The position numbers and the translations under genes were made by a program. Of a stretch of 64,000 nt of DNA, positions 1-64,000 are shown one piece after another (position 1 is the first letter of the stretch; every line of letters begins with the position of its first letter). This DNA comes from Paramoeba atlantica (lineage: Eukaryota; Protista; Discosea). The notes under the pieces were generated by a model. That model saw nothing but the letters and a program-made list of their open reading frames with translations. It ran no database searches and had not been told where the DNA came from. The stretch spans positions 26,797-90,796 of the forward strand of contig CDRNVI010000145.1 in the NCBI GenBank assembly GCA_977017575.1, read 5' to 3'.

Positions 1-3000
1 TATGTTGGAAACGAACAATGGCTTGGATCTCCTCTTTCGATTGAAAACGGAGGAACTGGAGCCAATACTTTCGAACAAGTTGTTGATAATTTCGAGTTAG
101 GAGAACTTGCCTTTTTGGATGTTATTGGGGACTCTTTATGGAGTGGTGATTCTCTTGGTCTTGAAAATGGAGGACTTGAAGCATCCAATGTGATTGATGC
201 TCGTTACAATCTTCTTCTTGGTGCTTTATCAACTCTCGATTATGTTGGAAATGAACAATGGCTTGGATCTCCTCTTTCGATTGAAAATGGAGGAACTGGA
301 GCAAATACTTTCGAACAAGTTGTTGATAACTTTGAGTTGGGAGAACTTGCCTTTTTGGATGTTGTTAGAGATTCATTGTGGAGTGGTGATTCTCTTGGTA
401 TTGAAAATGGTGGGTTTGAAGCATCAAATGTGATTGATGCTCGTTACAATCTTCTTCTTGGTGCTTTGTCAACCCTCGATTATGTTGGAAATGAACAATG
501 GCTTGGATCTCCTCTTTCAATCGAAAACGGAGGAACTGGAGCAAATACTTTTGAACAAGTTGTTGATAATTTTGAGTTGGGAGAACTTGCCTTTTTGGAT
601 GTTATTGGGGACTCTTTATGGAGTGGTGATTCTCTTAGTATTGAAAATGGTGGGTTTGAAGCATCCAACGTGATTGATGCTCGATATAATCTTCTTCTTG
701 GTGCTTTATCAACTCTCGATTACGTTGGAAATGAACAATGGCTTGGATCTCCTCTTTCCATCGAAAATGGAGGAACTGGAGCCAATACTTTCGAACAAGT
801 TGTTGATAACTTTGAGTTGGGAGAACTTGCCTTTTTGGATGTTATTGGAGATTCTTTATGGAGTGGTGACCCTTTAACTTTCGAAAATGGAGGACTTGAA
901 GCAAACAATGTGATTGATTCTCGTTACAATCTTCTTCTTGGTGCTTTATCAACTCTCGATTATGTTGGGAATGAACAATGGCTTGGATCTCCTCTTTCAA
1001 TCGAAAATGGAGGAACTGGAGCCAATACTTTCGAACAAGTTGTTGATAACTTTGAGTTGGGAGAACTTGCCTTTTTAGATGTTGTTGGAGATTCATTATG
1101 GAGTGGTGACTCTCTTAGTATTGAAAATGGTGGGTTTGAAGCATCCAATGTGATTGATGCTCGTTACAATCTTCTTCTTGGTTATTTATCAACTCTTGAT
1201 TATGTTGGAAATGACCAATGGCTTGGATCTCCTCTTTCGATTGAAAATGGAGGAACTGGAGCAAATACTTTTGAAGAAGCTGTTGATAATTTTGAGTTGG
1301 GAGAACTTGCCTTCTTTGACGTTGTTAGAGATTCATTGTGGAGTGGTGATTCTCTTAGTATCGAAAATGGTGGGTTTGAAGCATCTAATGTGATTGATGC
1401 TCGTTACAATTTGAATCTTGGATATCTCTCAACCTACGATTATTTCGGAGATAACCTTTGGATTGGTCCTCCTCTTTCAGTGGACAATGGAGGAACTGGA
1501 GTGACCACATATTATGATCTCACAGATCGACTTGAACTTGGAGATTTGGCTTACTTAGATTATGTGATGGATTTCTATTATGGTGGTGATCCACTCTCAA
1601 TCGAAAATGGTGGTTTTGAAGCTTCCAATGTTCTTGATGCTCGTTACAATTTGAATCTTGGATATCTTGCAACATATGATTATCTTGGAGATAACCTTTG
1701 GATTGGTCCTCCTTTGGGAGTCAACAATGGAGGAACTGGAGTGACCTCTTATTATGATTTGACTGATGAACTTGAACTTGGAGAGTTGGCTTACTTAGAT
1801 TATGTGATGGATTATTATTACGGTGGTGATCCACTCTCAATCGAAAATGGTGGTTTTGAAGCTTCCAATGTTCTTGATGCTCGTTACAATTTGAATCTTG
1901 GATATCTTGCAACATACGATTATCTTGGAGATAACCTTTGGATTGGTCCTCCTTTGGGTGTTGATAATGGAGGAACTGGAGTGACCTCTTATTATGATTT
2001 GACCGATGAACTTGAACTTGGAGAGTTGGCTTACATGGATTATGTGATGGATTATTATTATGGTGGTGATCCACTCTCAATCGAAAACGGTGGGTTTGAA
2101 GCTTCTAATGTTCTTGATGCTCGATACAATTTGAATCTTGGATATCTCTCAACCTTTGATTACCTTGGGGATAACCTTTGGATCGGTCCTCCATTGAGTG
2201 TTAATAATGGAGGAACTGGAGTGACAACCTATTATGATTTGACTGATGCTCTTGAGCTTGGAGATTTAGCTTATTTAGATTATGTAATGGATTTCTATTA
2301 TGGTGGTGAACCACTCTCAATCGAAAATGGGGGTTTTGAAGCTTCCAACATTCTCGATGCTCGTTACAACCTTAATCTTGGATATCTCTCGACCTTTGAT
2401 TACCTTGGGGATAACCTTTGGATTGGTCCTCCATTGGGTGTTAACAATGGAGGAACTGGAGTGACAACCTATTATGATTTAACTGATGTTCTTGAACTTG
2501 GAGATTTAGCTTATTTAGATTATGTAATGGATTTCTATTATGGTGGTGATCCTCTTTCGATCAAAAATGGGGGTTTTGAAGCTTCCAACATTCTTGATGC
2601 TCGTTACAATCTTAATCTCGGATATCTTTCGACTTATGATTATATCGGAGATGATCTTTGGATTGGTCCTCCTTTGGGTGTTGATAATGGAGGAACTGGA
2701 GTTTCTTCTTACTATGATTTGACTGACGCTCTTGAACTTGGAGAGTTGGCTTACATGGATTATGTGATGGATTATTATTATGGTGGTGAACCACTCTCAA
2801 TCGAAAATGGTGGGTTCGATGCATCAAATGTGATTGATGCTCGTTACAATCTTCTTCTTGGTTATTTATCAACTCTCGATGCTGTTGGAAATGACCAATG
2901 GCTTGGAGCTCCTCTTTCAATCGAAAATGGAGGAACTGGAGCCAACACTTTTGAAGAAGCTGTTGATAACTTTGAATTGGGAGAACTTGCCTTTTTGGAT

Positions 3001-6000
3001 GTCGTTGGAGACTCTTTATGGAGTGGTGATTCTCTTAGTATTGAAAATGGTGGTTTTGAAGCTTCCAACATTCTTGATGCTCGTTACAATCTTAATCTCG
3101 GATATCTTTCGACTTTTGATTACATTGGAGATAACCTTTGGATTGGCCCTCCTTTGGGTGTTGATAATGGAGGAACTGGTGTTTCTTCTTATTATGATTT
3201 AACTGACGCTCTTGAACTTGGTGAATTAGCTTACTTAGATTATGTAATGGATTATTATTATGGTGGAGACGAACTATCCATTGTGAATGGTGGAACTCAA
3301 GCAACTAATGTTTTTGATGTTCGATACAATTTGAATCTTGGATATCTCTCGACTTACGATTACATTGGAGATAACCTTTGGATTGGCCCTCCTTTGGGCA
3401 TCAACAATGGAGGAACTGGAGTGACCACTTATTATGAGTTAACTGACGAACTTGAACTTGGAGAGTTAGCTTATTTAGATTATGTGATGGATTTCTATTA
3501 CAGTGGAGAAGATTTGTCTCGATACAATGGAGGAACTGAAGCTTCCAATGTTCTTGATGCTCGTTACAATCTTAATCTTGGGTATCTCTCGACCTTTGAT
3601 TACATTGGAGATAACCTTTGGATTGGCCCTCCTCTTTCAGTGGACAATGGGGGAACTGGTGTTTCTTCTTATTATGAGTTGACCGATGCTCTTGAACTTG
3701 GAGAGTTGGCTTATTTAGATTATGTGATGGATTTCTATTACAGTGGCGAAGATTTGTCTCGATACAATGGAGGAACTGAAGCTTCCAATGTTCTTGATGC
3801 TCGTTACAATCTTAATCTTGGGTATCTCTCAACCTTTGATTACATTGGGGATAATCTTTGGATTGGTCCTCCTCTTTCAGTGGACAATGGAGGAACTGGT
3901 GTTTCTTCTTATTACGAGTTAACTGACGCTCTTGAACTTGGAGAGTTAGCTTATTTGGATTATGTAATGGATTATTATTATGGTGGAGATGGACTCTCCA
4001 TTGTAAATGGTGGAACTCAAGCAACCAATGTTCTTGATGTTCGATACAATCTTAATCTTGGATACCTCTCAACATATGATTACATTGGAGATAACCTTTG
4101 GATTGGTCCTCCTTTGGGCATCAACAATGGAGGAACTGGAGTGACCACTTATTATGAGTTAACTGACGCTCTTGAACTTGGAGAGTTGGCTTATTTGGAT
4201 TATGTGATGGATTATTATTATGGTGGAGACGAACTCTCAATTGTGAATGGTGGAACTCAAGCAACCAATGTTCTTGATGTTCGTTACAATCTCAATCTTG
4301 GGTATCTCTCAACCTACGATTACATTGGAGATAACCTTTGGATTGGCCCTCCTTTGGGCATCAACAATGGAGGAACTGGAGTGACCACTTATTATGAGTT
4401 GACTGACGAACTTGAACTTGGAGAGTTGGCCTATTTGGATTATGTGATGGATTTCTATTACAGTGGAGAAGATTTGTCTCGATACAATGGAGGAACTGAA
4501 GCTTCTAATGTTATTGATGCTCGATACAATCTTAATCTTGGATATCTTTCAACATATGATTACATTGGAAATGATCTTTGGATTGGTCCTCCTTTGGGTG
4601 TTGATAATGGGGGAACTGGTGTTTCTTCTTATTATGATTTAACTGATGTTCTTGAACTTGGAGAGTTAGCTTATTTGGATTATGTGATGGATTATTATTA
4701 TGGTGGAGACGAACTTTCGATTGTGAATGGAGGAACTGAAGCTGCCAATGTTCTTGATGTTCGTTACAATCTTAATCTGGGGTATCTTTCAACATCTGAT
4801 TACATTGGGGATAATCTTTGGATTGGTCCTCCTCTTTCAGTTGATAATGGAGGAACTGGAGTTTCTTCTTATTATGAGTTAACTGATGTTCTCGAACTTG
4901 GAGAGTTGGCTTATTTGGATTATGTGATGGATTATTATTATGGTGGAGACGGACTCTCCATTGTAAATGGTGGAACTCAAGCAACCAATGTTCTTGATGT
5001 TCGTTACAATTTGAATCTTGGGTATCTCTCAACTTACGATTACATTGGAGATAACCTTTGGATCGGTCCTCCTCTTTCAGTTGATAATGGAGGAACTGGA
5101 GTTTCTTCTTATTATGAGTTAACTGATGTTCTTGAACTTGGAGAGTTGGCTTATTTGGATTATGTGATGGATTATTATTATGGCGGTGATGAACTATCCA
5201 TTGTGAATGGAGGAACTGAAGCTGCCAATGTTCTTGATGTTCGTTACAATCTTAATCTTGGGTATCTCTCAACCTTTGATTACATTGGAGATAATCTTTG
5301 GATTGGTCCTCCTCTTTCAGTGGACAATGGAGGAACTGGAGTTTCTTCTTATTATGAGTTGACTGATGTTCTTGAACTTGGAGAGTTGGCTTATTTAGAT
5401 TATGTGATGGATTATTATTATGGTGGAGACGAACTCTCCATTGTAAATGGAGGAACTGAAGCTTCCAATATTCTTGATGTTCGATACAATCTTAATCTTG
5501 GATACCTCTCAACCTTTGATTACATTGGAGATAACCTTTGGATTGGTCCTCCTCTTTCAGTTGATAATGGAGGAACTGGTGTTTCTTCTTATTATGAGTT
5601 AACTGACGCTCTTGAACTTGGAGAGTTGGCTTATTTAGATTATGTAATGGATTATTATTATGGTGGAGACGGACTCTCCATTGTGAATGGAGGAACTCAA
5701 GCAATGAATGTTCTTGATGCTCGTTACAATTTGAATCTTGGATATCTTTCAACTTATGATTATATCGGAGATAACCTTTGGATTGGTCCTCCTTTGGGTG
5801 TTGATAATGGAGGAACTGGAGTGACATCTTATTATGAGTTGACTGATGCTCTTGAACTTGGTGAATTAGCTTACATGGATTATGTAATGGATTATTATTA
5901 TGGTGGTGATGAACTATCCATTGTAAATGGAGGAACTGAAGCTTCCAATGTTCTTGATGCTCGATACAATCTTAATCTTGGGTATCTCTCGACTTACGAT

Positions 6001-9000
6001 TACATTGGAGATAACCTTTGGATTGGTCCTCCTCTTTCAGTGGACAATGGAGGAACTGGTGTTTCTTCTTATTACGAGTTGACTGATGTTCTTGAACTTG
6101 GAGAGTTGGCTTATTTGGATTATGTGATGGATTATTATTATGGTGGAGACGAACTTTCTCTGGTGAATGGTGGAACTCAAGCAACTAATGTTCTTGATAT
6201 TCGTTACAATCTTAATCTTGGGTATCTCTCGACTTACGATTACATTGGAAATAACCTTTGGATTGGTCCTCCTCTTTCAGTGGACAATGGAGGAACTGGT
6301 GTTTCTTCTTATTATGAGTTAACTGACGCTCTTGAACTTGGAGAGTTGGCCTATTTGGATTATGTAATGGATTTCTATTATGGTGGAGACGGACTCTCCA
6401 TTGTAAATGGTGGAACTCAAGCAATGAATGTTCTTGATATTCGTTACAATCTTAATCTTGGATACCTCTCAACCTTTGATTACATTGGAGATAACCTTTG
6501 GATTGGCCCTCCTTTGGGTGTTGATAATGGAGGAACTGGAGTGACATCTTATTATGAGTTGACTGACGTTCTTGAACTTGGTGAATTAGCTTACATGGAT
6601 TATGTAATGGATTATTATTATGGTGGCGATGAACTATCCATTGTAAATGGAGGAACTGAAGCTTCCAATGTTCTTGATGTTCGTTACAATCTCAATCTTG
6701 GATATCTCTCGACTTACGATTACATTGGAGATAACCTTTGGATTGGTCCTCCTCTTTCAGTGGACAATGGGGGAACTGGTGTTTCTTCTTATTATGAGTT
6801 GACTGATGTTCTTGAACTTGGAGAGTTGGCTTATTTGGATTATGTGATGGATTATTATTATGGTGGAGACGGACTCTCCATTGTAAATGGAGGAACCCAA
6901 GCTCCCAATGTTCTTGATATTCGTTACAATCTTAATCTTGGGTATCTCTCAACTTATGATTACATTGGAGATAACCTTTGGATTGGTCCTCCTTTGGGTG
7001 TTGATAATGGAGGAACTGGAGTTTCTTCTTATTATGAGTTAACTGATGCTCTTGAACTTGGTGAATTAGCTTATTTGGATTATGTAATGAATTTCTATTA
7101 TGGTGGAGACGGACTCTCCATTGTAAATGGTGGAACCCAAGCAACCAATATTCTTGATGTTCGTTACAATCTTAATCTTGGATACCTCTCAACCTTTGAT
7201 TACATTGGGGATAATCTTTGGATTGGTCCTCCTCTTTCAGTGGACAATGGAGGAACTGGTGTTTCTTCTTATTACGAGTTAACTGATGCTCTTGAACTTG
7301 GAGAATTAGCGTATTTGGATTATGTGATGGATTATTATTATGGTGGCGATGAACTATCCATTGCGAATGGAGGAACTGAAGCTGCCAATGTTTTCGATGT
7401 TCGTTACAATTTGAATCTTGGGTATCTCGCAACCTTTGATTACATTGGGGATAATCTTTGGATTGGTTCTCCTCTTTCAGTGGACAATGGAGGAACTGGT
7501 GTTTCTTCTTATTATGAGTTAACTGATGCTCTTGAACTTGGAGAGTTGGCTTATTTGGATTATGTGATGGATTATTATTATGGTGGTGATGAACTATCCA
7601 TTGTGAACGGTGGGACCCAAGCAACCAATGTTCTTGATGTTCGTTACAATCTTAATCTTGGATACCTCTCAACATATGATTACATTGGAGATAATCTTTG
7701 GATTGGTCCTCCTTTGGGTGTTGATAATGGAGGAACTGGGGTGACATCCTATTATGAGTTAACTGATGCTCTTGAACTTGGAGAGTTGGCTTATTTAGAT
7801 TATGTGATGGATTATTATTATGGTGGAGACGAACTCTCAATTGTAAATGGAGGAACCCAAGCAACCAATGTTCTTGATGTTCGTTACAATCTCAATCTTG
7901 GATATCTCTCAACCTTTGATTACATTGGAGATAATCTTTGGATTGGTCCTCCTCTTTCAGTTGATCATGGAGGAACTGGAGTTTCTTCTTATTATGAGTT
8001 AACTGATGTTCTTGAACTTGGAGAGTTGGCTTATTTGGATTATGTGATGGATTTCTATTACAGTGGAGAAGATTTGTCTCGATACAATGGAGGAACTGAA
8101 GCTTCCAATGTTCTTGATGCTCGTTACAATCTTAATCTTGGATACCTCTCGACAGTTGATTACATTGGGGATAACCTTTGGATTGGTTCTCCTCTTTCAG
8201 TGGACAATGGAGGAACTGGTGTTTCTTCTTATTATGACCTAACTGATGCTCTTGAACTTGGAGAGTTAGCTTATTTAGATTATGTAATGGATTATTATTA
8301 TGGTGGTGATGAACTATCCATTGTGAACGGTGGGACCCAAGCAACCAATGTTCTTGATGTTCGTTACAATCTTAATCTTGGATACCTCTCAACATATGAT
8401 TACATTGGAGATAATCTTTGGATTGGTCCTCCTTTGAGTGTTGATAATGGAGGAACTGGAGTGACATCCTATTATGAGTTAACTGACGCTCTTGAACTTG
8501 GAGAGTTGGCTTATTTAGATTATGTAATGGATTATTATTATGGTGGAGACGAACTCTCAATTGTAAATGGAGGAACCCAAGCAACCAATGTTCTTGATGT
8601 TCGTTACAATCTCAATCTTGGATATCTCTCAACCTTTGATTACATTGGAGATAATCTTTGGATTGGTCCTCCTCTTTCAGTTGATCATGGAGGAACCGGA
8701 GTTTCTTCTTATTATGAGTTAACTGATGTTCTTGAACTTGGAGAGTTGGCTTATTTGGATTATGTGATGGATTTCTATTACAGTGGAGAAGATTTGTCTC
8801 GATACAATGGAGGAACTGAAGCTTCCAATGTTCTTGATGCTCGATACAATCTTAATCTTGGATACCTCTCGACAGTTGATTACATTGGGGATAATCTTTG
8901 GATTGGTTCTCCTCTTTCAGTGGATAATGGAGGAACTGGTGTTTCTTCTTATTATGAGTTAACTGATGCTCTTGAACTTGGAGAGTTAGCTTATTTAGAT

Positions 9001-10420
9001 TATGTAATGGATTATTATTATGGTGGTGATGAACTCTCCATTGCAAATGGTGGAACTGAAGCTTCCAGTGTTATTGATGTTCGTTACAATTTGAATCTTG
9101 GGTATCTCTCAACATATGATTATATTGGAGATAATCTCTGGATTGGTCCTCCTTTGGGTGTGGACAATGGAGGAACTGGTGTTTCTTCTTATTATGACCT
9201 AACTGATGAACTTGAACTTGGAGAATTAGCTTACTTAGATTACGTGATGGATTATTATTATGGTGGTGATGAACTCTCCATTGTAAATGGTGGAACTCAA
9301 GCAACCAATGTTCTTGATGTTCGATACAATCTTAATCTTGGGTATCTTTCAACATATGATTACATTGGAGATAACCTTTGGATTGGTCCTTCTCTTTCAG
9401 TGGACAATGGGGGAACTGGAGTTTCTTCTTATTACGATTTAACTGATGTTCTTGAACTTGGAGAGTTGGCTTATTTGGATTATGTGATGGATTATTATTA
9501 TGGTGGAGACGAACTTTCTATTGCAAATGGAGGGACCCAAGCAACCAATGTTCTTGATGTTCGTTACAATCTCAATCTTGGATATCTCTCAACCTACGAT
9601 TACATTGGAGATAACCTTTGGATTGGTCCTCCTCTTTCAGTGGACAATGGGGGAACTGGTGTTTCTTCTTATTATGAGTTAACTGATGCTCTTGAACTTG
9701 GAGAGTTAGGTTATTTAGATTATGTGATGGATTATTATTATGGTGGTGATGAACTATCCATTGCAAATGGAGGAACTGAAGCTTCCAGTGTTATTGATGT
9801 TCGATACAATCTTAATCTTGGATATCTCTCAACATATGATTACATTGGAGATAATCTTTGGATTGGTCCTTCTCTTTCAGTGGACAATGGGGGAACTGGA
9901 GTTTCTTCTTATTCCGAGTTAACTGATGCTCTTGAACTTGGAGAGTTAGCTTATTTAGATTATGTGATGGATTATTATTATGGCGGTGATGAACTCTCAA
10001 TGTTTAATGGTGGAACTGATGCTACGAAAGCAGTGGATCGAAGATATACCGCGCTTTTGGGACATCTTGCCACAGAAGATTATCTTTCGAATGATCTTTG
10101 GATTGGAACACCTCTCTCTGTGACGAATGGTGGAACTGGTGCTTCAACTCCATCAGAAGCTCAAGAGAATCTTTACATTGGATCAGTTGGGTTGTTGTGG
10201 TCTCTTGATAATGCTCATTGGAATTCTGGGCCACTTTCAATCGAAAATGGTGGGTCTGCTGGTTCTGATCTGACCGAGGCAAGAGAAAATTTGGGTGTCA
10301 GTTTATTAGGTTTCAATAATGAAGTGAGTGATTTGATTTGGGATTATTATGGTCCTCCTCTTGGAGTTGAGAATGGAGGAACAGGTGCGGAGGATTTGCA
10401 ATTGGGATGGAAGAATCTGG
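1..10420 (+). repeat. Coding tandem array of about 43 x 240-bp units, each made of two related 120-bp halves
   Basis: The pattern recurs exactly every four 60-nt lines. Two unit types: YVGNEQWLGSP.. at 1-~1410 and ~2830-3060, and YIGDNLWIGPP.. elsewhere. The last ~400 bp are degenerate. Confidence 0.97.
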
Positions 10421-10503
10421 GTCTCTTTACGGAAGGTTTTATGGATCTATTTTGTGATATGTGGTTTGAGTATTATGAAGTTGATCTTTGTGATAATTCG
10501 TAG
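1..10503 (+). CDS. Giant intronless tandem-repeat protein (5' partial, >=3500 aa) with phage-tail-fibre-like LSIxNGGTG...ARxNLxLG repeats; acidic and Tyr/Gly/Leu-rich
   Basis: Frame 1 is open from base 1 to TAG at 10501-10503; the ORF track only starts it at a TTG at 115, so the real start lies upstream. The 80-aa unit repeats without indels and much of the variation is at third codon positions. Repeats degenerate near the C-terminus, which ends ...DMWFEYYEVDLCDNS. Confidence 0.9.
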   Translation, partial: YVGNEQWLGSPLSIENGGTGANTFEQVVDNFELGELAFLDVIGDSLWSGDSLGLENGGLEASNVIDARYNLLLGALSTLDYVGNEQWLGSPLSIENGGTGANTFEQVVDNFELGELAFLDVVRDSLWSGDSLGIENGGFEASNVIDARYNLLLGALSTLDYVGNEQWLGSPLSIENGGTGANTFEQVVDNFELGELAFLDVIGDSLWSGDSLSIENGGFEASNVIDARYNLLLGALSTLDYVGNEQWLGSPLSIENGGTGANTFEQVVDNFELGELAFLDVIGDSLWSGDPLTFENGGLEANNVIDSRYNLLLGALSTLDYVGNEQWLGSPLSIENGGTGANTFEQVVDNFELGELAFLDVVGDSLWSGDSLSIENGGFEASNVIDARYNLLLGYLSTLDYVGNDQWLGSPLSIENGGTGANTFEEAVDNFELGELAFFDVVRDSLWSGDSLSIENGGFEASNVIDARYNLNLGYLSTYDYFGDNLWIGPPLSVDNGGTGVTTYYDLTDRLELGDLAYLDYVMDFYYGGDPLSIENGGFEASNVLDARYNLNLGYLATYDYLGDNLWIGPPLGVNNGGTGVTSYYDLTDELELGELAYLDYVMDYYYGGDPLSIENGGFEASNVLDARYNLNLGYLATYDYLGDNLWIGPPLGVDNGGTGVTSYYDLTDELELGELAYMDYVMDYYYGGDPLSIENGGFEASNVLDARYNLNLGYLSTFDYLGDNLWIGPPLSVNNGGTGVTTYYDLTDALELGDLAYLDYVMDFYYGGEPLSIENGGFEASNILDARYNLNLGYLSTFDYLGDNLWIGPPLGVNNGGTGVTTYYDLTDVLELGDLAYLDYVMDFYYGGDPLSIKNGGFEASNILDARYNLNLGYLSTYDYIGDDLWIGPPLGVDNGGTGVSSYYDLTDALELGELAYMDYVMDYYYGGEPLSIENGGFDASNVIDARYNLLLGYLSTLDAVGNDQWLGAPLSIENGGTGANTFEEAVDNFELGELAFLDVVGDSLWSGDSLSIENGGFEASNILDARYNLNLGYLSTFDYIGDNLWIGPPLGVDNGGTGVSSYYDLTDALELGELAYLDYVMDYYYGGDELSIVNGGTQATNVFDVRYNLNLGYLSTYDYIGDNLWIGPPLGINNGGTGVTTYYELTDELELGELAYLDYVMDFYYSGEDLSRYNGGTEASNVLDARYNLNLGYLSTFDYIGDNLWIGPPLSVDNGGTGVSSYYELTDALELGELAYLDYVMDFYYSGEDLSRYNGGTEASNVLDARYNLNLGYLSTFDYIGDNLWIGPPLSVDNGGTGVSSYYELTDALELGELAYLDYVMDYYYGGDGLSIVNGGTQATNVLDVRYNLNLGYLSTYDYIGDNLWIGPPLGINNGGTGVTTYYELTDALELGELAYLDYVMDYYYGGDELSIVNGGTQATNVLDVRYNLNLGYLSTYDYIGDNLWIGPPLGINNGGTGVTTYYELTDELELGELAYLDYVMDFYYSGEDLSRYNGGTEASNVIDARYNLNLGYLSTYDYIGNDLWIGPPLGVDNGGTGVSSYYDLTDVLELGELAYLDYVMDYYYGGDELSIVNGGTEAANVLDVRYNLNLGYLSTSDYIGDNLWIGPPLSVDNGGTGVSSYYELTDVLELGELAYLDYVMDYYYGGDGLSIVNGGTQATNVLDVRYNLNLGYLSTYDYIGDNLWIGPPLSVDNGGTGVSSYYELTDVLELGELAYLDYVMDYYYGGDELSIVNGGTEAANVLDVRYNLNLGYLSTFDYIGDNLWIGPPLSVDNGGTGVSSYYELTDVLELGELAYLDYVMDYYYGGDELSIVNGGTEASNILDVRYNLNLGYLSTFDYIGDNLWIGPPLSVDNGGTGVSSYYELTDALELGELAYLDYVMDYYYGGDGLSIVNGGTQAMNVLDARYNLNLGYLSTYDYIGDNLWIGPPLGVDNGGTGVTSYYELTDALELGELAYMDYVMDYYYGGDELSIVNGGTEASNVLDARYNLNLGYLSTYDYIGDNLWIGPPLSVDNGGTGVSSYYELTDVLELGELAYLDYVMDYYYGGDELSLVNGGTQATNVLDIRYNLNLGYLSTYDYIGNNLWIGPPLSVDNGGTGVSSYYELTDALELGELAYLDYVMDFYYGGDGLSIVNGGTQAMNVLDIRYNLNLGYLSTFDYIGDNLWIGPPLGVDNGGTGVTSYYELTDVLELGELAYMDYVMDYYYGGDELSIVNGGTEASNVLDVRYNLNLGYLSTYDYIGDNLWIGPPLSVDNGGTGVSSYYELTDVLELGELAYLDYVMDYYYGGDGLSIVNGGTQAPNVLDIRYNLNLGYLSTYDYIGDNLWIGPPLGVDNGGTGVSSYYELTDALELGELAYLDYVMNFYYGGDGLSIVNGGTQATNILDVRYNLNLGYLSTFDYIGDNLWIGPPLSVDNGGTGVSSYYELTDALELGELAYLDYVMDYYYGGDELSIANGGTEAANVFDVRYNLNLGYLATFDYIGDNLWIGSPLSVDNGGTGVSSYYELTDALELGELAYLDYVMDYYYGGDELSIVNGGTQATNVLDVRYNLNLGYLSTYDYIGDNLWIGPPLGVDNGGTGVTSYYELTDALELGELAYLDYVMDYYYGGDELSIVNGGTQATNVLDVRYNLNLGYLSTFDYIGDNLWIGPPLSVDHGGTGVSSYYELTDVLELGELAYLDYVMDFYYSGEDLSRYNGGTEASNVLDARYNLNLGYLSTVDYIGDNLWIGSPLSVDNGGTGVSSYYDLTDALELGELAYLDYVMDYYYGGDELSIVNGGTQATNVLDVRYNLNLGYLSTYDYIGDNLWIGPPLSVDNGGTGVTSYYELTDALELGELAYLDYVMDYYYGGDELSIVNGGTQATNVLDVRYNLNLGYLSTFDYIGDNLWIGPPLSVDHGGTGVSSYYELTDVLELGELAYLDYVMDFYYSGEDLSRYNGGTEASNVLDARYNLNLGYLSTVDYIGDNLWIGSPLSVDNGGTGVSSYYELTDALELGELAYLDYVMDYYYGGDELSIANGGTEASSVIDVRYNLNLGYLSTYDYIGDNLWIGPPLGVDNGGTGVSSYYDLTDELELGELAYLDYVMDYYYGGDELSIVNGGTQATNVLDVRYNLNLGYLSTYDYIGDNLWIGPSLSVDNGGTGVSSYYDLTDVLELGELAYLDYVMDYYYGGDELSIANGGTQATNVLDVRYNLNLGYLSTYDYIGDNLWIGPPLSVDNGGTGVSSYYELTDALELGELGYLDYVMDYYYGGDELSIANGGTEASSVIDVRYNLNLGYLSTYDYIGDNLWIGPSLSVDNGGTGVSSYSELTDALELGELAYLDYVMDYYYGGDELSMFNGGTDATKAVDRRYTALLGHLATEDYLSNDLWIGTPLSVTNGGTGASTPSEAQENLYIGSVGLLWSLDNAHWNSGPLSIENGGSAGSDLTEARENLGVSLLGFNNEVSDLIWDYYGPPLGVENGGTGAEDLQLGWKNLGLFTEGFMDLFCDMWFEYYEVDLCDNS

Positions 10504-10883
10504 ATTTAAAAACACAAAAAAAATAAAATCTGGTTCAACGAAAAAAATTCACTCAAAGGACAAGAGAAAGCCAGAAAAAATGAAAAAATAAACCTTTGTT
10601 TCTGAAACTGATACTCCCTTTGATTTGCTTTTTTATTTTTCTATTTTATTATTTTCCCCCTCTCTCCCACACCACCACCCCAAATAAAATAAACAATTTC
10701 TTTTTGAAAAAAGAAGATTTCCTTTTCAATTTTGTGGAGGTTGATCCATTCTAGGTTTTTTGAGTTCAATTTCATCACCAAAACCATATTCAGCTCCAAT
10801 CTTTTTCTTTTTACTTTCTCTTTCTTCTTCTCCTTCTCTTTGTTCTTCTTCTATTTGTTCTTCTTTTCCATTTGATTTAATCT

Positions 10884-13800
10884 TCATTGTCGTTTTGCAG
10901 GTTTAATTGTACCATCAATGCGAGTGTATTCCTATCCAAAAATTGCAAAGAATTGCTTAGTTGTTGGGATTCAAAAATAATGAGAAAAAGAAAAAGAAAA
11001 ACCTTCAAAAACTGCTTCACTGGTTGAGAGTAGGTGGTGTCTGCTGGTGTTTGTCCCTAAATATTTACATATTTCCAAATATCAAACAGAGAACAGAGAT
11101 TCATCAAAAAAGTCAATCAATAAATCAAAGAGAAAATAACAAAGTATGTGTTGATTTCAGGATCAGCACCATATTCACACAAAAGTTTCACCATCTCCAT
11201 CAGATTCTTTTTTGCAGCCAGGTGGAGCGCGGTACCCCCCTCCTATTATTTTGGGTTGATGAATTGTTCCCAAAAAAGAAAGAAATGAGAAAAACCTCGT
11301 TTGCTTTGTTGATTTGAACACCATTTTTCAGCAAATATAAAATAATTTCATTGGTTATCTCAGGAGATTGTAAACAGAGGAGATCCATGAGAGGGGTGCG
11401 ACCCTTCAAAAAATGAAAGATTAAAATGACTCAGAAAAACCATTGAAAAAAATTAAATTAGAAAATACTTGATAGATTTCATTTACATCTGCTCCTTTTT
11501 CAACTAAGAGCTTAACAACTGGTAAAGTAACAGAATAGGAACCACAAACTTGATGAAGAACACTCTGTCCCTGTTTTTCCAAAACCAAATTGATGGTAAA
11601 TTGAAAGAAAGAAAAAAAAGAAAGAAGAGAGGGAAGTGATCAAAAAAAAACCAACAAACTTGAACAATGAGATGTGCTCCATTTTGTAATAATAATTCAA
11701 CAAGATCCAATAATTGGCTCTTACATGCAAGAGTCAGAGGTGATCGACCATTCTGTGGTGATGTGAGACTTTTGAAAAAGACAAAGAGAAAAGAAATTTC
11801 AAAGTTTTTGAAAAAAAAAAAGAAAAAAAGAGAATACAAATTGAGTGTGAACTCCATTGATTGGACAATTTTTAGAAATCAAAAATTGAGCCAAATCAAA
11901 TTTCCCTTTTTCACTTGCAAAACATAAAGGTCCAACATTCAATTCCTGGTGTGTGTGGAGATAAAAAAAGGTATGAAAAAAAGGGGAGGTGGGGTGGTGA
12001 ATTGTGAATAGTGTGTTGAAAACAGAAAAATTGTTCACAAATAATAAAAAATACCTCTTTCATATTCTCCAATAAATAAGAGATTACATCCATGTGGCCC
12101 TCTTCACATGCCAAGACAAGACCATCACTGTTCCCAACCTTAAGTCGAGCACCATGTTTGGTGAAGAAAGAAACAATTTTAAGATCTCCCAATTTACATG
12201 CAATGTGAAAGGGGGTCATGCTGATCTGTAATAATTTGAGAGAGGAAATTTTAAAATCAATTTTTTTCCTTTTCACAAATTAAAAAATCAAAAAGAGAGA
12301 AAACAAACTCGATTTTTAAAAAAGATTGAAGCACCTCTTTCCACCAATAAAGTAACAATGTCAAAATGACCTCCCTCAGTTGCCTCAAACAAAGCTGTCT
12401 TTTCCTTTTTGTTTCACAAAAGTTGATTTCAATAAATCGTCAAAGAAATCTCAAACAAGAGAGAAAAGAAAAAAAGAAAAAAACCTCTTTTCCTTGTTGA
12501 TCAATCTGAAGATCTTCTCTTTCCAAAAAACTTTTGACAATCTCAAAATTCCCTTTACGACAAGCAACATGCCATGGAGACATTTCATTCTAAAACAACA
12601 AAAGAGATCAATTCCTCTTTCTCCTCCTGCCTCCAACATAAAAAAAAAGAGAGACATTCAAAAAATAAAAACATACTTTTGAAATAAAATTTGGATTAGC
12701 ACCCTTTTCAAAAAGGAAATGAACCATTTTGATATCATCCCCCAAAACTGCAACATCTAAAGGGCTCCAACCCTATCAAAAAAAAGAGAGGAAGATATTG
12801 AAAAATGAGTTCTTTTCTCAAAAACTTTGAAAGTTGAGAAGGAGAAAAAAGGGGTATGGAAGAAAAAAGAACATTTGGTAAAGAAAAGTTGATATTTGCG
12901 CCTTTGTTGATCAAAAATTGTGCCATTTCGATATCCCCTCTTTCACAAACACGACACAAAGGAGTTTCAGTTCTCTGGCAAAAAAAAACGAGATTCGGAA
13001 AGATAAGTTTTTTTTCCAAACATTCATTCAAAATGAAAAGAATCAAAATTTTACATTTGTTGACCAATCCATCTTCGCTTTGTTGTCAATCAAAAGATTT
13101 GCCATTTCAAAGTCTCTCCTTTCACAACAAATCCACAAAGGGCTTTCACCTCCCTGTTCAAACAAAAGGGAACTTAAAAAAAATGGAAAGATCAAAAGAG
13201 ATCTATTTGATATGAGGAGAGAAAGAAAGAAAGAGAGAAAGAAAGAGAGAGACCCTCTTTGCTTGGTCGACCCGAGCTCCTTTTTCGATCAAAAATTTGG
13301 CAATTTCAAAATGTCCTTTTTCACAAACTGAAGATAATGCAGTCTTTTTTCCTGCCAAAATCTGTTGCCAAAAAAGAAGAGAAATTGAGTTGAACATTGA
13401 AAATGTGAGAAGAAAAAAAAAGAGAGATGACTTACTGAAATTGGATGAAGAGAAGAGCCTTTCTCAAAAAGAAACTGAACTATTTCAAGATTCCCAAATT
13501 CACAAGCAATAATCAATGGATCTGATCCATCCTTCAAAAACCACAACAATCAATCAATCAATCATCAAACTTTCTCTCTCCTCAAAAAAAAGACACAAAA
13601 AAAGAAAGAGAGAAAAACTTGAGCAAGACTATGAAGGGGAGCTCCATTTTCAATCAACAAAGTGATCATCTTTAAGTCTCCTTTTTCACAAGCTCTCATC
13701 AAAGGAGTAATCCCTTTCTTTTCTCAAAACTTTCAAATCAATATCACAACACACAGACACAGACATACACAGATCATCACCAGAGATGAAGATATGAACA

Positions 13801-13939
13801 AAAAAAGAAAGGAGAGAGAGACTGAACAAACCTGGTATCTTGGAGCTTGAGGGACAGCTACTTTTTGATTCAAAAGGAGTTGTTGAACCTTTCCATAATC
13901 CCCCTCTTCCACAGCTTCAAACAATTGGTGATCTGCCAT
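10884..13939 (-). CDS. Ankyrin-repeat protein copy 1 (17 exons, about 16 ANK repeats); last exon truncated
   Basis: ATG at 13939 (MADHQLFEAVEEGD..). GT-AG exons encode GITPLMRACEKGD, GKTALFEATEGGH, GRTPLM and GGTALHLAA. The last exon (from 10931) reads EYTRIDGTIKPAKRQ-TGA. Confidence 0.8.
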
Positions 13940-14233
13940 TCCCCCTCTCTCTTTCTATCTCACCAAAAAAACAAACTTCTCAACCAAAAGAAAGAAAAGA
14001 AAAAGGAAAATGGCAAGTGGACATCAATTTCATCTTCTAAATAAGGAAATATACAAATAAGAAAAATTCCAAATATGACCCTTTTTTTTCTCTTCATTTT
14101 TCATTTTCTCTTCTTGTTCTGAAATGGTCATCTTATTTTGGTTTCCATTTTATTGTCTCTCCCCTCCCTCTCCCTCTCCACCACCCCAAATAAAATAAAC
14201 AATTTCTTTTTTGAAAAAAGGAGATTTCCTTTT

Positions 14234-17200
14234 TCAAGCTAAATTCATTTGAGGTTTTTTGAATTCAATTTCATCACCAAAACCACATTCATCTCCAATC
14301 TTTCTCTTTTTACTTTCTCTTTCTTCTCCTTCTTCTCCTTCTTCTCCTTCTTCTCTTTGTTCTTCTCCTTCTTCTCTTTGTTCTTCTTTTCCATTTGATT
14401 CAATCTTTTCATTCCCTTCTCGTTTTGCAGGTTTAATTGAACCATCAATGTGAATGTATTCCTATCCAAAAATTGTGAAAAATTCTTTGCGAATTTCAAA
14501 AATAATGAGAAAAAGAAAAAGAAAAACCTTCAAAAACCTCTTCACTCGTGGATGGGGGGTGGAGTTTGCTGGTGTTAGTCCCTAAAAACAGTTAAAAATA
14601 TCAAAAAAAAGAGATTCATCAAAAAAAGTGAATCAATAAATCAAAGAAGAACATAGTTATTTTTGATTTCAGGATCAGCACCATATTCACACAAAAGTTT
14701 CACTATCTCCAACTGTCCCTTGTGCAGCTGCATGGAGCGCAGTACTCCCATCCTATCATTTTGGGTTGAATGAATTGTTCCCAAAGAGTACCCCAAAAAA
14801 CAAAGAAATGTGAAAAACCTCATTTGTTTTGTTGATTTGAACACCATTTTTCAACATAAATAAAACAACCTCTTTGATTGTCTGAAAAGTTTGACATCGG
14901 ATAAGAACCATGAGAGGAGTGGAACCCTTTCAAAAAAAAAATGATTAAAATGATACTCAAAAACACCCATTCAAAAAATCAAATTAGAGAATACTTGATT
15001 GACTCCATTTACATCTGCTCCATTTTCAACTAAGAACTTAACAACTGGTAAATTATCAAAACGGGAACCACAAACTTGATGAAGAACACTCTGTCCCTGT
15101 TTTCCCAAAACCAAATTGATGGTAAATTGAAAGAAAAAAAAGAAAGAAAGAAGAGAGAGGATTATTTTGAGGAAAGTGATCAAAAAAACCAACAAACTTG
15201 AACAATGAGATGTGCTCCATTTTGTAATAATAATTCTGCAATCTCCAAATTGTTTTGTACACATGCAAGAGTCAGAGGTGATTGATTTGCCTGTGATGAT
15301 GTGAGGTTTTGAAAAAGACAAAGAGAAAAGAAGTTTCAAAGTTTTTGAAAAAGAAAAAGAAAAAAAAGAGAATACAAATTGAGTGTGAACTCCATTGATT
15401 GGACAATTTTTAGAAATCAAAAATTGAGCCAAATCAAATTTCCCTTTTTCACTTGCAAAACATAAAGCTCCAACATTCAATTCCTGGTGTGTGTGTGGAG
15501 ATAAAAAAAGGTAAAAAAAGGGGGGAGTGGTGAATTGTGAATATTGTGTTGAAAACAGAAAAATTGTTCACAAATAATAAAAAAGCTACCTTTTTCATAT
15601 TCTCCAATAAATAAGAGATTACATCCATGTTACCACCTGGACAGGCCAACATAAGACCATCACTGAACCCAACCTTAAATTGAGCACCATGTTTTGTGAA
15701 GAAAGAAACAATTTTAAGGTTTCCAAAAAAACATGCAATGTGAAAGGGGGTATGTGAAGTCCTCTGTAACAATTTTAGAGAGAAATTTTAAAATCAATTC
15801 TGTTCATTTTTCCAAATAAAATTTTTAGAGAGAATTGTTCAAAAAATAAAAAAATCAAAAAGAGAAAACAGACTTGATTAACAAAATTGATTGAAGCACC
15901 TCTTTCCACCAATAAAGTAATAAGGTCAAAATGACCTCCCTCAGTTGCCTCATACAAAGCTGTCTTTCCCTTTTTGTTTCACAAAAGTTGATTTCAAAAT
16001 CATCAAAGAAATCTCAAACAAGAGAGAAAAGAAAAAAAGAAAAACCTGGTTTCCTAGTTGATCAATCTGAAGATCTTCTATCTTCAGAAAACTTTTGACA
16101 ATCTCTAAATTCCCTTTTTGACAAGCAACGTGAAATGGAGACATTTCATCCTAAAAATAAAATTCATAAATTCCTCTTTTCCCCCTCCCCCCTCCAACAT
16201 AAAAAAGAGAGACATTCAAAAAATAAAAACATACTTTTGAAATAAAATTTGGATTAGCACCCTTTTCAAGAAGGAAAAGAACCATTTTGATATCATTCTC
16301 CAAAACTGCAATACATAAAGGACTCCAACCCTACCAAGAAGAGATGAAAATATTTAAACTGAGTTCTTTTTTTCAAAAACTTTGAAAGTTGAGAAAGAGA
16401 AAAAATAACAATGGTTGTGGGAGACAAAACACCTTGTTGTAAGGAAAAGTTGATATTTGCACCTTTGTTGATCAATAATTGTGCCATTTCAAAATCCCCT
16501 CTTTTACAAGCACAACAAAAAGAAGTTTCTCCTTCCTGCCCCCCCCGCCCCCAAAAAAAAGAAGAAGATTGGTAAAGATTAGTTTTTTTTGTGAAAACAT
16601 CCAAAAAACTGAAGAAAAACTTTACATTTGTTGACCAATCCACTTTGGCTTTGTTGTCAATCAAAAGATTTGCCATTTTAATGTCTCCCCTTTCACAACA
16701 AATCCACAAAGGGCTTTTCCCTCCCTGTTCAAACAAATGGGAACTTTAAAGAATGGAAACATGAATAAACGAGGAGAAAGAAAGAGAGAAAGAGAGAAAG
16801 AAAGAGAGAGAGAAACCATCGTTGTTTGATCTACTGTGGCTCCTTTTTCAATCAAAAATTTGGCAATTTCAAAATATCCTTTTTCACAAACTGAAGATAA
16901 TGCAGTCTTCTTTGGTTTTTGCTACAATCAAATAAAAATAAAAGAAGAAGAATTGAGTTGAACACACATAACAATCAATATGAAAAAATGTGATGAGAAA
17001 AAAAAGATGATTTACCGAAATTGGCTGAAGAGAAGAGCCTTTCTCAAAAAGAAATTGAACAATTTCAAGATTCCCAAATTCACAAGCAATAATAAATGGA
17101 TCTGATCCACCCTTCAAACACAACAACAAAAGAGACAATCAATCATCAAAATTTTCTCCTCCCAACAAAAGGAAAAAGAAAGAGAAAAAAACCTCAGCAG

Positions 17201-17449
17201 CAAGACTCTTGAGGGAAGCACCATTTTCAATCAACAAAGTGATCATCTTTAAGTCTCCTTTTTCACAAGCTCTCATCAAAGGAGTAAACCCTTTCTTTTC
17301 TCAAAACTTTCAGATCAATATCACAACTCAACACACACAGAGACAACAGAATCATCACCAGAGAAATAATCAGGATAAAAAAAGAAAAGAAGATGAACCT
17401 TTTCAAAATCCCCTCCTTCCACAACTTCAAACAATTGGAGGTCTGCCAT
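14234..17449 (-). pseudogene. Ankyrin-repeat copy 2; exon 1 shortened and exon 15 frameshifted (truncated product or pseudogene)
   Basis: ATG at 17449 gives MADLQLFEVVEGGDFEK followed by GT. Exon 15 (~14710-14730) is 2 nt shorter than in its paralogues, giving DGSTALHAAAQGTVGDSETFV-stop. The ORF track shows the off-frame RMGVLRSM running into LEIVKLLCEYGAD. A sequencing error is not excluded. Confidence 0.6.
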
Positions 17450-17728
17450 TTCCTTCTCTCTCTCTCTCTTTCTCCTCTCTCTTTCTCCTCACCCAAAACA
17501 AAACGGGTTCCCTGGAAGGAACCCGAAAACAAAAAAAGCAACTTGCTCCTTCTTTTTAGAAAACTGAATTTAGCCATTTTCATGATTTCCTCCTCTTTTT
17601 GATTTTCATTTTCTCTCTCTCTCTTTGTTTTGAAATTGTCACCTTATTCTTTATTTTTCGGTTTATTACCTCTTTCCCCCACCACCCAAATAAACAAATT
17701 CTTTTTTTGAAAAAGAAGATTTCCTTTT

Positions 17729-20700
17729 TCAATTTTGTGGAGCTAATTCATCACCAAAACCACATTCATCTCCAATCTTTCTCTTTTTACTTTCTCTTTC
17801 TTCTCCTTCTCCTCTTTTCTCTTTTCCTCCTTCTCTTTGTTCTTCTTTTCCATTTGATTCAACCTTTTCATTCCCTTCTCGTTTTGCAGGTTTAATTGAA
17901 CCATCAATGTGAATGTATTTCTATTCGAAAATTGTGTTTCAATTCTTTGAGAATTTCAAAAAGAATGAGAAAAAGAAAAAGAAAAACCTTAAAAAACCTC
18001 TTCACTGATTGATAGTAGGTGGTGTCTGCTGGTGTTTGTCCCTAAAATATTTCAAACAAATCAAAAATAAGAGGTTCATCAAAAAAATAAATAAATAAAT
18101 CAAAGAAAAAAGAACCAAGTTATTTTTGATTTCAGGATCAGCACCATATTCACACAAAAGTTTCACTATCTCCAATTCACCCCTACTTGCAGCCACATGG
18201 AGCGCAGTACTCCCATCCTACCATTTTGGATTGATGAATTGTTCCCAAAGAGTACCCCCAAAAACAAAGAAATGTGAAAAACCTCATTTGTTTTGTTGAT
18301 TTGAACACCATTTTTCAACAAAAATAAAATAATCTCATTTTGTCGACCAGGCCTAAGGAGAGTCATGGGAGTGGAACCCTTTCAAAAAAAATGATTAAAA
18401 TGATACTCAAAAACACCCATTGAAAAAACTCAAATTAGAAAATACTTGATTGATTTCATTTACATCTGCTCCATTTTCAACTAAGAGCTTAACAGCTGGT
18501 AAAGTAACAGAATAGGAATCACAAACTTGATGAAGAATACTCTTTCCCTGTTTTCCCCAAAACCAAATTGATGGTAAATTGAAAGAAAAAAAGAAAGAAA
18601 AAAGAGAGAGGATTGTTTTGAGGAAAGTGAGCAAAAACCAACAAACTTGAACAATGAGATGTGCTCCATTTTGTAATAATAATTCTGCAATATCTAAATT
18701 GTTGTTTATACATGCAAGAGCCAGAGGTGAATAACCCTCCTGTGGTGATGAAAATTTTTAATAAGACAAAGAGAAAAGAAATTTCAAAGTTTTTGAAAAA
18801 AGAAAAAGAAAAAAAGAGAATACAAATAGCTTGTGAACTCCGTTGATTGGACAATTTTTAGAAATCAAAAATTGAGCCAAATCAAATTTCCCTTTTTCAC
18901 TTGCAAAACATAAAGGTCCAACATTCAATTCCTGGTGTGTGTGGAGATAAAAAAGGTAAAAAAAAGGGGGAGTGGTTGTGAATTGTGAATATTGTGTTGA
19001 AAACAGAAAAATTGTTCACAAAGAATAAAAAAATACCTCTTTCATATTCTCCAATAAATAAGAGATTACATTCATGTGACCCCCTTCACATGCACGGACA
19101 AGACCATCACTGTACCCAACTTGAAGTTGAGCACCATGTTTGGTGAAGAAAGAAACAATTTTAAGATCTCCTAATTTACATGCAATGGAAAAAGGGGTTC
19201 TGTGGAGCTGTAACAATTTTTAAAGAGAAATGTTCAAACAATAAAAAATCAAAAAGAGAGAAAACAGACTTGATTGAGAAAATTGATTGAAGCACCTCTT
19301 TCCACCAATAAAGTAATAATGTCAAAATGACCTCCCTCAGTTGCCTCACACAAAGCTGTCTTTCCCTTTTTGTTTCACAAAAGTTGATTTCAATAAATTA
19401 TCAAAGAAATCTCAAACAAGAGAAGAGAAAAAAAAAAAACCAGATTTCCTGGCTGATCAATCTGAAGATCTTCTATTTTCAGAAAAGGTTTGACAATCTC
19501 TAAATTCCCTTTTTGACAGGCAATGTGAAAGGGAGACATTCGATCCTAAAATGACAAAAGGACAAAATAGAATTCATCAATTCCTCTTTCTCCCCCTCCC
19601 CCCTCCAACATAAATATAAAGAAGAGACATTCAAAAAATAAAAAACATACTATTGAAAGAACATTTGGCTTAGCACCCTTTTCAAGAAGGAAAAGAACCA
19701 TTTTGATATCATTCTCCAAAACTGCAACACATAAAGGACTCCAACCCTACCAAAAAGAGAGAATTAAAGGAAATCTCTTTTGTTTCAGAAATCAATTGTG
19801 AAAACTTTGAAAGTTGAGAAAGAGAAAAAATAACAATGGGTGTGGGAGAATAAACCCCTCGTTGTAAAGAAAAGTTGATATTTGCACCTTTGTTGATCAA
19901 AAATTGTGCCATTTCAAAATCCCCTCTTTTACAAGCACAACAAAAAGAAGTTTCTCCTTCCTGTTCCCCCGCCCCCCCAAAAAAATAAGAAGATTGGTAA
20001 AGATTAGTTTTTTGAAAACGTTCAAAAAAAACATTCAAAAAAACTTTACATTTGTTGACCAATCCACTTTTGCTTTGTTGTCAATCAAAAGATTTGCCAT
20101 TTCAAAGTCTCTCCTTTCACAACAAATCCACAAAGGGCTTTTCCCTCCCTGTTCAAACAAATGGGAACTTTAAAGAATGAAAACATGAACCAATGAGGAG
20201 AGAAGGAGAGAAAGAGAGAAAGAGAGAAAGAGAGAAAGAAAGAGAGAAACTGTTGTTGTTTGGTCTACTTTGGCTCCTTTTTCAATCAAAAATTTGGCAA
20301 TTTCAAAATATCCTTTTTCACAAACTGAAGATAATGCAGTCTTCTTTGGCTTTTGCTACACCGAATAAAAATAAAAGAAGAAGAATTGAGTTGAACACAA
20401 CAAGCAATGAAAAATGGGATGAGAAAAAAAGAGAAAAATGATTTACTGATGATTGAAGAAGAGAAGAGCCTTTCTCAAAAAGAAACTGAGCTATTTCAAG
20501 ATTCCCAAATTCACAAGCACTAATCAATGGATCTGATCCATCCTTCAAAACCATCACAACAGAGACAATCAATCATCAAACTTTCACTCATCACCAAAAA
20601 AAAGGAGAAAAAGAAAGAGAAAAAAACCTCAGCAGGAGGGCTCTCAAGGGAAGCACCATTTTCAATCAACAAAGTGATCATCTTTAAGTCTCCTTTTTCA

Positions 20701-20947
20701 CAAGCTCTCATCAAAGGAGTAAACCCTTTCTTTTCTCAAAACTTTCAGATCAATATCACAACTCAACACACACACAGAGACAACAGAATCATCACCAGAG
20801 AGGATAATGATAAAAAGAAGAAGAAAAGAAGATGATCACCTGGCGTCTTGGAGCTTGATTGACATCGACTCTCCGACTCAAAAGAAGTCGTTTGACTTTT
20901 TCACAATCTCCCCCTTCCACAGCTTCAAACAATTGGCGGTCTGTCAT
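17729..20947 (-). CDS. Ankyrin-repeat protein copy 3
   Basis: ATG at 20947 (MTDRQLFEAVEGGDCEK..). Full exon series is present. Last exon 17920-17729 reads KYIHIDGSIKPAKRE..ESKKRKIGDECGFGDELAPQN-stop. Not every exon was frame-checked. Confidence 0.8.
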
Positions 20948-21279
20948 TTCCCCTCTCTCTTTCTCTCTTTCTCTCTTTCTCTCTTTCTCTCTTTTCTCTT
21001 TCTCTTTCTCTTTCTCCTCTTTGGCACCCGAAAAATACTTTTCTTTTTTGGAGCACTAAAATTTAGCGGTGCTCATTTCTTCATTTTCTTTTTCTCTCAC
21101 CTCTTCTCTTCTCTTTTTCTCTGTCCTTCTCTCTCTCTCTCCTAGGTATGAAATTGGGATCTTATTTTTTATTTTTCTATTTTATTATTTCCCCCTCTCC
21201 CCCCCACACCACCACACCCAAATAAAATAAACAAATTCTTTTTGAAAAAAGAAGATTTCCTTTTTCAATTTTGTGGAGG

Positions 21280-24200
21280 TTAATCCATTCGAGCTTTTTT
21301 GAATTCAATTTCATCACCACCAAAACCACATTCATCTCTAATCTTTCTCTTTTTACTTTCTCCTTCTTCTCCTTCTTCTCCTTCTCTTTGTTCTTCTTTT
21401 CCATTTGATTCAATCTTTTCATTCCCATCTCGTTTTGCAGGTTTAATTGAACCATCAATGTGAATGAATTCCTATTCAAAAAATTGTGTTTCAATTCTTT
21501 GAGAATTTCAAAAAGAATGAGAAAAAGAAAAAGAAAAACCTTAAAAAACTTCTTCACTGGTTGAGAAGAGGTGATGTCTGCTGGTGTTTGTCCCTAAAAT
21601 ATTTTGAAAATATCAAAAAAAAGAGATTCATCAAAAAAAATAAATCAATAAATCAAAGAAAAATGAACCTGCTTATTTTTGATTTCAGGATCAGCACCAT
21701 ATTCACACAAAAGTTTCACCATCTCCAACTTACCCCCATGTGCAGCCACATGGAGCGCAGTACTTCCATCCTACCATTTTGGGTTGAATGAATTGTTCCC
21801 AAAGAGTACCCCAAAAACAAAGAAATGAGAAAAACCTCATTTGTTTTGTTGATTTCAACACCATTTTTCAACATAAATAAAATACGCTCATTGGCTGATC
21901 GAAAATGTTGAAATTGGATAATAGTCATGAGAGGGGTGCGACCCTTCAAAAAAAAAAGGTTTAAAATGAGACTCAAAAACACCCATTCAAAAAAAATCAA
22001 ATTAGAAAATACTTGATAGATTTCATTTACATCTGCTCCATTTTCAACTAAGAGCTTAACAATTGGTAAAGTAACAGAAGAGGAACCACAAACTTGATGA
22101 AGAATACTCTTTCCCTGTTTTTCCAAAACCAAATTGATGGTAAATTGAAAGAAAGAAAAAAAAGAAAGAAAAAAGAGAGAGGATTGTTTTGAGGAAAGTT
22201 ATTCAAAAAACCAACAAACTTGAACAATGAAATGTGCTCCATTTTGTAATAATAATTCTGCAATATCCAAATTGTTGTGCAGACATGCAAGAGTCAGAGG
22301 TGATCGATTTGACTATGGTGATGTGAGACTTTGAATAAGACAAAGAGAAAAGAAATTACAAAGTTTTTGAAAAAAAAAAAAAAAAAGAGAATACAAATAA
22401 GCGACTGTGAACTCCATTGATTGGACAATTTTTAGAAATCAAAAATTGAGCCAAATCAAATTTCCCATTGAGACTTGCAAAACATAAAGGTCCAACATTC
22501 AATTCCTGGTGTGTGGAGATAAAAAAGGTAAAAAAAAGGGGGTAGTGAGTTGTGAATTGTGAATATTGTGTTGAAAACAGAAAAATTGTTCACAAATAAT
22601 AATAAAATACCTCTTTCATATTCTCCAATAAATAAGAGATTACATCCATGTGACCCTCTTCACATGCCAACACAAGACCATCACTGGACCTAACTTGAAG
22701 TTGAGCACCATGTTTGGTGAAGAAAGAAACAATTTTAAGATTTCCTAATTTGCATGCAATGGAAAAAGGGGTTCTGTGGAGCTGTCACAATTTTTAGAGA
22801 GAAATGTTCAAACAATAAAAAATCAAAAAGAGAGAAAACAGACTTGATTGAGAAAATTGATTGAAGCACCTCTTTCCACCAATAAAGTTATAATGTCAAA
22901 ATGACCTCCCTCAGTTGCCTCACACAAAGCTGTCTTTCTCTTTTTTTTTCACAAAAGTTGATTTCAATAAATCATCAAAGAAATCTCAAACAAGAGAAAA
23001 GAAAAAAAGAAAAAACCTGGTTTCCTTGTTGATCAATCTGAAGATCTTCTATTTTCAAAAAAGTTTTGACAATCTCTAAATTCCCTTTTTGACAAGCAAC
23101 ATGCCATGGAGACATTTGATCCTAAAATAACAAAAGGACAAAATAGAATCCATAAATTCCTCTTTCTCCCCCTCCCCCCTCCAACATAAATATAAAAAGA
23201 GAGACTTTTGAAAGAACATTTGGCTTAGCACCCTTTTCAAGAAGGAAATGAACCATTTTGATATCATTCTCCAAAACTGCAACACATAAAGGACTCCAAC
23301 CCTACCAAAAAAAGGTGAATTAAAGGAAATCTCTTTTGTTTCAGACATCAATTGTGAAAACTTTGAAAAATGAGAAAGAGAAAAAAAGGGGGTGTGGAAG
23401 AAAAAAATAACATTTCGTGAAGAAAAGTTGATATTTGCACCTTTGTTGATCAAAAATTGTGCCATTTCAAAATCCCCTCTTTTACAAGCACAACAAAAAG
23501 AAGTTTCTCCTTCCTGTTCCCCACCAAAAAATAAAAGATTAGTTTTTTTTGATGAAAACATTCAAAAAAACATTCAAAAAAACTTTACTTTTGTTGACCA
23601 ATCCACTTTTGCTTTGTTGTCAATCAAAAGATTTGCCATTTCAAAGTCTCTCCTTTCACAACAAATCCACAAAGGGCTTTTCCCTCCCTGTTCAAAAGTG
23701 ATAATTTTAAAAAAAACAAAAAGAAAGAGGAATCTAAAAATTGATTTGATATGAAGAGAGAAAGAGAAAGAAAGAAAGAAAGAAAGAGAAACTGTCTTTG
23801 TTTGGTCTACTGTGGCTCCTTTTTCAATCAAAAATTTGGCAATTTCAAAATATCCTTTTTCACAAACTGAAGATAATGCAGTCTTCTTTGGCTTTTGCTA
23901 CCCCAAATAAAAAAAGAAGAAGAATTGAGTTGAACACACACCCATAACAATCAATGAAAAAATGGGATCAGAAAAAAAAAAGAGAGATGATTTACTGATG
24001 ATTGAAGAAGAGAAGAGCCTTTCTCAAAAAGAAACTGAGCTATTTCAAGATTCCCAAATTCACAAGCACTAATCAATGGATCTGATCCATCCTTCAAAAC
24101 CATCACAACAGAGACAATCAATCATCAAACTTTCACTCATCACCAAAAAAAGGAGAAAAAGAAAGAGAAAAAAACCTCAGCAGGAGGGCTCTCAAGTGAA

Positions 24201-24496
24201 GCACCATTTTCAATCAACAAAGTGATCATCTTTAAGTCTCCTTTTTCACAAGCTCTCATCAAAGGAGTAAACCCTTTCTTTTCTCAAAACTTTCAGATCA
24301 ATATCGCAACTCAACACACACACAGAGAGACACAGAATCATCACCAGAGAGGATAATGATAAAAAGAAGAAGAAAAGAAGATGATCACCTGGCGTCTTGG
24401 AGCTTGATTGACATCCACTCTCCGACCCAAAAGAAGTCGTTTGACTTTTTCACAATCTCCCCCTTCCACAGCTTCAAACAATTGGCGGTCTGTCAT
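21280..24496 (-). CDS. Ankyrin-repeat protein copy 4
   Basis: ATG at 24496. Last exon 21471-21280 (64 codons) ends ..KKARMD-TAA. Not every exon was frame-checked. Confidence 0.8.
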
Positions 24497-24828
24497 TTCC
24501 CCTCTCTCTTTCTCTCTTTCTCTCTTTCTCTCTTTCTCTCTTTTCTCTTTCTCTTTCTCTTTCTCCTCTTTGGCACCCGAAAAATACTTTTCTTTTTTGG
24601 AGCACTAAAATTTAGCGGTGCTCATTTCTTCATTTTCTTTTTCTCTCACCTCTTCTCTTCTCTTTTTCTCTGTCCTTCTCTCTCTCTCTCCTAGGTATGA
24701 AATTGGGATCTTATTTTTTATTTTTCTATTTTATTATTTCCCCCTCTCCCCCCCACACCACCACACCCAAATAAAATAAACAAATTCTTTTTGAAAAAAG
24801 AAGATTTCCTTTTTCAATTTTGTGGAGG

Positions 24829-27800
24829 TTAATCCATTCGAGCTTTTTTGAATTCAATTTCATCACCACCAAAACCACATTCATCTCCAATCTTTCTCTT
24901 TTTACTTTCTCTTTCTTCTCCTTCTTCTCTTTGTTCTTCTCCTTCTCCTTCTTCTTCTTCTCCTCCTTCTCTTTGTTCTTCTTCTTTTCCATTTGATTCA
25001 ATCTTTTCATTCCCTTCTCGTTTTGCAGGTTTAATTGAACCATCAATGTGAATGTATTCCTATCCAAAAATTGTGTTTCAATTCTTTTTGCGAATTTCAA
25101 AAATAATGAGAAAAAGAAAAAGAAAAACCTTAAAAAACTTCTTCACTTGTTGATAGGAGGTGATGTCTGCTGGTGTTTGTCCCTAAAATATTTTAAAATA
25201 TCAAAAAAAAGAGATTCATCAAAAAAAATAAATCAATAAATCAAAGAAAAATGAACCAAGTTATTTTTGATTTCAGGATCAGCACCATGTTCACACAAAA
25301 GTTTCACCATCTCCAACTTACCCCCATGTGCAGCCAGATGGAGCGCAGTATCCCCATCCTATCATTTTGGGTTGAATGAATTGTTCCCAAAGAGTACCCC
25401 AAAAACAAAGAAATGTGAAAAACCTCATTTGTTTTGTTGATTTCAGCACCATTTTGCAACATAAATAAAACAACCTCATTGGTTGACCCAAAATGTTGAA
25501 ATTGGATAAGAGCCATGAGAGGAGTGCGACTCTTTGAAAAAAAAAATGATTAAAATGATACTCAAAAACACCCATTCAAAAAAATCAAATGAGAAAATAC
25601 TTGATAGATTTCATTTACATCTGCTCCATTTTCAACTAAGAGCTTAACAACTGGTAAAGTAGCAGAATAAGAACCACAAACTTGATGAAGAATACTCTGT
25701 CCCTGTTTTCCCAAAACCAAATTGATGGTAAATTGAAAGAAAGAAAAAAAAGAAAGAAAAGAAGAGAGAGGATTGTTTTGAGGAAAGTTATCAAAAAAAC
25801 CAACAAACTTGAACAATGATATGTGCTCCATTTTGTAATAATAATTTTGCAATATCCACATTGTTGTTTCGACATGCAAGAGCCAGAGGTGGTCGACCAT
25901 GCTGTGGTGACATGAGAATTTGAAAAAGACAAAGAGAAAAGAAATTTCAAAGTTTTTGGAAGAAAAAGAAAAAAAAAAAAGAAAAAAGAGAATACAAATT
26001 GAACTCCATTGATTGGACAATTTTTAGAAATCAAAAATTGAGCCAAATCAAATTTCCCATTTTCACTTGCAAAACATAAAGGTCCAACATTCAATTCCTG
26101 GTGTGTGTGTGGAGATCAAAAAAGGTAAGAAAAAGGGGAGGTGGGGTGGTGAATTGTCAATATTGTGTTGAAAACAGAAAAAAATGTTCACAAATAAAAA
26201 AAAATACCTCTTTCATATTCTCCAATAAATAAGAGATTACATCCATGTGACCCCCTTGACATGCCAACACAAGACCATCACTGTTCCCAACTTGAAGTTG
26301 AGCACCATGTTTTGTGAAGAAAGAAACAATTTTAAGGTCTCCTAATTTACATGCAATGTGAAAGGGGTTCTGCCTCTGGAACAATTTTTAGAGAAAAAAA
26401 TTTTTTTATCATTTTTGTCATTTTGACAACAATAAAAAAATCAAAAAGAGAGAAAACAGACAGGATTTTGAAAATTGATTGAAGCACCTCTTTCCACCAA
26501 TAAAGTAATAATGTCAAAATGACCTCCCTCAGTTGCCTCACACAAAGCTGTCTTTCCCTTTTTTTTTCACAAAAGTTGATTTCAATAAACAAAGAAATCT
26601 CAAACAAGAGAAAAGAAAAAAAGAAAAAAACCTGGTTTCCTGGTTGATCAATCTGAAGATCTTCTATTTTCAAAAAAGTTTTGACAATCTCTAAATTCCC
26701 TTTTTGACAAGCAACATGAAATGGAGACATTCGATACTAAAATGATAAAAGGGCAAAATAAAATTTCGTAAATTCCTCTTCCTCACCTCCAACACAAATA
26801 AACACAAGACATTCAAAAAATAAAAATAAAATATTTTTCAGATTTCCAAATTAAAAAAAAAATAAAAAAAAAAATAAAAAAAAAACAGACATTATCTCTA
26901 AAATTGATTGAAGCACCTCCTTCCACCAATAAAGTAATAATGTCAAAATGACCTCCCTCAGTTGCCTCAAACAAAGCTGTCTTTCCCTTTTTTTTCAAAA
27001 TCATTAAAGAAATCTCAAACAAGAGAAAAGAAGAAAAGAAAAAACCTTTTTTCCTTGTTGATCAATCTGAAGATCTTTTATTTTCAAAAAAGTTTTGACA
27101 ATCTCTAAATTCCCTTTTTGACAAGCAACATGAAATGGAGACATTCGATACTAAAATGACAAAAGGACAAAATAAAATTTCGTCAATTCCTCTTTCTCCC
27201 CCTCCCCCCTCCAACATAAATATAAAGACAAGACATTCAAAAAATAAAAAAAAAATAAAAAAGAGAAAACAGACATTATCTCTAAAATTGATTGAAGCAC
27301 CTCTTTCCACCAATAAAGTAATAATGTCAAAATGACCTCCCTCAGTTGCCTCAAACAAAGCTGTCTTTCTCTTTTTTTTTCACAAAAGTTGATTTCAATA
27401 AATCATCAAAGAAATCTCAAACAAGAGAAAAGAAAAACCTGCCTTCCTCGTTGATCAATCTGAAGATCTTCTATTTTCAAAAAACTTTTGACAATCTCTA
27501 AATTCCCTTTTTGACAAGCAATATGCCATGGAGACATTTGATCCTAAAATGACAAAAGGACAAAATAAAATTCATAAATTCCTCTTTCTCCCCTCCCCCC
27601 TCCAACATAAATATAAAGAAGAGACATTCAAAAAATAAAAACATACTTTTGAAGGAATATTTGGATGAGCACCCTTTTCAAGAAGGAAATGAACCATTTT
27701 GATATCATCCTCCAAAACTGCAACACATAAAGGACTCCAACTCTACCAAAAAGAGGTGAATGAAAGGAAATCTCTTTTGTTTCAGAAATCAATTGTGAAA

Positions 27801-28973
27801 ACTTTGAAAAATGAGAAAGAGAAAAAAAAGGGGTGTGGAAGAAAAAAATAACATCATGGAAAGAAAAGTTGATATTTGCGCCTTTGTTGATCAATAATTG
27901 TGCCATTTCAAAATCCCCTCTTTTACAAGCACAACAAAAAGAAGTTTCTCCTTCCTGTTCCCCCCAAAAATAAAAGATTAGTTTTTTTTATGAAAACCTC
28001 CAAAAAAACATTCAAAAAAACTTTACTTTTGTTGACCAATCCACTTTTGCTTTGTTATCAATCAAAAGATTTGCCATTTTAATGTCTCCCCTTTCACAAC
28101 AAAGCCACAAAGGGCTTTTCCCTCCCTGTTCAAACAAAATGATCATTTTCAAAAAACAAATAATAACTTCCAAAAAAAATGGAAAGAGGAATCTAAAAAT
28201 TGATTTGATATGAGGGAGAGAAAGAGAGAGGAAGAAAGAAAGAGAGAAAGAAAGAGAGAGAAACTGTTGTTGTTTGATCTACTGTGGCTCCTTTTTCAAT
28301 CAAAAATTTGGCAATTTCAAAATATCCTTTTTCACAAACTGAAGATAATGCAGTCTTCTTTGGCTTTTGCTACAATCAAATAAAAATAAAAGAAGAAGAA
28401 TTGAGTTGAACACACACCCACAACAATCAATAAGAAAAAATATGATTAGAAAAAAAAGAGAGATGATTTACTGAAAGCGGATGAAGAGAAGAGCCTTTCT
28501 CAAAAAGAAACTGAACTATTTCAAGATTCCCAAATTCACAAGCAATAATCAATGGATCTGATCCACCCTTCAAAAAACAAAACAAAAGAGACAATCAACC
28601 ATCAAAATTTTTAAAATTTATTTTTTTTTTGAGAAAAAGAAAGAGAAAAAAACCTGAGCAACTCTCTCAAGGGAAGCACCATTTTCAATCAACAAAGTGA
28701 TCATCTTTAAGTCTCCTTTTTGGCATGCTCTCATCAAAGGAGTAATCCCTTTCTTTTCTCAAAACTTTCAAATCAATATCACAACTCAACACACACACAG
28801 AGAGACACAGAATCATCACCAGAGAGGATAATGATGATAAAAAAAGAAGAAAAGAAGATGATCACCTGGTGTCTTGGAGCTTGATTGACATCAACTCTCC
28901 GACTCAAAAGAAGTTGTTTGACCTTTTCACAATCTCCCCCTCCCACAGCTTCAAACAATTGGTGATTTGCCAT
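24829..28973 (-). CDS. Ankyrin-repeat protein copy 5, with exons 8+9 triplicated (21 exons)
   Basis: ATG at 28973 (MANHQLFEAVGGGD..). Three exon-8 copies of 105 nt and three exon-9 copies of 96 nt lie between 26462 and 27543. Last exon is 25059-24829. Confidence 0.8.
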
Positions 28974-29091
28974 TTCCCTCTCTCTCTCTTTCTCTCTTTC
29001 TCCTCTCACCCCAAAAAAACAAACTTTTCACCAAAGACACACCAAACCCGAAAAGAGGAAAATGGCAAGTTGCTCCTTTCTGTTTAGAAAA

Positions 29092-29101
29092 CTAAATTTA
29101 G
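29092..29101. promoter_or_regulatory. CTAAATTTAG palindrome about 80-130 bp upstream of the ankyrin ATGs (representative site)
   Basis: Perfect palindrome also at 32853, 36501 and 40158. Variants at 17564 and 43718. Extended to GAGCACTAAAATTTAGCGGTGCTC at 21051 and 24600. Function is inferred only. Confidence 0.35.
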
Positions 29102-29473
29102 CCATTTTCATAATTTCCTCTTCTTTTTGATTTTCATTTTCTCTCTCTTTGTTTTGAAATTGTCACCTTCTTCTTTATTTTTCTATTTTATTATTTCCCC
29201 CTCGTTGAAGTCTTGAATGTTCCACAAAATATTCCCATGACAAACAATGAATCCGGAAATCACTTTTCTGGATCGCCAAACAACTTTCTGAGAAAATTTC
29301 CTTCACCGAAACCCCATCAAAACCGAATAATAAATCATTTCATTTTTCCCATTTCATTTGCTCGAGGAATTAACGCCGAATTTCTATTTTATTATTTTCC
29401 CCCTCTTCTCCCCCACCCCACCACCCCAAATAAAATAAACAATTTCTTTTTTGAAAAAAGAAGATTTCCTTTT

Positions 29474-32400
29474 TCAATTTTGTGGAGGCGAATCCATTCG
29501 AGGTTTTTTGAATTCAATTTCATCATCACCAAAACCACATTCATCTCGAATCTTTCTCTTTTTACTTTCTCCTTCTTCTCCTTTTTCTCCTTCTCTTTGT
29601 TCTTCTCCTTGTTCTTCTCCTTCTCTTTGTTCTTCTTTTCCATTTGATTCAATCTTTTCATTCCCTTCTTGTTTTGCAGGTTTAATTGAACCATCAATGT
29701 GAATGTATTCCTATCCAAAAATAGTGTTTCAATTCTTTGGGAAATTTCAAAAAGAATGAGGAAAAGAAAAAGAAAAAGAAAAACCTCCAAAAACTTCTTC
29801 ACTGGTTGATAGGAGGTGATGTCTGCTGGTGTTTGTCCCTAAAATATTTAAAAATATCAGAAAAAAGGGATTCCTAAAAAAAGAGATTCATCAAAAAAAT
29901 AAATCAATCAAATCAAAGAAAAATGAACCTGATTATTTTTGATTTCAGGATCAGCACCATATTCACACAAAAGTTTCACTATCTCCAATTCACCCCTACT
30001 TGCAGCCACATGGAGCGCAGTCCTCCCATCCTACCATTTTGGGTTGAATGAATTGTTCCCAAAGAGTACCCCAAAAAACAAAGAAATGTGAAAAACCTCA
30101 TTTGTTTTGTTGATTTCAACACCATTTTTCAACATAAAAAAAACAATCTCATGGGTTGACCCAAAATGTTGAAATTGGATAATGGTCATGAGAGGAGTGC
30201 GACCCTTTGAAAAAAAAAGATTTAAAATGATACTCAAAAACACCCATTCAAAAAAAATCAAATTAGAAAATACTTGATAGATTCCATTTACATCTGCTCC
30301 ATTTTCAACTAAGAGCTTAACAGCTCGTAAATTAACAGAATAGGAACCACAAACTTGATGAAGAATACTCTTTCCCTGTTTTTCCAAAACCAAATTGATG
30401 GTAAATTGAAAGAAAAAAAAGAAAGAAAAGAAAGAAAGAAAGAAAAGAGAGGATTGTTTTGAAGAAAGTTATCAAAAAACCAATAAACTTGAACAATGAG
30501 ATGTGCTCCATTTTGTAATAATAATTTTGCAATATCCACATGGTGGTGTATACAGGCAAGAGTCAGAGGTGATTGACCATGCTGTGGTGATGAGACTTTG
30601 AATAAGACAAAGAGAAAAGAAATTTCAAAGTTTTTGAAAAAAAGAAAGAAAAAAAGAAAATACAAAGAAGTTAGTGTGAACTCCATTGATTGGACAATTT
30701 TTAGAAATCAAAAATTGAGCCAAATCAAATTTCCCTTTTTCACTTGCAAAACATAAAGGTCCAACATTCAATTCCTGGGGTGTGTGGAGATAAAAAAGGT
30801 AAAAAAAGGGGGTAGTGAGTTGTGAATATTGTGTTGAAAACAGAGAAAATTGTATCCTAATAAAAAAATACCTTTTTCATATTCTCCAATAAATAAGAGA
30901 TTACATCCATGTGACCCTCTTGACATGCCAACACAAGACCATCACTGTTCCCAACTTGAAGTTGAGCACCATGTTTGGTGAAGAAAGAAACAATTTTAAG
31001 GTCTCCTAATTTACATGCAATGTGAAAGGGGGTATGTGAGGTCCACTGTAACAATTTTTAGAGAAAGAAATTTGAAAATCAAAGTTTTTTCATTTTTCCA
31101 AAAAAATCAAAAAAAGAAAAGAGACTTGGTTTTGAAAATTGATTGAAGCACCTCTTTCCACCAATAAAGTAATAATGTCAAAATGACCTCCCTCAGTTGC
31201 CTCACACAAAGCTGTCTTTCCCTTTTTGTTTCACAAATGTTGATTTCAATAAATCATCAAAGAAATCTCAAACAAGAGAAAAGAAAAAACCTCATTTCCT
31301 TGTTGATCAATCTGAAGATCTTCTATTTTCAAAAAAGTTTTGACAATCTCTAAATTCCCTTTTTGACAAGCAACATGCCAAGGAGACATTCGATCCTAAA
31401 ATGAAAAAGGACAAAAGAGAGTCCATCAATTCCTCTTCCTCCCCTCCCCCCTCCAACATAAATATCAAGAGAGACATTCAAAATAAAAACATACTTTTGA
31501 AGGAATATTTGGATTAGCACCCTTTTCAAGAAGGAAATGAACCATTTTGATATCATTCTCCAAAACTGCAAAACATAAAGGACTCCAACTCTACCAAAAA
31601 GAGATGAAAATATTTAAACTGAGTTCTTTTTTTCAAACATTTTGAAAGTTGAGAAAGAGAAAAAAATAACAATGGGTGTGGGAGAAAAAACACCTCGTTG
31701 TAAAGAAAAGTTGATATTTGCGCCTTTGTTGATCAAAAATTGTGCCATTTCAAAATCCCCTCTTTTGCAAGCACGACACAAAGAAGTTTCTCCTTCCTGC
31801 CCCCCCCCGCCCCAAAAAAAGAAGATGGGTAAAGATTAGTTTTTCTTGTGAAAATATTCAAAAAACTGAAGAAAAAACTTTACATTTGTTGACCAATCTA
31901 CTTTTGCTTTGTTGTCAATCAAAAGATTCGCCATTTTAATGTCTCCTCTTTCACAACAAATCCACAAAGGACTTTCACCTCCCTGTTCAAACAAATAATA
32001 ACTTACAAAAAATGGAAAGGAAATCTAAAAATTAATTTGACATGAGGAGAGAGAAAGAAAGAGAGAAACTGTCTTTGTTTGGTCCACTTTGGTTCCTTTT
32101 TCAATCAAAAATTTGGCGATTTCAGAGTGTCCTTTTTCACAAACTGAAGATAATGCAGTCTGATTTGGTTTTTGCTACAATCAAATAAAAATAAAAGAAG
32201 ATGAATTGAGTTGAATACACAACAACAATCAATGAAAAAATGTGATGCAAAAAAAAGATGATTTACCGAAATTGGCTCAAGAGAAGAGCCTTTCTCAAAA
32301 AGAAACTGAACTATTTCAAGATTCCCAAATTCACAAGCAATAATCAATGGATCTGATCCATCCTTCAAAAACCATAACAACAGAGACAATCAATTAAACT

Positions 32401-32775
32401 TTCTTTCCCAAAAAAAAAATCAAAAAGAGAGAAAAGAGAAAAAAGAAAGAGAGAAAAACCTCAGCATGACTCTTGAGCGAAGCACCATTTTCAATCAACA
32501 AAGTAATCATCTTTAAGTCTCCTTTTTCACATGCTCTCATCAAAGGAGTAATCCCTTTCTTTTCTCAAAACTTTCAGATCAATATCACAACTCAACACAC
32601 ACACAGAGACACAGAATCATCACCAGAGAGGATGATGAGATGAAAAAGAAGAAAAGAAGATGATCACCTGGCGTCTTGGAGCTTGATTGACATCCACTTT
32701 TTGATTCAAAAGGAGTTGTTGAACCTTTTCACAATCTCCCCCTTCCACAGCTTCAAACAATTGGAGGTCTGCCAT
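29474..32775 (-). CDS. Ankyrin-repeat protein copy 6
   Basis: ATG at 32775 (MADLQLFEAVEGGD..). Last exon 29710-29474 has TCG in place of the usual TAA and ends ..KKPRMDSPPQN-TGA. Confidence 0.8.
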
Positions 32776-33143
32776 TTCCCTCTCTCTCTTTCTCTTTCTC
32801 CTCTCACTCAAAAAAAAAACTTCTCAAACCAAAAGAGAGAAAAAGAGGAAAACTAAATTTAGCCATTTTCTCCCTCTCTCTCTTTCTTTGCTTTATTTTT
32901 GTCACCTTCAGTTTTTGAGTTTTCTCTTTTATTATTTCCCCCTCTCCCCCCCACACCCAAATAAAATAAACAATTTCTTTTAAAATTTTTATTCCATCGC
33001 CAAGGGTAAAGATTTAAGGGAAAAGGTTCGAGAAGAGGAGAGTGGGAAATAATTTTCCCCCTCTTCCCCCTCTCCATCACCCCAAATAAAATAAACAATT
33101 TCTTTTTGAAAAAAGAAGATTTCCTTTTTCAATTTTGTGGAGG

Positions 33144-36100
33144 TTAATCCATTCGAGGTTTTTTGAATTCAATTTCATCACCAAAACCACATTCATCTCG
33201 AACCTTTCTCTTTTTACTCTCTCTTTCTTCTCCTTCTTCTCCTTCTCTTTGTTCTTCTTTTCCATTTGATTCAATCTTTTCATTCCCATCTCGTTTTGCA
33301 GGTTTAATTGAACCATCAATGTGAATGTATTCCTATTCAAAAATTGTGTTTCAATTCTTTGCGAAATTTCAAAAATAATGAGGAAAAGAAAAAGAAAAAG
33401 AAAAACCTTCAAAAACTTCTTCATTTGTTGAGAGTAGGCGAAGTGTGCTGGTGTTTGTCCCTAAAATATTTTGAAAATAGTAAAAAAAGAGATTCATCAA
33501 AAAAATAAATCAATCAAATCAAAGAAAAATGAACCTGCTTATTTTTGATTTCAGGATCAGCACCATGTTCACACAAAAGTTTCACCATCTCCAATTCACC
33601 CCTACTTGCAGCCAGATGGAGCGCAGTATTCCCACCCTATCATTTTGGGTTGAATGAATTGTTCCCAAAGAGTACCCCAAAAAACAAAGAAATGAGAAAA
33701 ACCTCATTTGTTTTGTTGATTTCAACACCATTTTTCAACAAAAATAAAACAATCTCTCTGATTGTCTGAAATTGTTGAAATTGGAGAAGAGTCATGAGAA
33801 GAGTGCGACCCTTTGAAAAAAAAAATGATTAAAATGATACTCAAAAACACCCATTCAAAAAAAAATCAAATTAGAAAAAATACTTGATAGATTTCATTTA
33901 CATCTGCTCCATTTTCAACTAAAATCTTAACAACTGGTAAAGTAACAGAATAGGAACAAACTTGATGAAGAATACTCTTTCCCTGTTTTTCCAAACCAAA
34001 TTGATGGTAAATTGAAAGAAAGAAAAGAAAAAAAAAAAAGAAAGAAAAAAGAGAGAGGACTTGAACAATGATATGTGCTCCATTTTGTAATAATAATTTT
34101 GCAATATCCACATTGTTGGAGGTACATGCAAGAGCCAGAGGTGATTGACCCTCCTGTGGTGACATGAGAATTTTGAAAAAGACAAAGAGAAAAGAAATTT
34201 CAAATTTTTTGGAAGAAAAAGAAAAAAAAAAAAGAAAAAAAGAGAATACAAATAAGTTAGTGTGAACTCCATTGATTGGACAATTTTTAGAAATCAAAAA
34301 TTGAGCCAAATCAAATTTCCCATTTTGACTTGCAAAACATAAAGGTCCAACATTCAATTCCTGGTGTGTGTGTGTGTGGAGATCAAAAAAGGTATGAAAA
34401 AAAGGGGAGGTGGGGTGGTGAATTGTAAATATTGTGTTGAAAACAGAAAAATTGTATCCTAATAAGAAAAAATACCTCTTTCGTATTCTCCAATAAATAA
34501 GAGATTACATCCATGTTACCCCCTTCACATGCACGGACAAGACCATCACTGTTCCCAACTTGAAGTTGAGCACCATGTTTGGTGAAGAAAGAAACAATTT
34601 TAAGATTTCCTAATTTACATGCAATGTGAAAGGGGTTATGAATCCTCTGTAATAATTTTGAGAGAGAAAAATTTTAAAATCAGAGTTTTTTTCATTTTGA
34701 CAATTAAAAAAAATCAAAAAGAGAAAACAGACTTGATTTTCAAAATTGATTGAAGCACCTCTTTCCACCAATAAAGTTATAATGTCAAAATGACCTCCCT
34801 CAGTTGCCTCACACAAAGCTGTCTTTCCCTTTTTGTTTCACAAAAGTTAATTTCAAAGAAATCATCAAAGAAATCTCAAACAAGAGAAAAGAAAAAAAGA
34901 AAACCAGATTTCCTTGTTGATCAATCTGAAGATCTTCTATTTTCAAAAAAATTTTGACAATCTCTAAATTCCCTTTTTGACAAGCAATGTGAAAGGGAGA
35001 CATTCGATCCTAAAATGACAAAAGGACAAAATAGAATTCATAAATTCCTCTTTCTCCCCTCCCCCCTCCAACATAAATATCAAGAGAGACATTCAAAAAA
35101 TAAAAACATACTTTTGAAAGAATATTTGGATTAGCACCCTTTTCAAGAAGGAAATGAACCATTTTGATATCATTCTCCAAAACTGCAAAACATAAAGGGC
35201 TCCAACTCTACCAAAAAGAGATGAAAATATTTAAACTGAGTTCTTTTTTTCAAACATTTTGAAAGTTGAGAAAAAGAAAAAATAACAATGGGTGTGGGAG
35301 AATAAACATCTCGTTGCAGAGAAAAGTTGATATTTGCACCTTTGTTGATCAAAAATTGTGCCATTTCAAAATCCCCTCTTTTACAAGCACAACACAAAGA
35401 AGTTTCTCCTTCCTGTCCCCCCAGCCCCAAAAAAAAGAAGAAGATTGGTAAAGATTAGTTTTTTTTTTGTGAAAACATTCAAACGAAAAGAATCAAAATT
35501 TTACATTTGTTGACCAATCCACCTTTGCTTTGTTGTCAATCAAAAGGTTTGCCATTTCAAAGTCTCTCCTTTCACAACAAATCCACAAAGGGCTTTTCCC
35601 TCTCTGTTCAAACAAAATGATCATTTTAAAAAAAATGGAAACAGGAACCAATGAGGAGAGAAAAGAGAGAAAGAAAGAAAGAAAGAGAAACCATCGTTGT
35701 TTGATCTACTTTGGCTCCTTTTTCAATCAAAAATTTGACAATTTCAAAATACCCTTTTTCACAAACTGAAGATAATGCAGTCTTCTTTCCTCCCCACTGG
35801 TAAAAAACACAACAATAATCAATGAAAAAATATGGGCAGAACTAAAAAAGAGAAAAATGATTGACTGATGACTGAGGAAGAGAATAGCCTTTCTCAAAAA
35901 GAAATTGAACAATTTCAAGATTCCCAAACTCACAAGCGCAAATCAGTGGATCTGATCCATCCTTCAAAAACCATAACAACAGAGACAATCAATCATCAAA
36001 CTTTTTTCCTCCCAAAAAAAGAGAATCTTTTTTGGAGAAAAAGAAAGAGAAAAAAACCTCAGCAGCAAGACTCTTGAGCGAAGCTCCATTTTCAATCAAC

Positions 36101-36372
36101 AAAGTGATCATCTTTAAGTCTCCTTTTTCACATGCTCTCATCAAAGGAGTAATCCCTTTCTTTCTCAAAACTTTCAGATCAATATCACAACTCAACACAC
36201 ACACAGAGACACATCATCACCAGAGATAATGATGATAAAAAAAAGAAGAAAAGAAGATGATCACCTGGTGTCTTGGAGCTTGATTGACATCCACTCTCCG
36301 ACTCAAAAGAAGTTGTTTAACTTTTTCATAATCTCCCCCTTCCACAGCTTCAAACAATTGGTGATCTGTCAT
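33144..36372 (-). CDS. Ankyrin-repeat protein copy 7
   Basis: ATG at 36372 (MTDHQLFEAVEGGDYEK..). Last exon is 33332-33144 (63 codons). Confidence 0.8.
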
Positions 36373-36678
36373 TTCCCTCTCTTCTCTCTTTCTCTTTCTC
36401 TCTCTCACCCAAAAAAACAAACTTTTTAACCAAAGACACACCAAAACCGAAAAGAGAAAAAGAGGAAAACGGCAAACTTGCTCCTTTCTTTTTTAGAAAA
36501 CTAAATTTAGCCCTCTTTTTGATTTTCATTTTCTCTCTTTCTTTTGTTCTGAAATTGTCACTGGATGTTTATTTTTCTATTTTATTATTTTCCCCTCTCC
36601 CCCCACACCACCACCCCAAATAAAAATAAACAAATTCTTTTTGAAAAAAGAAGATTTCCTTTTTCAATTTTGTGGAGG

Positions 36679-39236
36679 TTAATCCATTCGAGGTTTTTTG
36701 AATTCAATTTCATCATCACCAAAACCACATTCATCTCCAATCTTTCTCTTTTTACTTTCTCTTTCTTCTCCTTCTTCTCTTTGTTCTTCTCCTTCTCCTT
36801 CCCCTTCTTCTCCTTCTTCTCTTTGTTCTTCTTCTTTTCCATTTGATTCAATCTTTTCATTCCCTTCTCGTTTTGCAGGTTTAATTGAACCATCAATGTG
36901 AATGAATTCCTATTCAAAAAATTGTGTTTCAATTCTTTGAGAATTTCAAAAAGAATAAGGAAAAGATTTAAAAAACCTTCAAAAACTTCCTCACTGAGTG
37001 ATAGTAGGTGGTGTCTGCTGGTGTTTGTCCCTAAAATATTTTGAAAATATCAAAAAAAAGAGATTCATCAAAAAAAATAAATCAATAAATCAAAGAAAAA
37101 TGAACCTGCTTATTTTTGATTTCAGGATCAGCACCATGTTCACACAAAAGTTTCACCATCTCCAACTTCCCCCCATGTGCAGCCAGATGGAGCGCAGTAC
37201 TTCCATCCTATCATTTTGGGTTGAATGAATTGTTCCCAAAGAGGACCCCAAAAAACAAAGAAATGAGAAAAACCTCCTTTGTTTTGTTGATTTCAGCACC
37301 ATTTTTTAACATAAATAAAACACGCTCATTGGCTGACCGAAAATGTTGATGTTGGATAAGAGCCATGAGAGGAGTGCGACCCTTCAAAAAAAAAAGATTT
37401 AAAATGATACTCAAAAACATCCATTCAAAAAAAATCAAATTAGAAAATACTTGATAGATTTCATTTACATCTGCTCCATTTTCAACTAAGATCTTAACAA
37501 TTGGTAAAGTAACAGAATAGGAACCACAAACTTCATGAAGAATACTCTTTCCCTGTTTTTCCAAAACCAAATTGATGGTAAATTGAAAGAAAGAAAAGAA
37601 AGAAAAGAGAGGGTTGTTTTGAGGAAAGTTATTCAAAAAACCAACAAACTTGAACAATGAGATGTGCTCCATTTTGTAATAATAATTCTGCAATATCTAA
37701 ATTGTTGTTTATACATGCAAGAGCCAGAGGTGATCGACTTGACTGTGGTGATGAGACTTTGAATAAGACAAAGAGAAAAAAAGTTTCAAAGTTTTTGAAA
37801 AAAGAAAAAGAAAAAAAGAGAATACAAATAAGTTAGTGTGAACTCCATTGATTGGACAATTTTTAGAAATCAAAAATTGAGCCAAATCAAAGTTCCCTTT
37901 TTCACTTGCAAAACATAAAGGTCCAACATTCAATTCCTGGTGTGTGTGTGGAGATAAAAAAAACGAAAAAAGGGGGGAGTTGTGAATATTGTGTTGAAAA
38001 CAGAAAAAATTGTTCACAAATAATAAAAAATACCTCTTTCATATTCTCCAATAAATAAGAGATTACATCCATGTGGCCCTCTTTACATGCCAAGACAAGA
38101 CCATCACTGAACCCAACTTGAAGTTGAGCACCATGTTTGGTGAAGAAAGAAACAATTTTAAGATCTCCTAATTTACATGCAATGTGAAAGGGGTTCTAAT
38201 AATTTGAGAGAAATTTTAAAATCAATTTTTTTGATTTTTACAATTAAAAAAAAAATCAAAAAGAGAAAACAGACTCGATTTCCAAAATTGATTGAAGCAC
38301 CTCTTTCCACCAATAAAGTTATAATGTCAAAATGACCTCCCTCAGTTGCCTCAAACAAAGCTGTCTTTTCCTTTTTGTTTCACAAAAGTTGATTTCAATA
38401 AATCATCAAAGAAATCTCAAATAAGAGAAAAGAAAAAAAGCAACCCATTTTCCTGGTTGATCAATCTGAAGATCTTCTATTTTCAAAAAAGTTTTGACAA
38501 TCTCTAAATTCCCTTTTTGACAAGCAACATGAAATGGAGACATTTCATCCTAAAATGACAAAAGGACAAAATAGAATTCATCAATTTCCCTTTCTTCCCT
38601 CCCCCCTCCAGCATAAATAAAAAGACAAGACATTCAAAAATAAAAAACATACTTTTGAAATAAAATTTGGATGAGCACCCTTTTCAAGAAGGAAATGAAC
38701 CATTTTGATATCATTCTCCAAAACTGCAAAACATAAAGGACTCCAACTCTACCAAAAAAAGGTGAATGAAAGGAAATCTCTTTTGTTTCAGAAATCAATT
38801 GTGAAAACTTTGAAAAATGAGAAAGAGAAAAAAAAGGGGGTGTGGAAGAAAAAAAAATAACATTTCGTGAAGAAAAGTTGATATTTGCGCCTTTGTTGAT
38901 CAAAAATTGTGCCATTTCAAAATCCCCTCTTTTACAAGCACAACAAAAAGAAGTTCCTCCTTTCTGTTCCCCCGCCCCCCAAAAAAAGGAGATAGGGAAA
39001 GATTAGTTTTTTTTTTGTGAAAGCATTCAAAAAACTGAAGAAAAAGTTTACATTTGTTGACAAATCCACCTTTGCTTTGTTGTCAATCAAAAGATTTGCC
39101 ATTTTAATGTCTCCCCTTTCACAACAAATCCACAAAGGGCTTTTCCCTCCCTGTTCAAACAAAATGATCATTTTCAAAAAACAAATAATAACTTCCAAAA
39201 AAATGGAAACATGAATCGAAAAATTGATTTGATACG

Positions 39237-39268
<32 letters not shown>

Positions 39269-40063
39269 CTGTCTTTGTTTGATCTACTGTGGCTCCTTTT
39301 TCAATCAAAAATTTGGCAATTTCAAAGTGTCCTTTTTCACAAACTGAAGATAATGCAGTCTTATTTGGTGTTCGCTACAATCAAACAAAAATAAAAGAAG
39401 AAGAATTGAGTTGAACACACACCCAACAACAATCAATATGAAAAAATATGATTAGAGAAAAAAAAAGAGAGATGAGTTAACTGAAATTGGATGAAGAGAA
39501 GAGCCTTTCTCAAAAAGAAACTGAACTATTTCAAGATCCCCAAATTCACAAGCGAGAATAAATGGATCTGATCCATCCTAAAAACCATAACAACAGAGAC
39601 AATCAATCATCAAACTTTTTTCCTCCCAAGACAAACAACCAACTTTTTAAAAAAAAAGAAAGAGAAAAAAACTCGAGCAAGACTCTTGAGGGAAGCTCCA
39701 TTTTCAATCAACAAAGTAATCATCTTTAAGTCTCCTTTTTCACAAGCTCTCATCAAAGGAGTAAACCCTTTCTTTTCTCAAAACTTTCAAATCAATATCA
39801 CAACTCAACACAAACACACAGAGACACAGAATCATCACCAGAGATGATAATGATGACGATCATACACACAAAGATGATGATGATCAATCACAAAAAAGAT
39901 CAACACAAACCAAAAAAAGACAAAAGGAGAGAGAGAGAGACTGAACAACCTGGTGTCTTGGAGATTGATTGACATCCACTTTTTGATTCAAAAGGAGTTG
40001 TTTGACCTTTTCACAATCCCCCTCTTTCACAGCTTCAAACAATTGGCAGTCTGTTAATGACAT
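36679..40063 (-). CDS. Ankyrin-repeat protein copy 8
   Basis: ATG at 40063 (MSLTDCQLFEAVKEGD..). Last exon is 36909-36679 (77 codons). Confidence 0.8.
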
Positions 40064-40352
40064 TTCTTTTTCTCTTTCTCACCTCAAAAAAACAAACTTC
40101 TCAAACCGAAAAGAGAAAAAGAGGAAAATGGCAAGTTGCTCCTTTCTTTTTAGAAAACTAAATTTAGCCATTTTCATCATTTCCTCCTCTTTTTGATTTT
40201 CATTTTCTCTCTTTCTTTTGTTATGAAATTGTCACTGGATGTTGATTTTTCTATTTTATTATTTCCCCCTTCCCCCCCACACCACCACCCCAAATAAAAT
40301 AAACAATTTCTTTTTTGAAAAAAGAAGATTTCCTTTTTCAATTTTGTGGAGG

Positions 40353-43300
40353 TTAATCCATTCGAGGTTTTTTGAATTCAATTTCATCATCACCAAAACC
40401 ACATTCATCTCCAATCTTTCTCTTTTTACTTTCTCTTTCTTCTCCTTCTTCTCCTTCTCTTTGTTCTTCTCCTTCTCTTTGTTCTTCTTTTCCATTTGAT
40501 TCAACCTTTTCATTCCCTTCTCGTTTTGCAGGTTTAATTGAACCATCAATGTGAATGTATTCCTATTCAAAAATTGTGTTTCAATTCTTTGCGAATTTTA
40601 AAAATAATGAGGAAAAGAAAAAGAAAAAGAAAAACCTTCAAAATCTTCTTCACTTGTTGAGAGTAGGCGGAGTCTGCTGGTGTTTGTCCCTAAAATATTT
40701 TAAAATATCCAAAAAAAAAAGAGGTTCATCAAAAAAATAAATCAATAAAATCAAAGAAAAATGAACCTGATTATTTTTGATTTCAGGATCAGCACCATGT
40801 TCACACAAAAGTTTCACCATCTCCAACATAATCCTCCTTGCAGCAGCCAGATGGAGCGCAGTACTTCCATCCTACCATTTTGGGTTGAATGAATTGTTCC
40901 CAAAGAGTACTCCAAAAATAAAAGAAATGTGAAAAACCTCATTTGTTTTGTTGATTTCAACACCATTTTTCAACAAAAATAAAACAATCTCTTTGATTGT
41001 CTGAAATTGTTGATATTGGATAAGAACCATGAGAGGAGTGCGACCCTTTGAAAAAAATGATTAAAATGAGACACTCAAAAACACCCATTCAAAAAAAATC
41101 AAATTAGAAAATACTTGATAGATTTCATTTACATCTGCTCCATTTTCAACCAAGAGCTTAACAACTGGTAAATTAACAGAATGGGAAGCACAAACTTGAT
41201 AAAGAACAGAACTCCGTCCCTGTTTTTCCAAAACCAAATTGATGGGAAATTGAAAGAAAAAAAAGAAAGAAAGAAAAGAGAGGATTGTTTTGAGGAAAGT
41301 TATTCAAAAAAAACCAATAAACTTGAACAATGAGATGTGCTCCATTTTGTAATAATAATTTTGCAATATCCAAATTGTTGTTGAGACACGCAAGAACCAG
41401 AGGTGATTGGCCCTGCTGTGGTGATGTGAGACTTTTGAAAAAGACAAAGAGAAAAGAAATTTCAAAGTTTTTGAAAAAGAAAAAGAAAAAAAGAAAATAC
41501 AAATAGATTGTGAACTCCGTTGATTGGACAATTTTTAGAAATCAAAAATTGAGCCAAATCAAATTTCCCTTTTTCACTTGCAAAACATAAAGGTCCAACA
41601 TTCAATTCCTGGTGTGTGTGTGGAGATAAAAAAGGTATGAAAAAAAGGGGAGGTGGGGTGGTGAATTGTGAATATTGTGTTGAAAACAGAAAAATTGTTC
41701 ACAAAGAATAAAAATCTACCTTTTTCATCTTCTCCAATAAATAAGAGATTAAATCCATGTTACCACCTTGACATGCCAACACAAGACCATCACTGTTCCC
41801 AACTTGAAGTTGAGCACCATGTTTGGTGAAGAAAGAAACAATTTTAAGATCTCCTAATTTACATGCAATGTGAAAGGGGTTATGAATCCTCTGTAATAAT
41901 TTTGAGAGAGAAAAATTTCAAAATCAAAGTTTTTTCATTTTGAATAAAAAAATCAAAAAGAGAAAACAGACTTGATTTTCAAAATTGATTGAAGCACCTC
42001 TTTCCACCAATAAAGTAATAATGTCAAAATGACCTCCCTCAGTTGCCTCACACAAAGCTGTAATTCCCTTTTCACAAAAGTTGATTTCAATAAATCATCA
42101 AAGAAATCTCAAACAAAAGAAAAGAAAAAAAGAAAAAACCTGGTTTCCTTGTTGATCAATCTGAAGATCTTCTATTTTCAAAAAAATTTTGACAATCTCT
42201 AAATTCCCTTTTTGACAAGCAACATGCCATGGAGACATTTTATCCTAAAATGAGAAAAGAAAGGACAAAATAAAATTCATCAATTCTTCTTTCTCACCTC
42301 ACTCCCCTCCTCCAATAGAAATAAAAAGACAAGACATTCAAAAAATAAAAACATACTTTTGAACGGATATTTGGATTAGCACCCTTTTCAAGAAGGAAAA
42401 GAACCATTTTGATATCATTCTCCAAAACTGCAACACATAAAGGACTCCAACTCTACCAAAAAGAGATGAAAATATTTAAATAGAGTTCTTTTTTTCAAAA
42501 ACTTTGAAAGTTGAGAAAAAGAAAAATAACAATGGGTGTGGGAGAATAAACACCTCGTTGTAAAGAAAAGTTGATATTTGCACCTTTGTTGATCAAAAAT
42601 TGTGCCATTTCAAAATCCCCTCTTTTACAAGCACGACACAAAGAAGTTTCTCCTTTCTGTCCCCCGCCCCCCCAAAAAAAAAGAAGATTGGTAAAGATTA
42701 GTTTTTTTTTTGTGAAAACATTCAAAAAAAACATTCAAAAAAACTTTACATTTGTTGACCAATCTACTTTTGCTTTGTTGTCAATCAAAAGATTTGCCAT
42801 TTCAAAGTCTCTCCTTTCACAACAAATCCACAAAGGACTTTCGCCTCCCTGTTCAAACAAAATGATAATTTTAAAAAAATGGAAACAGGAACCAATGAGG
42901 AGAGAAAGAGAGAAAGAGAAAGAGAGAAAGAGAGAGAAACTGTCTTTGTTTGATCTACTTTGGCTCCTTTTTCAATCAAAAATTTGGCAATTTCAAAATA
43001 TCCTCTTTCACAAACTAAAGATAATGCAGTCTTCTTTCCTCCCCACTGGTAAAAAATGAAAAAAAAATTCCACAAGTTAAATCAATGAAAAATTCTGGCA
43101 GAACAAAAAAAAAAGAGAGATGATTTACTGCTGACTGAAGAGAATAGCCTTTCTCAAAAAGAAATTGAACAATTTCAAGATTCCCAAATTCACAAGCACA
43201 AATCAGTGGATCTGATCCATCCTTCAAAAACCAAACAATCAATCAAAACTTTTTTTCCTCCCCACGACAAACAACCAACTTTTTCAAAAAAAAGAAAGAG

Positions 43301-43629
43301 AAAAAACCTCAGCAGCATGACTCCTGAGGGAAGCACCATTTTCAATCAACAAAGAAATCATCTTTAAGTCTCCTTTTTCACAAGCTCTCATCAAAGGAGT
43401 AATCCCTTTCTTTTCTCAAAACTTTCAGATCAATATCACAACTCAACACACAACAGATGATGATGGGAGCAACACAAAAAAAAAGACAAAAGGAGAGAGA
43501 GAGAGACTGAAAAACCTGGTGTCTTGGAGATTGATTGACAGCCACTTTTTGATTCAAAAGGAGTTGTTGAACCTTTTCACAATCCCCTCTTCCCACAGCC
43601 AGAAACAATTGGCGGTCTGATAATGACAT
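40353..43629 (-). CDS. Ankyrin-repeat protein copy 9
   Basis: ATG at 43629 (MSLSDRQLFLAVGRGD..). Last exon is 40562-40353 (70 codons). Confidence 0.8.
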
Positions 43630-43788
43630 TTCTTTCTCCTCTCTCTTTTCAACTGAACGGAAACGGAAAAAAGAAATAAAAAGGAAAACGGCAAGTCGAC
43701 CTGAACTTTTTAGAAAACTAAAATAAGCTATCGTTTTTAAGGGAGCTAAATTTTTCTTTTTTTTTGTTTGTTTTTTCTTGCTCTGTAC

Positions 43789-43900
43789 TTTGAGTTCAAG
43801 CCTTGAGTTCAAAACCACGACGTGATTTAAAGGGGACTTTTTGTCCAATCAATAACAGTTTTATTCGAATAAATTCAAAAATGGGTTGGGGAGAAACGGT
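43789..43900 (+). repeat. Left terminal inverted repeat (112 bp; 113 bp if the TSD is TA)
   Basis: Begins TTTGAGTTCAAGCCTTGAGTTCAAAACC (TTGAGTTCAA occurs twice). Contains the perfect palindrome TTTATTCGAATAAA at 43860-43873. Confidence 0.97.
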
Positions 43901-44117
43901 TCTCTCGATTGTTTCTTTTGTTGGTTTTTGTTGTTTCGAAGAAGTGGGAGTGGAAATAAATGGACCTTAAGTTTTCAAACAATTCTTTGATTGTCTGACG
44001 TCAATAAATTACCTTTTTATGGTCAAAGATGACATGGCAGCAGCTCAGTGGACAAAACAAAATCCTCAAAGTTGACTCATCACCTGTGAATTGAAAAACA
44101 CTTTCAAAAATCTCACA

Positions 44118-45769
44118 ATGGATCAGATTCCTCGAAGGTCAAGTCTCCCCCTTGCTGAAGGGACGAAACAAGTGGCAAAAAAACAAACTGGACGAAAAGG
44201 GGGAACACTCGCCACAGTTCGCACAAAACAAGGACAAGTGAAGACCGAAAAAGCGGCTCAATCTGCAAAGTGGGACGAAGAGGAATGGATGCTTGTTCCC
44301 CTACAGGATTATCGATTAGTTCCAATATTTGAGGAAAAACAATCGAGAATCAACTTACCCCGTTCAGCTTCGCGATTGTTTTGTTTTTCCTCTCTCTGGA
44401 CAGAGGATGTGGTGTTGGCAATTCTTGATCGAAGCAAAGTCTCCCTTCAACATTATTGGATGCATCTTGCGATTCGGATCCATATTCATGGAGGATCAGG
44501 AGGGAAAAAATCTTGTTCTCGGGACCATTGGCCACTCCCTGTGGAAATCTTCAAAGGGTGGACAATGTGTTATCCAAATTTTGTTCGAATCTTCTGTGCT
44601 TGTCCTGTGGATATCCATGCATGGGAAATTCTGTCGAAAAATGCATCACGCCTTCTGACAGTTGGTGATCGCCAAGCCGCTGATGAAAAACAACAAAAGT
44701 GTCGAGCGGAAGTAAATCCGGTAGTCTCTCTTGTGACGTCCAAAAAGAACGCTCCCGTTGGGAATTGGTTTTTTCAAGTTTGTTGTCGGACTCCAAATGG
44801 TGTTCCTTACATGCTCAAATGCCGCCTTGCAAAGGTTTATAAGGGCGACAAGAAGCTTTCCCATTGGTCAAAATGGGTCAAGGCTGAAGGAAATAATCCT
44901 GTGACTTTCTCAGATTCTCTCTATGTTGCAGACGAGACGGTCAGAACGTTCAACAACGAAAAGAAATGTCTGAACCACCTGTTGAGGAAGTCGAAAAGAT
45001 TGGTTTCTTTTTTTCTTATTTTATTTTCCTTTCAATTATTTTTCTCATTTTCTTTGTAGACCTTCCAAAAGGGTGGTACCAAATTTGCCTTCCCAATTCT
45101 CCTTCGATTTATTTTCGAACTCGAGGCCAACTTGTCAGCCATGAGCCCCCAAGTCTGAAAAAGAAGTCAGGTTCATCGAAAAAAAAGATCAAAGAAAAGA
45201 ATGGGAAGAAGAAGGAGGAGGTTGGAGAGGAAGAGGTTGGAGAAGAAGAGACAGATGAAGAGACAGATGATGAAGATGATAAGGGAGAGAAAGGAGGTCA
45301 AGAAAATGGTGGAAAAGAAGGCAAAGAAGGTGAAAATGACGAAGATCAGGCTCTTATCAAATGTCGTGCTTGTCGAAAGGAAAATCGGTCTGATTTCAAT
45401 TTTTGTGGGAAGTGTGGAACTGGTTTGAAGGGAGGAAAAAAGAAGGGTGGTTGTTTTTCTGGTTTTGGGGTTGGGTCTGATCCAATCATGTACACTGATT
45501 ATGGGATTGGATTTGATGATTGTGACCATTTTAATATGGACTTCTCGAGGCACCAATGGCCCTATCGGAGATCGGGAACCAGATCGATGACAAAAGGGAA
45601 ATCATTCTCAGGGTATGAATTGAAAATCGATGATTTTTATTTCACAGGAATGCTTCTCAATTCTTACGCTCTTTTCCAAAGCCAGAATAATCACCATGAT
45701 TCCTCTTTCTCTTGTTTTTGTGATCACTTGGCCTCTGAAATTGTGTGTTGGTTGAAAACAATCAAGTAA
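44118..45769 (+). CDS. piggyBac-family (DDE_Tnp_1_7-like) transposase, split over two frames around a T-rich putative intron (~45003-45059)
   Basis: TVGDRQAADEKQQKCR..SKKNAPVGNWFFQVCC..PYML resembles piggyBac TPGAHLTIDEQLLGFR..NKPSKYGIKILMMCD..KYMI (Asp at 44682). VTFSDSLY..LLRKSKR resembles ITCDNWF..GTVRSNKR (Asp at 44913). PIMYTDYGIGFDDCDHFN resembles PQMVMYYNQTKGGVDTLD (Asp at 45524). MLLNSYALF..FCDHLASEI matches the C-terminal helices. Alignment was from memory; no HMM was run. Confidence 0.8.
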
Positions 45770-45773
45770 CTTG

Positions 45774-45885
45774 ACCGTTTCTCCCCAACCCATTTTTGAA
45801 TTTATTCGAATAAAACTGTTATTGATTGGACAAAAAGTCCCCTTTAAATCACGTCGTGGTTTTGAACTCAAGGCTTGAACTCAAA
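45774..45885 (-). repeat. Right terminal inverted repeat
   Basis: Base-for-base reverse complement of the left TIR. It starts 5 bp after the transposase stop codon. Confidence 0.97.
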
Positions 45886-46479
45886 GTACTGTGTTTCGTG
45901 ATGAATTTCTCATTGAGAAAATTCTCCTTTTCAAAGGTATTTCAAAATATGAAGAAGAAACAAACAACAGAAGTTTTCTGTTTCACATTTTGAAACCACC
46001 ATGTTTTCTTCAGAAAACATGACTTCAGAAAAAAAAAAAGGGGAATCATTCGAGTCCCACTTTCTGAAATCTCTTTTGGTTTTTTTGGCGATCAAAAGCA
46101 AATTCAAGTTTTAAACCACAAAAAGAGCAAACTTTTTTGAAAAAATCACTTCCTGACCAAAAACAATCAAACTTTATCGATTTGTCAATTTGGCCAAGGA
46201 TTTCGATGACGTCGTTGCGGATTGCTATATTAGGTTTTCTAAGGAGGATGAGTCATCATCATTCGCCGAAAATAGTTTTGTACTTTTCGGAAATCGCACG
46301 TCTGTCTCGAGACCGGAATGTTCAAGACGACCAGAAATCCGGAATCCTTGCCGATTCCGATGGAGAATCCTATCAGATTCAAAAAATTCAAATCAAATCC
46401 GATGAAATTTCATTGAGTGACGTCATCATTGGTGTCACTCCTTGGGTGTTTCGTATTTGGGGCGGTTTGTAGACAACTC

Positions 46480-49181
46480 ATGGAAACGGAAAGGGAAAAG
46501 ATGAAACGGGGAAAGAGGAGTAGTGGTGGTGGTGGTGGAGGAGGAGCTCTGCCGCTGAGTCCCATGGCTCATTCTTTGGTTTCTTTTTTTTCTTTTTTTT
46601 TTTTGTTTTTTTGTTCATTCGCGATCGTAACGGTTTTATTTGTTTTCGTTCTCTGTAGTCTTTTGGGGAAGAGGGTTCGCTGGTGATAGAGGACGCAAAA
46701 AACGACCACCACACCAACCACAAAAGGAAACATCTCACAAGAAAGAAACGAATTTCATTTTTCAGTGTGGGCTCAACTCCTCTCTTGGTCTGTCTTTCTC
46801 TCTCTCTCTCTTTTGTGTTTTGGGAAAAAAAAAGAATTTATTTTTTCCTCCAAGGGCCTTGAGGATGGTGGGTTAACTCTTGCCGAACAAAAAGAACCTT
46901 CAAAAGCTGAACCTCTGAGAATGAGATCTGGACCAATTGAAATGACATCAAGGGAAAAAGAGGAAGAGAAGGAGGGTCCAGAGAAGGCGGCAATATCATC
47001 AGCTCCAGTTTTACACCACATTCCTTTATTAAAAGTCTTTTCTTCTCCTCACACTTCTCCTCACACTCTTTCTTCTCCTCACACTCTTTCTTCTCATACT
47101 TCTCCTCACACTCCTTCTTCTTCTCGACAATCTTCTCCTCTAGCTTCTTCTTTTCGATCTGTCTCTCCTCAACAATCTCCTGTCTCTCCTCTTCATTCGA
47201 TTCATACTCTTCCATCACCACGTTCTCCTTTTTCGACTCTTTCTCCTCGATTTAAATCCTTTTTCTCCAGTCGTGGTTCGATATTTTCATCTTCAGTTCC
47301 TCTATTAATGGATTTTGAAAGAGAATATCAATTTCAATGTGATTCTTATTTGGAGATTATCAATTATTTGGTTGATTTGTCGCAAGAGAAGTTGGAGATG
47401 TTTTTTATTGGATTTGAACATCCCTCATTTGAGATTGATCAGGTTTTTTTTTCTTTTCTTTTTTTTTAGTTTTTTTTTTTTTTGAAAAAACAAAAAATTA
47501 GTTGAAACTCTTAGAGACCATGAAAGAGATGATGGTCACAAAAGATGGTGATGAAAAGGTTGATGGTAAAACAAAAAAAATTGTAAAAATTGTTCTTTCT
47601 TGGAGAAAAACATTGACACATTATTATCGCTCTTTTAATCCTGCTTTATCAAAGTAATTTTTTCCCTTTTTCTTTCTTTCCCTTCTTTTTTTATTTTGAT
47701 TTTTTTGTTTGTTTTAGAGCAATTGAAGAATTTTTGGATTCATTGAATCCCAGTCTGTATGGAACTTCATTGGTTTTTTTTTTTTCATTTTTTTAATTAA
47801 TTTAGTTATTATTATTTACCCATAGAAAAAATGTTTTTTTTTTGTTTTCGAAAAATAGATTCGCAAAATTGATATTTTGTTTCTCTAATACTAATTGAAT
47901 TTGTTTTTCTGGTAAAAAAACTTTATAGATATCCAAAGGAATGAGTTTGAGTTGTTGTGGGTCACCTGATGTTGTTTCGCAATTATTGAGTTCAATTATG
48001 TTTCGAATCTACAAAAATTTAAAGCCTGGAGAATTTTATAATGGGTTTTGGGAGGTTTTTTTTTTTTCCACTTGTTTTTCATTTATTTTTTTTTCGAATT
48101 TTCACACACAATATTTTAGAAAGAAGAAAAATATATTCGATCACCAAACATTCTCGCAATGAGTGAAACATTTAATCGTATTTCATCTATGGTGGTAGAA
48201 TCTATTTTATTTTGTGAGTCTGAAGCCCAGCTTCCCAATTTAATGTACATGATCAAACTTGCTAATCGACTTTTGAAGGTTTCATTTTTTCTTTTTATTA
48301 TTATTCCTCTTTTTTTCTTAAATTTTTTGTCGATTATTTTAAACTTAAAAAAATAAAATTCAAAGATGCAAAATTTTGAGGGATGGGCTGCTGTTGTAAG
48401 TGGGTTAAACCAATCGCCAATTCGTCGTTTAAAACCTTTGTGGAAGAATTTGAGTTCTCGAGTTTTGTTTTTTTGTTTCTTTTTTTTTTTTGTCATTTCT
48501 TTGTTTTTGTTCTGATTCAAAAAAAAAATAGTACAAAAAGAGATTTGAATTGTTTGATGAAATGTTATCACCCGATCTGAATTTTAAAAGCTATCAAGTT
48601 TTATTGCAATCTGTCGAACCTCCTCTTCTTCCTTGGTTTGCGCCAAAGGTTCTTTTTCTTTTTTTTATTTTTTTTTTAATTTGTGTCTTTTTTTATTCGA
48701 TTCATAAAACAACATGTTTTTTTTTTTTCAAATCAAAATAATATAACTCCATTCACAGTTGAGGGAGCTGAGATATTTGTATGATGGGAATCAAACGAAA
48801 ACAGAAGAAGGATTCCTCAATTTACCTTTCCTGATGGTTTGAATAATAATAATCTGTGTAATTTTATTTTTTTTCTTTTGGAAGATAATTGAAATGAAAA
48901 AACCCAGAAAATTGGAGAGTCGATCAAATTGTTTCTGCAATACCAAAGTTATGAATATGACTCCGTGCAGCAACATGATAAAACAGAATTGATGAAATTT
49001 CTACAAGCACGTTCAATTTCCGAGGTATCTCTCTTTCTCAAAATTTCTTCTTTTGATCTATTTTTTTTGTGTATTTTTCCCTTTCTCCCCTCTCTAAATC
49101 ATGTTTTCTAATCCCCGACAGGATGTTTGTTACGAAAAATCTCTCTCATTATTCGCTCAATCCACGGAAAATCTACAATGA
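46480..49181 (+). CDS. Ras guanine-nucleotide exchange factor (CDC25 homology domain) with Ser/Pro/His-rich N-terminus; multi-exon
   Basis: Spliced exons give SPNILAMSETFNRISSMVVESIL..MQNFEGWAAVVSGLNQSPIRRLKPLW..LSPDLNFKSYQ..PPLLPW..LRELRYLYDGN, typical of the RasGEF catalytic domain. Stop is TGA at 49179-49181. Confidence 0.85.
47035..47125 (+). repeat. Coding low-complexity repeat (tcttctcctcacac units; SSPHT) in the RasGEF N-terminus
   Basis: Several imperfect SPHT(L)S units are visible in both DNA and protein. Confidence 0.8.
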
Positions 49182-49446
49182 GAGAGAGAGATCCTCTCAT
49201 TCGCAAAAAAAAAAAAGAAAGAAAGAAAATCTCCATAAATTAATTAATTATTCAAGAGAGAGAGCTTGTACACCCACACCCCCCACCAATCCTTTTTGTC
49301 TTCTTTTAATTTTCTTGAGGCAATTTTATGGTGTCTTTTTTGGTGTCCCGATTTTCTTTTTTGCCGCAATTTCTGAGCCTGTTTTTCGGTGAGAGAGAAG
49401 GAACAATCAAGGATCGATCGATCTCACAAAAAACAAAATATCAAGT

Positions 49447-49992
49447 ATGGACGAACGAACTTATCTTGAGATGAAAGGACTCTCACATTATGGTGCAACA
49501 ATTAATATTGAAGTTCGAATCAATTTTGAAGAGCAACCAGATCAGAAGTCTCTTTTGGTTCGTGTTGATGGTGAGATGGAACACACATACGATCATGATG
49601 AAAAACATTCAGAGATTGAATATGTAGAAGGAACTTGGGACCCAAAGACAAGAAAACTGGTTCTAATTGGAGGTCGAAGAACAGGAAAGTTTCCTAAAGG
49701 ACAACCCCCTCCTAAAATTGACGAACATTGCGATGAATGTGATTGCAATGCCTTTCGATCTGGATGTATGCTTGATCTGAATCGTCCCTGTTTTTGTGGT
49801 CATGAAATTAAGTCACATCAAAATCGGCCACCATTATCACACTTAGTTATTCTTGCACAATACAATTTCACACTCCCGGAGAATCTTTCGGAAAAATTTG
49901 ATGCGATCGCTCAATCCCAAAGAGAACCAGATAAAACAGCAGAACTGCAGTTCTGGGAAGACAGTGTTGTTGTGAAACCTGCGACTCGTTGA
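49447..49992 (+). CDS. Uncharacterised 181-aa intronless protein with a Cys/His cluster
   Basis: ATG-initiated ORF with coding-like composition, bounded by low-complexity intergenic DNA. Contains HCDECDCNAF..PCFCGHEIKSH. Confidence 0.7.
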   Translation: MDERTYLEMKGLSHYGATINIEVRINFEEQPDQKSLLVRVDGEMEHTYDHDEKHSEIEYVEGTWDPKTRKLVLIGGRRTGKFPKGQPPPKIDEHCDECDCNAFRSGCMLDLNRPCFCGHEIKSHQNRPPLSHLVILAQYNFTLPENLSEKFDAIAQSQREPDKTAELQFWEDSVVVKPATR

Positions 49993-50447
49993 AAGGGGAT
50001 GGAGGGGAAGGAGGGTGTGTGTGGTGGTGTGTGTGGTAAAAATTGATTTTTTTCGAAGATAAAACAAGAAGAAAAACAAAGAAGAAGAAAAACATTCCCA
50101 ACAAATTCTTGTCTTTTCTTGGCGAACAAAACAAAATCACAAACCGAAACGGCCGAAAAAAAGGGAATGGGCCAAATTTTTTGGCCAAAACAAAATGAAT
50201 TTGGCCTTTTTTTATTTTTCTGCCTTTTTTCCTGTTTGTCTGTTTCTTCTCCGGTTCAGCGAGCCGCAAAAAGATGTGAGAGAGAGAATGTTTTCGAAAC
50301 TTGAATTTGTTTTTCCTTTTCTCCAAATTCTCTGTCAAGCTTAAATAACCTTGGGAATCCCTTGGGGCAGAAACACAGAAAAAAAAAAGAAAGGGGTCAA
50401 AGTTTTATTCTATTTCATTCGAAAGTAATATTTTTGCAAGAAGAATA

Positions 50448-51329
50448 ATGAGTCAAAGACGACAACAACAACAACGACAACTCCAACAACCTTCAAAGAA
50501 GAAGCTCGATTATGGTGCGAAATTCCTTGATTTGTTGAGAGACTACGAGAAGATTCTCCTGATCTGCGCTGATAACGTTGGTTCCAACCAATTTCAACAG
50601 ATTCGTTCTTCCCTTCGAGATGACGCTGTGATTCTTATGGGAAAGAACACTGTTGTGAAAAAGATCCTTCGTCAAAACGAAAAAGACTTCCCTCAACACC
50701 AACAACTCCTCCCCAAATTGTCTGGGAATTTGGGTTTTGTTTTCACGAATGGTGACGTTGCTTCCATTCGAAGAAAAATCTTGGAAAACAAAGTTGGGGC
50801 AGCTGCTCGTGTTGGTGGTATTGCTCCTTCTGATGTAATTTTGAAGGCTGGTCCCACTGGCCTTGACCCAGGCCAAACCCCTTTCTTTCAAGCTTTGGAT
50901 CTTCCTACAATGATTGCAAGAGGTCAAATTGAAATCAAAACGAAAGTTCCCTTGATTCGAGAAGGACAAAAAGTGACCCCATCACAAGCTGCTCTTTTGA
51001 CCAAGTTGAATCTTCACCCATTCGAATATGGTCTCTCAGTTAAGTATGTTTTTGAAGCAGGTTGTTTATTCGATGCAAATGTTCTTGATTTGACACAAGA
51101 CCTTGAGGAAATTAAGGCTCTTCTTAACGATCCTTCTGCTCTTGCGAATGCAATGATGATGATGGCTGCTACTGCTGTTGTTGATGATAATGTTTCCTCA
51201 TCGGAGGAAAGTGACGATGGTGTTGATGTGGAAGAAGAGATTGGTTTTGGAGAGGAAGAAGAGTTGGAAGGGAGTGGCTTTGGTGCTGGCGGGCTTTTCG
51301 GTGAGGATGACGATGAAGATTGGATGTGA
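50448..51329 (+). CDS. RPLP0: 60S acidic ribosomal protein P0 (uL10), divergent and internally deleted; intronless
   Basis: ADNVGSNQFQQIRSSLR..LMGKNT, GNLGFVFT, GPTGLDPGQTPFFQAL..T.I.RGQIEI and LNLHPFEYGL are P0 motifs. It has an acidic tail containing GGLFG. Confidence 0.92.
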   Translation: MSQRRQQQQRQLQQPSKKKLDYGAKFLDLLRDYEKILLICADNVGSNQFQQIRSSLRDDAVILMGKNTVVKKILRQNEKDFPQHQQLLPKLSGNLGFVFTNGDVASIRRKILENKVGAAARVGGIAPSDVILKAGPTGLDPGQTPFFQALDLPTMIARGQIEIKTKVPLIREGQKVTPSQAALLTKLNLHPFEYGLSVKYVFEAGCLFDANVLDLTQDLEEIKALLNDPSALANAMMMMAATAVVDDNVSSSEESDDGVDVEEEIGFGEEEELEGSGFGAGGLFGEDDDEDWM

Positions 51330-51469
51330 GAAAGAAAAAAAAAAAGTGCTGTATGAAACCTCTCTCTTCATATTTGGTCTTTTTTTTTTTGTCCCCCTAG
51401 ATAATTTATGATTTATAAAATAAACACTATTTCTCCCCACAAAAACAAGCCCCCTTTTTGTTTTCCACC

Positions 51470-52294
51470 TATTTTTTTTTAGGGTTATCTGTTTGTTCTC
51501 TTCTTTTTGCTGGTTTGACTGAACACTGAAGTTGAATGTGATTGGGGACCTGTACACAAAATCAATATCATCTTTTAAAAAAGTGAACTGGCGATTTTTG
51601 ACCCAAGACCCAGAAAAATAACCAACTCGTAAGATAGCACCATCACAACAAGCAACCACGATTCTGAGCCCATTCTCCCACTTCTCTTCTTTTAATGAAA
51701 AGGTTTTTTCAAGAACACCAGCGACATGGATCTCCAAGACCCTTTGAGAATTTTTTGCAATAATCTGCGATATTGAAATACATAAAAATGTGCACATTTT
51801 AAAAAAATTCTCGAAAAGAGAAGAAAAGAACCTCAATATCTCTGTTCTGCATGTTTAATACACAAGCGACCTTTCCTCTTGAAAAAAACCCATCTGTTCG
51901 GACAGCAGCGGAAATATCGTTTTCAAGAGAGATGGGGGGTTCACTTTTTTTTGGTCCTAAGTATTCTTTCATGTCCAGAGGAATGGCCCCACAAACCCAA
52001 AAACGATTACCTGAGACCACCTTAAACTTCCAATTCATGTCCCTGATAAAAATTTAATCCTGAGATAATGAGCATCTTTCTCTCTCATCAAAACCCACAC
52101 AAACAAAAAAAATTCACAGACCCACATCCTTCACCAAAAGTAAAAATTGGGTTCAAACACAAAGGAGTTGGTCCATGGGGAAAAATTGCAACTAAAGAAA
52201 TCACTCCCTTTTTCTCATTCTCTTGCAGTCGAATTAATGGAGCAGTGAAGTCAAAATTGATCAAAGGTTGAGTGTTTGGGAGATTTGAATCCAT
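51470..52294 (-). CDS. Three-exon beta-rich protein, possibly SPRY/B30.2-like; 3' end uncertain
   Basis: Spliced reading: MDSNLPN..GEGCG|DMNWKFKVVSGNRFWVCGAIP..GKVACVLNMQNRDIE|IIAKNSQ..LRIVVACCDG. The W-x-FKV..W-x-C-G and V-x-C-x-L-N-M pattern resembles SPRY folds. The stop position depends on a T homopolymer near 51472-51480. Confidence 0.5.
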
Positions 52295-52806
52295 TCAAAA
52301 CACCACACTTGTAGTGAGTTGTGTGTTTTGTGAGTGTTGATTTTTTGATCATCCAACCAACGAACTCTGATGGCAACGCTCTTTTTTTGTTGCAGAAAAA
52401 AAAGAGAAAAAGCAACAATCCTTAAAAAAGAAATTCTTTCCTTTTTCGAAAAAGGAAACGAAAAAATCAAATCGTGCTTTTCTCACTCCAAATTTATTCC
52501 TTCATCCAACGAATTTGATTTAGCCATTTCATTTTAGCCAACAATTTTTTTTGCGCCGAAAAAGTGGGTTTTTGATGTTTTGGTGTGTCTCACTTTTCTC
52601 GCAGGTGCGTTTCGGTGAGAAGAAAGAAAGAAAGAGAGAAAGAGAGAAAGACGCCAAAACTCTTTTCTATTCTTCTTCTTTTCTCTTTTTTTGAAAAAAG
52701 AGGACATCTGTGGATTGCGTGAGTGTGTGTAAACAACCACGTTTTCTTGGGGTGTGTGAGTGACCTTTTTCACCGTCTCTTTTGTTCTGTTCAAAGAGAG
52801 AGAGAG

Positions 52807-55800
52807 ATGGATTATCAAATGGAGGAAGAAGAGTCCATCTTCTCTGCTCTTGCTGGAGGAGGAGGAGGAGCTTTTGTTGTTGATGAAGATGGAAACGCAG
52901 AAGTCTTTGCTGAGTTGGATGGTCGACATACTCTTGTCGATTTTCATGATGCTTTTGTTCAGTCGAAAGCTGAAAAGAGGAAGAAGGGAATGCCTGCTGC
53001 TCGAAAGGTTTTGTTTTGTTTTTTTTTTTGCTTTTGTGGACTTGATGACCTTTTTTTATTTTTTGAATATATTAAAAATGTGTTTCTTTCTTCTCTTATT
53101 TTTTTCTATTCATAATAATAATAATTAATTAATATTCTTTCTTTTTCTTTTTTCTCTCTTTTTCACAAAAAAAAAAGGCATTAATGATTCTTCTTGGGAA
53201 AAGAGAATGGTTAGAAGCCACAGATGAAGAACTGGGTGTAATGGTAAAATTCTCTCGAGATCAAGGACCAAGTTTAATCTCTTTGGATGTCTTGGAGGCT
53301 CTTTTCAATAACCCTTCTTTTACAATGCTTTGTTCTCCCATGATGATGGAGTTGATTGACTATGGACGAACTTTAATGCGATTATCTCATAAGGGAGAGA
53401 GGGAGCGTGTGTTCTCTTCAAAAGTTACGACTTCTCTTGCAGAAATTACAGAGTTTGAAAGTGCAAGAGCAGAACCGTTTTGTCGCTCGTTGTGTCGATG
53501 GATTACTCGTCTTGTTCCTCCTTATGAAAGTTTCAATTTTGGAAAAGATCACAAAGAATTGGATTCGATTGAAAAGATGTTTCAAACTTTTCGAAATAAG
53601 AAGGATTTGGTATTATGTGCGTTGGTTCATTGGAGATATATTTGGTTAAATGAGATGCAAGGTGCTCCCAAGAAGGTTGTTGAACTTTATCGATGGCTTG
53701 CGTGTATCCATTTAGAGATGATTTGTGTTTCTAATCCTCCATCTGTGTTGAGTTGTCTTGCTTCTTTCACCATTCTTGTGGATCTTTATCCTCAACCAGT
53801 TGTAGAACTCTTTCGAGATGCTGTGATCCAATGTTTAGATCATTCACACCCTCCAGTTCTTTTACGTTCGATTTTCCCTTTGGCAAGAAAAGAAGATTTT
53901 GATGATACAAAGTATGTGGATGATCCTGTTCGAGATCTTTTGATTCTTTCTCTTGCTGATGATAAGAAGATGTTTGAGAAGAGAGTTCAGGCAATGATTC
54001 GAACCGATCTTCCTTCTCGTTCCCAGGTAAATTATTTTTTTTTTTGAAAAGAAAAGAAAAGAAAAAAGAAAACTCTCTTTCTATATATTTTTTTTGGGGG
54101 GTGGGGTGGGGTTTTTTTCATTCTTTTTTATTATTTAGGTATTTTGTGCTGGTAGTACTGTTTTTAATCCTATTGAACGACGATTTGTCTATGCACAACA
54201 AGACCAACATTCTTGGCATCGTAGATTAATTCGAGATATTGTTTTTCATTTAATGCGAAGAACTTTCTTTCAATTGGGAATGAAGCGTGAGATTGGATCG
54301 ATAGTGGAGTCTGGAATTGATTTGAGTACTTTGTTTTCGAATCGAGAGGATGCTGAAATCTACTGTTTTTTTGTTATTTGGTATTGTGAATTTCGAAAAA
54401 GTCCATTGAAAGAAGTAAAAGGAGGAGAGAGATTGTCAAAAGGGGAATTAGAATTTATGGAATTTTTCCCTCAAATTTGTCTCGGGGCTTTTGACGAATT
54501 CGCAGTGAAAGTACAAAAGAGACTTGTGACAGTTGGGGCTTTGTCGAAATGTACTTCAAATCCGTTGGTTCATCCTGCTTTGGCAGCTCAAAATTTCCCA
54601 AACTCGCTTGAAATTACTCGTGCGTACCAAGAAGAGATTAAAGATAATATGAATAAGCTCCAAAATATGGCCAAACTTTGTAAACGATTTATTCCTGCAG
54701 ATCCAGTTTCGGAGATTCTTTCTCATGCGATGGATAATTGGAGAGATTGGAGAATGGTTGATATTTCGTTTCTTTTTGGGGAAATTCTAGAAGTTCCTGC
54801 AGGAGCACGACCACCACCTGGTCCACTTCCCCCAATTCTTGTTCGATCTTTAAAATGGTTGCTTTATGTAATGAACTCTCCTTTGTTTCAACATTGTTGG
54901 GATCACAACGTATCAGCAGGAGGAGGAGCTGGTGGTGGTGGTGGAGAGAGAATTCAAAAGATTGCTGATGTTCGTAGAGATTGGGAGGATCTTTTTATGT
55001 CGATTAAGAATCGAACGATTTCTTTTCCTCAATTGGAAGTGTTTATTAAGTTTTTAAAGGTTGAAGAAGAATTTGAATTATTTTTTTCTTCAACTGCTGG
55101 TCGTTCGTTTAAGAAGAAGAGTGATAATGAATTAATTTGGAATCTTCGAACGGTCGATAAGAAAGCACTTTCGTCCATGAAACGAGATTTAATGAAATTC
55201 GCTCATCTTCAAGGAGTTCTCGAAAATATTGAACGAATTGAAGGATGTCTCCCTTTTTTCAAAAGTTGGGTCAATGATCTTGAATCTGTCGGGGTTCTTC
55301 AATCTCATGTTGTCGATTTTAAAGATATTGTTAAAAAGAATGATTGGTCTCAACAAAAACTCTCTGATTATCCGAAATTTGCTGAAGCTTGTGAGATTAT
55401 TCATCCTTCTCTTCTTCAACTCCACCCAGCTTTGTTTCAGAAAATCTTGGAGAGTTTAGATATTTTTGAGTGGTTAAGAACTCAATCTGATGATCAAGAT
55501 TTTCAAAGGGGAATTGAGTTGGCTATGGGACGATCTGAAATGGAATGTCCCACTGAACTTTGGCTTGAAGATGAAGATGGTGGGGGTGGTCGTGTCAATG
55601 AACAAATTCTTGCCATGCTTCGTTCTGTTCGTTCTTATTTACACAGCTTCATTTATCGTGAGGATTTAATGTACAAGAATGCTCAAGAATTTGTAATGAA
55701 ATTTTTGGCGCAGCTCGGTCCTTTTCGAATGACTATTTTGGATTCGATGGATACTTGTAATGCATCTCGACTTCCTTTGATTGAGCTTTTGAGTGGGGGA

Positions 55801-58800
55801 ACTGAGAGTGCTGCTCCTGATCGTTTGCTTCGAATGCTTCAGCCTAGTAGTGAAGCTATTTGGAGTTGTGAGAGCGATTTGGTGGTTAGGAAGGGAGGTG
55901 CGACTGATGATGTTGCTGAACTTCTTTCGTTTTTGAGGTTAAGGATTCTTTTTTTTTTTTTTTGGATTCTTTTTTTTTTTTTTTGGATTCTTTTTTTTTT
56001 CTTTTTTTATTTGTTTATTTGTTTATTTGTTTATTTTTCTTTTTTTTTGGATTCTTTTTATTTCTTTTTTATTCATAAAAAACCACACAGGTTAAAATAC
56101 GTTATCCCAAGCAAAAAAGAAACAATTAGCCGTCATCTCACTGTCAATGAAGTCGAAGACTTTCAATCTACAGTTGTCCTTTCTCGAACTGATCAACGTG
56201 CAGAAGATACACGGGCAAAAATTACCAATTTTGTTGAAAGTTTTGGGTGGATGAAACAATATGCCACTTTTTTATTGAATTTGCATTCTTTGGGGCATTT
56301 TGAGTTTGATAAATTTGATGTTTCGATTCCTCTTTGTACTGACGCAGAGGAAATTCGTGAGAAGGCATTGAATGCTAAAGGATTGTTAAACGAGTGGGAG
56401 AAAATGGTCAGTGAAACGAGGTTCTTTCTTTCTTTCTTTCTTTCTTTCTTCATTTGTTTCTTTTTTTTTTTTCCATTCATTTCTCTTTCTTCTCTTTTTC
56501 TCATTTCTTTTCTGTTTTTATTTTTATCAGATTGAAATATCCTGCAATGAATCATTTTGGGATGCAAATTATTTGGGAGTTGGCAAAAACTTTGAGAGAG
56601 AGATCCAGAGTTGGGGGAGTTTTTAGGCAAGGTTGCTTTGTTTCTCCTTTTTGTGGGGTTGTTTTCTCTTTATTTATTGTTTTCCCCCCCGCTTCTTCCA
56701 ACAGATGGAAAAGAGATGATTGCAAAACAGATGGTTTATTTGATCAATCCTGTCGATGCTGTTAATTCCGGTCTTGTGGCACAGGTTCTCTTTCTCTTTT
56801 TTCCCCCTTCATCTCTTTTTCTTTCTCATCTCTGAAAATCCTTCGTTCCAAAAGGTGGACCAAGATCTTTTCTCTATTTGGAAAAAATTAACACATGATG
56901 AACACGCTCCTGCAGAAAGTACAGAGAAAGAGCATGATGAAGATGTCGATATGGATATGAAAGGGGGATTCTCGGGAGAAGAGAGAGAAGAAGGAGAGGG
57001 ATACAGAGAAAAGGATATGAAATTGGAAGAAATTTTAGAGGTTTGTGGAAAGGTTGTGGAGGAAGTTTTTGGGAGAATTGCTCCAATTAGAAGAAGTGTG
57101 GAGTTACCAGAGGAGAATTATTCTCTCTCCCTTCATCCAGGTTCTTTTTTCTCTTTTTTCTCTTTTTTCTCTTTTTTCTCTTTTTTCCCACGGTGTCCCA
57201 AATAATGGTGTCCCAAATAATGGTGTCTTCTTTTGTCTGTCTCTTTTTGATGTTGTTTTTGAATAGGAGATATTCGCCTTATTTGTGCTCGATCTTATGA
57301 ATTTGTTTTCCCTGAAGTTCTCTCGATCTTTATGCAATGTATGTTTTAATATTAGATTTTTGTTTTGTTTTTTTTTGAGTCTCAAACTTTTTTTTTTTTT
57401 GAAAAAAGGTTCCACATTGCCCGAGAGAAGAACGTTGATGCTCTGTCGTGAAGATTCAACTTGGGAGGATGTCCTTTTGATGTTATTAAGGTGGCGTCAT
57501 GCTAAAAGTGTCAAGGAGGATAAGCTTTTTTGTCTTGCTAATGCTGATATTCTTCCAAATGAGGTCTTGTTTTCTTCTTTTTCGTTACAACTTACTTTTA
57601 ATAATCTTTTTTGGAGACTAAAAATCACCCTGTTATTTTTTGCACCTTTTTTCTTTCTTTCTTCCCTTAGGTCCAAACAAAGTGTGTGGCGTTCATTAAT
57701 GAGGCCTCTGAGACTGCAGTTGTTCCTCTTCTTGTTGTTTGTGGACCATCGAGGAGTGTTTATGTTGTATCACAATTTGTCAACAGGTTCTTAATTTCTT
57801 TTCTTCTTTATAAAAATGAAGGAAACAAGAAAGATATCAATATTCTCTCAAAAGAATAACTCTTATTATTATTCTACTTTGACCCCCTTTTGATTTCATT
57901 TTTCTTTTATTTTAGGAGAATGCCTTCTTACCCTCTCCCACGATCTGTGATGCAAGATCTAATTGATAAGGCCACTTCTGGACATGTCCAAACCTTTGTC
58001 TCTGATTATGCTGGTGCTGGAAAGTCGTTTCAAATCAGAAAAGGAATTTTTGGGTTTTTCTTTCTTAAATTTTGTTCGAGAGAGAAAAAAAAAAGACTGA
58101 GAGGAGAGAGTAAGAAGGTTGAAAAGGGAGAGGAGTAAACAGGTCAAATGAAAAATACTGAACTTCTTCTTCTTCTTAAAAAATTAGGGAAGAAAAGTAT
58201 GTTCATATTCCAACAACTTCCATTGCACAATTTATTTCTCTTCTGGATCGGAGTTTGGAAAGATTGAAGAAAGACAGTGGGTTTGTTCTTCATTTTTAAT
58301 TTTTACTTTTTATTTCTTTTTCCAACAAAAAAAAGTGTCTTTTTTTAAATTACCCGTTTTTTATTGACTTTTTTTTATTTCTCTTCACAAGATACGACCC
58401 ATTGCTTCACATTGACATCTATGAAACTGTTGGTCGAGATCTCAACTCTTATCTTTTTGAATTGATTTTCTTCAGTGGGTACTGCAATTTCTCCACAGGT
58501 TTTTTAATTTAGTTAGGGTTTATTTTGTGTGTGTTGAAAACATTAATTGCCCACCATTTGGCGGTCATTAATTTTTCATGATTTATGCTGACTCAATCTC
58601 TTTTTCTTTCTTCCCACAACAAGGAACAATCTTCTCCTTTGATCCATCCAAAACTTATCTCTCCATCGAGTTACCAACAGGGACACTCAGCAAACATATG
58701 ACAATTGCGCGATGTTGCCCTGTGACATCTGTAGTTGCTGAGGGGAGTCTCTTTTCTCCAAATAAGAAGGAGTTGAAGAAAGGAATGGGACGAGGAGCCT

Positions 58801-61800
58801 TTTATGGTTTTTTTATTTGTTAAAAAAAATTATTTTCTTATTTCTTCTTTTTCTTATTTTTTTGTATGAAAGGGAGGAGATATGATGGAACAGCCTTGAG
58901 AAAAGGAGAAGATGGTATTCGCCATGCAAATGCATATGATCGTCTTCAATATGTCTGTACTGCTTTGGATATTTTGTAATTCTTTCTCATTTCTTTTCCT
59001 CCTATTCTTCCTGTTTTTTCTAAGTTTCTCTCTCTTTTTTTAAATAGGCGAAGAAATAATGGGAGATTTCCGTACATTTTTGAGTCAAATGTCGCTGAAA
59101 CTGCAGGTTTATTTTCTTAGTTCAAACGTTTTTTTTTTTTTTGATTCAATGATTCTTAAGAAATTCTTTCTTCAGGTCTCCAAGAATCACTTGCAGAATC
59201 TCTCCGACTCTCCGCTTCAGAAGATATGAGGTTTCAATTCTCGTTTTTTTTTTTTTCGTTTTTTAATTTTTTTTTTAATTTATTCTGCTTGTTTTTTTGC
59301 TCTCTTCAAATTCTCATCCGTTTTTTTAGTGTGGATATTGCTGATGAAGATATCCCTGGATATTTGTGTTTTGATCTTCTTGTAAAGGCCAGTAATCTGC
59401 CTGGTGAGCGAGTTTCGTTGTGGTGTTTGTGGAACTTTATCAATATGATTTATTGGCAGGTGATTTATTAATATAAGAAACTCAGTTTATTTTTTTTTTG
59501 GTGGGTTTGATTAATTTCTTTTCCTCTCTTTATAGATTCGTGATATGCACTATCCAGAATCTCCTTTAAATGGTGTTTGTATGCCCTCTGATGAAGGGGA
59601 TGTACAAGAAGCAAATAAGAAAGAAACAGATGAGGCTAAGAGGCTTGTTAAGGTTTGATCGAACTTCAATCATTCTTATTTTCTTTTTTGTTCCTTTTAT
59701 TTTCTCTTTTTTTTTTCTCATCGATAATATTGTACATAATAGGGAGAGATTCTCGCTTTTATTTTGAGAACTGCTCGCGAATTTGCTACACGACAATCTA
59801 ATGAAATTCCACCCAATGAAGTTATTGGAATGGAGGTTCATAATAATCTCTTTTTTCTCTTTTCTCTTTTCTCTGTAACTCAACACTCCTTTCTTTAATT
59901 TCTCTCTCTCATTCTGATCTTTGTTTTAGGTGAGTGGCTTTGTTCGAAATGATTTCAATGGAACATGGACAAAACAACTTTACGAACATGATGGAGAAGC
60001 GGTATATTCGACTGGAGGTTTTTTTTCTCTCTCTCTTTTGCATTTTTCACTGTTCTCAACAAGGCTTCTTCCCTTTCCCTTTTTTTAAACTATTTTCATT
60101 GACTAGGGTTCAGAAATGTTACCTTTTACCTCTACTACCGAGCAGTTGAGAAGGGTTGGGTTTGTATTTTCATTTCATTTGCCAATCAAATTAATTCCCT
60201 TTAAATTCAATCTTGTTTTTCTTAGGTTGTTGATGATATGATTGCCAAAGATGGTCCTTCTTTCTCTCACAGTACATCATCTGACATTAACTCGGTGTGG
60301 AAGACATGTGCAAGTTGGCAAACAGATCGAAATATTAAAGTAAGTAATTTTCTTTTGGTTTGAGAAAGAGAGAGAAAAAAGAGAAGGAAGAAAAGAGAGA
60401 AGGAAGAAAAGAGAGAAGAAAAGAGATACCAAACCTCCCTAATCCCCCCTCTCTCCCTTCTTTTCTCCCAGACCACAAAAGTCAAAAACCCAAAAGGACA
60501 TCTTGGAGAAGCAATTGAAATTAAGGGATTTCCTGTAAATTCTTTAGAGAATGGAGTTTATATGCGATTGCCACCTTATGATGATATTGATGGACATCCC
60601 CATTATTTAAAGGTTCTTTTTTCCCTTTTTTTAATTCAATTTTTTTTTTTTGAGAGGAATATTCATTTTTTTGAATCTCTTTTTACTTTACAGAACGAGA
60701 ATGGACATCGTCGTCATTTATTCTTTAGCAACATGGAAAACATGTGGCAAATTTGTCCGATTTGTACACCTGATGAAGGAGCATTTGGTATTGCCACTTC
60801 ATTGACTGGATGTTGGAGTATGATGCCTCCTGATTCTGTGGAAAAGAGCACCAAATTTCGACTCATGAGGTAAGAGAGGAAAAGAAATAGGAGTTCTCAA
60901 GAGGGGAGGGAGGGAAGGAAGAAAAAGAGAAAGTTAAAAGGAAGAGAGGATGGTTTTTTTAAATTCTTTTTTTAGGTATGGTGATAAAGATGCTAAGAAA
61001 GAGAACTCTGTTGCGATTGACCAATTCCTCCCTGACTTTATGTTGGAGGAAGATGATGCAGAACAACTCCTTGCCAAGAAAGATGAGGATTTTAAAGAAT
61101 TTTTAGGTTTTTTTTTTGTGTTCTCAGAAGAACAAAGAGAAAAGAGAGGAATAGAAGAGACGGAAAAGAGAAAGGGGAAAAAGAAAAGGCTCTTTTTTTT
61201 AAATTTCTTTTTCTCTTTTTTAGCACTCGAAAAACTCTTTGAAAAAACAAAACGATGGGCTGATAGTAACCACGAATGTCTCCTTTTCTCCAACAAAAAC
61301 CACATTGTCTCTTTTATGTCGATGGATCCAAAAGTCATGAGAAAAAATATGCACCCTAATTTGTTGGAGTTTTTGCAACAAAATCGGATCAATGTTGGAG
61401 AATCGTTGAATGAGTTGTCGTCACGCCATCATGAAATTTTGGGGGCTTTGACTGAAGTTTATAGGACAAAGGATGAAGCAAAGAACATGATGGAGGTGAG
61501 AGCCATTTTTTGTGTTATTCTTATTTGTTTTGTGTTTTTTAAATCTTTAAATGATTTTCGCTTTCATTCTTTTTTCTTTGGGTTTTTTTTTTCTCATCTC
61601 ACTAATTTTTATCTCTTACTCAAAAAAGGGCCACTATGTTTTAACTGGTGACAATCTCCTCAAAATGTTGGCCATTTTTATTCGTCTTCGAGTTGGAATC
61701 CCGGTCATCTTAATGGGAGAATGTGGATGTGGTAAAACTGCATTATTAAAATATTTATGTGGTTGGTTGGGCGTGGAGTTAATTGTTTTGGATGTTCATG

Positions 61801-64000
61801 GTGGAACTACCCCAGAAGATATTGTTGCAATCTTTGATGTTGCAGAAGAGGCAAGGAAGAAGAGTTATGAAGAGACTGGGAAGAAGACAAATGTGTATGT
61901 CTTTTTGGATGAGGTGAATGCTTGTAATCACATGGGGTTGATTTGTGAGGTTATTACAAAGCGGTCGTTACATGGTGCTCCTTTACATGATGGAATCCAT
62001 ATCCTTGCTGCGTTGAACCCTTATCGCCGTCGCCCGCCACAAGAAGAAACCTTTGGTTTAGTTTACAAACACAAGAAAGGATCTGTTGCTCCTGTGATGC
62101 AGGATGAAATGTCCACACTTGTGTACCGTGTGACACCCATTCCTGCATCATTGCGGGACTTTGTTTTTGATTTTGGAGCTTTGGAATTGAAACAAGAGAG
62201 GATGTATGTTCGATCTATGATTTTGGACTTTTTGGATCTTCCTTCTATTGAGGTGCGTTTTTTCTTTCTTTCCAAAAGCAAATTCATTCATTTTTTTTTT
62301 TTTTTCTTGAATCAAAATAGTTTTATTTTTTTATTTTACTAAAATTTAATGTGGTGAAATTAATATAGGGATTGGAGCACAAAGAACAAGTCCGATTGAC
62401 AGCACAGAGAGAAAAAGATTATAATTTGATTACTGATTTAGTTGTGGAGTCACAAACTTTTGTCCGGAATCGGGAGGGAGATCCTAGTTCTGTGAGTTTG
62501 AGAGATGTCAGACGATTTTTGTTCTTTGCAAACTTTTTCATTAATATGAAGAAGCCGTATTCGGATGCGATTTTGGTGAATGCTGTTGTTGTTTCTCTTG
62601 CTTTGGTGTATTATTATCGCCTTTCAAGGTTTCTTTTTTTTTTTCTTTTTAAAGAATCCATTTTTTCAATGAAATTCATTTTATTTTTTTATTCATTTTT
62701 CTCATTCATTTTTCTTTCAGGGAAGAACACCGAAAGAATTTCTGGATTCGAATTTGCGATACCGAAAATGATCTGAACCGTCTAGGTTTTTTAACTCTCT
62801 CTCTTTTTTTTTGGCCTTCTTTTTGTTTTTAATTTTCCATTCTCTTTCACAGCAAATGGAACTTCTTTCAAAATGCCCCAAAAAGTATCAGAAAAGCATC
62901 GAAAATATTCTTCTTATTTTGCTTCTCTTCTTAAGAAGACTCAGAAGACTTTCTGTGAAGAATTGGATGTTGAGGAGGGAATTGCTTTGAATAATGCCTT
63001 GACTGAGAATTTGTTTGTAACAATTGTTTGTATTTTGAACAGGTTTTGTATTTATTGATTTATTTTTATTTCCAAAAAGACTTTCAAAATAATGACTTTT
63101 TTGATTCTATCCAGAGTTCCAGTTTTTCTTGTTGGAAAACCAGGGACCTCAAAGACTCTGACTTTGCAAATTATTTCTTCAAATTTACAAGGACAACAAA
63201 GTCCCAACCCATATTGGAAGAGGTTCGAAATATCCCCTCTCTTTTATCTTATTTTATTCTGATCTATTCATCCCTTTTTTCCAGATATCCTTCTGTATAT
63301 GTGTTTCCTTATCAATGCAGTCCTATGAGTGACAGTAGTTCAATTCAACATCAATTCCAAATGGCTGTCAGGTTCTAATTTTCTTTCTTTTCTCATATCT
63401 TTCCGTTCTTTTTTTCTTTTCTGAACTCTTTTTGTTTGTAGATATCAGGAACATGCAAACAATACCATCACTGTTCTTTTGTTGGATGAGGTTTTGCTCC
63501 TTTTTCCTCTTTTTTTTTTTCAGAAGTTCTTTTTTTTTTTAATAACTCACCTTTTCTGTTCTCCTTTTTTTTCTTTTCTCTTAATAGGTTGGTCTGGCAG
63601 AACACAGCCCTGATATGCCCCTCAAGTGTCTTCACGGAATGCTTGTAAATCCTCCAATTGCTATTGTAGGGTAATCTTACTCTCTTCTTTTCACCCTTTC
63701 TCTCTCTTTCCTCTCCTTTTTTTCTTTTCAAATTCTTTTCTCTTTTCTTTTCTTCTTCTCTCTCTCTCTCAAGTCTAAATTGAAAAAATAGGTTAAGTAA
63801 TTGGGTTTTGGATCCAGCAAAAATGAATCGTGCTGTCCTTGTCCAGAGACCTGAGCCAGATAGTAATGATATCTCTTCGACAGGTTTTTTTTCTCTCTTT
63901 TTTTCTCAATTTTAAGGATTTTTGTCTTGATTTTCTCAATTTCTCAATTTTTTAGGTGAATCAATTTTGGGAATCCCTCCATCTGTGAAAGCACCACTGG
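52807..64000 (+). CDS. RNF213: RNF213 (mysterin)-like giant multi-AAA+ ATPase, 3' partial, many introns
   Basis: Motifs: SDYAGAGKS (~58001-58027), VILMGECGCGKT (~61704-61739), VFLDEVN, LAALNPYRRR, LVYRVTPIP, DFVFDFGAL, SSVSLRDV, FLVGKPGTSKT (~63125-63157), YQCS, LLLDEVGLAEHSPDMPLKCLH and SNWVLDPAKMNRA. This order matches the RNF213 AAA core. It is a homologue; orthology was not tested. Confidence 0.88.

Follow-up and report, generated by a model that had tools for sequence, protein, structure and literature searches.

The gene design closest to the one described here has been reported in brown algae. The ROCO-LRR and NB-ARC-TPR candidate immune receptors of Ectocarpus and Saccharina carry one repeat per phase-0 exon and undergo exon shuffling (Zambounis et al. 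2012, PMC3341825; Teng et al. 2024, PMC11378527). DARPins, which are synthetic, contain two to three internal repeats on identical frameworks and are randomized by design. Fungal NLR-like proteins possess hypervariable ANK, TPR or WD repeats, which are diversified by recombination between units, with the variation located on the binding face. In these fungal proteins, one exon houses all the repeats, which closely resemble one another, and NACHT or NB-ARC and effector domains are attached; none of this is true of the genes analyzed below. The membrane-binding domain of the vertebrate ankyrins ANK1-3 is a long ankyrin stack encoded largely as one repeat per ~99-nt exon, as in these genes. The 24 repeats of vertebrate ankyrins have hardly changed over at least 500 My (PMC4358367).

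In this study, we analyzed a window of 64,000 nucleotides of DNA from Paramoeba atlantica, together with related genes elsewhere in the genome. Unit mapping and exon models bore out a preliminary description of nine head-to-tail paralogues and placed them on the minus strand. The array spans positions 10880-43629 and consists of nine units of 3.5-4.7 kb with one gene each, which start at approximately 10887, 14417, 17876, 21430, 25015, 29671, 33291, 36865 and 40518 and are 80-88% identical in DNA sequence to unit 1. The units include low-complexity spacers of ~0.5-0.7 kb, duplicated with each unit; the spacer at 13940-14527 (minus strand), for example, covers the region upstream of copy 1 as well as the 3' end of copy 2 and contains purine-rich (GAA/GAG)n tracts. 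The array is flanked by a phage-fibre-like repeat gene and, at its opposite end, by a piggyBac-like element.

Eight of the nine copies, all read on the minus strand, are intact. Copy 1 (11003-13939) begins with an ATG at 13939, and its exon 16 ends at 11003; the 16 coding exons comprise 549 codons, and Pfam Ank matches cover exons 2-15. Sixteen exons are also found in copies 3 (17988-20947), 4 (21540-24496), 6 (29785-32775), 7 (33407-36372), 8 (36977-40063) and 9 (40636-43629). Exon 14 of copy 3 is 12 nt shorter, exon 10 of copy 8 is cut to 162 nt, and the start codons of copies 8 and 9 lie two codons farther upstream (MSL...). Copy 5 (25129-28973) has 20 coding exons in which the pair of exons 8 and 9 is present three times, in frame. 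Its four extra exons, located within 26632-27370 (27370-27275, 27150-27046, 26986-26891 and 26736-26632), are all bounded by AG and GT, in phase 0, and 96 or 105 nt long. The exception is copy 2 (14528-17449), which has lost the second half of exon 1 together with the start of its intron, carries a 2-nt deletion in exon 15 and is probably a pseudogene.

Exons and ankyrin repeats correspond closely. The ankyrin motif spans ~33 residues (G-x-TPLH-x-A...G...vv..LL..GA..n) and is captured by the Pfam models PF00023 (Ank) and PF13606 (Ank_3). Exons 2-15 each gave one Pfam Ank or Ank_3 match in register, except that exon 10 contained two matched stretches; the earlier proposal of one repeat per exon, with two in exon 10, is thus borne out (thirteen single-repeat exons and one two-repeat exon). 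The matches begin at profile position 1-3, or at position 5 in the weak exon 11. Twelve of the 14 exons start at a residue aligned to Pfam positions 1-3, and exons 4 and 11 begin 3-4 residues before the repeat. In copy 1, the Ank model by itself scores ten of these exons at or above the Pfam gathering threshold of 21.1 bits; the other four (exons 5, 11, 13 and 14) are below it (13-20.5 bits), yet align in the same register. Exons 1 and 16, for which the Pfam scan gave no match, look like partial caps. Homology and domain searches were carried out exon by exon, and at this scope the Pfam scans detected no domain other than ankyrin, in agreement with the view that this is a stand-alone ankyrin family, although exon 1 or exon 16 could conceivably hide a cryptic further domain. 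From the uninterrupted series of repeats only, we infer that the product would form a continuous ankyrin solenoid.

Phase 0, noted in the preliminary description at every junction checked, was confirmed for all 15 certain introns (53-178 nt), which in each of the nine copies run from GT to AG and never interrupt a codon. The eight intact copies have 14 internal exons whose lengths are all divisible by three and which are thus symmetric. Among these copies, 19 of 19 exon length differences are divisible by three, versus 81 of 261 intron length differences, which provides independent support for the phase-0 models.

Seventeen exons per copy had been proposed. Sixteen coding exons are certain and the seventeenth only possible, while copy 5 has 20 and copy 2 is damaged. 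The putative additional exon follows a 42-50-nt GT-AG intron directly after exon 16 and consists of 1-8 codons and a stop; the result is N-stop in 17 genes of the 24-member family described below. In copy 1 (10880-11002, minus strand) it would comprise a 47-nt intron 16, then seven codons and a stop, the alternative being read-through into a T-rich tail. Because the sequence downstream of exon 16 of this copy is conserved whatever the frame, it is probably 3' UTR. The gene ends 18 codons (plus at most 8) past the last full repeat, and no ZU5-UPA-death domain region follows the repeats. A C-terminal membrane anchor produced by read-through of exon 16 (VFLFLFLIIFE...) was considered, but we rejected its conservation: a stop follows VF in five genes, reading frames vary by copy, and the segment looks like other T-rich introns.

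Family members across the genome were recovered by a protein search with exon 11, whereas a DNA search with the whole unit returned low-complexity spacer matches only. The family comprises at least 24 genes in four arrays, on C145, C150, C173 and C230. For the 15 genes outside the window, exon boundaries were set automatically, and odd lengths (e.g., 126 or 87 nt) may be mis-calls. We rejected the possibility that the other arrays are haplotigs of the window locus, as the highest pairwise identity between genes is 93.2% and the gene order differs. Copies in a second public assembly are only 92% identical to their best match in this genome. Telomere repeats at the end of C230 indicate that the array there is subtelomeric; such repeats are absent from the ends of C145, C150 and C173, and the window array is not shown to be subtelomeric. 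The GGTG-repeat gene next to the window array was duplicated along with an array on C150.

Giant viruses and intracellular bacteria commonly have ankyrin arrays, and the genes could in principle have been acquired from a giant virus or carried as mobile-element cargo. The phage-fibre-like gene and piggyBac-like element on opposite sides, and the co-duplication of the GGTG-repeat gene, would fit such an origin. However, each gene has fifteen short GT-AG introns of a uniform T-rich style, base composition is like that of the surrounding host DNA, the 3.5-kb unit lacks terminal repeats and transposase, and family members are found at four separate loci, including a subtelomeric one. We therefore regard a viral or mobile origin as extremely unlikely.

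Whole-block differences were found in 7 of the 24 genes. Exons 8-9 are tripled in four genes, one of which also has exons 12-13 doubled; exons 5-12, exon 6 and exons 3-4 have each been lost in one gene. The remaining exons are all open and in frame in six of these seven genes, the exception being the gene that lost exons 3-4, in which two exons have no settled model. Exon counts in the family thus vary from 8 to 22, and the encoded proteins from ~264 to 750 residues. The gene without exons 5-12 has a hybrid intron-4/intron-12 junction, which represents a direct case of phase-0 recombination altering repeat number. Mosaicism is also evident within the genes: the nearest neighbor shifts by segment, and a PHI-like test gave 0 of 300 permutations.

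The preliminary description held that symmetric exons can be duplicated, skipped or swapped without frameshift. Block gain and loss, in frame in six of seven genes, agrees with this; the changes were limited to tandem duplications or deletions of blocks, exon order was otherwise constant among the 24 genes, and no relocated exon was seen. The image of a natural DARPin library fits poorly, in that the repeats within one gene are old and dissimilar and do not resemble interchangeable cassettes. The same exon is 90% identical between copies at the nucleotide level, and exons within a gene share on average 28% amino acid identity (maximum 44%) and 53% nucleotide identity. With the exception of the exon 8-9 and exon 12-13 blocks, we rejected copy-and-paste cassettes inside a gene on the basis of this low identity.

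These features also bear on the idea that diversity is generated at the RNA level, with splicing skipping or repeating exons, or joining neighboring copies, so that nine genes would give rise to many binders. The loss of single ankyrin repeats often destabilizes the stack, which counts against this idea, as do the dissimilar, position-specific repeats within each gene, the constant exon order, and the fact that every copy comes with a separate stop and a separate upstream region, duplicated with it. Since every internal exon is symmetric, any exon skip would stay in frame; the genes are arranged head-to-tail with short spacers; and alternative splicing of one-repeat LRR exons has been reported for brown algae (PMC11378527). 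On balance, we consider RNA-level combinatorics very unlikely.

Sequence variation is concentrated on the canonical binding face. The most variable columns include Pfam positions 1, 3, 11 and 12 and the repeat tail, with up to eight residues at single sites (22-23 genes) and a mean of 2.9 per face site (~22 genes). Overall dN/dS is 0.74. Framework codons have a dN/dS of 0.47-0.55 (NG86; CI 0.43-0.73) and an ML omega of 0.46, and binding-face codons an omega of 1.18 by both NG86 (bootstrap CI 0.93-1.55) and ML. When the face is compared with its own synonymous sites or with introns, omega is 1.05-1.2 with a CI spanning 1; face dN is 1.67 times pooled dS (CI 1.29-2.12). No strong positive selection was found in the NG86 and ML estimates for face codons, and diversifying selection is not demonstrated because the rate of change on the face is close to neutral. 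The evidence for selection is only mildly suggestive, and drift of the family under relaxed constraint could also account for an omega near 1 on the face and near 0.5 in the framework.

These estimates frame two contrasting readings. According to the first, the arrays are an adaptive recognition repertoire, with positive selection on the face for the recognition of ligands that vary (microbes, viruses, selfish elements or an endosymbiont, for example), and with new specificities arising from germline exon-block shuffling and gene conversion. Variation at hairpin tips and at the positions randomized in DARPins, with up to eight residues per site, points in this direction, as do the excess of face dN over pooled dS, the intactness of exon-number variants, the subtelomeric location of one array and the divergence of the copies in the second assembly. 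However, the face omega has a CI that includes 1, and no signaling or effector domain is attached. We hold this reading to be possible, though doubtful. The second reading is that the array is decaying and selectively irrelevant, with redundant copies drifting toward pseudogenes and the contrast between face and framework reflecting the different mutation tolerance of loops and helices. Overall dN/dS, the face omega near 1 and the transposons on the flanks are compatible with decay. Moreover, at least three of the 24 genes are damaged (copy 2, C150_g1 and C173_g5), and C230_g1 is truncated. Yet neutral divergence of 10-20% has left every exon open and the splice sites intact in 20 of 24 genes, all exon indels have lengths divisible by three, the frame is kept in exon-block variants, and the framework omega is clearly below 1. 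Decay thus appears unlikely.

The account that we favor, and consider likely as a whole, is an ankyrin-only nuclear gene family built by old exon duplications, subject to ongoing germline reshuffling and encoding diverged binders. The host is an intron-rich, AT-rich protist, and the window array is one of four in this nuclear family. The predicted product has ~550 residues, with an incomplete cap at either terminus and 15 full repeats in between, though some copies may be silent. The phase-0 intron at nearly every repeat boundary, in the beta-hairpin tip, is probably a relic of the founding exon duplications, which would be old since identity among the repeats of a gene averages only 28%. Tandem duplication of complete 3.5-kb units probably expanded the family later, and germline reshuffling would continue through unequal crossing-over and gene conversion. 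Because internal exons are all symmetric, whole repeats could be gained or lost in frame via recombination in introns. Purifying selection acts on the helical framework, and the hairpin tips and exposed start of helix 1, the usual ligand-binding face, change at an approximately neutral rate. With a constrained framework and a free face, the products are most likely a set of cytosolic binders or adaptors whose specificities have diverged. The locus is thus most likely part of a fast-recombining germline family of ankyrin-only binding proteins, in which binder function and recombination mechanism are both inferred.

How does such a family relate to the described systems? The brown-alga receptors and the array both have a separate exon for each repeat, runs of symmetric phase-0 exons, clustering, birth and death, variation in exon number among paralogues and a variable ligand-binding face. 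The repeats differ (ankyrin in the array, LRR or TPR in brown algae). Unlike the algal receptors, the array genes lack ROC-COR, NB-ARC and kinase domains, as exons 1 and 16 have no Pfam match and the spacers are low-complexity. In addition, exons within an array gene are old and dissimilar, whereas those of brown algae are recently shuffled, near-identical cassettes. Positive selection on the binding residues, a trait of the algal receptor type, is not demonstrated for the array, whose face gives the omega of 1.18 (0.93-1.55) and the ratio of 1.67 to pooled dS noted above. The very high repeat identity that characterizes fungal NLR-like proteins is not found in the array. DARPin libraries and the array are alike in combining a constant framework with variable hairpin tips and helix 1 starts, but the array genes have 15 repeats, repeat-specific frameworks and only the modest diversity noted above. 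Finally, vertebrate ANK1-3 differ in being single-copy and extremely conserved, with spectrin-binding and death domains and no tandem arrays.

A literature search gave no usable description of an ankyrin array in Paramoeba or any other amoeba. Nevertheless, the suggestion that this is an undescribed system was not upheld, as one repeat per phase-0 exon with shuffling is already published for brown algae (PMC3341825, PMC11378527). A bolder proposal is that the four arrays act together as a heritable stock of ankyrin binders that recombines rapidly and serves the cell-autonomous recognition of viruses, an endosymbiont or microbes, with both germline and RNA-level diversity, as an ankyrin counterpart of the algal LRR/TPR system without a signaling domain; we consider this quite unlikely.

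The one-repeat-per-exon layout is already known from other repeat proteins. As it stands, the array is a clean example of a long-inferred principle, that symmetric phase-0 exons at repeat boundaries allow unequal recombination to change repeat number without frameshift. If the family proves to be a working binder repertoire, it would provide long, natural ankyrin stacks, encoded by 8 to 22 exons, in which repeat number changes without loss of frame; these would be of use for protein engineering and would also suit the study of how repeat proteins grow. It would further mean that a free-living or symbiont-bearing amoeba diversifies a stand-alone ankyrin scaffold as brown algae do their LRR and TPR receptors.

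Self-comparison of the window revealed nine units arranged head-to-tail at ~10.9-43.6 kb, all coded on the minus strand. The units are 3.46-3.65 kb long, with the exception of copy 5 (4.66 kb), and are 80-88% identical to unit 1. A single unit has the layout of a eukaryotic gene whose introns are short, rich in T and bounded by GT and AG. Exon models were built by aligning the nine units, projecting the copy 1 exons onto the rest and moving boundaries to the nearest in-frame AG or GT. This gave 16 coding exons per unit, and four more in copy 5, all on the minus strand: their lengths are 108-114 nt for exon 1, 93-111 nt for exons 2-15 apart from the longer exon 10 (162-174 nt), and 54 nt for exon 16. 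When searched against Pfam one exon at a time, each of exons 2-15 matched Ank or Ank_3, with the alignment entering the profile at position 1-3 and the exon at, or close to, its first residue. The match in exon 11 is weak and begins at profile position 5, and exon 10 contains two Ank stretches. Exons 1 and 16, which obtained no Pfam score in this search, look like partial capping repeats. The preliminary description of a nine-copy tandem ankyrin array with one repeat per exon, and about two in exon 10, is thus accurate and statistically solid.

Its statement that every junction checked is in phase 0 also held: in all nine copies, introns 1-15 (53-178 nt) have GT and AG termini and separate complete codons. 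The exon models are supported because differences in exon length between intact copies (eight in all) were divisible by three in 19/19 comparisons versus 81/261 (chance level) for introns, a test that is independent of splice-site choice. The introns occupy one and the same site in the repeat, the tip of the hairpin (from Pfam position 33 to position 1); therefore, the uniform phase was inherited once, through exon duplication, and did not arise 15 times by coincidence. Immediately 3' of exon 16, a further intron (the 16th, 42-50 nt) is plausible. If it were spliced at the first AG, one Asn codon and TGA would follow in 17 of the 24 family genes described below, and read-through past exon 16 gives a variable tail from T-rich DNA, with a stop after two codons in five genes. 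Of the 17 exons originally counted, 16 were modeled as coding, and the 17th is defensible via this putative intron.

Seven window copies are open over their whole length. In copy 2, the latter half of exon 1 is deleted and exon 15 lacks 2 nt. The four additional exons of copy 5 (27370-27275, 27150-27046, 26986-26891 and 26632-26736, minus strand) give the order E8-E9-E8-E9-E8-E9, in frame throughout.

With exon 11 as the query, a six-frame genome search identified 13 further close copies on three other contigs, C150, C173 and C230. Exon models gave a family of 24 genes (window 9, C150 7, C173 5, C230 3); the models outside the window come from an automatic procedure and may have the wrong length for a few exons. 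We considered whether the arrays are haplotigs. No pair of genes exceeds 93.2% identity and gene order differs between arrays; therefore, the arrays are paralogous. The three-gene C230 array begins ~15 kb from a telomere, because the left end of this contig consists of (CCCTAAA)n, i.e., TTTAGGG-type telomere repeats (C230:1-200). Inspection of the ends of the other array contigs detected no such repeats. The most upstream member of the C230 array, C230_g1 (C230:23872-24520), is truncated to exons 12-16.

Several features adjoin the genes. About 80 nt after the stop are near-identical in all 24 genes (window 10880-10960 and equivalents), with a reading frame that differs between copies, which suggests a 3'-UTR or processing element and not coding sequence. 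Purine-rich (GAA/GAG)n tracts occur in the spacers upstream of every ankyrin gene (e.g., window 14290-14400); this type of low-complexity motif had dozens of matches genome-wide in a DNA search. A piggyBac-like element (window 43785-45889) lies at the array end, 156 nt upstream of the copy 9 start codon. On the other side, window 115-10503 (plus strand) is a single 3462-codon ORF of 240-nt (80-residue) tandem repeats with NGGTG motifs, which extends beyond the left window edge and stops 380 nt short of the copy 1 3' end. An 84-92% identical paralogue adjoins the C150 array (C150:34988-40000), so the giant gene and the ankyrin array seem co-duplicated; their relative orientation on C150 differs from that in the window.

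Exon order is constant across the family, and whole exon blocks have been gained or lost in seven genes. Copy 5, C173_g1, C173_g4 and C230_g2 each have three E8-E9 pairs, and the last of these also has E12-E13 doubled. E5-E12 is absent from C150_g2, E6 from C150_g7, and E3-E4 from C150_g1, a damaged gene. Predicted proteins therefore span ~264 to 750 residues without frameshift. In C150_g2, a 168-nt intron has a start resembling intron 4 and an end resembling intron 12, and this hybrid is a direct trace of intron-to-intron recombination. C150_g7 retains a dead exon 6 remnant within a 214-nt intron.

The nearest relative of a copy switches between successive exon-plus-intron segments, and a PHI-like test of neighboring-site incompatibility gave a value lower than in all 300 permutations. 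Recombination has therefore made the array a mosaic. The repeats of a single gene share a mean identity of only 28% (amino acid) and 53% (nucleotide) and are old. The same exon compared across copies is 90% identical (nucleotide), and thus the 16-exon architecture is older than the family expansion. Copying now involves entire genes and, occasionally, blocks of two exons.

Selection was analyzed with position classes set beforehand from the Pfam register and the randomized positions of designed ankyrin repeat proteins (DARPins). The binding face, i.e., the ligand-contact side by analogy, comprised residues ahead of the TPLH motif, positions 11-12 with neighboring insertions, and residues past position 29; the framework is the helical scaffold. 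The eight intact window copies have an overall dN/dS of 0.74 (dS 0.13, intron divergence 0.19). With NG86, framework dN in the window copies is 0.064, and face dN is 0.200, which matches both face dS (0.19) and intron divergence. With 18-23 genes per exon, framework dN/dS is 0.55 (CI 0.43-0.73), and the face ratio is 1.18 (CI 0.93-1.55) against its own dS and 1.67 (CI 1.29-2.12) against pooled dS. IQ-TREE (GY+F3X4, 18 genes) gave omega values of 0.46 and 1.18, respectively. Column variability peaks at exon starts, exon ends and positions 11-15 of exons 12, 14 and 15, where up to 8 residues occur among 22-23 genes. In short, the scaffold is constrained, and the binding face unconstrained or weakly diversifying. 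Synonymous divergence in exons 2-15 is lower in the framework (0.113) than in the face or introns (0.19 each); possible causes are alignment effects, selection acting on synonymous sites, and gene conversion that is tolerated chiefly where the sequence is conserved.

The stop-free ORF that surrounds exon 10 was used in a word-index protein search, which matched four ENA-derived ORF fragments; their identity to the nearest copy in this genome is 100% for one, 98.9% for another and only 92% for the remaining two. ENA proteins P0001-P0005 are exon-level ORF fragments of the family, from contigs of 8.6-77.7 kb, and no contig of the present assembly has the length of any contig carrying the matched fragments. 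A second public assembly thus holds copies that differ in part, a hint that isolates or haplotypes vary.

A literature search found no published description of such ankyrin arrays in amoebae. The kind of system, which had been put forward as the best candidate for an undescribed one in the window, is nevertheless known: the closest published counterparts are the ROCO-LRR and NB-ARC-TPR families of brown algae, candidate immune receptors with one exon per repeat, shuffling linked to successive phase-0 exons, and repeats under diversifying selection (PMC3341825). For the LRR exons, alternative splicing was reported later (PMC11378527). The Paramoeba family shares with them exon design, clustering and exon-number variation. 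Unlike them, it uses ankyrin repeats instead of LRR or TPR, has no signaling domain, and its internal repeats are old and dissimilar; and whereas the algal repeats are under diversifying selection, the confidence interval of the Paramoeba face omega (1.18, CI 0.93-1.55) includes one. Reading the array as a combinatorial library stays unproven. What stands of the proposal that modular exons allow shuffling is its germline part: the block changes in seven genes support a modular family whose design permits in-frame gain and loss of repeats at the germline level.

Follow-up and report, generated by a model that had tools for sequence, protein, structure and literature searches.

The element and its surroundings

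The window, by which we mean the whole 64-kb stretch of DNA analyzed here, comes from an AT-rich eukaryotic host with short introns. It harbors a perfect inverted repeat, whose arms extend over 116 bp when counted from the G of a GTAC tetranucleotide (43785-43900 and 45774-45889), and this GTAC forms the outer edge of the repeat on both sides. The arms enclose two reading frames, which overlap, and a stretch that resembles a GT-AG intron (Table 1). The element is located about 155 bp upstream of a start codon (43629, minus strand) belonging to the outermost gene copy of a tandem ankyrin array. This array (10600-43730) consists of ankyrin-repeat genes with many introns, all on the minus strand and repeated about nine times, with a unit length of 3.5-4 kb and 80-88% identity. 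No second copy of the inverted-repeat element was found elsewhere in the 64-kb window.

A first-pass annotation, made from the window sequence, had described the locus as a young, piggyBac-like transposon with identical terminal inverted repeats (TIRs). The perfect repeat bears out the identity of the TIRs, and comparison with further copies allowed us to delimit the ends of the element.

Table 1. Features of the element in the window, delimited according to the preferred reading of its ends
Feature	Position	Strand	Basis or remark
Target site duplication CTG (CWG), left copy	43783..43785	+	Copy comparison, empty site
TIR, left, 115 bp, starting with TAC	43786..43900	+	Inverted-repeat and copy comparison
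TTGAGTTCAA, two copies (TTGA-NN-TCAA palindrome), spaced by 13 bp, tip of the TIR	43790..43812	+	Candidate transposase binding sites
Palindrome, 12 bp, within the TIR	43861..43872	.	Mirror at 45802-45813
Exon 1 of the transposase	44118..45002	+	885 nt in the window copy, 1207 nt in full-length copies
First Asp (ADEK); second Asp (SDSLY)	44682-44684; 44913-44915	+	In exon 1
Junction of the 322-nt out-of-frame deletion	44960..44964	+	AAAGA microhomology; residues ~284-390 lost
GT-AG intron, putative	45003..45059	+	57 nt in the window copy; 56 nt and phase 1 in full-length copies
Exon 2 of the transposase	45060..45769	+	235 aa, open, without C-terminal cysteine-rich domain
Small three-stranded module	45062..45149	+	WW-like pattern (LPxGW..YF)
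Low-complexity linker, lysine-rich, then acidic	45150..45349	+	Disorder predicted in a homolog
Zinc ribbon CxxC-x10-CxxC, in the insert	45362..45415	+	Zn_Ribbon_1 E 2.5e-4, under the curated cut-off; present in P0013 and P0027
Third Asp (DCDHFN); Asn at the D450 position	45524-45526; 45533-45535	+	In exon 2
TIR, right, 115 bp, ending with GTA	45774..45888	-	
Target site duplication CTG (CWG), right copy	45889..45891	+	Copy comparison

Copies of the element and their target

Copies were obtained in a homolog search with exon 1, which returned near-identical proteins from the ENA assembly ERZ24900291. We compared 11 loci of this assembly, one of which (L007) is the window's own locus and is 100% identical to it, flanks included. 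All 19 ends recovered from these 11 insertions read C-(A/T)-G-TAC-TTTGAG. In seven of the eight copies with two ends, the triplets on both sides match in direct orientation (five CTG, two CAG), and in the remaining one, the older copy L002, they are mismatched (CAG/CTG). A C-W dinucleotide outside GTAC is expected by chance at ~0.11 per end and at 11 of 11 loci at ~4e-11; the matching of W on the two sides, taken alone, has a P of 0.035. CWG, rather than TTAA, is present at all 11 loci. In the window, CWG is ~3.6 times commoner than TTAA.

One independent empty site is available for comparison. The L012 copy is inserted in another repeat, element-free paralogs of which are present in L008 and L001, and both paralogs have a single CTG at this position, with neither GTAC nor TA. 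Because of this, TAC...GTA must belong to the element, and the duplication must include the variable W. Since the empty site has one CTG, and since the A/T varies between insertions but matches within seven of eight copies, the duplication has an odd length, either 3 bp or 1 bp. The host repeat (L012:2278-2628, L008:8196-8570, L001:9088-9263) is poly(A)-tailed and probably a retroelement, and the L012 copy lies near its 3' end. For the insertion site in the window, an empty counterpart was not found among the ankyrin-array copies; similarity ends ~55 bp short of it.

Full-length and deleted copies

Full-length copies measure 2424-2425 bp. Three of them (L001, L003 and L004, the last with many substitutions) have an open exon 1, a phase-1 intron of 56 nt and an open exon 2 of 235 codons, adding up to ~638 residues with retained catalytic motifs. 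The window copy instead shares with L005 and L006 a 322-nt out-of-frame deletion at AAAGA microhomology, which shifts the frame inside the catalytic core and is absent from the first-pass annotation. Because of this deletion, the enzyme cannot be made from the window copy. These three deleted copies are 0.05-0.1% apart and occupy three different sites, each with a separate CWG pair, and the window copy differs from its nearest copies by 0.05-0.14%, in agreement with the young age ascribed to it before. The window copy is therefore a non-autonomous derivative, which was most likely moved in trans very recently.

The intron of the window family is a prediction from homologs: in P0013, one intronless frame of 683 residues spans both exons, and in L011 (47-49% identity) the gene is interrupted by an intron in much the same position. 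Two other gene models were considered and rejected. An alternative donor at 44967 would join both window frames into an intact gene, but the full-length copies reveal the 322-nt deletion instead, and a 36-nt intron candidate at ~45614-45649 encodes a peptide that is conserved in the intronless P0013.

Across eight copies (window:43786-45888, L001-L006 and L012), 72 of the 94 variable sites are C>T or G>A changes at CpG, which makes up 6% of the positions. Such a bias suggests that transposon copies are CpG-methylated and then deaminated in the host. Furthermore, some copies carry insertions of their own: L002 has a nested insertion of ~230 bp within exon 1 (L002:3714-3941), and L008, which lacks the left end, has an insertion of ~400 bp in exon 2 (L008:5206-5611) that begins with a T run, as in a reversed poly(A)-tailed element, and apparently has a long target duplication.

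A diverged piggyBac-type transposase

The window exons were searched one by one and entered as separate rows in alignments A4 and A6. Pfam and PDB searches with the single window proteins yielded no transposase match, and PF13843 (DDE_Tnp_1_7) in particular was matched neither by the window exons nor by P0001, P0003, P0013 and P0014. A four-sequence profile, searched against 1.84 billion representatives, detected 151 relatives with the common motifs DEK, DSxY and YxxxFxxCDxFN; none were found in viral contigs, prokaryotic genomes or a first metagenome scan, and the deep alignment varied too much to serve for scanning loci. Many of these proteins (P0023-P0159), known only from metagenome and Logan contigs, form a large clade of compact, piggyBac-like transposases of 430-480 residues with DEK, DSxY and CDxFN motifs, most of them without a cysteine-rich tail.

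In an alignment of 72 relatives, 29 match PF13843 weakly (E<0.05) and four match DDE_Tnp_1 (PF01609) weakly, and these are the only transposase families matched. The 72-row profile hits Trichoplusia ni piggyBac (6x67) over residues 121-515 with an E of 1e-6 and aligns its motifs to D268, D346 and D447, and an Asn to D450. The three Asp are kept in 70/70, 71/71 and 64/65 rows, and the Asn in 62/65. Likewise, an AlphaFold model of P0013 (mean pLDDT 76.6) superimposes on piggyBac with a Z of 29.2 and an rmsd of 3.3 A over 351 residues (Foldseek E 4.5e-11). The match includes the helical DNA-binding domain, and atlas structure searches agree. The model also matches piggyBat (Z 26.3) and Tn5 (Z 18), which uses hairpin chemistry, and Mos1 with a Z of only 5.8. 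The proteins stop ~80 residues past the third Asp, where the DNA-binding domain has its last helices, and have no C-terminal cysteine-rich domain.

On these profile and model comparisons, we classify the transposase as a deeply diverged DDD enzyme of the piggyBac superfamily. The first-pass annotation had recognized piggyBac-type motifs, and the profile and the fold confirm them; it had also proposed a DDE_Tnp_1_7 search, in which a failure to match would speak against piggyBac. The window protein does fail to match, and it is the profile and fold evidence that restores the assignment.

A subgroup with an insert before the third Asp

The loop preceding the equivalent of piggyBac Y439 has 19-29 residues in 59 compact relatives, 156-296 in P0015, P0019, P0013 and P0027, and ~200 in the window family. 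The insert contains a three-stranded WW-like module (LPxGW..YF), which has no Pfam match and reaches a Z of ~2 in structure comparison, followed by a linker, lysine-rich at first and then acidic, and by a zinc ribbon. In the sister group of P0015, P0016, P0017 and P0019, which lack the zinc ribbon further on, a CPxCxC(G) motif is found in the first loop of the WW-like module; a relocation of the metal site within the insert is thus conceivable. In piggyBac, TTAA is held by V414, L416, Y439 and N440 (PMC7351741). The insert adjoins the equivalent positions, which is suggestive but nothing firmer.

Nine rows of this long-insert subgroup fall on one side of a branch with an SH-aLRT of 99, in an unrooted tree built by a quick method, with the insert columns removed, canonical piggyBac and the window exon-2 row left out, and P0027 forming a long branch. 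P0027 is 25-31% identical to other subgroup members and occurs on two JGI contigs, L013 and L014. L013 carries a 2889-bp TIR element that reads CTG-TAGG...CCTA-CCG, and the L014 contig starts exactly with TAGG. The triplets of L013 differ at their middle base, perhaps from mutation or a collapsed assembly, and the sequence lends loose support to TA termini and to C-N-G as the target throughout the subgroup. The N-terminal half of the L013 gene is interrupted by two or more additional introns (L013:612-684 and near L013:1015), at positions that differ from that of the window family's intron.

Target and superfamily: weighing the alternatives

The most likely parse of the ends is CWG-TAC...GTA-CWG, with 115-bp TIRs and a 3-bp duplication. 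The same family and enzyme can also be read as a GTAC...GTAC element that duplicates only the central A/T of C-W-G, implying a 1-bp duplication and a 1-nt stagger. This alternative predicts identical filled and empty sites, and the sequences alone fit both duplication lengths equally. It would moreover suit the G next to TA, which is invariant at 19 of 19 ends and at both L013 ends, and 1-bp duplications have been reported within the PHIS group (PMC10045372). Yet it requires a larger change, as the offset in the piggyBac dimer is 4 bp (PMC7351741), and the L014 contig begins at TAGG, without the G, a weak point that could also reflect assembler trimming. We regard the 1-bp duplication as rather unlikely and clearly favor the 3-bp duplication with TAC ends. 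The proposal of the first-pass annotation, a duplication of 4 bp (GTAC) or 2 bp (TA) with TTTG..CAAA or CTTTG..CAAAG termini, is extremely improbable. GTAC is indeed present at both ends of every copy; however, TAC belongs to the element at all 19 ends of the 11 insertions, so that GTAC is not host flank, and the empty site, where a single GTAC had been expected, contains one CTG and neither GTAC nor TA. Nor would this proposal explain the matched, variable A/T outside GTAC. What stands of the earlier view is a divergent, young lineage with a non-TTAA target and of interest as a tool; the target, however, is not GTAC. An odd-length duplication is in fact a larger departure from piggyBac than a 4-bp GTAC would have been.

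A CWG duplication is also the defining trait of NuwaI, a PHIS-type element (PMC4482050), which raises the question of whether the family belongs there, or to another superfamily outside piggyBac, with piggyBac-like motifs arising by chance. The failure of the family proteins to match PF13843 and the weak DDE_Tnp_1 matches of four of the 72 relatives would fit such an origin. However, the third catalytic residue is an Asp within the piggyBac Y..D..(D/N) pattern rather than a Glu, the element has one ORF, without a Myb/SANT gene or GGG termini, 29 of the 72 relatives do match PF13843, and piggyBac and piggyBat come out on top in the profile and fold comparisons, the helical DNA-binding domain included. 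We consider a PHIS or other non-piggyBac origin highly improbable and largely refuted, by the sequence features more than by the fold, as no solved PHIS transposase is among the matches listed. Tc1/mariner elements combine a TA duplication with a DD34E/D enzyme; membership in this superfamily was rejected, given the lack of TA at the empty site and the low Mos1 score.

Proposed mechanism and implications

Taken together, it is quite probable that the window element is a non-autonomous, internally deleted copy from a recently active cut-and-paste family, which encodes a diverged piggyBac DDD transposase, has TAC...GTA ends, inserts at CWG and duplicates three bases. If T. ni piggyBac is taken as a guide (PMC7351741), a transposase dimer would nick the 3' ends, form hairpins that are opened 3 nt into the flank, compared to 4 in piggyBac, and carry out strand transfer into CWG, the stagger of 3 nt being equal to the length of the duplication. 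The overhangs left on the donor, CAG and CTG, would be complementary, and the same analogy predicts footprint-free rejoining with one CWG left behind. Full-length copies would have moved the deleted ones in trans. The paired TTGAGTTCAA motifs at the TIR tip are candidate binding sites for the transposase; conceivably, the C-terminal domain is replaced in end recognition by the internal zinc ribbon together with these twin sites and the palindrome, which the long, symmetric TIRs contain.

On a broader level, we lean towards the view that the family represents a branch of the piggyBac superfamily that is still active and has not been described, known to date only from environmental and protist assemblies, in which the offset changed from 4 to 3 (or 1) nucleotides and TTAA gave way to CWG/CNG as the target, without a cysteine-rich domain and with footprint-free excision. 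If true, this branch would be invisible to Pfam and to pipelines based on TTAA and the cysteine-rich domain, and it may deserve a group name of its own. A natural, recently active piggyBac homolog with an odd-length CWG duplication makes it possible to test what determines the stagger and the target, and if excision stays seamless when the duplication changes. CWG is not an AT-only target and could suit gene delivery if the enzyme works outside its host.

Comparison with known systems

By its enzyme, the element is a member of the piggyBac superfamily. It shares with piggyBac (T. ni, 6x67; piggyBat, 9c0f) the helical dimerization and DNA-binding domain and the RNase H core with an insertion domain, the DDD triad (D268/D346/D447) and the Tyr at Y439, as well as the overall plan of ~2.4 kb with one transposase gene, TIRs and a fixed, short target. 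At the same time, the window family is only ~14% identical to piggyBac, has one intron, and departs from canonical PBLEs in target, terminus, D450 and cysteine-rich domain. The 4-bp TTAA duplication of piggyBac and PBLEs is replaced by CWG, of odd length, and the CC..GG termini of piggyBac by TA..TA (TAC..GTA); the TIRs have 115 bp and are fully symmetric, as opposed to ~14 bp. D450 is an Asn, the C-terminal cysteine-rich domain is absent, and the loop before Y439, of 22 residues in piggyBac, has ~150-300 in the subgroup and includes a zinc ribbon.

Repbase and Dfam list divergent piggyBac subgroups such as piggyBac-A and piggyBac-X; a literature search for these names found nothing. In the open literature, with subscription journals, Repbase and Dfam outside its scope, our search brought up no piggyBac whose duplication is 3 bp long or CWG. 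In PBLE surveys, the target is given as TTAA, the TIRs begin with C and have ~14 bp, a cysteine-rich domain is present, and other flanks are treated as mutations (PMC5381638, PMC12732532). From 273,643 piggyBac frames mined in 2025, in the largest such effort, only those with a cysteine-rich domain and a TTAACC-like end were kept, filters that would have removed the CWG lineage; a limitation pointed out in the same study is the preference for TTAA (PMC13461360).

Among other systems, NuwaI (PHIS) shares the CWG duplication, in its case confirmed by empty sites, but differs in its Harbinger/IS5-kind DDE enzyme, second Myb/SANT ORF, GGG termini, length of ~4.5 kb and restriction to animals (PMC4482050); the common target is most likely convergent. 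IS1380/IS4-type elements are related in fold, as seen in the Tn5 match, and IS1380 has 4-bp duplications and CC..GG ends in common with piggyBac (PMC10045372), neither of which is found in the window family. Finally, PGBD5, as read from a published table (PMC5381638), resembles the window family in having introns, no cysteine-rich domain and an Asn at the D450 position. However, PGBD5 is a single-copy host gene with a degenerate triad and without TIRs, whereas the window family is mobile and has kept its three Asp.
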